Origin: Acaryochloris thomasi RCC1774
GTDB lineage: Bacteria > Cyanobacteriota > Cyanobacteriia > Thermosynechococcales > Thermosynechococcaceae
Reading direction: 5' to 3'
NCBI RefSeq assembly: GCF_003231495.1
Contig: NZ_PQWO01000021.1
Coordinates: 30,420-62,419 of the forward strand
DNA: 32,000 bases
Positions 1-32,000 of the stretch are shown here, piece after piece. The translations under genes and the position numbers were made by a program. How positions within the stretch are numbered: position 1 is the first letter of the stretch; each line of letters begins with the position of its first letter. The notes under the pieces were generated by a model that saw only the letters and a program-made list of their open reading frames with translations, searched no databases and had not been told where the DNA came from.

Positions 1-206
1 CCAATGTATAAAAAACTGTGGCTACCGTTTCATTGAATACAAGGGGAGCAATGAGCCAAGATATCCATGAGAAGAGATAGCTAAATATTGAGAACCATAA
101 GAAAGGTTTGCGGCGGATGAAACGATACGTCAACTTGTTTCCTATTGGTAAAGATATGCCAGATCATCAGGCTCTCAGTCCTTTGCTGATCGAGGGCTAT
201 AGCTCT

Positions 207-239
207 ACGCTAAGACCAACCAATGAGGAACTTGTGAGG
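207..239 (-). promoter_or_regulatory. Box A: CCTCACAAGTTCCTCA, 11-nt spacer, then TAGCGT (candidate promoter reading leftward)
   Basis: Reverse complement of 224-239 is CCTCACAAGTTCCTCA. Reverse complement of 207-212 is TAGCGT (TAnnnT), exactly 11 nt after the box. The box starts 8 nt after the stop of the cNMP gene. No convincing ORF lies in the remaining ~200 nt before the window edge. Confidence 0.55.
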
Positions 240-246
240 TTTGGAT

Positions 247-618
247 CTAGGAATCGTGCTTAAAGTGATACAGCCGATTAGAGTAGCTTCTCATCACTTC
301 GACTGCGAACATTGGGGTATTCTCAATTGCGAACAGAAAGTGGCGTTGGTCGAGAGAGGCGAGTTTACAGTCTGTCTTTGCGATCGCAGTAGATTGCCTT
401 TTATGGTCAACATGCACCAAAGCACCTGCGCCAAATATATCGCCACTGTCAATGGTTTCTAAGACGTTACCATCGACCAATATCTCAACTTTTCCCTCTA
501 GAATGCCGTACATCACCTTGCCCGTTTCTCCTTCAGAGAAAATCGTATCGCCTGCAGTAAAAGCCTGAGAATCAGGCTGTTTTTGCAGAATTTCGATAGT
601 CTCTACGGGCTTCAACAT
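247..618 (-). CDS. Cyclic nucleotide-binding domain protein (stand-alone cNMP domain, no DNA-binding domain)
   Basis: 123-aa ORF with the beta-roll pattern of CAP/PKA-type cNMP domains (FSEGETG...MYGILEGKVEI...GDIFGAGAL...RQSTAIA). GAGGAA lies 3 nt upstream of the ATG. Confidence 0.8.
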   Translation of the reverse strand: MLKPVETIEILQKQPDSQAFTAGDTIFSEGETGKVMYGILEGKVEILVDGNVLETIDSGDIFGAGALVHVDHKRQSTAIAKTDCKLASLDQRHFLFAIENTPMFAVEVMRSYSNRLYHFKHDS

Positions 619-1034
619 AGTTTCCTCGATTGAATGTCATTTCAATATCGATAGTACTGACCAACATAAGGGCAATGATCCAAGCTTTGAGTTAAGCATC
701 GGTTAAAGAATTTTCGCCTCAAGGTGATTCTCCCAGGGATCAATGCCCAAAAATTAGATATCCAAGCCAGTCAGAACAATCTCTTCATTGCGGGGCATTT
801 ATACGAATCAAGCTAAAACCAGGATCAAAAGAATGTTCGATCTGATTTTTTTGTGGGTGAGTTTCACCAGACAATGCATACGCTTACTAGTGCTGAAATC
901 CGAAGAAGCTGAGCGAGATGACTATTACTGCAGTGATCCCTTCATATGATCCTCAACTTTGACCGCTATTCTCTATTGTGAAAAGCGCTATTGATTGCCA
1001 CTTAATAAACCCAATTTAAGACCTGAGGTTCCCC

Positions 1035-1259
1035 ATGAATCATTGCCCGATTTGCTCAAATGACCTCCTGCGTCACATCGGCCATGGCCACATTTACTGG
1101 TTCTGTCCCCACTGTTGGCAAGAGACTCCCAATCTGGAGAGCTTTGAACCTAGGCAAGGGAAAATGCAAAGGTCTCAAACCGGCGATCGGCCATTGCGAT
1201 TGCTAGAGTCTCACCTCAGTCGCAAAGCAGAGGCCCTTATTGCCCTGTCTAGCCGTTGA
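1035..1259 (+). CDS. Small zinc-ribbon-like hypothetical protein
   Basis: 74-aa ORF with paired CxxC motifs (CPIC ... CPHC) near the N-terminus. No family assigned. Confidence 0.45.
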   Translation: MNHCPICSNDLLRHIGHGHIYWFCPHCWQETPNLESFEPRQGKMQRSQTGDRPLRLLESHLSRKAEALIALSSR

Positions 1260-1290
1260 ACATCTCATTCCAAAATTTACAGAGACATGA

Positions 1291-1545
1291 GTGATGATTC
1301 CCACTTACAAGCAACCCTTAACCAAAGAGTTTGAAGACCTCCGACAAGCTACAAACCATTTAGTTGATCAGCTTGCCCGTCGTGACGAAGCATGCGAGAG
1401 TACCACACCGACATCGCAAAGCAGATGGATACCTGCGATAGAGCATACAGAAAAGGATCCTGAACTGCTTTACAAGCTGATCAAAAAGTCAGGGTATTTT
1501 TGTACATTACGTCGTAGACAGCGCCATATTTTTCCCCAAGCCTAG
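1291..1545 (+). CDS. Hypothetical protein
   Basis: 84-aa ORF (GTG at 1291, ATG at 1294) with no recognisable motif. Supported only by its length and intergenic position. Confidence 0.3.
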   Translation: MMIPTYKQPLTKEFEDLRQATNHLVDQLARRDEACESTTPTSQSRWIPAIEHTEKDPELLYKLIKKSGYFCTLRRRQRHIFPQA

Positions 1546-1573
1546 CCTCAATATTTTGTGGAGGAAATCTCCC

Positions 1574-2668
1574 ATGCTCAACCGAAGATTGTTTGTCCAA
1601 ACAGCGGCAGCAACGACATCAGGGGCTGGGGTGGCCCAGTCCTACGCTGCTCCTGACCATAGTTATGAACAAGCGGTCAGCCAAATTTGGCGTCATATCA
1701 AACCAATCCCGACAGATGAAATGGCAATTCAGCACGAGTTGGTGCGTTATGCCACACTTGCGGCTTCTAGCCACAACACCCAATGCTGGCAATTTAAACT
1801 GGACGCTCAGTGCATTTCAATCCTGCCGGATCTTGAACGTCGCTGTCCTGCGGTTGATCCAGACGACCATCACCTCTATGCCAGCCTGGGCTGTGCCACA
1901 GAAAACCTCTTGCAAGCCGCCAACGCTTATGGGTTGCAGGGGACGGTTGAGGTCGCTATGGCTAACCAAATCTGCATCCAGATGGAACCGACTCAGCCTT
2001 CTGTATCATCTCTCTTTGAGGCTATTCCCCTGCGGCAATCGACGCGGACGGACTATGACGGTCAACCGCTCAAGAATGAGGAGCTAAAGCAGTTAGAACA
2101 AGTGGCTACTGGAGAGGGCGTCAATTTAATCCTGTTGACTGATCAGCCATCGAAGGAACAGGTTCTAGAGCATGTGATTGAGGGCAATACAGCCCAAATG
2201 AACGATCCGGCGTTTGTTGAAGAGCTGAAAGCCTGGATTCGGTTCAACGAGAAAGAAGCAGTGCGTAAGGGGGACGGACTTTTTGCCAAGTCCTCCGGGA
2301 ACCCGACCGCCCCGCATTGGCTAGGCAGCCTTATGTTTGATCGGTTTTTTACGCCCAAAGTTGAAAACGAAAAGTACACGAATCAAATTCGCAGTTCTGC
2401 TGGGATTGCCATCTTCGTCTCCGATGAGAATACGCCATCTCATTGGATTGAGTCGGGGCGATGCTATCAGCGCTTTGCCCTGCAGGCAACTGCACTAGGG
2501 ATTCGGACGGCGTTCTTGAATCAGCCGGTAGAAGTTGCGACTCTGCGGCCTCCGTTTGCCAGCTATCTTGGGATTGGAGATCGCCGTCCTGATTTAGTCA
2601 TCCGGTTTGGTCGTGGCCCAGAGATGCCGCGATCGCTCCGACGCCCTGTTGAGGCCGTCATAATTTGA
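1574..2668 (+). CDS. Nitroreductase-family (Acg-like) FMN oxidoreductase with twin-arginine (Tat) signal
   Basis: GGAGGA at 1560-1565 lies 8 nt before the ATG at 1574, so this start is preferred over the TTG at 1556. N-terminus is MLNRRLFVQTAAATTSGAGVAQSYA (RR motif, hydrophobic core, AxA-like site). SSHNTQCW resembles the nitroreductase-fold FMN motif. Confidence 0.8.
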   Translation: MLNRRLFVQTAAATTSGAGVAQSYAAPDHSYEQAVSQIWRHIKPIPTDEMAIQHELVRYATLAASSHNTQCWQFKLDAQCISILPDLERRCPAVDPDDHHLYASLGCATENLLQAANAYGLQGTVEVAMANQICIQMEPTQPSVSSLFEAIPLRQSTRTDYDGQPLKNEELKQLEQVATGEGVNLILLTDQPSKEQVLEHVIEGNTAQMNDPAFVEELKAWIRFNEKEAVRKGDGLFAKSSGNPTAPHWLGSLMFDRFFTPKVENEKYTNQIRSSAGIAIFVSDENTPSHWIESGRCYQRFALQATALGIRTAFLNQPVEVATLRPPFASYLGIGDRRPDLVIRFGRGPEMPRSLRRPVEAVII

Positions 2669-2710
2669 GCAAGGGTGGTGGTAAGACCTTTGGATGAGAT
2701 GAAACTACGA

Positions 2711-2989
2711 ATGAAAGCACTTCCCTTTGATGCGATCTCATACAAGAAAACCCCCGTCTTTACTCAGGCAACCATGCCGAAAGCACTCCTCGAACGTCAT
2801 TCCAGCAAAGCAGGCAGTTGGGGCAAGATTTGGGTTTTGTCAGGCCAACTTTGCTATCGGATCCTTACTGATCTGCCAGGGGACTATACGCTCACTCCAG
2901 ATTTACCGGGTATCATTGAACCCCAAGTTTTCCATCACGTTGAGCCGATGGGAGCCGTTGAATTTTATGTGGAATTCTACCGTACATAA
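2711..2989 (+). CDS. DUF1971 / YeaR-like (TehB N-terminal-like) protein
   Basis: MKALPFDAISYKKTPVFTQATMPKALLERHSSKAGSWGKIWVLSGQLCY aligns in pattern with E. coli YeaR (MLQIPQNY..TPFWNKQTAPAGIFERH). The start is uncertain: ATG 2711 fits the family N-terminus, and ATG 2699 and GTG 2675 are also in frame. Confidence 0.65.
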   Translation: MKALPFDAISYKKTPVFTQATMPKALLERHSSKAGSWGKIWVLSGQLCYRILTDLPGDYTLTPDLPGIIEPQVFHHVEPMGAVEFYVEFYRT

Positions 2990-3058
2990 GTTATGAACCC
3001 ACCATCCATCCTTGTCTATTTCGCAACTGAGAGGAGGGGCAGAGCTAGTGTTGAGCCG

Positions 3059-4117
3059 TTAGAGTCGCACCCAGTTCTTTAGGTAGGCATGTTCAAAAAT
3101 CATTTCCTTTTGAATTCTGAGGTCTTGACCAAAGCCTGCCTCTGAAGCCCGCTTGAACATCGCATAGGCAATAGCAATATCAGCATAAGCAAGACCGACT
3201 GCGTTGAAGTAGATCCGCTCGTCAGGGCTGCTGCGGCCCTTTTTCTCGCTGTTTACGATGTCCCCCAGATTGGCATAAATATCCCCATCGCTCAGTTCAC
3301 CGTCTTTGTACATTCGGCTCAGCGTCTGGGTGCGGTGTTTAACTGTTTCCCAATCATCGCAGACAATTTTGTCGCACAGTTTCGCCACCCCATATTCGTC
3401 CTCCCACCCTCCGACATGGCTGTAGAATGCGCCTGCTTTGACCCATGCCGCCTTCAGCAGCGGGGCTTGGGCACTGGTGGCCGTGACAATCACATCGGCT
3501 CCTTCAATAGCCGCTTGGAGATTCATGTGGGAAGCCACCATCTCGACATCCGGCAAAATGGGCGACATTTCCTGGATGAATTGCGTTTCTTCGTCTTCTG
3601 TCTTAGCGGCCACCTGACAGTGTTGGAGCGACGGCAGCGCTGTTTTCATGGCGACCAGATGCATTTTTGCCTGTTCGCCAGCTCCTATTAAGCCAATTAT
3701 CTTGGAGTCTTGGCGTGCTAGGTACTTGGCTGCGATCGCACCCATCGTTCCCACCCTCAGGTTCGAGCAGAGGGTACCCTCCATGAACGCAATGGGGAAG
3801 CCGTGCTCGATTTCAGACAGGATAATGACAGCAGAAAGATTTTGAATGCCGTGTTTTGCAGGATTTGGCGGGAACACTGAGACCCATTTCACCCCGCAGA
3901 TCTTGTGGTTCTTGAACGTGGCTGGGAGGCAATTGATCCGCTCTTGAGTATCATCATCAAAAATCTGAACGATTTTGTCGGGGAAAATCACGTCGCCGCG
4001 ATGGAATGCTTTGAGAGCGCTTTCTGTGGCCTGCATTGCCATTCGTACATCTAGGCAACCTGACGCTAGCAAATCTTCTTGGGAGAAGTACTGGCAATGA
4101 ATTTGATGACTGAGCAT
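3059..4117 (-). CDS. Ornithine cyclodeaminase / mu-crystallin family NAD(P)-dependent enzyme
   Basis: 352-aa ORF with the Rossmann motif GLIGAGEQAKMHL and family-typical length and layout. It is divergent from the oxidoreductase operon across a 232-bp intergenic region. Confidence 0.85.
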   Translation of the reverse strand: MLSHQIHCQYFSQEDLLASGCLDVRMAMQATESALKAFHRGDVIFPDKIVQIFDDDTQERINCLPATFKNHKICGVKWVSVFPPNPAKHGIQNLSAVIILSEIEHGFPIAFMEGTLCSNLRVGTMGAIAAKYLARQDSKIIGLIGAGEQAKMHLVAMKTALPSLQHCQVAAKTEDEETQFIQEMSPILPDVEMVASHMNLQAAIEGADVIVTATSAQAPLLKAAWVKAGAFYSHVGGWEDEYGVAKLCDKIVCDDWETVKHRTQTLSRMYKDGELSDGDIYANLGDIVNSEKKGRSSPDERIYFNAVGLAYADIAIAYAMFKRASEAGFGQDLRIQKEMIFEHAYLKNWVRL

Positions 4118-4349
4118 CTGGGGTTAACCTCTGCTGTTCGTTCACGTTGCGTAACGGTTAGAAATGCTGTGGCTCTTACGTTCATCCTAGAACCCGAAGG
4201 GTAGCGGTGGATACCGAACGTTTACGGATCGTTACTCGCGCAGTCCTGCAAAATTTCAATGGGGGAGGCGATGAGCGTTAGAGGGTATTTCGATTACAAT
4301 GCCATTGGTTTGCTGTTTATTGAAGTTGCAATTGCCCATTTAACCACCA

Positions 4350-4646
4350 ATGTTCAAGCGCCTTGCCCCCTCCAATCCTCAGACCGTCACCGTCAAGATT
4401 GAAGGTGAAGCAGTTCAGGTGCCGCTGGGTGAAACGGTCGCCGCCGCAGTCTTGGTTCACGATCTCGGCTATACCCGCACCCACCCAATCTCAGGCGCGC
4501 CCCGCGCCCCACTCTGCATGATGGGTGTGTGCTTTGAATGCCTAATGGAAATTGATGGATTGCCCAACCGTCAAACCTGTCAGATCCAGGTGGCAGAGGG
4601 CATGGATATTCGTCGTCAGCAGGGCGTCGGTGGCGACAATGCCTAA
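4350..4646 (+). CDS. Small (2Fe-2S)-binding subunit (HcnA / LhpF / OdhC-like)
   Basis: 98 aa with the cysteine cluster CMMGVCFECLMEIDG...TCQ, typical of the small Fe-S subunit of heteromeric flavin amine dehydrogenases. Its stop overlaps the next start by 8 nt (ATGCCTAA). Confidence 0.8.
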   Translation: MFKRLAPSNPQTVTVKIEGEAVQVPLGETVAAAVLVHDLGYTRTHPISGAPRAPLCMMGVCFECLMEIDGLPNRQTCQIQVAEGMDIRRQQGVGGDNA

Positions 4647-6039
4647 AATTCCGCTAGTGGTGATTGGTGCTGGACCAGGGGGGCTGTGTGCGGCAACTAC
4701 TGCAGCTCGGCTCGGCGTTCCTGTGGTTGTCCTAGACGAGCAACCTTCCCCCGGCGGACAAGTCTATCGGGCGATCGCCCAGGCTCCAGCAGAACGAGTC
4801 GCGATGTTGGGGGCCGATTACCAACGGGGAGCTGAGTTGGTGGCAGCGTTCAACGCCAGTGGCGCTGAATATTGGCCCCAGACCACTATTTGGTCTCTCA
4901 ACTCCAAGCGAGAGATTGGCATCCTGCGTCAGGGGCAGGCCCGCCTCATTGAAGCCGAGCAGGTGATTATTGCCAACGGGGCGATGGAGCGTCCCGTGCC
5001 GTTTCCGGGCTGGACCCTGCCGGGAGTTATGAATGCGGGAGCCGCTCAACTCTTGCTGAAAATGTCTGGCGTGGTGCCTGCGAATGGAACGGTGATTGCA
5101 GGCATCGGGCCGCTCCCCCTTCTGGTGGCGTGGCAGTACCTGCGGACTGGGGTTGCGATCAAAGCCGTTTTGGACCTTGCCCCTAGCCTCAATCTATGGC
5201 GGGCCGTGCCGCATTTACCCAGGGCACTGAGAGCGGGGGATTACCTCCATCGGGGCTTGAAATATACGCTGGACCTCCAAAGGGGAGGCGTGCCCATTTA
5301 CTATGGGGTATCTCACTTACGGGCTGAGGGGAACGACCGGGTTGAGGCTGTGACCTATGGTTGGAATCAGTTTGGGGTCCGGCGGAGCGAAACGCTGCCT
5401 ACAGAGAGCCTTTTGGTCCATTTTGGCGTGATTCCGAGGACCAATCTCACCCGCGCTGCTGGTTGTGAGCATCATTGGGATCGGGGACAACAGTGTTGGC
5501 GACCCCAGGTTGATCTGTGGGGTTATACCACTGTGCCGGGGCTTGCCATTGTCGGAGATAGTGCAGGCATTGGGGGCGCACGAAGCGCTGAGTATCGTGG
5601 ACGCTTGGCGGCTTTTGAAGCGGCTCGCTATTTACAGAGGATTAGTGTGCAACAGCGCGATCGCAAAGCTCAAAACGACCTCAAGGGGCTGCAAAGAGAC
5701 CTGCAAGTCCGGCCCTTCCTTGAAGCGCTGCATCGTCTACCGGAGTCCCTGCTCGTTCCCGCCGATGACGATACTCTGGTCTGCCGCTGTGAAGAAATTT
5801 CAGCAGGACAAATTCGCGCCGCCGTGCGAACCGGACATCTCGATCCCAATCAGGTGAAGTTTAACCTGCGCTGCGGCATGGGACCGTGTCAGGGACGGCA
5901 GTGTGCCCCAGCGGTGGCCCACCTTGTCGCTGCCGAACAACATCGCCCTGTGTCTGACTATCAGCCTTTCCGCGTCCGCCCCCCCATCAGACCCCTCAGT
6001 CTTGCCCAACTCGCAAGTTTGGAGCGTGCAGAACAATGA
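4639..6039 (+). CDS. FAD/NAD(P)-binding oxidoreductase subunit with BFD-like [2Fe-2S] domain (HcnB / LhpE / OdhA-like)
   Basis: The start is set at ATG 4639 (MPKIPLVVIGAGPGGL dinucleotide-binding motif) rather than 4552. The BFD-like Fe-S motif CRCEEISAGQIRAAV...CGMGPCQGRQC is near the C-terminus. Confidence 0.85.
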   Translation: MPKIPLVVIGAGPGGLCAATTAARLGVPVVVLDEQPSPGGQVYRAIAQAPAERVAMLGADYQRGAELVAAFNASGAEYWPQTTIWSLNSKREIGILRQGQARLIEAEQVIIANGAMERPVPFPGWTLPGVMNAGAAQLLLKMSGVVPANGTVIAGIGPLPLLVAWQYLRTGVAIKAVLDLAPSLNLWRAVPHLPRALRAGDYLHRGLKYTLDLQRGGVPIYYGVSHLRAEGNDRVEAVTYGWNQFGVRRSETLPTESLLVHFGVIPRTNLTRAAGCEHHWDRGQQCWRPQVDLWGYTTVPGLAIVGDSAGIGGARSAEYRGRLAAFEAARYLQRISVQQRDRKAQNDLKGLQRDLQVRPFLEALHRLPESLLVPADDDTLVCRCEEISAGQIRAAVRTGHLDPNQVKFNLRCGMGPCQGRQCAPAVAHLVAAEQHRPVSDYQPFRVRPPIRPLSLAQLASLERAEQ

Positions 6040-7157
6040 CGATGGACGCCATCATCATCGGGGGCGGACTAATCGGGTCTTCAACAGCACTCCACCTTGC
6101 ACTCAAGGGTCAGCGGGTCATGGTGATTGAGAAAGATAGCCCCGGTCGCCATGCCTCCGGGGTAAATGCCGGGGGATTACGTCGCCTCAATCGCCATCCG
6201 GCAGAAATTCCCTTGGCGGTGGCGGCTGCGGAAATGTGGCGAGAGATCCGGGCGTTGGTGGGGAGTGACTGTGATGTACAGCTCAGTGGTCAGGTCAAGG
6301 TGGCCGAAAATGAGGCCGATCTGCAGAAACTTGCGGATCGGGCAGCGCTGGTTCAGTCCTTGGGGTTTGCGCATGAGCAACTGATTGATCGCGATCGCCT
6401 TTACCAGTTGGTGCCTACTTTGGCCCCCCACTGTGTCGGAGGCCTCTACACGGAAGGGGATGGCTTTGCCCGTCCTTACCATGCCCTCACGGCGTTTCGT
6501 CACAAGGCGCAATCTCTAGGCGTCCAGTATCAAACAGGTTGCCGAGTGACCGGGTTTGATCTGGTGGGGGACTGTTGGCGAGTGGTCACAGAGCGATCGC
6601 AAACAGAGCCAGCCAACTTTGATGCTCCTGTGCTTGTGAACTGCGCCGGAGCCTGGGCCGAAAAACTTTGCACGGACTTAGGAGAACCCGTTCCTTTGAG
6701 GGTCGGTGCTCCCATGATGATGGTGACAGAGCGTTTGCCCCATTTCCTTGACCCAGTAGTGGGTGCAGCATCCCGCAAGCTGTCGTTTAAGCAAATGCAG
6801 AACGGCACGGTGTTAATTGGTGGTGCTCATCTCGCCGACCATGACTGGGAGCAAGAGACGACCGCCATTGATTTCACCAAGCTCAGTGAAAGCAGTCATA
6901 CAGCCCTGGACTTATTTCCCCGAATGGCTGATGTGAGAATTGTCAGAATCTGGGCAGGACTGGAGGCGTTTATGCCCGACCAGATTCCGGTCATTGGTCC
7001 CAGTGCCAAAGCCCCTAACGTTTATCATGCGTTTGGTTTCTCTGCCCACGGTTTCCAGTTATCGCCTGTTGTGGGGCGCATTCTGTCGGAACTGATTTTA
7101 GAGGATAAGAGTTCCCTTGCAATTGAACCCTTTTCGATTAAGCGGTTTCAGCCGTGA
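6036..7157 (+). CDS. FAD-dependent oxidoreductase, DAO family (HcnC / LhpB / OdhB / OoxB-like beta subunit)
   Basis: N-terminal IIIGGGLIGSSTALHLA motif. Length is 373 aa. There is a 4-nt ATGA start/stop overlap with the preceding gene. Confidence 0.85.
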   Translation: MTMDAIIIGGGLIGSSTALHLALKGQRVMVIEKDSPGRHASGVNAGGLRRLNRHPAEIPLAVAAAEMWREIRALVGSDCDVQLSGQVKVAENEADLQKLADRAALVQSLGFAHEQLIDRDRLYQLVPTLAPHCVGGLYTEGDGFARPYHALTAFRHKAQSLGVQYQTGCRVTGFDLVGDCWRVVTERSQTEPANFDAPVLVNCAGAWAEKLCTDLGEPVPLRVGAPMMMVTERLPHFLDPVVGAASRKLSFKQMQNGTVLIGGAHLADHDWEQETTAIDFTKLSESSHTALDLFPRMADVRIVRIWAGLEAFMPDQIPVIGPSAKAPNVYHAFGFSAHGFQLSPVVGRILSELILEDKSSLAIEPFSIKRFQP

Positions 7158-7201
7158 CCTTAGCATGCAGAGACTCAATCGTGAACGATAAAGTGCTTAC
7201 T

Positions 7202-7740
7202 TTACTCTTCTTGCCAGAGTTCGGGCTTCTTGAGTGCATCGGCGCACATGAGCGTTCCTGAAAACGAGCCAATCACATTGGGACGAAGCGCTTGAACCAT
7301 CCATGCCTCTGCATTCTCAGCCGCAATAGGATAGGGTGGTTCAAATCCGACAGGCTGCGCGGGTTTGAAGCCGTGGCGTGGATAGTAGCCTGGATGTCCT
7401 AGCACGAAGACTAGATCTATTCCTGATTTTGCTAAAAGCCGAAGTCCTCTGGCAATGAGCTGAAAGCCAATGCGTTGTTTCTGAGCATCCGGTATAACTG
7501 CCAGGGGGCTAGAAGCGCTATCTTCGGCGCGTTTTGAGTTGTAGTCAAATGGGTTGTGGTGAACAAAATGTGCCCTACAGCACGATCATCTTCAACGGCT
7601 AACAACGATAAGATAGGCTATGCACTCGGGTCGTTTAGAAGGTTCCTCACCAGCTCAGCCTCTTCGTCACCACCAAATGCGGCACGCTCTACTGATAGCA
7701 CGTCTGCAAGATCTGAAAGTGACGCCTCTCGTCTATTCAT
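7202..7740 (-). pseudogene. GNAT-family N-acetyltransferase, disrupted by an in-frame TAG and a frameshift
   Basis: Reading from ATG 7740 gives MNRREASLSDLADVLSVERAAFGGDEEAELVRNLLNDPSA, then TAG at 7620-7618. The same frame continues PILSLLAVEDDRAVGHILFTT...ALLAP and loses homology at the G5 run 7504-7508. Shifting one base restores PLAVIPDAQKQRIGFQLIARGLRLLAKSGIDLVFVLGHPGYYPRHGF to the stop at 7202. The span is 539 nt, which is not a multiple of 3. Confidence 0.75.
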
Positions 7741-7843
7741 TATTCCTGTGCTGTTAAAGTCATATACGGGAAAGCAGAATACTGGATCAGAACTATGTCG
7801 GGGCGCAAACGATTTTAAGCTATTTTAGCTTCTTCGGATTGAG

Positions 7844-8125
7844 TCAATCTATATACTCAAATTCGTCATCCAAGAAGGGACCATTGGGCATGCGATCGCA
7901 CCTATCTTGCTGAGGGTCTGAATGTTTTCGGATAAAAAAGACACCATCATTGGTACAGGCTGCGACCTGACCGATACAGCCTCGAAAAGAACCCTTCGAG
8001 ATTTTTACCGGAGTCCCAGAAGAATATACGCCTGTATCTCTCTGTTCTTTGATAGGTTGCGAGCTTTCAGTCGTAGGCTGATAGTCCTGACTCGCACCCA
8101 TGGATGGGTTGACAGAAGATTTCAT
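7844..8125 (-). CDS. Hypothetical small protein (93 aa form)
   Basis: AAAGGGGGG lies 4 nt upstream of ATG 8125 (MKSSVNPSMG...). The longer 141-aa form from 8269 adds a Cys/Phe/Ser-rich, non-protein-like N-terminus. No family recognised. Confidence 0.4.
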   Translation of the reverse strand: MKSSVNPSMGASQDYQPTTESSQPIKEQRDTGVYSSGTPVKISKGSFRGCIGQVAACTNDGVFFIRKHSDPQQDRCDRMPNGPFLDDEFEYID

Positions 8126-8315
8126 AGTGCCCCCCTTTACGTTACATGGGAACGAATAGCCGCAGAACATAGCGATCCTGCCAACTACTGAGACAGATTT
8201 AGTGAATAACGTTTCGACTAAATTTAAGCGAGTAACTCTGCTACAGCTAAATGGGATATTGTGTTGCATCGCCCGATAGCTTTCAGCACCTACTGTACTT
8301 TGTCTGTTCCCTTCA

Positions 8316-8348
8316 ACTGTAAGTCAATATCTTGAGGAACAACTGAGG
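8316..8348 (-). promoter_or_regulatory. Box H: CCTCAGTTGTTCCTCA, 11-nt spacer, then TACAGT
   Basis: Reverse complement of 8333-8348 is CCTCAGTTGTTCCTCA, with both CCTCA pentamers intact and a divergent centre. Reverse complement of 8316-8321 is TACAGT at the canonical 11-nt spacing. It lies upstream of the 7844 gene and inside the doubtful 63-aa ORF 8290-8481. Confidence 0.5.
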
Positions 8349-8575
8349 AGCTAAGCAGGCTGAGAGTAGGCCCCAATGTAATGATCTTGATAGGTTTGCT
8401 TACGCTTTTCAATGCTGCAGAGTGCCTCACAGGTTCCTCAAGCTTCTGCTCTAGGTTGGAAATGAAAATGAGGGACTGCATTTCAACTTCATTCTTCCCA
8501 AAGGTGCATCAGGTTTTGACTCGTTTATAAGAGATAAAACCATGCGCCATTTACCCAACACATAGGAGAAACTGC

Positions 8576-9241
8576 ATGATTCGTATTTTGGTTGGCATTT
8601 TGGTTTTTGTGATCAACGTTGTCTATCGAGATCGCCCTTATCCTCGTTTTTATGTCTTAGAAACCGTTGCCCGTGTGCCCTATTTTGCCTATATGTCTGT
8701 GCTGCACCTCTACGAAACTTTAGGTCTGTGGCGAAAGGCTGACTGGCTCAAAGTCCACTTTGCTGAATCCTGGAATGAGCTGCACCATTTACTGATTATG
8801 GAGTCATTGGGTGGAAGTGAACAATGGATTGATCGGTTTGTGGCCCGTCACGCGGCGTTACTCTACTACTGGATTATCGTCGGCATTTACGTCATTTCTC
8901 CTCGGTCTGCTTACCAATTTATGGAACTCGTGGAGCAGCATGCCTATCACACCTACGATGTCTTTCTGCAGGAGCATGAATCTGACCTTAAACAGCAGCC
9001 TGCCCCTCCGGTGGCTGTCAAATATTACCGAGATGGTGATCTCTATATGTTCGATGAGTTCCAAACTACGACTCGGCCAGAATCGCGTCGTCCAGTAGTG
9101 GAGACGCTTTATGACACCTTCATCAATATTCGAGATGATGAGATGGAGCATGTCAAAACAATGGAGGCTTGTCAGCTCCCTGATGCTCAACGAACCTTCA
9201 AGAGTCCCCATACACAAGAAGCTTTGCCTCAGGAAATCTAA
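8576..9241 (+). CDS. ptox: Plastid terminal oxidase-type di-iron quinol oxidase (PTOX / alternative oxidase family)
   Basis: Di-iron carboxylate motifs appear in the expected order: LETVARVPYF, ESWNELHHL (ExxH), LVEQHAYHTY, RDDEMEHV (ExxH). Length is 221 aa. Confidence 0.85.
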   Translation: MIRILVGILVFVINVVYRDRPYPRFYVLETVARVPYFAYMSVLHLYETLGLWRKADWLKVHFAESWNELHHLLIMESLGGSEQWIDRFVARHAALLYYWIIVGIYVISPRSAYQFMELVEQHAYHTYDVFLQEHESDLKQQPAPPVAVKYYRDGDLYMFDEFQTTTRPESRRPVVETLYDTFINIRDDEMEHVKTMEACQLPDAQRTFKSPHTQEALPQEI

Positions 9242-9360
9242 CGGCAGCCGTGATATTGCACTCGCCTCCCAATTTGGAGCTATTAAATGCATTCAGGCCA
9301 TTTTGGGAGACGTTCAACCCATTAGAGAGTTACGCCGTAGCGCATCGTTAGGAGGTTGTC

Positions 9361-10245
9361 ATGATTGACTTATCCCTCAGTATCAAAATTCTGTTGGGGA
9401 TGATATCCGTTCTAATCATTGTGCATCTCTGGTTAGCGAGGCGGTTCCAAATCCTTGGGGATCGACAGGTGTCAACGCTCAGAATGTTCCATTCTCAGGA
9501 GCAGCCGACTCATCCACCAGCTCTGATCCGTGACTTTGTTTTACGCTCTTGTCCCTCATCTCAGCGCTGCCCAGAAACAATACGGATTCACCAAACAGGT
9601 GAGATGCGCCTGTCTGAGCAGGGAGAGTGGATTCCCTTTACCGCCACTCAAGACTTTGCTATTCAACAGCCAGGATTTGTCTGGCGAGCAAGATTCCGGG
9701 CTGCCCCGCGAATCAAAATTAGGGTGGTTGATAGCTATGTTGATGGCCACGGGTATCTAGAGGCTAGGTTATTCGGTTCTATTTCACTTGCTAAGGCTGA
9801 AGGAGCGGGGACAGACAAAGGTGAACTGATGCGATATCTGGCGGAGTTGGTCTTTTGTCCTGATGCTCTGCTCAATAATTCCTCCCTACAGTGGCGGGAA
9901 CTTGATCCTTCATCGGTGGAAGTTGCCGCTGGGCCAGAACGAGCGGCTGTGCGCTTTGACTTTGATCTAAATGGCAATATTGTTCGCAGTAGTGCGCCGG
10001 ATCGACCACGCTTAGTTGAGGGGCAAGAGATTGAGACGCCTTGGTTTGGAACCTTTGCGGATTACAAAGTGCTTGGCGGTTACCGAATCCCGACTCGTGG
10101 AGAGGTAAGTTGGCTGCTTGAAGACGGTCCCTTTTGCTATTGGCGGGGGCGTATTACTCAACTGGATGTTGATCCAGAGGGTGATTCAATGTTCAGTTTT
10201 GGGTCCCTAAATCAACCACTACATCCTCAGGTTGTTGAAGGATAG
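9361..10245 (+). CDS. Membrane-anchored hypothetical protein (possibly DUF6544-like; family not certain)
   Basis: GGAGG at 9351-9355 lies 5 nt before the ATG. The N-terminal TM helix is ILLGMISVLIIVHLWL. The 294-aa ORF has protein-like composition. Confidence 0.65.
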   Translation: MIDLSLSIKILLGMISVLIIVHLWLARRFQILGDRQVSTLRMFHSQEQPTHPPALIRDFVLRSCPSSQRCPETIRIHQTGEMRLSEQGEWIPFTATQDFAIQQPGFVWRARFRAAPRIKIRVVDSYVDGHGYLEARLFGSISLAKAEGAGTDKGELMRYLAELVFCPDALLNNSSLQWRELDPSSVEVAAGPERAAVRFDFDLNGNIVRSSAPDRPRLVEGQEIETPWFGTFADYKVLGGYRIPTRGEVSWLLEDGPFCYWRGRITQLDVDPEGDSMFSFGSLNQPLHPQVVEG

Positions 10246-10327
10246 GTTGATGATGCCAATGGGGCTGCTTGCATGATAAAAGATTTAGGCTGTAGAAAAT
10301 GCGATCGCAACCCCTAAAATTGCAAAC

Positions 10328-13066
10328 ATGAGCACCTGGTATCAACTCAGCCCCCCAGCGGTCTTAGAAAAATTTGGCACTATCGCAACAGGCTTGAGTC
10401 AAGAAGAGGCACAGCAGCGCCTCGCTCGGCAGGGGCCAAACGAATTAGTTGAGAAGGCGACCAAGAACCCGTGGGTAATTTTGCGAGAGCAGCTCACCGC
10501 AACGATGGTTCTGATCTTGATTGTGGCGGCGGTTCTGTCTGCATTTCTAGGCGATATTCAAGACTCAATCGCTATTTTCCTGATTGTTGTTTTCAATGCA
10601 GTGCTGGGTTTTCGGCAGGAGTATCAAGCAGAACAGGCGATCGCATCTCTCCGCAGACTGGCTGTGCCCACTGTCAGAGTCAAACGAGCGGGACAGGTAC
10701 AAGAATTATCCTCTCGGGAGCTGGTGCCGGGAGATGTGGTCCTCCTGGAAGCGGGCAATCTGGTCCCAGCAGATGGACGCATTTTAGAGAGCGCCAACCT
10801 CCGTGTTCAGGAAGCCTCCCTCACGGGGGAATCGGATGCGGTTGATAAAGTCTCTCACGCATTAGATCAGGGCGATCTGCCGCTCGGGGACCGCGTAAAT
10901 ATGGTCTACATGGGCACTATTGTCACCTATGGTCGCGGTGAGGTCGTCATCACTGAGACCGCTATGTCCACTGAGCTAGGGCAGATTGCGGCGGCCATTC
11001 AATCGGTGAAGTCAGAGCCGACGCATCTGCAGAAAAGGCTCGATCAACTGGGGCAGAAACTTGCGATCGCAATTCTAGTCACGGTTCTGATCGTCTTTGG
11101 CCTGGGTCTGCTGCGGGGCGAAGAACTTCAGGCCATGTTTATGATTGCTGTCAGTTTGGGCGTAGCGGCAGTCCCGGAAGGTCTACCGGCAGTAGTGACG
11201 ATTGCGCTGTCTTTGGGTGCCCAGCGAATGCTGAAGCAGCAGGCACTGATCCGCAAACTACCTGCGGTGGAAACCCTCGGCTCGGTGACGGTGATCTGTA
11301 CAGACAAGACTGGGACATTGACCGAAAATCGTATGACCGTTGCTTCTGTAGTGGCAGCAGGGAAACGCATTGATCTCACCCAGCATCCTTCCTCTCTCTT
11401 AGACGGTGAACCTTCCACCGACTTCCAGACGCAGCCTGTACATTCTCTTTTGCTCATGGCCGGGACGTTGTGTAATGATGCCGCTCTCAATCTTGATGAT
11501 GCTGCGCCTCAGGGCTTCCGTATGATTGGTGATCCAACGGAAGGGGCGTTGGTGGTGGCTGCGGCTCAGGCGGGGCTGAAAAAAATAGATCTAGAAGCAT
11601 GTTTGCACCGGATCAAGGAAGTTCCCTTCGATTCAGACCGGAAGCTAATGACAACCGTACATTGTCGGGGAACAGACAGCTCCCCAGCCTTATCTCTGGT
11701 TGCCGACACTTTGGCCTTTGCTCAGGTGCCAGATCCTTGCCAATACGTTGTGTTCTGCAAGGGTGCAGTGGACCGGCTGCTCAAGATTTCGGATTGGGTT
11801 TGGGAGGCCGATCGCATTGAGCAGATGACGGAGGAGAGATGCGATCGCATCCTCGAAACCCATGATCAGCTTGCCCAAGAAGGAATGCGGCTCTTGGGCG
11901 TGGCCTACCAATCTCTCAAGGAAATCCCCGATGACCTTTCCACCGTTGAACAACATCTGATCTTTGTTGGATTAGTGGGCATGATCGATCCGATTCGCTC
12001 AGATGTGTATGGTGCCGTACAAACCTGTCAAACCGCCGGAATTCGACCCGTGATGATTACCGGCGACCATCCTCTAACCGCTCAACATATTGCCGCAGAT
12101 TTAGGAATTGCTGCCAACGGTAAGCTGCTCACCGGGCAAGATCTAGATCGGTTGACTGAAGCAGAGTTATGTGATGCCGTCGGGCAGGTTTCTGTCTACG
12201 CCCGCGTTGCCCCCCAGCATAAGTTAGATATTATCCATGCCCTTCAGTGTTCTGGACAAATTACGGCGATGACCGGAGACGGCGTTAACGATGCCCCGGC
12301 CCTCAAGCAAGCGGATATCGGCATTTCGATGGGCATCACGGGTACAGATGTCGCCAAGGATGCTTCTGACATTGTGTTGCTTGATGATAACTTCAGCACG
12401 ATTGTGGCGGCAACCCGTGAAGGTCGGGTGATCTATGACAACATCCGTAAATTTATTCTGTACACTCTCACCGGCAATCTTGGTGAACTATGGGTGATTC
12501 TGTTTGCCCCTTTCCTGGGGATGCCCTTGCCGCTTCTGCCGCTCCAAATTTTGTGGATCAATCTATTGGCTGACGGCATCCTGGCGCTGTCTTTGAGTGT
12601 TGAACCCGCAGAGCGAAATATTATGAAACGCGCCCCCTATGAACCCAATGAGAGTATCTTTGGTCGGGGTGTTGGTCAGAGCATCATCTGGATCGGTCTG
12701 TTTTTAGGTGCTGTTCTATTGGGAGTGGGCTACCGCTACTGGGATTTGGGGCTGGAAAATTGGCAAACAATGGTGTTTTGCACACTGGCGTTTTCTCGGA
12801 TTAGTATTGCCCAGGCGGTTCGTTCTGACCAAGACTCTCTCTTTAAGATTGGTTTGTTCTCTAACGAGCCTGCGTTGCTGGCTGTGATTGTGACCTTTCT
12901 CTTTCAGATTCTGGTGGTCTATGTTCCCTTACTCCAGACAATGTTTAAAACGGTGCCGCTGTCGGCTACTGACTTAGGTGTCAGTTTAGGGTTAGGAGCA
13001 CTAGTCTTTTTCAGTGTGGAATTTAAGAAGAAAATGTTTCGTCAGCGCTCCGGGTCTGGTGCCTAG
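10328..13066 (+). CDS. Cation-transporting P-type ATPase (type II, PacL-like Ca2+-ATPase class)
   Basis: Contains the phosphorylation motif CTDKTGTLT, PEGLPAV, TGES, MITGDHPLTA and the hinge motif TGDGVNDAPALK. Length is 912 aa with multiple C-terminal TM segments. Confidence 0.9.
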   Translation: MSTWYQLSPPAVLEKFGTIATGLSQEEAQQRLARQGPNELVEKATKNPWVILREQLTATMVLILIVAAVLSAFLGDIQDSIAIFLIVVFNAVLGFRQEYQAEQAIASLRRLAVPTVRVKRAGQVQELSSRELVPGDVVLLEAGNLVPADGRILESANLRVQEASLTGESDAVDKVSHALDQGDLPLGDRVNMVYMGTIVTYGRGEVVITETAMSTELGQIAAAIQSVKSEPTHLQKRLDQLGQKLAIAILVTVLIVFGLGLLRGEELQAMFMIAVSLGVAAVPEGLPAVVTIALSLGAQRMLKQQALIRKLPAVETLGSVTVICTDKTGTLTENRMTVASVVAAGKRIDLTQHPSSLLDGEPSTDFQTQPVHSLLLMAGTLCNDAALNLDDAAPQGFRMIGDPTEGALVVAAAQAGLKKIDLEACLHRIKEVPFDSDRKLMTTVHCRGTDSSPALSLVADTLAFAQVPDPCQYVVFCKGAVDRLLKISDWVWEADRIEQMTEERCDRILETHDQLAQEGMRLLGVAYQSLKEIPDDLSTVEQHLIFVGLVGMIDPIRSDVYGAVQTCQTAGIRPVMITGDHPLTAQHIAADLGIAANGKLLTGQDLDRLTEAELCDAVGQVSVYARVAPQHKLDIIHALQCSGQITAMTGDGVNDAPALKQADIGISMGITGTDVAKDASDIVLLDDNFSTIVAATREGRVIYDNIRKFILYTLTGNLGELWVILFAPFLGMPLPLLPLQILWINLLADGILALSLSVEPAERNIMKRAPYEPNESIFGRGVGQSIIWIGLFLGAVLLGVGYRYWDLGLENWQTMVFCTLAFSRISIAQAVRSDQDSLFKIGLFSNEPALLAVIVTFLFQILVVYVPLLQTMFKTVPLSATDLGVSLGLGALVFFSVEFKKKMFRQRSGSGA

Positions 13067-13195
13067 GGTCTCTAAGGAATGCCACAAATGACTATCGGTT
13101 AAGGTCGTTCCAGGATATGGGCTGAAGCTAGATAGCGGCTAAAACTGCTATCGCGATCGTGGAGATAGCCAACCGAAAAGTTAACTCATGGGTCT

Positions 13196-14557
13196 ATGCA
13201 TTCTTCAATTCAGACGAAACTACAGACCCTGCCCTTACCGCTCCAGGAATTGCTGTCAGCGGCTGCAGTAGAGGCTAACGATAGAAACTGGCCGCTCTAT
13301 CTTGTGGGTGGTGCGGTGCGTGATTTGTTACTGCAACAGACTGAGCAAGCCATCAATTTTCGTGAGCTTGATTTAGTTGTAGATGCCAATCATTCTGCAT
13401 CGGTTCAGGGCGCTGCAGAACTAGGCTGTGCCCTACACAAGCTTTACTCTGAGGCGCATCTTCAGGTGTACGGACGCTTTCAAACGGCGACGATGATTTG
13501 GCGATCGCATCCTCAACTAGGCAATTTCAGCGTCGACATCGCCACGGCCCGCACAGAATCTTATCCCTACCCTGCCGCTGACCCAGATGTTGTCGTGGGT
13601 TCTATTCAGCAAGATTTATCTCGCCGAGATTTCACAATAAACGCCTTGGCGGTGCGTTTAACACCCCCAAGATGCTTAGAAAATACCCCTGTCCTACTCG
13701 ACTTCTTTGGTGGGCTGACGGATCTGCACCATCAGCACATTCGGGTACTGCATCCCAATAGCTTTGTTGAAGACCCGACTCGGATCTTTCGGGCGGTGCG
13801 GTTTGCGACCCGCTTTGGGTTTGTGATTGAACCTCAGACAGAAGGGTATATTCGAGATGCGATCGCATCTGGCATCTATCAGCAAACACAAACTCACCAC
13901 CACCCTGTTCCGGCCCTGCAGTCACGCTTAAAAAAAGAGCTAAAAGCCATTCTCAAATTGCCAAACTGGGAAACCGCTTTGGTCTTGTTGTCAGAGTTGG
14001 ATGCCCTGAAATGTCTCCATCCCCAGCTCAAGATTGATCAGGCGTGGTGGAAACAGACCCAATTGGCCTTATCCTGGTTGACCCTATTCGATCCGAGCGT
14101 GAAAGCAATCCAGCCGTGGCAACTTATCTTGGAGCTATTGGTGGCACAGCTAAGAAGTGAAGATCGAGCTAAAGTCGCTGAGAATCTTTGTTTAGGTGAG
14201 CATAGTCACCAGCGTTTGAGTACCTTAGCTCCAATGCAAGCAGAGATCCATTCCGTTTTGATTTACCCTCGCAGCCCCAGCCAGGTGGTCCAATGTTTGC
14301 GGCGTTACGATCTTCCCACTCTCCTTTTGGTTACAGCCCAAAGCCCCCTCACTGTGCGTCAGCGCATCTGGCAGTATTTGCAAGAGTGGAAGACGGTAAA
14401 ACCCTTGCTAAACGGAAATGATTTGATCTGTCTCGGGTATCAACCGGGCCGTGACTTTAACGCAATATTATCGAAGGTGCTATTCGCGACACTTGATGGA
14501 GTGGTTCAAACAAAAGGTGAGGCAGAAAGGCTAGTCCTAGATTACTTTCCCCTCTAG
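13196..14557 (+). CDS. cca: CCA-adding enzyme / poly(A) polymerase-family tRNA nucleotidyltransferase
   Basis: Contains the class II nucleotidyltransferase head motifs LVGGAVRDLLL, ELDLVVD and RRDFTINAL. Length is 453 aa. Confidence 0.8.
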   Translation: MHSSIQTKLQTLPLPLQELLSAAAVEANDRNWPLYLVGGAVRDLLLQQTEQAINFRELDLVVDANHSASVQGAAELGCALHKLYSEAHLQVYGRFQTATMIWRSHPQLGNFSVDIATARTESYPYPAADPDVVVGSIQQDLSRRDFTINALAVRLTPPRCLENTPVLLDFFGGLTDLHHQHIRVLHPNSFVEDPTRIFRAVRFATRFGFVIEPQTEGYIRDAIASGIYQQTQTHHHPVPALQSRLKKELKAILKLPNWETALVLLSELDALKCLHPQLKIDQAWWKQTQLALSWLTLFDPSVKAIQPWQLILELLVAQLRSEDRAKVAENLCLGEHSHQRLSTLAPMQAEIHSVLIYPRSPSQVVQCLRRYDLPTLLLVTAQSPLTVRQRIWQYLQEWKTVKPLLNGNDLICLGYQPGRDFNAILSKVLFATLDGVVQTKGEAERLVLDYFPL

Positions 14558-14624
14558 AATGAACCCCCAAATTGAGTGAATGCTTTGAGTGCGATCGCAA
14601 CACCTCAATCGCTGTAATAGACTG

Positions 14625-14657
14625 CCTCACAAGTTTCACAAGTCTTTTTCCTATTCT
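14625..14657 (+). promoter_or_regulatory. Box G: CCTCACAAGTTTCACA, 11-nt spacer, then TATTCT
   Basis: This is the only copy on the plus strand, and it precedes plus-strand genes (the small TM ORF and the sigma factor). TATTCT at 14652-14657 has the same 11-nt spacing as the other boxes. Confidence 0.5.
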
Positions 14658-14750
14658 AAAAGTAGAGAAACACTTGCTGCCTTTACCAAACGTACCGTCG
14701 TTTCTGGTGGGATGCTTGCAGAGATTTTAGAGCGAGTGATAGGAGGACTG

Positions 14751-14936
14751 ATGATGCTGTCACCCAACAATCTCAAGCTATTTCTGGACTATTGGCTCCC
14801 CAGATTTGGACTCACGCTATTCTGGGCATTCGTAATTCTGATGATTGTTTTGAGTTTTGCGATTACCATGAGCCGCATCGAAGCTAGCTCAAGCCTGCCA
14901 GAGTCCCCTCAGCAAACATCAATGTTTGATCGCTAG
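14751..14936 (+). CDS. Small single-pass membrane protein (61 aa), hypothetical
   Basis: AGGAGG at 14741-14746 lies 4 nt before ATG 14751. One hydrophobic helix (FGLTLFWAFVILMIVLSFAI). The longer 115-aa form would start upstream of the predicted box G transcript. Confidence 0.35.
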   Translation: MMLSPNNLKLFLDYWLPRFGLTLFWAFVILMIVLSFAITMSRIEASSSLPESPQQTSMFDR

Positions 14937-14988
14937 GGGTAGCCGCTAGTGGAGCAGCGATGCTTAAAAAAATGGGGTGGTGAGTTGT

Positions 14989-15888
14989 ATGTCTAATACC
15001 GTGAAAGTTGTTAAGGATACCTTTGGGACCTATCTGTCCAATATTGGGCGATATCCATTATTGACTCACGAAGAAGAGGTTGAATTGGGTCGCCAAGTGC
15101 AATTGTTCCTGCACCTTCCAGCGGACGCCTCCCAGGCTGAATTGGAGCAGATTCAGCAACGGGGTCAGCAGGCCAAACAGAAAATGATCCGCTCTAATCT
15201 GCGGTTGGTTGTGATGATCGCGAAGAAGTATCAGAAACGGGGCCTAGAGCTGCTGGATCTGATCCAAGAAGGAAGTCTGGGACTTGCGAGGGCAGTAGAG
15301 AAGTTCGACCCTTCTAGAGGGTATCGGTTCAGCACCTATGCCTACTGGTGGATTCGCCAATCGATTACCCGAGCGATCGCAACGCAGTCTCACACCATTA
15401 GGCTTCCGATTCACGTTTCTGAAAAGCTGAATAAGATTAAGAAGGTTCAGCGAGAGCTGTCTCAACAATTGGGCAGAAAACCCACAGATGTTGAAATCGC
15501 TCTAAAGCTCGATATGACTCAAAATCGGCTGCAGCAGATCTTGACTGCTGCGCGCAGGGCCAATCCACAGTCGCTGAATAGGCCGGTCGGAGATGAGCGC
15601 AATACGGAACTGATTGATCTCCTTGAAGATCAACAGTCAATGGGACCAGACGAAACCGTAAACCAGGATTTGCTGCGGGGGACTATGTGGTCTACTTTGA
15701 CAAACCTTACAGACGATCAGCGAACCGTCTTGATCCTCCGCTATGGCCTCAATGATGGCGTCCCTCGTTCACTGCAATACATCAGTCGGCAAATGGGAGT
15801 CAGTCGTGAATGGGTCAGGCAGCTTCAACGGTCGGCCATCTCTAAACTGCGAAAATCAGGAGAACTGCAGCAGCTCTTATCGGCTTAG
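14989..15888 (+). CDS. RNA polymerase sigma-70 factor, RpoD/SigA family (group-2-like)
   Basis: Contains the RpoD box NLRLVVMIAKKYQKRGLELLDLIQEGSLGLARAVEKFDPSRGYRFSTYAYWWIRQSITRAI and the region 4.2 HTH ISRQMGVSREWVRQLQRSAISKLR. ATG 14989 is preferred over GTG 14977. Confidence 0.85.
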   Translation: MSNTVKVVKDTFGTYLSNIGRYPLLTHEEEVELGRQVQLFLHLPADASQAELEQIQQRGQQAKQKMIRSNLRLVVMIAKKYQKRGLELLDLIQEGSLGLARAVEKFDPSRGYRFSTYAYWWIRQSITRAIATQSHTIRLPIHVSEKLNKIKKVQRELSQQLGRKPTDVEIALKLDMTQNRLQQILTAARRANPQSLNRPVGDERNTELIDLLEDQQSMGPDETVNQDLLRGTMWSTLTNLTDDQRTVLILRYGLNDGVPRSLQYISRQMGVSREWVRQLQRSAISKLRKSGELQQLLSA

Positions 15889-15909
15889 AGCGTCATAACG
15901 GCAGACTCG

Positions 15910-18522
15910 CTAGAAAGGACAGGCGTTCGCGTCAAGGCAGTGATCGCCTGCTAAAGCCGCTTTAGCCTGCACATACTCCTCAAGCTTAATGTGGACCGGA
16001 TCGACGTGCCAAATGTCTTGGCAGTACTCGCGGATCGCCCGGTCAGAGGAGAATTTCCCAATCCGAGCGACATTGAGAATCGCGGTGCGGGTCCAGGTCT
16101 CCTGATCTTGAAACGCCTGTCCCACGGAGTCTTGGCAGTCAATATAGGACTGGTAATCAGCAAGAACTAGGTACGGATCGTGGTGCAAAAGCCCTTCAAC
16201 TAAGGGTTGAAACAAGCTGCCATCTCCGTGAGAGAAGTATCCTGAGCTGATCAAGTCAAGTGCCTCTCGCAGAGCAGCGTTTGAATCGTAATATGCTCGG
16301 GGGTTGTAGCTGCTTGCCTTGAGATCGGCTACCTCCTGGGCCGTTAGCCCAAACAGATAGAAATTCTCAGCGCCGACGGCTTCCCGGATTTCGATATTGG
16401 CTCCATCTAGGGTGCCGATGGTCAAGGCTCCGTTCATTGAGAATTTCATGTTGCCGGTGCCAGAGGCTTCTTTACCGGCGGTAGAAATTTGCTCGGATAG
16501 ATCCGCCGCCGGGTAAATTCGCTGACTGTTGGTGACATTGAAGTCGGGCATGAAGACGATTTTGATGCGATCGCAAACATCAGGATCTTGATTCACCGCA
16601 TCCCCCACCGCAGTAATCAGCTTAATGATCAGCTTCGCCATCCGATATCCCGGTGCAGCCTTGCCGCCAAAGATAAAGGTCCGAGGCGTCATCTCAATCT
16701 CAGGGTTGTGCTTGATTCGGTTGTATAGCGTGACGATGTGCAGCACATTCAAATGCTGCCGCTTGTATTCATGAAAGCGCTTGGCTTGGACATCATAAAT
16801 TGAGTCTGGGTTGATGGTTAGCCCTTGGGTCGTCTGGATGTAGTCAGCTAGATCTTGTTTTACGGCCCGCTTCACCTGCCGCCATTCATGACAGAAACTC
16901 GGATCATTCGCCAGGGGGGCAAGCTGTCTCAAATCATCAAGCTGCTTGATCCAACTTTCGCCAATGTTGCGAGAGATGAGTTGGGTGAGTCTAGGGTTAA
17001 TCAAAACCATCCAGCGGCGAGGGGTGACGCCATTGGTCTTATTGCTGAATTTCTCGGGCCACAGCTCATAGAAATCGCGCAGCACCCCAGTTTTGAGCAG
17101 TTCCGTATGCAAGGCTGCGACCCCATTAATGGCATGACTGCCCACACAGGCGAGGTGCGCCATCCGAATCCGTTTCCCGCGACGTTCATCCAATAGAGAG
17201 AGCTGAGCCAGCTTGTCAGTGTTTCCTAAATACTTGAGCCGCACCTGATCAAGAAAGCGCTGATTGATTTCGTAGATGATTTCTAGATGGCGAGGGAGAA
17301 GACGACCGAATAGCTCTAGAGACCAAGTCTCCAGAGCTTCTGGAAGTAGGGTGTGATTGGTGAATGCAAACGCCTCTTGAGTGATGTCCCAGGCAATTTC
17401 CCAATTGATCAGATACTCGTCTACCAACAATCGCATCAGTTCAGCAATGCCAATCGCCGGGTGAGTGTCATTGAGTTGAATGGCAAATTTATCAGCAAAG
17501 GTCTCTAACGGATCTTCTCTGAGCAGATGAATTTTGAGCAGGTTTTGCAAGGAACAGGAGACGAAAAAGTACTGCTGCTCTAACCGAAGTTGCTTTCCCT
17601 GAATCGGCTCATCGTTGGGATAGAGTACCTTTGTCAGGTTTTCAGAGGTAATTTTGGTATCCACTGCCCCATAGTAGTCACCGAGGTTAAAGGCTTGAAA
17701 ATCAAAGGATTCCGGTGCCTCTGCTTTCCACAGTCTGAGAGTATTGGTGGTGTTGACGCGATAGCCTGAGATGGGTGTGTCGTAGGGGACACCCTTAACC
17801 ACCTGATGGGGAACCCAGCGAACCCGATAGTGTCCTTGGTCATCGGTGTAAGACTCAGTATAGCCACCAAATTTCACATCTACCGCATTTTCAGGACGCG
17901 GAATTTCCCAGGGATTGCCGAGTCGTAGCCATTTGTCGGTGATTTCCACCTGCCAACCATCGCGGATTTCTTGATCAAATATGCCGTACTCGTAACGAAT
18001 GCCGTAGCCAATGGCCGGGATTTCTAGGGTGGCGAGGGAATCCATGTAGCAGGCGGCTAAGCGCCCGAGGCCACCATTGCCTAAGCCGGGTTCTTCTTCT
18101 TCTGCGAGGAGTGCATTGAGGTCTAGACCGGATGCTCTGACGGCCTGTTCAACCTGCGGATAGATGCCGAGGTTCACGAGGTTATTTCCCAGATGGGGAC
18201 CAGGGAGATATTCGGCAGACAGATAGCAGACGACTTTTACGTCTTGCTCTCGGTAGGTTTTGACGGTGTTGATCCAGCGGTGGAGAATGCGATCGCGCAC
18301 GGTATACGCCAAGGCCATGTAGTAGTCATACTGGGTGGCAATCTCAGGAAATTTGCCCTGAATGTAGTAGAGGTTATCTGCGATCGCACGTCGCAGGGTC
18401 TCAATACTAAAGCCGGTGCGGTCATCTTCGATCTGGGGGCCAGTCTGAACGTCCATCGAGTCAGACTGGCCCGAGGTCTCTTCTTCAAGGTCTGAGGCCG
18501 GATTCCAGGGATGTCTAAACAT
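15910..18522 (-). CDS. glgP: Glycogen/alpha-glucan phosphorylase
   Basis: 870 aa with the PLP-site region EASGTGNMKFSMNGALTIGTLDGANIEI and conserved GLGNGGLGRLAAC. The exact start (18522 or the internal Met MDVQT) is uncertain. Confidence 0.93.
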   Translation of the reverse strand: MFRHPWNPASDLEEETSGQSDSMDVQTGPQIEDDRTGFSIETLRRAIADNLYYIQGKFPEIATQYDYYMALAYTVRDRILHRWINTVKTYREQDVKVVCYLSAEYLPGPHLGNNLVNLGIYPQVEQAVRASGLDLNALLAEEEEPGLGNGGLGRLAACYMDSLATLEIPAIGYGIRYEYGIFDQEIRDGWQVEITDKWLRLGNPWEIPRPENAVDVKFGGYTESYTDDQGHYRVRWVPHQVVKGVPYDTPISGYRVNTTNTLRLWKAEAPESFDFQAFNLGDYYGAVDTKITSENLTKVLYPNDEPIQGKQLRLEQQYFFVSCSLQNLLKIHLLREDPLETFADKFAIQLNDTHPAIGIAELMRLLVDEYLINWEIAWDITQEAFAFTNHTLLPEALETWSLELFGRLLPRHLEIIYEINQRFLDQVRLKYLGNTDKLAQLSLLDERRGKRIRMAHLACVGSHAINGVAALHTELLKTGVLRDFYELWPEKFSNKTNGVTPRRWMVLINPRLTQLISRNIGESWIKQLDDLRQLAPLANDPSFCHEWRQVKRAVKQDLADYIQTTQGLTINPDSIYDVQAKRFHEYKRQHLNVLHIVTLYNRIKHNPEIEMTPRTFIFGGKAAPGYRMAKLIIKLITAVGDAVNQDPDVCDRIKIVFMPDFNVTNSQRIYPAADLSEQISTAGKEASGTGNMKFSMNGALTIGTLDGANIEIREAVGAENFYLFGLTAQEVADLKASSYNPRAYYDSNAALREALDLISSGYFSHGDGSLFQPLVEGLLHHDPYLVLADYQSYIDCQDSVGQAFQDQETWTRTAILNVARIGKFSSDRAIREYCQDIWHVDPVHIKLEEYVQAKAALAGDHCLDANACPF

Positions 18523-18546
18523 AAGGCAACAACCGTATTGAATACA

Positions 18547-19053
18547 TTATTTCTGTGAAACGGCATCTGGCTGACTGACCTTCAGCGTGTATTTGAAAGC
18601 CGCACCTTGATCAATACCTCCGACCCAGACTTTGTAGGTTCCACGCTTCAGATCGTGCAGTTCTAGTTGGGCCGCCCTCCCCGATGGAGAATCATCGGCA
18701 CAGTAGAGCTTTTGATGGGGGCCAATAACGGCAAGAGTTGTATCTGGGTACTTGCTTCTGACCTGAAGGGTCAGATTCGGGAGCCGTTGTTCGAGCTTGA
18801 TGATGTGATCTGCATCGTAGGAACCATAGCCCATGCACATATTGCGATCGCCATCTCGGGAACCCACGATGTGGTGTAGGGAGATAGCCCCCCGGTTATA
18901 CCCTCTAAGAACATGGCTAGTTGGCTCAGCGTTGCGGGCCAGCGTTAGATCTTTGTAGCGACGAATATCAGCATTCGCAGTCCCGGTCATCATCACGGCC
19001 AGGAAGACCAGTGCCCCGAGTAGCTTCACTCGCTTGGTAGAACGAACAAACAT
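18547..19053 (-). CDS. Secreted hypothetical protein (signal peptide; tentatively a PPC-like beta-sandwich domain)
   Basis: N-terminus KRVKLLGALVFLAVMMTGTANA looks like a Sec signal. The C-terminal pattern GTYKVWVGG...YTLKV resembles pre-peptidase C-terminal-type domains, a tentative call made from memory. Its stop is only 24 nt before the glgP start. Confidence 0.65.
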   Translation of the reverse strand: MFVRSTKRVKLLGALVFLAVMMTGTANADIRRYKDLTLARNAEPTSHVLRGYNRGAISLHHIVGSRDGDRNMCMGYGSYDADHIIKLEQRLPNLTLQVRSKYPDTTLAVIGPHQKLYCADDSPSGRAAQLELHDLKRGTYKVWVGGIDQGAAFKYTLKVSQPDAVSQK

Positions 19054-19204
19054 GCTGCGCTCCTCCCTTGATTAGGCTGCTGTATTACAGCAACGGATGT
19101 GAGTTCCCAGACTGACTCCAGACAGTTTAGATCTGGCATCGTTTATCTACGCCATTCCATTTGCGCTTTGGCTGCAGACAAAGCCACAGGGATTCTACAC
19201 CTTG

Positions 19205-19237
19205 ATCTTAGAAAAGTTTGTTGAGGAACTTATGAGC
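19205..19237 (-). promoter_or_regulatory. Box E: GCTCATAAGTTCCTCA, 11-nt spacer, then TAAGAT
   Basis: Reverse complement of 19222-19237 is GCTCATAAGTTCCTCA. Reverse complement of 19205-19210 is TAAGAT. It lies 152 nt upstream of ATG 19053. Confidence 0.5.
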
Positions 19238-19296
19238 CTTGGGGTATTTCTACAAGCCCTGCTGCTTCCCTTTCTGGTCGAACAGAAAGGAGCAGC

Positions 19297-19845
19297 TTAA
19301 AAGTCAGAGCCTGTGTTGTGTTGCTGAACCCATTCCCGCATCTCTGCGGCTAAATCTGGCTCACCTTGTTGCTCAAATAGATCGGCTGCTTTCTGAACGT
19401 CAGCGATGGCTCCCGCTGAATCTCCTGCCTCTAGGCGAAGGGTTGCTCGATCTGCATAGGCTTCTGCCATCGTGGGCTGCAGTTGAATGACGTGATTAAA
19501 ATCCCTCAGCGCTTGCTGTGAGTGCCCAACAGCGTAATGGGCAACGGCACGATTGAAGAAAATATCAGGATTGCGGGGAGACAGCCGTAGTGCTTGGCTG
19601 TAATCCTCAATTGCATCCAGATAGTTGCCCTGTAGAGCCTTTTGAATTCCGGCACTGTGGAGGATAACAGACTGATCTTCTCGATTGATCGCCTCTGGCT
19701 GACCTAGGGCGATTTCGACTGCGTTAGTACGATCTTGAGACTTTGCAAGGCTAGGCTTTGTCCAGTCAAGATTATGGGTCGCGATCGCAACGCCGATCGC
19801 AGCCACGACGCCCAAGACCCTATAAATGCGTGATAAAACAGCCAT
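19297..19845 (-). CDS. TPR-repeat protein with N-terminal signal/anchor
   Basis: N-terminus has the hydrophobic stretch VLGVVAAIGVAIA. It is followed by tandem 34-aa TPR-like units (YLDAIEDYSQALRLSPRNPDIFFNRAVAHYAVGHSQQALRDFNHVIQLQP...). Confidence 0.8.
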   Translation of the reverse strand: MAVLSRIYRVLGVVAAIGVAIATHNLDWTKPSLAKSQDRTNAVEIALGQPEAINREDQSVILHSAGIQKALQGNYLDAIEDYSQALRLSPRNPDIFFNRAVAHYAVGHSQQALRDFNHVIQLQPTMAEAYADRATLRLEAGDSAGAIADVQKAADLFEQQGEPDLAAEMREWVQQHNTGSDF

Positions 19846-20168
19846 CGCTTCCTCCTAAGCGCGGGAACCACGCATAAGTGTAGAAATAGGTTTCTATATT
19901 GATATAAGCAGTGAAACTTGGCGTTTCTGTGAAGCCTGATTCAAGGACGACACCTAACTTATATTTCGCCAAATTCTCTTGGGCAGGAACAGTCAAACAA
20001 CTCACTTTCATTGATGGGATGAATGCAAGTCATTGAGATCAAAAAGCAAGCTGTTCCAGATTAAAAACGCTAAAATAGAAGTATAGCAAAGGAATAAAGA
20101 GTTTATCTCTTGTTTTCAGAGCTATTAGTCCAAAACATTTTATTAAATCAAAAATGGAGGGGTTTAAA

Positions 20169-20789
20169 ATGAAAACCCGTCGTTTGTCTTGGATGAAGTA
20201 TTCTCTCGCTTGTGTCGGTATTGTGGGTGCTTCGTTGATTGCTCAAGCGGCACTGGCTTCTGAGCCGGTTCCTAGTGCTGAGTCCCTAAGTCAGCAAGCT
20301 CAATCTCTGCAGCTTCAAGAAGATGGAGTCGTGAGTCAGGCTCCTTTGGAAGAAGCTCAGCCCTTCCAAGCCACACGCTCTGGACCTAGCTATATCGGCA
20401 TTGGCGGTAACTTTGGTGGCTTTGGAGGCACCTCTGTCGGGGAAGATGGTCTGATTATCTACAGCAAGATTGGCCTGACTGAGTTCTTCTCAGTTCGTCC
20501 CGCCGTCGTCACTGACTTTGAAGATGATGCAACTTTCTTGTTGCCTGCAACCTTTGACTTTGCGCCCATTAAAGCAGGCAAGATCGGTCAGTCTCAAGTC
20601 CTGTTTGCTCCTTACCTCGGAGGAGGCATGGCAGTCACTACCGATGGAGACTTTGGCCCCATGGTCACTGGTGGTGTCGATCTTCCACTCAACCGGAACC
20701 TCACTGCCACAACTGGCGTTCATGCCGGGTTCATTGATGATACAGACTTTGGCGTCTTTCTCGGCATTGGCTACAACCTCAATCGTTAG
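20169..20789 (+). CDS. Secreted small beta-barrel-like (outer-membrane-type) protein, hypothetical
   Basis: GGAGGGG at 20156-20162 lies 6 nt before ATG 20169. The signal peptide ends AALA/SEP. The C-terminal half is Gly-rich with alternating hydrophobic residues. Confidence 0.65.
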   Translation: MKTRRLSWMKYSLACVGIVGASLIAQAALASEPVPSAESLSQQAQSLQLQEDGVVSQAPLEEAQPFQATRSGPSYIGIGGNFGGFGGTSVGEDGLIIYSKIGLTEFFSVRPAVVTDFEDDATFLLPATFDFAPIKAGKIGQSQVLFAPYLGGGMAVTTDGDFGPMVTGGVDLPLNRNLTATTGVHAGFIDDTDFGVFLGIGYNLNR

Positions 20790-20834
20790 TGTTTAGAGAA
20801 AAAGGAGGATAAACGTTTAATTTGTTCTCTAAAG

Positions 20835-20874
20835 AGCCGTGGTAATTGCAAGCGTAGTTACCACGGCTTTTATT
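20835..20874 (+). terminator. Rho-independent terminator
   Basis: A perfect 11-bp stem, AGCCGTGGTAA (20835-20845) paired with TTACCACGGCT (20858-20868), has a 12-nt loop and is followed by TTTATT. It lies 46 nt after the stop at 20789. Confidence 0.75.
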
Positions 20875-21014
20875 AAAGAGACTTCGACTTGTTTTATTGC
20901 TTCAAGGTGTCCTTACAGCAGGCCCGTTACCTGCTACGAATGGTGCGGGAGATTGAGAGCTGATAGTAACCAATTCCCTAAAAATACTTAGCTTTTCTAT
21001 AACTCTACAAGATT

Positions 21015-21461
21015 TTAAGGTAAACCTCCGAGGCGAATTCCAGCTCCCAGAACAACAAACAGCACGGCCAGTGTGGTCACCCCAGCAATATGATAGGCCA
21101 ATGAATTCAGGGTCTCTTTAGTGAGATTGGGAATAATAAAGAAGCGGGCATGAATTGCTAATGCTAAAGTGCCGAGCAACAGGCCCAGCTTGACGGCAAT
21201 ATAGGTCGATAAATAAGATTCAAAGGCGAAAAAAGTCTGAATACTAGGAAAATAAATCCTGGTCAGCCACAGCCCCGTGATTACTTGAAGCAGCAGGGCA
21301 GATAGCCCAAACCCTTCGAATTTTTCTTCAAAGGCATGAATTTGTTCAGGATCACGTTTTCTCAGGGCGCTGGGCAGCACCGTGACAGCAAGGACGAGGT
21401 GCCCCCCTGTCCAAACTGTGGCCCCCAGCGTGTGCAGAATGACAAGCAGTTTAAACAGCAT
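21015..21461 (-). CDS. Integral membrane protein (about 4 TM, CopD-like/DUF-type)
   Basis: 148 aa, almost entirely hydrophobic helices (LLVILHTLGATVWTGGHLVLAV...). The family label is from memory only. Confidence 0.7.
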   Translation of the reverse strand: MLFKLLVILHTLGATVWTGGHLVLAVTVLPSALRKRDPEQIHAFEEKFEGFGLSALLLQVITGLWLTRIYFPSIQTFFAFESYLSTYIAVKLGLLLGTLALAIHARFFIIPNLTKETLNSLAYHIAGVTTLAVLFVVLGAGIRLGGLP

Positions 21462-21786
21462 CGGTATTAAGGTAATGATGAATCATCGCTAAACCTCTAA
21501 ATATCAATATCAAGTGCGGAGACTAAGATCGAGAACGTTCAGCGAGCTTCCTCTGGCATCAATTTTGTTGGCTGTGCTTGGGTCGGTTGCTGCCAAATGA
21601 CTATAATGGCTTTGCCTACGAACAGCACCATGACGAGGGTAAAGCAGTTCCTCATCGGCCATGAGATCTCTTCCCCGTACTTCGTCCATAATTGTCTGTA
21701 AACTCCACACTCCACTTAAAACCAGATGTCAAGGTTCATCTGGCCTGCTATCGTCAGCATCGCGGGTCATTGCTGACTCTGCCAAA

Positions 21787-21819
21787 ACCTTAAGTTAGGA
21801 ACCTGAGGAAGTTGTGAGG
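21787..21819 (-). promoter_or_regulatory. Box B: CCTCACAACTTCCTCA, 11-nt spacer, then TAAGGT
   Basis: Reverse complement of 21804-21819 matches the consensus exactly. Reverse complement of 21787-21792 is TAAGGT. It lies 60 nt after the stop of ORF 21879-22220 and 326 nt before ATG 21461. Confidence 0.6.
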
Positions 21820-21878
21820 GTTGAGTTCTTCCTCTTTTTGAGTTTCAGAGCAGCCTAGCACGGCCAACTCCAGCAGAT

Positions 21879-22220
21879 CTATCGAGGCTCTAAGACTTCA
21901 CCCTCAGGTTCTGAAACATCGACCTTGATGCCCGACTTTTGATAAAGTAGCTCCGATTGCGTTTTCAGGGCAGACAATCGTTTGTAGAGTCGATGCAGAT
22001 CAGCTTTCTGGAGCGTCACACTCCCTAAGGGTGGCTCCAGGCTATCTAGCTCCAGTTGGGTCAATCCACTGGTTTGAGCAAGAATCTTCACGTCTTGACC
22101 GACGCTAATACTATTCTTGAGCAGAGTTGAGATCGCAGATATATCTAGCTTGGCCTCAGAGACATCGACATCTACCCCAAACGAAATCACTATATTTAGA
22201 ACTCGCCTGACCCATAACAA
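21879..22220 (-). CDS. Hypothetical protein (113 aa, TTG start only)
   Basis: The frame is open from 22280, but the only start-like codon is TTG 22220 and the protein has no internal Met. It sits 38 nt downstream of the MreB-like gene. There is no homology signal. Confidence 0.3.
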   Translation of the reverse strand: MLWVRRVLNIVISFGVDVDVSEAKLDISAISTLLKNSISVGQDVKILAQTSGLTQLELDSLEPPLGSVTLQKADLHRLYKRLSALKTQSELLYQKSGIKVDVSEPEGEVLEPR

Positions 22221-22258
22221 GCTCTCAGAGCCGCCGTTCAGAAACTGACTGAAGACCG

Positions 22259-23362
22259 CTATTGAGCCACCAAAATTTTGCTATGGGGAACGGGGGTTTC
22301 CAGCGTGTAGCCTGCACCCATTGCGACTCCGTTAAGGGGGTCTGAAGCCATCTGCACAAACAGGTTGACTTCATGGCTAATGAGCTGATCGAGGCCAGTG
22401 AGCAAAGCCCCACCGCCGGTCAAGATGACGCCGCGATCTGCGATGTCTGAAATTAGCTCTGGTGGCGTTAGCTCTAAAATTCGCTTTACGGTATCTACAA
22501 TGCTGTGTAAGGGTTTAGATATGGCCTCTCTGAGATCGCCCCGGCAAATAGTTACGCTTCTACATAGCCCTGAAACGGGGTCGAGACCCGAAATATTGCT
22601 CTCTTGATTGTCCTGCTGAGGGTTGGCAAACGCAGAGCCATACTTAATCTTGATGTTTTCAGCCATGAGTTCTCCGATCAGGAGGTGATGGCGTGACTTC
22701 AAGAAGTATTGAATGGCTTGGTCAATTGCTTCTCCAGCTTCCCAACTCGTGACATTGATGACCGTTCCCATCTGACCGACGATGGCGACTTCTGTTGTCC
22801 CACCCCCGACATCGACAATTAAATTGCCTGTTGGATGATCGATGGGCAATCCGGCTCCAATCGCCGCTGCAATAGACTTATCAATCAGTGAAACTTTGCG
22901 GGCGCCGGCTTCTGACATGACTTCCGTCAAGGCCAAACGCTCAATGCTAGTGACGCCGTGAGCACAAGCTGCTGCCACCTGAGGGCGAAAAACAGGATGC
23001 CCTCCTTGCGCTTGTCTCATAAAGCGTTGAAGCATCTGTTCTGTCAACTCAAACTCTGTGACAACCCCGTTACGGATGGGGCGAATCACCGCGATCTCTT
23101 CGGGGTTGCGGCCAATGAGTTCTTTGGCGGCGGTCCCAAAGGCAATGGGTTTTAAGGTCTCTTTGTTGATCGCCACTACCGATGGCTCTTGGAGAACCAC
23201 GCCCTGCTCGGGGCTATAAATTGAGGTCTTGGAGGTACCCAGATCGATGCCGAGGCGATTCGATAGGCGACCAAGACGGCGTACTGAATTCCAGAGGCGT
23301 TGGTAGTCTAGATGGGGGGTTGGGACGTGCCATCTGGCAGGATGAGAAGTACTAATAGTCAT
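22259..23362 (-). CDS. MreB/Mbl-family actin-like ATPase (divergent, not followed by mreCD)
   Basis: The actin-fold motifs are all present: phosphate-1 GIDLGTSKT, EPSVVAI, RPIRNGVV, phosphate-2 VDVGGGTTEVAIV, LIGELMAENIKIKYGSA and adenosine GVILTGGGALLTGLD. There is a ~36-aa N-terminal extension containing a basic amphipathic stretch, LWNSVRRLGRL. Confidence 0.85.
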   Translation of the reverse strand: MTISTSHPARWHVPTPHLDYQRLWNSVRRLGRLSNRLGIDLGTSKTSIYSPEQGVVLQEPSVVAINKETLKPIAFGTAAKELIGRNPEEIAVIRPIRNGVVTEFELTEQMLQRFMRQAQGGHPVFRPQVAAACAHGVTSIERLALTEVMSEAGARKVSLIDKSIAAAIGAGLPIDHPTGNLIVDVGGGTTEVAIVGQMGTVINVTSWEAGEAIDQAIQYFLKSRHHLLIGELMAENIKIKYGSAFANPQQDNQESNISGLDPVSGLCRSVTICRGDLREAISKPLHSIVDTVKRILELTPPELISDIADRGVILTGGGALLTGLDQLISHEVNLFVQMASDPLNGVAMGAGYTLETPVPHSKILVAQ

Positions 23363-23487
23363 GGCTAGTAGGGGGTAAAGGCTGAGAAGGCTCGACCATA
23401 TTGAGAAAAGTTTTGATTGATGCGGTTTTAGTTTGGGTTAGCAGGGGATGGATTTGTATCTGTCTCCTGCTGGCCGTTCGTAATTTT

Positions 23488-23988
23488 CTATTGAGCCTGA
23501 GGCTGGCTAGGGGGGGCTGGCGGTTCTGCCGCTGGGCTACTAAGAGATTGTGTTGTCGTCTCGACTAACTTAAGTTTTTGCTCAATCTCAGTCAACTGCT
23601 TTTGAGTGGCCTGCAGCTCACCCACTAAATCTTGTGAAACTTTTTGGTCCAGGGTTTGTAGTTTTTGGTCAAGCACCTCTACTTGACTTTTCAATGCTGG
23701 ATCAAAGCTGAGCTGCGCCGTATTTTCGAGCTTTTGTACCCGAAACACGAGCCAGCCTGAAACAGCAGCTAGCACGATTACAAGAGTCCCGAGTGCCCCC
23801 AGCAGCTCTAGAGGTTGGCCTCGGTTACTGGCAATCTCTGCGCTCAAGCGATTGACTTCAGAATCGACCCTTCGCTGGAGTGCTTCCATGTCTTGCGACG
23901 AGGCTGGAGGATCAGGTCTACTGTCTTCGCTCGGCTTGCCAAGATCAGGATTTGAGGAGGGGGGATAAGTTGCATGTGTCATAACCAT
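23488..23988 (-). CDS. Bitopic coiled-coil membrane protein, hypothetical
   Basis: A Pro/Ser-rich N-terminus is followed by one TM helix (LLGALGTLVIVLAAVSGWLVF). Next comes a heptad-like Q/L/K-rich segment (VEVLDQKLQTLDQKV...QKQLTEIEQKLKLVE) and a Pro-rich tail. The start may be ATG 23982, which has better spacing to GAGGG. Confidence 0.6.
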   Translation of the reverse strand: MVMTHATYPPSSNPDLGKPSEDSRPDPPASSQDMEALQRRVDSEVNRLSAEIASNRGQPLELLGALGTLVIVLAAVSGWLVFRVQKLENTAQLSFDPALKSQVEVLDQKLQTLDQKVSQDLVGELQATQKQLTEIEQKLKLVETTTQSLSSPAAEPPAPPSQPQAQ

Positions 23989-24028
23989 TACCCTCAGAAA
24001 TTGATACGTAGCGTTCTCTATATGTCTG

Positions 24029-24061
24029 AGGCTAGCGAAAACTATTGAGGAAGTTGTGATG
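24029..24061 (-). promoter_or_regulatory. Box C: CATCACAACTTCCTCA, 11-nt spacer, then TAGCCT
   Basis: Reverse complement of 24046-24061 is CATCACAACTTCCTCA. Reverse complement of 24029-24034 is TAGCCT. It lies 41 nt upstream of ATG 23988 and 36 nt after the stop of the glycosyltransferase gene. Confidence 0.6.
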
Positions 24062-24096
24062 CTGCTGTTGCTAGAACGATGAAGGTGGGGTTGTGA

Positions 24097-24903
24097 TTAA
24101 GAGCCAATATTTCTGATGGCATCGGAGTTCTTCATTTCGATCCACTTACATCTGATGAGCTGTTGAATCGCCAGCCAGATAAACGGGGGAATGGTTGATG
24201 CATAGCGTCGCCAAAGCCTCCTGGGTTCCTGGCACAGTCGATAGGCCCATTCCAGACCCGAGGTGCGGACCCACTGGGGTGCGTGTTTGTGAATCCCTGC
24301 GTATACCGGAAAGACACCCCCAAGGCCAATCATGGTCGCGTTGATTTTGCCGCGATGCTGAGCAATCCACTGTTCTTGTTTGGGGCAGCCCAGAGAGACG
24401 AACAGCAGCCCCGCCTGAGTCTGATTGATCTGATTGGTTAGGTCTCGATCTTCTCTGGCAGTGAGCGATCGAAAGGGGAGTGGTTCCATCCCGGCGATCT
24501 GCAAAGCAGGGTATTCATTCTCTAGACGGCAGCGCATCTTAGCTAAAATTTGGGTCTGAGACCCCACACAGAAGATACTCACGTTTTGGCTCTGAGCTTC
24601 TTGACAGAGACCTGTAAAAAGATCCATCCCGGCGACTCGTTCTTGACCGTAAGCACCCAATAACCGCAGCATCCACACCAGCGGCATCCCGTCTGGCGTC
24701 ACTAAGTCAGCCGAACGCAAAATTTGCCTGAAGGTATTATTCCAGTGGGCTTCCATCAGCATATGGACGTTGGCAACGCAGACAGAGCGACTCATATTCT
24801 GCTTAGCCCAGCGAATGATCTGCTGGACGTGCTGATTGAGAGACAGCGCATGAATATCAATGTCAGTAACCGGAATGCGATGAGATGCTCTAAATGGAGT
24901 CAT
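24097..24903 (-). CDS. WecB/TagA/CpsF-family glycosyltransferase
   Basis: 268 aa with the family-typical VTPDGMPLVW and GLGCPKQEQW motifs. Confidence 0.85.
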   Translation of the reverse strand: MTPFRASHRIPVTDIDIHALSLNQHVQQIIRWAKQNMSRSVCVANVHMLMEAHWNNTFRQILRSADLVTPDGMPLVWMLRLLGAYGQERVAGMDLFTGLCQEAQSQNVSIFCVGSQTQILAKMRCRLENEYPALQIAGMEPLPFRSLTAREDRDLTNQINQTQAGLLFVSLGCPKQEQWIAQHRGKINATMIGLGGVFPVYAGIHKHAPQWVRTSGLEWAYRLCQEPRRLWRRYASTIPPFIWLAIQQLIRCKWIEMKNSDAIRNIGS

Positions 24904-25002
24904 AGTTTTTAGAGGAATTGTGGTTCAGAACCCCTTACATGCAGGAAGAGAGATGCTGTTGCAAGCATGGGTTGACTTGCAGAGACTCTAAGGCTAGAGG
25001 GC

Positions 25003-25266
25003 TTAGCGATTATTGAGATCGCGGCTTACCTTAGGTCTGGCCTTATTTACGGTGAGCGCACGTTCCATCAGCTCGATGCCGTTGAGGGCTTTGATTGCAG
25101 AATCTTCTTTAGCACGTTCCATTTCTACGAAGGCAAAGCCTCTAGAGCGACCGGTCTCTCGGTCTTGGGGAATATGAATACCTTTGATGGTTCCATAGTC
25201 TGAAAAGACGTTGTTGATATCTGTTGCAGTGGCCTTAAAAGAAAGGTTGCTGATGTAAATTGACAT
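25003..25266 (-). CDS. rbp: RRM-type RNA-binding protein (cyanobacterial Rbp, no Gly-rich tail)
   Basis: GGAGGA lies 7 nt upstream of ATG 25266. RNP2 is IYISNL and RNP1 is RGFAFVEM. The 87-aa form is chosen over the 120-aa ORF from 25365, whose extension overlaps the predicted box D promoter. Confidence 0.9.
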   Translation of the reverse strand: MSIYISNLSFKATATDINNVFSDYGTIKGIHIPQDRETGRSRGFAFVEMERAKEDSAIKALNGIELMERALTVNKARPKVSRDLNNR

Positions 25267-25351
25267 GGAGTATTCCTCCAAAATGAACGGTATTGCGGCC
25301 ATATGTCTGGCAGCGATAGAAATTTGGGCGATGCCTACTGTCTTTTCTAAG

Positions 25352-25384
25352 AGCCTATGGCTCACTCATGAGGAAGTTGTGAGG
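25352..25384 (-). promoter_or_regulatory. Box D: CCTCACAACTTCCTCA, 11-nt spacer, then TAGGCT
   Basis: Reverse complement of 25369-25384 matches the consensus exactly. Reverse complement of 25352-25357 is TAGGCT. It lies 86 nt upstream of the rbp ATG. Confidence 0.6.
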
Positions 25385-25583
25385 AAAGTGAGCGATGTCG
25401 TTGATTTCTTAGAATGCAAAGTCCAGGGGCATTAAAGCTCTTGTATATTTGGCATCAACATCCGTTTTGTTGAATTATTCGTCACCAATACTGGGAATAT
25501 ACAAGCGGAAAACGGGTATACAATTCAGGGGGAGCAATAACTGTCACGACTGACCTTGAAGGGGGCTGGCAGGTTGCCTAACG

Positions 25584-25598
25584 ATATTTACTAAATAT
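25584..25598. promoter_or_regulatory. Perfect 7-1-7 palindrome ATATTTA-C-TAAATAT, with a third ATATTTA copy at 25614-25620
   Basis: Seen directly in the sequence, about 100 nt upstream of the histidine kinase ATG (25700). It is a possible operator but it is AT-rich, so specificity is uncertain. Confidence 0.25.
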
Positions 25599-25699
25599 TT
25601 AGCGTAAAACCACATATTTAGACTTCTAGCCGTTCTTGGTTTCTTCACAACTGCCAATCATACTTTTAGGCTCCCGCTTTTCCTCACTGTTCGGTAATA

Positions 25700-28600
25700 A
25701 TGCAGCAAATCCTAACTGTCTCGTTAGAGCAGGCGCTTGACCGCTCTCCTCTAGTGGTTTCGCCTCATACACCGCTGGCAGACGTTATCGACCTAATGAG
25801 TCAGGCGTCGAGTCGTCATCAAACCCGAATCCAAGAAACGGTTGCTTCTGACCTTGAACCGATGACAGAGCGGCAGACCAGTTGTGCGCTCGTACTGGAC
25901 CATTCTCGACTGGTGGGCATTCTTACTGAACGAGATATTGTCAGACTGATTGCCGACTATAGATCGCTAGCAGATCTCACCGTTGCTGATGTGATGACGC
26001 GGGAGGTCTTTACCCTACAGCTTGCGGATGATCTGGATGTTTTTGCGGTTTTAGACCGAATGCGGCGGCATCAGATTCGGCATTTGCCGGTTGTGGATCA
26101 GCAAGGAGAGGTTCTGGGACTGCTGACGCCGAGAAGTTTACGGAATCTGCTGCAGCCTGCTGATGTCATGAGATTTCGGAAGGTTCATGAGGTGATGAAC
26201 TTAAATGTGATTCACGCTGTACCAACTTGCTCAGTGCATCAGATCACTCAAATGATGGTGCAGCATCGAGTAAGCTGCGTCGTGATTATAGAGTCAGAAG
26301 GATCGTCCGATTCACTTCGCCCAGTGGGAATCGTGACTGAGCGAGACATTGTTCAGTTCCAGCGACTGGGGCTGAATCTAGTGCAAACTCAGGCTGAGGA
26401 AGTCATGAGTACGCCCCTTTCTTTGGTGCGTCCAGAGGATTCTCTATGGACGGTGCATCAAATGATGCAGCATCACAGAGTCCGGCGGCTCGTGGTGGCG
26501 AATGAACAGGACATGTTGCAGGGGATCGTGACCCAGAGTAATCTGCTACCGATGGACCCGGCGGAGATGTATGAGATGCTAAATCTGCTTCAGCAACAGG
26601 TCTGTCAGTTAGAGATTCAAAACCGTGATCTGCTCCAACAACGAAATCAGGAATTAGAGCAGGTGGTTGAAGAGCGAACCGCTAAGCTGCAGCGTCGTGA
26701 ACAAATACTTAAGAGCTTGGCGCTGGAGGTGTCGGCAGACACGGGTGAAGACTTTTTGAGATCGCAACTCCCCCAGCTCACCGAAGCCCTGCAGGTCGAT
26801 TACGCCCACATCGGTCGGCTTTGCGATGACGGCAGCATTCAAACCCTTGCAGCGTTTGGTAATGGGCAAATTCAACCCAATTTTGAATACGCTTTAGCGG
26901 GGACACCCTGCGAGGATGTGATTACTCAAAAAGCCTGTATTCATCACCAGGGGGTACAAGCTCTGTTCCCCGACGATCCAATGCTTCGGGATGATCAAAT
27001 TGAAGGGTACTTCGGTACCCCGCTACTCAACACAGCGGGCCAGGTGATGGGACTCATTGTGGCGTTAAGCCGTCAGCCCCAGTCAGATTTGGACCTGATA
27101 GAGGAGGGACTGACAGCCTTTGCGATTTGGACTAGTGCTGAGCTAGAGCGCCAAGAGGCCGAAAGCGAACGTCAGCGCTTTTTCACATTGTCCTTAGATC
27201 TGCTTTGTGTGGCAGGTTTAGATGGCTATTTCAAACAGATAAACCCAGCCTTTGAGCGCATTTTGGGCTATTCAGACGCAGAACTGATGGCTGAGCCTTT
27301 TCTTGATTTTGTTCATCCTGACGATAGAGCAGCAACGCTACAGGAAATGGAACAGCTAGGGAGCGGTGTTGACACCATCGCCTTTGAGAATCGGTACCGC
27401 TGTCAAGACGGCTCCTATCGCTGGTTTCTTTGGAATACCACGCCTGATCTAGAACAGAAACTCCTCTATGCCACCGCCCGCGATATCACCGATCGCAAGC
27501 AGATGGAACAGTCACTAGTTCAGAAGGCTAAGCAACAGGCGACCGTGGCTAAATTGGGGCAGTTGGCCTTGGCTTCTAAAGATCTCGATCAGTTGATGGA
27601 CGAAGTGGTAGTTGAGATCGCATCCACTCTAGACGTTGAGTACTGCAAAGTTCTGAAACTTCTACCGGATGGAGAATCGATGCTCCTGAAGGCCGGTGTG
27701 GGCTGGCAAGCAGGGTTAGTAGGGCAGGCGGTGATCGGCACAGATGCAGACTCCCAAGCGGGCTACACGCTACGGAGTGACCATCCGGTGATTGTTGCAA
27801 ATCTGCAGACCGAAACCCGGTTTAGCGGTCCCCCTCTACTGATCAAACACAATGTGATCAGCGGCATGAGCGTGATTGTTCAAGGTCAGCACAAAATCTA
27901 CGGCGTGATCGGCGCTCACACAGTCAAGCACCGTCTCTTTAGTCAAAATGACATTGATTTCTTGCAGTCCGTGGCGAATTTGTTGTCTCAGACCCTTGAG
28001 CGGGTGCAAGCCGATCAGATTGTTCGGCAAAGTGAAGCAAACTATCGTACCCTGACCGAGAATCTGCCGGGGATCGTCTATCGGGTGTTTCCTGAAGAGC
28101 AACACGGGATGGTATTTCTCAACAATCAGTGTCAGACGCTGACGGGGTACAGCACTGAAGAATTATCGAGCGGTGAAGTTTGTTCCATCGATCCGCTGAT
28201 CGTGCCAGAAGATCGGCCCCATGTCATTGCCACCGTAAAAAAGGCAGTTGCTCATCAGATGCCGTTCTTGGTCGAGTACCGCATCAAGGATCGTGCTGAC
28301 AACATCCGCTATTTTTGGGAAAAGGGACAGCCGATCCCTGCGAGAGAGAGTCAGCCCCCTTACATTGATGGCGTCATTTTTGATGTGACAGAGCGAAAGC
28401 AGGCAGAACTGGCTCAACTCGAAAGCCAAGAGCGTCTCAATAGCATTCTTAGTTCTCTCCAGGATGCGATCTGGTCTATAGCGTCAGATACCTCTGAGGT
28501 GCTGTATCTCAGCCCTGCCGCCGAAACCATTTATGATCGTCCGAGGACTGAGTTTTATGAAACATCAAAACTTTGGGAGCAGGTGGTTCATCCTGAGGAT

Positions 28601-30298
28601 CGAGATCGATTCAAAGACTCTGATCAAGTCTTGCGAGAGACCGGCAGCGCTGAATGTGAGTATCGGATCGTTCGACCAGATGGGACGGTTCGCTGGCTCA
28701 GGGAAAGAGCCAAGGTGATCTATGACGCAGATGGGGGTCCAATACGGATGGATGGTGTGGTTACAGACATCACCGATCGCAAACAGGCCCAACTCCAGGT
28801 TCGAGAACAGGCTGCCCTTCTGGATGTTGCCACGGATGCCATTTTAGTTCGGTCCATGGACGACGAGATCAAGTTCTGGAATCAAGGTGCGACAAAAATT
28901 TACGGTTGGACTGAGGAAGAAGCCCTTGGACAAAATGCCAACCAATTGTTATATTCCGAGACTGTTGACGGAGAAGAATTGATTCAGGCTGATTTGCAGC
29001 GATTGGGTAGCTGGCAAGGCGAACGCAAACAAGTGACGAAAGTGGGTCAAGAGATCACCGTCATGAGTCGATGGACCCTCGTGCAAGACGATCAAGAAAA
29101 CCCCAGATTCATCCTGACCGTCAATACCGATATCACCACGCAAAAGCAGCTCGAAGCCCAGTTTTTGCGTGCCCAGCGTCTAGAGAGTATCGGCACCCTC
29201 GCCAGCGGTATTGCCCACGACCTCAACAATATTTTGACCCCTATCTATGGTGTGGCCCAACTTTTACCGCTGCTGCTGCCCAATGCCAGCGAGCAGATTC
29301 AGCATCAGTTTGAGATTATTCAAAAAAGCTCTAAGCGGGGCACCGATATTATTGAGCAGGTGCTCTCTTTTTCGAGAGGGGCTGAAGGCGATCGCACTGC
29401 CCTCAATGTCAAACATTTAATCTCAGAAATTAGAACTTTCGTCCACCGCACCTTCCCGAAGTCTCTAGAGATGTCGGTCAATATTGCGGACGAACTCTGG
29501 TCTGTTAAAGGGGATGCAACCCAGCTCTATCAGGTGTTGATGAATCTGTTTGTCAATGCCCGTGATGCGATGCCTGAGGGGGGCACTTTAACCGTAACGG
29601 CTCAGAATCTCAATATGGATCAGGCGTTGGCAACAGGCCATATTGAGGCTCAGGTCGGAGCCTACATTAAAGTCACCGTTGCTGATACAGGGATCGGCAT
29701 CCCCATCGAGCAGCAGGAACACATCTTCGAGCCATTTTTCTCGACTAAACAAGCGACGGGAGGGACAGGCTTGGGCCTCTCCACGGTCTACAGCATTATT
29801 CAAAGCCACGGTGGATTCATCACCGTGGACAGCAAGGTGAACAAAGGAACTCTATTCAGTGTGTATCTGCCTGCAATTGAAGCTGAAGAAGGGATTGAAG
29901 CAGAGGCAACGAACCTGCCGTCGGGGAAAGGGGAGCTGATTTTGGTGGTGGATGATGAGGCTCCGATTCGAGACGTGACTCGAAGTGTTTTAGAGCAGTA
30001 TAACTACCGGGCGTTGGTCGCGGCAGATGGGGTGGATGCGATCGCTCAGTATGCCGAACACAAAACAGAAATCAATGTTGTTCTGATGGATATGAACATG
30101 CCTGCTTTAGATGGGGCAACAACCATCCGCACGATGCAGAAAATCAATCCTCAACTTCGCGTCATTATTGTGAGTGGTTCGCCCATCGATGAACAGATCA
30201 CCGTATCCATTGGAGAGAGCATCAAAGGCTTGCTACAGAAACCATATTCCGCTGAAGCGCTGCTACAAACATTACAGGGTGTGCTAGAGGCCAAATGA
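25700..30298 (+). CDS. Multi-sensor hybrid histidine kinase: 4 CBS, coiled coil, GAF, PAS, GAF, 3 PAS, HisKA, HATPase_c, REC
   Basis: 1532 aa. The N-terminal CBS pairs carry HQIRHLPVVD and HRVRRLVVAN. PAS-end linkers recur (DITDRKQ, DVTERKQ, DITDRKQ, DITTQKQ). The H-box is SGIAHDLNNIL (His codon 1173 at 29216). N/G boxes include NLFVNARDAM and GGTGLGLS. The REC domain has VVDDE...VLMDMNMPALDG (Asp codon 1464 at 30089). Confidence 0.9.
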   Translation: MQQILTVSLEQALDRSPLVVSPHTPLADVIDLMSQASSRHQTRIQETVASDLEPMTERQTSCALVLDHSRLVGILTERDIVRLIADYRSLADLTVADVMTREVFTLQLADDLDVFAVLDRMRRHQIRHLPVVDQQGEVLGLLTPRSLRNLLQPADVMRFRKVHEVMNLNVIHAVPTCSVHQITQMMVQHRVSCVVIIESEGSSDSLRPVGIVTERDIVQFQRLGLNLVQTQAEEVMSTPLSLVRPEDSLWTVHQMMQHHRVRRLVVANEQDMLQGIVTQSNLLPMDPAEMYEMLNLLQQQVCQLEIQNRDLLQQRNQELEQVVEERTAKLQRREQILKSLALEVSADTGEDFLRSQLPQLTEALQVDYAHIGRLCDDGSIQTLAAFGNGQIQPNFEYALAGTPCEDVITQKACIHHQGVQALFPDDPMLRDDQIEGYFGTPLLNTAGQVMGLIVALSRQPQSDLDLIEEGLTAFAIWTSAELERQEAESERQRFFTLSLDLLCVAGLDGYFKQINPAFERILGYSDAELMAEPFLDFVHPDDRAATLQEMEQLGSGVDTIAFENRYRCQDGSYRWFLWNTTPDLEQKLLYATARDITDRKQMEQSLVQKAKQQATVAKLGQLALASKDLDQLMDEVVVEIASTLDVEYCKVLKLLPDGESMLLKAGVGWQAGLVGQAVIGTDADSQAGYTLRSDHPVIVANLQTETRFSGPPLLIKHNVISGMSVIVQGQHKIYGVIGAHTVKHRLFSQNDIDFLQSVANLLSQTLERVQADQIVRQSEANYRTLTENLPGIVYRVFPEEQHGMVFLNNQCQTLTGYSTEELSSGEVCSIDPLIVPEDRPHVIATVKKAVAHQMPFLVEYRIKDRADNIRYFWEKGQPIPARESQPPYIDGVIFDVTERKQAELAQLESQERLNSILSSLQDAIWSIASDTSEVLYLSPAAETIYDRPRTEFYETSKLWEQVVHPEDRDRFKDSDQVLRETGSAECEYRIVRPDGTVRWLRERAKVIYDADGGPIRMDGVVTDITDRKQAQLQVREQAALLDVATDAILVRSMDDEIKFWNQGATKIYGWTEEEALGQNANQLLYSETVDGEELIQADLQRLGSWQGERKQVTKVGQEITVMSRWTLVQDDQENPRFILTVNTDITTQKQLEAQFLRAQRLESIGTLASGIAHDLNNILTPIYGVAQLLPLLLPNASEQIQHQFEIIQKSSKRGTDIIEQVLSFSRGAEGDRTALNVKHLISEIRTFVHRTFPKSLEMSVNIADELWSVKGDATQLYQVLMNLFVNARDAMPEGGTLTVTAQNLNMDQALATGHIEAQVGAYIKVTVADTGIGIPIEQQEHIFEPFFSTKQATGGTGLGLSTVYSIIQSHGGFITVDSKVNKGTLFSVYLPAIEAEEGIEAEATNLPSGKGELILVVDDEAPIRDVTRSVLEQYNYRALVAADGVDAIAQYAEHKTEINVVLMDMNMPALDGATTIRTMQKINPQLRVIIVSGSPIDEQITVSIGESIKGLLQKPYSAEALLQTLQGVLEAK

Positions 30299-30514
30299 GT
30301 GCATTACTAACGAGGAACAGCAGTCAACCAACGAAAAACTCCAAACGATGGGCATAGAGATTCAAGCTTTTTTGTCTAAACCACACAGGGCTTAAACACA
30401 ATTCCATACTCTACAGAGCGTTCTCAATGGTACTCAATATCCTCCAAGATAGGGGGGGATGAGTTCCTTTTTTGGAGGATAAGTGCAAGGATATTATTTC
30501 TGCAAGCGGTCTAA

Positions 30515-31048
30515 TCAGTGAAGTCCCCAAGATCGCCAGCGGTGAGGCGTCCCTGTGTTCGCACTTTGACTACAAACCGCCAACGGTTGGCGATCAGCGC
30601 CCTGATATTGGGCACCGTCTAAATGAGTGTTCTCCATGCAAGCGCCCTCGAAATTGACGTTACATAAGTTGGAACCACTAAAATCTACGGCGTCAAGGTT
30701 TGTGCCACCGAGATCTGCTCCCTCTAGATCTGCACTGCGAAGATCAGCCTGCGTCAGATCAGCACCTACCAAAGAGGCACTCCGCAGATCAGCGCCAATT
30801 AAGTTGACATTCTGTAATTTGGCACCGCTCAAGTCTGCTCCTCTGAGATCAGTATTGGTCAAATTGGCTTGATTCAGGTTGGCTCGACTCAAATCGGCAC
30901 CGTTTAAATTGGCACCGCTCAAGTCTGCCTGACTCAAATTGATGCCGCTGAAGGCCAGAGATTCCAGGTTCATTCCATGCAATCTAATCCCAGAAAAATC
31001 TCGATAGCCTTGATTATAATCGTGCAATAGCTTTTGAATAATACTCAT
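30515..31048 (-). CDS. Pentapeptide-repeat protein
   Basis: Contains long tandem A(D/N)LxX repeats (ADLSGANLNGADLSRANLNQANLTNTDLRGADLSGAKL...). Length is 177 aa. Confidence 0.85.
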   Translation of the reverse strand: MSIIQKLLHDYNQGYRDFSGIRLHGMNLESLAFSGINLSQADLSGANLNGADLSRANLNQANLTNTDLRGADLSGAKLQNVNLIGADLRSASLVGADLTQADLRSADLEGADLGGTNLDAVDFSGSNLCNVNFEGACMENTHLDGAQYQGADRQPLAVCSQSANTGTPHRWRSWGLH

Positions 31049-31289
31049 CGTTTTCTCCTGTTACTTACCTTATTAATCTCGTTCTAGCCAATCAAAGATT
31101 AGGGTCAACTGCTCTAAGGTCACTAATCCGTTGAGCTACAGCGAGACTAATAAGGGGTCATAGTTTCGCTGACTTGATTTGGCTGCAACTGTAATGACAG
31201 TGGGCGAGAAATTTAAATCATTTTGCAGAAAGTGATGAAACTGAGGATGGTTTACAAATATCACTGGCCCAGACTGCACTAAGACTTTC

Positions 31290-31322
31290 CTTTTAGCAAA
31301 TAAATTTGTGGAACTTGTGAGG
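31290..31322 (-). promoter_or_regulatory. Box F: CCTCACAAGTTCCACA, 11-nt spacer, then TAAAAG (imperfect -10-like hexamer)
   Basis: Reverse complement of 31307-31322 is CCTCACAAGTTCCACA. The hexamer at the canonical spacing is TAAAAG, which lacks the final T. It lies 242 nt upstream of the pentapeptide gene ATG, inside the doubtful 119-aa ORF. Confidence 0.4.
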
Positions 31323-31666
31323 ATAATCTGGCACTTCGTCACAGGTCTCACAAACTTTTTTCGCAGGTTAGAGATCAGATCAAGACAGCAATACTGCTGC
31401 GAAAGATGCATTTTAGGGAGAGTACTGATGCATGTTTTTTGCCCCTTTGATGGTGTAGCCTGCATCGTGATCAAGCTTCTCGCTTTGGTCCTCATCGTTC
31501 TGCTGTGGTGGATGTATCAATCACCTACTGTTGCCTAAACAGAGTTTCCCATTATCAGTATTCAAAACCAAACGCTCTAAGAGGCCATTTATAAAGCAAA
31601 GCTGAAGTCATCGTAGTGAGCTATCTGTTCATCGTAGATTTTAAGTCTCTTGTTGCTCTGAAACTC

Positions 31667-31876
31667 ATGTCTGCCAAACCCTACGCCACCGACCTCACCG
31701 ATGCAGAGTGGTCTATCTTGTCACCTCTGATTCCTAAAGCTAAAACAGGCGGTCATCCTCGCACAGTCGATATGCGCTTGGTTTGTAATGCCATTTACTA
31801 TCAACTCAAAACCGGCTGTCAGTGGCACCTGCTTCCCCATGATTTTCCGCCTAGCTCAACGGTCTATTTCTACTAT
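31667..31876 (+). pseudogene. IS5-family (DUF4096-type) transposase, N-terminal fragment only
   Basis: [70 protein letters not shown] matches the conserved N-terminal HTH region of IS5/IS4-type transposases. Homology stops abruptly at about 31876 (then SGS and a stop). Confidence 0.75.
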
Positions 31877-31884
31877 AGCGGTTC

Positions 31885-32000
31885 CTAGGCTGCTGAGGTG
31901 CAGTAACAGCAATGAGTAAACCATCCTTGAAGGTCATCTAGCGACACTTTAGAGAACGCATCTTCAATGGCTTTTGCGAGGTCAGTGTAAGTTCTGGCAC
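31885..32000 (-). mobile_element. C-terminal end of an IS630-family-like DDE transposase (partial, runs off the window)
   Basis: The minus-strand frame reads ...ARTYTDLAKAIEDAFSKVSLDDLQGWFTHCCYCTSAA, with its stop at 31885-31887. The ...WF.HC.Y tail resembles cyanobacterial IS630-type transposases, an assignment made from memory. It abuts the truncated IS5-type ORF at a TATA sequence (31874-31877). Confidence 0.55.

Follow-up and report, generated by a model that had tools for sequence, protein, structure and literature searches.

Across a 32-kb stretch of the genome of Acaryochloris thomasi RCC1774 (hereafter the window, meaning the whole of the DNA analysed), one 16-bp sequence recurs in front of genes, followed 11 nt later by a hexamer resembling a -10 element. 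The original prediction took these boxes for a candidate promoter class or regulon. The locus thus raises the question of whether the boxes belong to promoters and, if so, what kind of factor reads them and which functions they would bring together. Judged from sequence, our answer is that the 16-base repeat makes up the upstream portion of a kind of promoter distributed widely among cyanobacteria, lying 11 bases from a -10 element and preceding genes of stress, dormancy and fermentation. An activator protein yet to be identified probably docks there, although no binding data exist. As far as we could find, the box has not been described before.

Box sites in the window

Searching the window with the pattern CCTCACAASTTCCTCA, allowing up to three mismatches, gave 10 matches against 0.55 expected from 100 dinucleotide-preserving shuffles, none of which reached 10 (maximum 3). 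A weight-matrix scan returned 11 promoter-like sites in the 32 kb, scoring 20-43, compared with a maximum of 18.9 in 100 Markov shuffles of the window. All 11 are intergenic, with a start codon on the same strand 40-325 nt downstream. The eight 16-mers first reported were each found at the position and on the strand claimed, with the claimed hexamer starting exactly 11 nt after the box; their total was too low, however, since three more sites emerged, at 8425-8440 (+), 940-955 (+) and, weakly, 31337-31352 (+). The tenth string match, 26395-26410 (-), is antisense within a kinase gene, lacks a TA at +11 and falls under the weight-matrix listing threshold of 10, and is most likely a chance occurrence.

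Every site consists of a box, an 11-nt spacer and a hexamer. Site A (207..239 (-); box CCTCACAAGTTCCTCA, hexamer TAGCGT, PWM score 32.9) has a predicted start near 200, and its downstream gene leaves the window. A site detected by the weight matrix only (940..972 (+); CTTCATATGATCCTCA, TATTCT, PWM 21.7) precedes two small ORFs (1035-1259 and 1291-1545) and an Acg-family FMN oxidoreductase, or nitroreductase (1556-2668; NF047509, 306 bits). Site H (8316..8348 (-); CCTCAGTTGTTCCTCA, TACAGT, PWM 25.4) lies upstream of a 141-aa ORF (7844-8269), and divergent to it is the second additional site (8425..8457 (+); CCTCACAGGTTCCTCA, one mismatch, TAGGTT, PWM 42.9), which precedes genes for PTOX (8576-9241), a DUF6544 protein (9361-10245) and a Ca-type P-type ATPase (10328-13066). 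Site G (14625..14657 (+); CCTCACAAGTTTCACA, TATTCT, PWM 43.1) is followed by a small ORF (14712-14936) and then a group-2 sigma factor (14989-15888), while site E (19205..19237 (-); GCTCATAAGTTCCTCA, TAAGAT, PWM 34.2) precedes a secreted 168-aa protein (18547-19053) and glgP (15910-18522).

Site B (21787..21819 (-); CCTCACAACTTCCTCA, TAAGGT, PWM 37.0) lies upstream of a CopD-like membrane protein (21015-21461), and site C (24029..24061 (-); CATCACAACTTCCTCA, TAGCCT, PWM 26.3) upstream of a coiled-coil protein (23488-23988), an MreB-like protein (22259-23362) and a further ORF (21879-22220). Site D (25352..25384 (-); TAGGCT, PWM 35.9), with the same box as B, is upstream of an RRM-type RNA-binding protein (Rbp, 25003-25269), and site F (31290..31322 (-); CCTCACAAGTTCCACA, TAAAAG, PWM 34.1) of a pentapeptide-repeat protein (30515-31048). 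The weak divergent site (31337..31369 (+); CGTCACAGGTCTCACA, CAGGTT) has a PWM score of 20.4, barely over the null maximum of 18.9, and is doubtful because a transposase fragment comes after it. For several boxes, the upstream gene is co-directional and its stop codon 8-67 nt away. The window is a dense island of box genes; in A. marina such an island is found on a plasmid.

The box and its spacing across cyanobacteria

An exact search of genomes for the 16-mer extended these observations beyond Acaryochloris. Among the first 120 matches listed, 103 were cyanobacterial loci from many orders, and this near-invariant 16-bp element ranges from Nostocales to Acaryochloris and Thermosynechococcaceae. 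Of the cyanobacterial copies in the matches listed, 102/107 are intergenic, though 74% of that DNA is ORF, and the boxes point at a nearby start codon; both features of the predicted promoter class, a near-exclusively intergenic location and a sense orientation, are thus observed in the matches listed. The 17 non-cyanobacterial matches among the 120 are mostly coding (15/17), and the hexamer is absent from them.

The claim of a fixed 11-nt coupling to TAnnnT held in about 100 independent cyanobacterial sites. At a spacer of 11, TAnnnT was found at 73 sites, compared with 0-7 at any other spacer (cyanobacterial boxes among the matches listed). Counting intergenic boxes only, 70 of the 102 have TAnnnT and 21 more have TA alone in the same place, mostly as TATAAC or TATAAA, so that TA stands exactly 11 nt downstream in about 89% of the intergenic boxes listed. 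Because the loci were fetched by the exact 16-mer, conservation within the box was judged only from 39 non-seed sites together with those of the window. Non-seed sites with one mismatch kept the hexamer in 23 of 29 cases. Full boxes were coupled to a -10 in 101 cases against a background of 1-4, whereas half-boxes alone showed no such coupling (6 against a background of 2-6), from which it follows that both halves are needed.

A direct repeat at the -35 position

The consensus of the sites is tT-CCTCACAAsTTCCTCA-AATTnTnnnnc-TAnnnT. Conservation runs on 3' of the box as AATTnT, and the whole parses into a pair of 11-bp direct repeats: CCTCAcAAsTT, then CCTCAaATTnT, which stops 6 bp before the -10 hexamer, itself of normal sigma-70 type. 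TCA recurs at positions 3-5 and 14-16, 11 bp or about one helical turn apart, as expected of a tandem repeat. The original prediction described the box as two CCTCA pentamers. Its 11-bp-period direct repeat stands, but the emphasis on the pentamers was overstated: among independent sites, bases 1-2 (CC) and base 12 are the most variable while TCACAAsTT and CTCA are almost fixed, so conservation in the central part of the box equals that of the pentamers themselves.

Another way to view the arrangement is from the -10 hexamer. A consensus scan found no TTGACA-like -35 partner at any box promoter, the positions 17 nt upstream of the -10 being occupied by ACAAsT, and the bases just upstream of the -10 are C/T rather than TG. 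On the assumption of a transcription start some 7 nt past the hexamer, the region from roughly -39 to -24 would be covered by the box. With no canonical -35 partner and a fixed spacing to the -10, the proposal that the box stands in for a -35 element is supported at the level of sequence. A-rich conservation reaches the expected start region, with a purine at the expected place, although as signs of transcription initiation these are only suggestive in the absence of transcription start data. Indeed, the label 'promoter' itself rests on sequence logic alone, because there are no transcription start, binding or expression data.

Genes downstream of the box

We examined 140 first downstream ORFs. 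Families found among them were universal stress proteins (Usp, 12), PPDK_N (8), pyruvate:ferredoxin oxidoreductase (PFOR, 7), Hsp20 (5), BLH-phosphatase-like (5), pentapeptide (4), NrdG-like (4), FeoB (3), phosphofructokinase (PFK, 2), HoxE (2) and CBS (2). Recurrent across taxa are universal stress proteins, Hsp20, PFOR, PEP synthase/PPDK-type enzymes, phosphofructokinase, Hox, NrdG-like activases, PTOX and pentapeptide proteins, and one box-linked protein resembles an AOC03_06830-type ribosome hibernation factor. Several window genes have box-driven counterparts elsewhere: the PTOX orthologue in Aliinostoc (L090), pentapeptide proteins at four loci (L040, L057, L081, L106) and glgP of A. marina pREB4, which has its own box. 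An AvaK-like (PRC-barrel) gene is also box-driven on pREB4.

That the same gene families bear the site in distant genomes is what would be expected of a regulon, and together with the intergenic location, sense orientation and fixed spacing it supports the reading of the boxes as a promoter class or regulon. Conservation upstream of orthologous genes, which the original prediction called for, is seen at the sigma operon: in three Acaryochloris genomes (the window and two others) the site G box and its -10 form a conserved block while the flanks diverge. The sigma factor itself is an Acaryochloris-specific paralogue, no more than 56% identical to sigma factors outside the genus.

A candidate regulator family and its neighbouring kinases

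Synteny points to a family of highly conserved response regulators of about 650 aa with the order receiver, OmpR-type winged helix, HPt, receiver (REC-wHTH-HPt-REC), some members of which are fused to GGDEF or kinase modules. Genes of the family have box-driven genes as divergent neighbours, and CBS/PAS hybrid kinases also adjoin them. At 5/5 loci (L085, L133-L136) the upstream region that the candidate shares with its divergent neighbour contains a box, and likewise at L105 and on A. marina pREB4, while the box-driven partner varies from locus to locus (Hsp20, Usp, DUF4278 or an unknown protein). In a second paralogue group a box is nearby at only about 3/5 loci; the recognition-helix segment RTHIKGLRxKL is nonetheless invariant in both groups. 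No box was found near more distant relatives of the candidate, and generic OmpR-type regulators from other phyla, examined as a control, had 0 boxes in 348 kb. The identity of the regulator is an inference from this synteny only, without binding data, and could merely reflect synteny with hspA, which bears the box with or without an adjacent regulator gene. Slr1588, a receiver-EAL protein, is unrelated.

Within the window, the gene divergent from site D (25700..30298 (+)) encodes, by domain content, a CBS-PAS-GAF-PAS-HisKA-HATPase-REC hybrid kinase. A kinase of the same type adjoins box-driven glgP in A. marina, and CBS-PAS hybrid kinases adjoin box-driven Hsp20 and the candidate regulator. 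It is possible, by inference only, that the window kinase is the sensor of the pathway.

Proposed mechanism and alternative explanations

In the mechanism we favour, the repeats would be bound head to tail by an activator lying along a single face of the helix. Covering the -35 position, it would bring in RNA polymerase with a group-1 or group-2 sigma factor, a class II, pho-box-like mode of activation. Its sites would mark a regulon, shared across the phylum, that serves low-energy, low-oxygen and stress conditions. This regulon would comprise a stress set (small heat-shock protein and universal stress proteins), a fermentative and glycolytic set (PFOR, PEP synthase/PPDK, PFK, glgP and Hox), NrdG-like activases with PTOX and, besides these, an Acg-type nitroreductase, a ribosome-hibernation-factor-like protein, an RNA-binding protein and a SigB-like sigma factor. 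Protein binding and activation over repression are both inferred. Judged from the sequences alone, we think it rather likely that these are activator-dependent promoters of a phylum-wide low-energy and stress regulon, with two 11-bp direct repeats in lieu of a -35.

The same architecture could in principle be read without an activator, if the box were an unusual -35-like element recognised by a group-2, SigB-type sigma factor. One window box drives a group-2 sigma gene, so autoregulation is possible; Synechocystis SigB is autoregulated and responds to heat, dark, salt and osmotic stress, and Synechocystis hspA, where the presence of the box is unchecked, is transcribed best in vitro by SigB polymerase with no added activator (reviewed in PMC2758279). 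SigE-dependent promoters of Synechocystis similarly join a C-rich degenerate TANNNT to a non-canonical -35 region, with a '-35G' (GNC/TNNN) inside a 16-nt specificity segment that matters (bioRxiv 10.1101/2021.12.09.472044). The window hexamers are G/C-rich in NNN, a comparison made without the 16-nt regions of the 14 aligned promoters. The geometry, however, is a misfit for sigma region 4, since 11 nt separate the end of the proximal CCTCA from the -10 and 22 nt that of the distal one, with ACAAsT at 17 nt. An element of at least 16-20 bp that needs both halves is typical of a dimeric DNA-binding protein and not of a 6-bp -35, the -10 is of ordinary group-1/2 type, and the window sigma factor is confined to Acaryochloris whereas the box is phylum-wide. 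We consider direct sigma recognition quite improbable. We are still more doubtful that the box is a repressor operator which, lying over the -35 region, silences genes until a stress or dark signal arrives. By position alone a repressor would suit the box just as well, since it overlaps the zone contacted by polymerase. The target genes would be expected to stay off while cells grow in the light, and RpaB shows that a cyanobacterial OmpR-type protein can act as a repressor where its sites overlap the core promoter (PMC13421787). Yet a strong derepressed promoter needs a -35 or an extended -10, and box promoters have neither; moreover, steric repression tolerates variable placement, while rigid 11-nt phasing in about 90% of sites fits contact between an activator and polymerase.

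That the box might be the site of an already named regulator (OrrA, RpaA, RpaB, Rre1, NrrA, RppA or NtcA) seems to us unlikely. The site of NrrA, reportedly given by Liu and Yang in 2014 as TG(T/A)CA-N8-TG(T/A)CA, does not match the box. The case for a named regulator rests on OrrA of Anabaena: about 400 genes induced by salt, dehydration and cold, avaK among them, are under its control (PMC9804601), the AvaK-like gene on pREB4 is box-driven, and histidine kinase genes adjoin orrA in some Nostoc strains, as they do the candidate regulator. We found no OrrA binding motif in the papers examined. Going by description and not by sequence, OrrA is a plain receiver-plus-HTH protein (PMC12157317), and it may still be the binding protein. 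The RpaA matrix matches AT-rich sites (TTTAAnnTTTTCTTTAnATT; PMC10805033 Table S1), its best Anabaena matches, such as AATATTTAAGATTTTCTTTAGATTT, being AT-rich too, and was rejected. GTNCGGK of Rre1 is absent from the box, and neither KTTACAWW-N2-KTTACAWW of RpaB nor AAMAWCTCYYWCCCC of RppA can be aligned to it (all PMC13421787); nor can the NtcA site GTAN8TAC, as given in PMC3898017. The consensus neither contains nor aligns to the RpaB (HLR1) and NtcA sites, as had been stated at the outset. A transcript-level element (a 3'-UTR or processing signal), which the original prediction left open, and a dispersed repeat such as a MITE, which it excluded, both have next to no credence with us. Boxes 8-67 nt past co-directional stop codons would be included in read-through transcripts, but there is no conserved secondary structure and no Rfam family match, and what is conserved along with the box is a -10 hexamer, a DNA-type element at a fixed distance downstream. 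The flanks are unrelated, divergent box pairs share one intergenic region at variable distances, and sites precede orthologous genes whatever gene is upstream. For a MITE, terminal inverted repeats and target duplications are lacking and the sites are sense-oriented; 2.9 million viral contigs held only 7 matches, a chance level that argues against a mobile repeat.

Comparison with known regulatory systems

For an activator docking at the box, the closest structural parallel is the E. coli pho box, in which a direct repeat, its two copies spaced at a period of about 11 bp, ends about 10-11 bp before the -10, and PhoB works with a housekeeping-type sigma factor at a site replacing the -35. The repeat period, the distance to the -10 and the replacement of the -35 are shared, whereas the sequence and the regulon differ, and for our box the protein is unknown and start and binding data do not exist. 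RcaC, of chromatic acclimation in Fremyella, has the order receiver, OmpR-type DNA-binding domain, HPt, receiver, and its L box is a direct repeat of 11-bp period, TTGTTA-N5-TTGTTA. The candidate regulator has the same domain order and the box the same period, but the box and the L box have unrelated sequences, the targets here are stress and fermentation rather than phycobilisome genes, and the candidate family is far more widespread, with its GGDEF or kinase fusions.

In gene content, the box regulon strikingly overlaps that of DosR/DevR in Mycobacterium tuberculosis. The overlap takes in alpha-crystallin Hsp20, several universal stress proteins, an Acg-family nitroreductase, phosphofructokinase, a CBS-pair protein, the protein that resembles a ribosome hibernation factor, a Ca-type P-type ATPase and anaerobic ribonucleotide reductase components, and multi-sensor GAF/PAS kinases are nearby here as well. 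DosR, however, is a NarL-type regulator with a 20-bp palindromic site, whereas the box is a direct repeat that an OmpR-type protein, like the adjacent candidate, probably binds, so neither the palindrome nor the NarL type is matched and the resemblance is functional, not one of shared family. As a tentative extension, which we think may well not hold, the box would define an undescribed phylum-wide 'low-energy/hypoxia dormancy' regulon, a functional counterpart of DosR. Its controllers would be the multi-input REC/wHTH/HPt/REC family sharing the invariant recognition helix, fed by energy- or redox-sensing CBS/PAS/GAF hybrid kinases. The inducing signal is inferred.

Within cyanobacteria, SigB and the Hik34-Hik2-Rre1 pathway of Synechocystis and S. 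elongatus share targets (hspA, dnaK and a SigB-like sigma factor) and conditions (dark, heat, salt and osmotic) with the proposed regulon (PMC2758279; PMC13421787). Rre1 differs in being NarL/LuxR-type, with a motif the box does not contain, and fermentation genes lie outside its described regulon. RpaA and RpaB (HLR1) are pan-cyanobacterial OmpR-type regulators with direct-repeat sites, and the dusk genes under RpaA control include glgP and those for sigma factors (PMC13421787); their sites, AT-rich for RpaA and KTTACAWW repeats for RpaB, are nonetheless unlike CCTCACAAsTTCCTCA.

Implications

Which factor switches on hox, nifJ/PFOR, pfk, glgP, hspA and the universal stress proteins in darkness, anoxia and stress is an open question. 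In a comprehensive 2026 review (PMC13421787) the factors given for these genes are limited to the nucleoid protein cyAbrB2, SigE, RpaA and a few more, none of which has the box motif. The box lets members of the regulon be predicted genome by genome, and it directs attention to a specific regulator family and its sensor kinases. It also offers a compact, portable promoter for cyanobacterial engineering, one that would probably be stress- or dark-inducible.

Results

All eight copies of the 16-mer CCTCACAAsTTCCTCA (the box; sites A to H) that the original prediction had reported from the window were recovered at their positions and on their strands, each with the hexamer assigned to it (a candidate -10 element, TAnnnT in seven of the eight) starting exactly 11 nt past its end. 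The count itself was too low, as further sites, one of them very good, had been overlooked. An additional site at 8425-8440 (+), with TAGGTT at +11, is divergent to site H and lies upstream of the plastoquinol terminal oxidase (PTOX) gene, and a weight matrix built only from sites outside the search seeds (the exact copies used for fetching loci) added one at 940-955 (+), with TATTCT at +11, and a weak one at 31337-31352 (+), adjoined at 31616-31888 (+) by an IS4/IS5-family transposase fragment (DUF4096). The pattern CCTCACAASTTCCTCA, with up to three mismatches, gave 10 matches in the 32-kb window against 0.55 expected from 100 dinucleotide-preserving shuffles, none of which reached 10, and the matrix scores of the 11 window sites (20-43) all exceed the maximum of 18.9 in 100 Markov shuffles. 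All accepted sites are intergenic, 40-325 nt ahead of a start codon on the same strand. A string match with three mismatches at 26395-26410 (-) lies antisense within the hybrid kinase gene, has no TA at +11 (TAGATT stands at spacer 14) and falls under the matrix listing threshold of 10; it is probably due to chance, an antisense promoter not being excluded. Rfam and tRNA scans of the window returned no matches.

Divergent box pairs sharing one intergenic region are common, occurring in the window at 8333-8440 and 31307-31352 and in the fetched loci L018, L047, L105 and L129 (7331-7394). Because the gap between the 5' ends of such boxes varies, from 14 to about 190 bp, the two promoters of a pair seem to be independent of each other and not parts of a single composite site.

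Box-driven genes form a dense island in the window, over 940-13066 and 14625-31322. These genes encode an Acg-family FMN oxidoreductase (NF047509, 306 bits against a cut-off of 199); PTOX, followed by a DUF6544 protein and a Ca-type P-type ATPase; a small ORF with a group-2 sigma factor; a secreted protein with glycogen phosphorylase; a CopD-like membrane protein; a coiled-coil protein with an MreB-like protein (22259-23988, -; the latter NF010539, 380 bits); an RRM-type RNA-binding protein; a pentapeptide-repeat protein; and a 141-aa protein without a family match. The gene behind site A lies beyond the window edge, and so outside this list. SigA2 of Acaryochloris thomasi RCC1774 and the sigma factor at 14989-15888 share 100% identity. 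A second MreB-type actin homologue, paired with a coiled-coil protein and stress-regulated by a box promoter (regulation that we infer from the box), is unusual. The stretch 3059-7157, which has no box, carries an ornithine-cyclodeaminase-family protein and two FAD-dependent oxidase subunits (sarcosine/opine-oxidase-like), and its G+C is locally raised (0.57 at 4001-6000).

We scanned one genome per prokaryotic species (596 billion bases) for the exact 16-mer and obtained at least 120 loci. Among the matches listed, 103 of 120 loci are cyanobacterial, and they come from Nostocales, Chlorogloeopsis/Fischerella, Leptolyngbyaceae, Phormidesmis, Chamaesiphon, Pleurocapsales, Acaryochloris, Thermosynechococcaceae, Pseudanabaenales, Coleofasciculaceae and others. 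For a 16-mer with one two-fold position, chance alone should produce a few hundred occurrences in a sequence set of this size; the 17 listed matches outside cyanobacteria, which lie mostly in coding DNA (15/17) and lack the hexamer without exception (0/17), are consistent with chance. The cyanobacterial boxes, by contrast, are intergenic rather than coding, as had been predicted, in 102 of 107 cases among the matches listed, with 74% of the same DNA lying under ORFs of at least 120 aa. Viral contigs gave only 7 matches, and as this is chance level there is no phage link. Site density is 11 per 32 kb in the window, compared with about one non-seed site (a further site beside the seed) per 14 kb in the other cyanobacterial loci, a figure biased upward by clustering, since these loci were ascertained with the exact 16-mer.

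The coupling of box and hexamer is rigid. TAnnnT occurs at exactly spacer 11 in 73 of 123 sites among the matches listed, against no more than 7 at any other spacing from 5 to 19, in agreement with the fixed distance originally proposed. Where a listed intergenic cyanobacterial box lacks TAnnnT, TA is nevertheless found at the same place in 21 of 32 cases, mostly as TATAAC or TATAAA, so that about 89% of the intergenic boxes among the matches listed have an in-register element resembling a -10. One-mismatch sites that are not seeds, found in the flanking parts of fetched loci, behave likewise, with the hexamer at +11 in 23 of 29 and a total of 0-4 at control spacings. Full boxes have spacer 11 in 101 cases against 1-4 at other spacings, whereas half-boxes alone have no preference (6 cases against 2-6). 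The TTGACA-17-TATAAT consensus was found in the window in chance numbers only and at none of the boxes; the bases 17 upstream of the box-linked hexamers read ACAAsT. Positions 1, 2, 10 and 12 vary among non-seed sites, with TCACAA, TT and CTCA nearly fixed, and conservation extends beyond the 16-mer: T is favoured at the two positions directly ahead of it and AATTnT behind it, and in the aligned sites C/T stands just ahead of the hexamer and an A-rich stretch runs from the hexamer to the expected start. Judged from these alignments, a pair of 11-bp repeats, CCTCAcAAsTT + CCTCAaATTnT, describes the element best.

To describe the regulon, the first ORF downstream of 140 sites, all scoring 20 or more with the matrix and lying in cyanobacterial loci fetched by the motif, was called mechanically and scanned against Pfam. 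Universal stress proteins (Usp) lead with 12 of the 140, followed by the PEP synthase/PPDK N-domain (8), pyruvate:ferredoxin oxidoreductase (7), DUF4327, Hsp20 and BLH-phosphatase/TIGR01244-like proteins (5 each), pentapeptide repeats and NrdG-like radical-SAM activases (4 each), FeoB and HlyD (3 each), and PFL-like glycyl-radical enzymes, phosphofructokinase, HoxE-type ferredoxins and CBS pairs (2 each). Among the families seen once are DnaK, the HoxW protease, protoglobin, an AMP-forming ligase and a likeness to the AOC03_06830-type ribosome hibernation factor (E = 2.5e-50, under the family cut-off). The commonest product behind an exact box is a zinc-ribbon protein of about 80 aa (CPxC...CxxC; signature MNYCPCCS..LL.HIR....YWFCR.CWQEMP), found at L007 (2826-3068, -) and in L017, L064, L077, L082, L083 and L089, with no match in Pfam or NCBIfam. 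The genes of the window recur too: an Aliinostoc PTOX orthologue, 73% identical to that of the window, lies directly behind an exact box, and pentapeptide proteins come after boxes in four other loci.

Plasmid pREB4 of A. marina MBIC11017 (L129, L140) carries a syntenic island with at least nine degenerate boxes, which precede genes for a Usp, a DUF1830 protein, an AvaK-like PRC-barrel protein with groES-groEL, an alcohol dehydrogenase, a small ORF with the sigma operon, glgP, a nitroreductase beside usp and hoxE, and a DUF4278 protein. Because this island is on a plasmid, the core of the regulon may be mobile within Acaryochloris. Ahead of the sigma operon, an alignment of three Acaryochloris genomes (protein identity 62-66%) has the box, spacer pattern and -10 as one conserved block, with an unrelated upstream flank.

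A search of the fetched loci with PhoB identified orthologous large regulators adjoining boxes in L035, L085 and L105, of about 650 aa and with the domain order receiver, OmpR-type winged helix, HPt, receiver, which is that of RcaC; in some versions a GGDEF or PAS-kinase module is attached as well. Four further members of the L085 type (L133-L136), fetched by protein identity, are all divergent from a neighbouring Hsp20 gene, and the intergenic region between the two genes holds a box in each case, about 100 bp away from the regulator start codon; two of the four are followed by a CBS-PAS hybrid kinase. Elsewhere the box-driven gene on the divergent side encodes an unknown 127-aa protein (L085), a Usp (L105) or a DUF4278 protein (A. 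marina pREB4); on pREB4 the distance from the box to the downstream response regulator AM1_RS34120 is 186 bp. A segment covering the recognition helix, RVFSC..IL.H.W...P.E.A.RTHIKGLR.KL, is invariant in all eight aligned members from both paralogue groups, which fits a single invariant DNA target. Against this, hspA also has the box where no regulator gene is present, so the five-of-five association of regulator and box may be explained by synteny with hspA; the second paralogue group has two loci without a box within 4 kb and one with a box 1.5 kb away, and more distant relatives have none nearby. When metagenomes were scanned with the regulator alignment, most matches were generic OmpR-type regulators of other phyla, and the scan served only as a negative control. 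On synteny and the invariant helix, and without binding data, we tentatively propose this family as the box regulator, a proposal that could well prove wrong. Between box and regulator start codon in L133-L136, at about 3900-4000, two more strings are conserved, ATCTGTAAC and TGTGTCACGATC, which may form the promoter or leader of the regulator gene itself. Box D of the window has a CBS-PAS-GAF hybrid kinase (25700-30298) as its divergent neighbour, and in A. marina the corresponding kinase is placed likewise relative to box-driven glgP; that the window kinase is the sensor of the pathway is plausible, by inference only.

Discussion

The original prediction took the box to replace the -35 of a promoter class or regulon, and the phasing, the absent -35, the sense orientation and the recurrent genes support this at the level of sequence. 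We consider it likely that the box is a class II activator site resembling the pho box, in the absence of transcription start, expression or binding data: it is a long bipartite direct repeat in sense orientation, rigidly phased to an ordinary -10 without a -35, both of its halves are needed, and it is conserved ahead of the same functions in distant lineages. A promoter recognised by a sigma factor with no separate activator is kept alive by in vitro data on SigB and hspA (PMC2758279), but the geometry is unfavourable and the need for both halves also speaks against it, making this reading unlikely. We think it improbable that the box is a repressor operator, as the box promoters have no intrinsic -35 or extended -10 and an operator would not call for rigid phasing to the -10. 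A transcript-level element (3'-UTR or processing), which had been left open, does not survive: flanks and orientation do not fit an RNA element or a dispersed repeat, no Rfam family matches, and the partner element, a -10, is of the DNA type. We give this reading almost no weight, and the earlier rejection of a MITE or dispersed repeat holds on the same flanks and orientation.

The activator reading leaves the identity of the protein to be found among, or beyond, known regulators. The NrrA site, TG(T/A)CA-N8-TG(T/A)CA, does not fit the box. RpaA was considered first because of the dusk-type genes behind the boxes; its matrix matches in Anabaena are AT-rich strings unlike the box (PMC10805033 Table S1). 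Slr1588/Rre39, a receiver-EAL protein, was ruled out. None of the RpaB (HLR1), Rre1 (GTNCGGK) and RppA sites quoted in PMC13421787 fits, nor does the NtcA site as quoted in PMC3898017, so that, for the sites as quoted, the predicted dissimilarity to RpaB and NtcA sites holds. SigE-dependent promoters resemble the box promoters in general description, with a -10 that is degenerate and rich in G/C and a -35 region out of the ordinary (bioRxiv 10.1101/2021.12.09.472044); on this description alone, a relation between the two is possible. For nifJ, hox and glgP, a 2026 review names only cyAbrB2, SigE and RpaA as regulators (PMC13421787). In Anabaena/Nostoc, about 400 genes induced by salt, dehydration and cold, avaK among them, are controlled by OrrA (PMC9804601), which is described as a simple receiver-HTH protein (PMC12157317). 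We found no binding motif in the OrrA literature examined; it is the named regulator most worth testing as a possible box binder.

Searches of about 8 million full texts with the box, its reverse complement and N-gapped spellings returned only primers and unrelated sequences (a logo present only in a figure would escape them), searches on RpaA, NrrA, SigE, DAP-seq, OrrA, Slr1588 and nifJ/hspA/pfkA yielded no paper describing the motif, and the box is absent from the supplements of a Nodularia transcriptome paper and a JBC 2025 nutrient-limitation paper. As far as we have checked, the element is undescribed to date.

The DosR dormancy regulon of M. tuberculosis includes hspX, several usp, the acg/Rv3131 nitroreductases, pfkB, Rv2626c (CBS), Rv2629, ctpF and nrdZ, a list that the genes behind the box resemble. 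The likeness is functional: the DosR box is a palindrome bound by a NarL-type protein, whereas the box here is a direct repeat.

From gene content alone, the signal would be low energy or low oxygen (night, anoxia) together with general stress, given the fermentation, glycogen breakdown, anaerobic-type enzymes, ferrous iron uptake, chaperones, universal stress proteins, hibernation-factor-like protein, RNA-binding protein and SigB-like sigma factor found behind the boxes. In kind this is an ordinary activator-dependent promoter class, activation being inferred. As judged by its sequence conservation, the promoter element is real, strongly non-random and deeply conserved, and, in the absence of expression data, its putative target genes define a cyanobacterial stress/fermentation regulon; what makes it of interest is how widespread and how nearly invariant it is, together with the biology that it organises.
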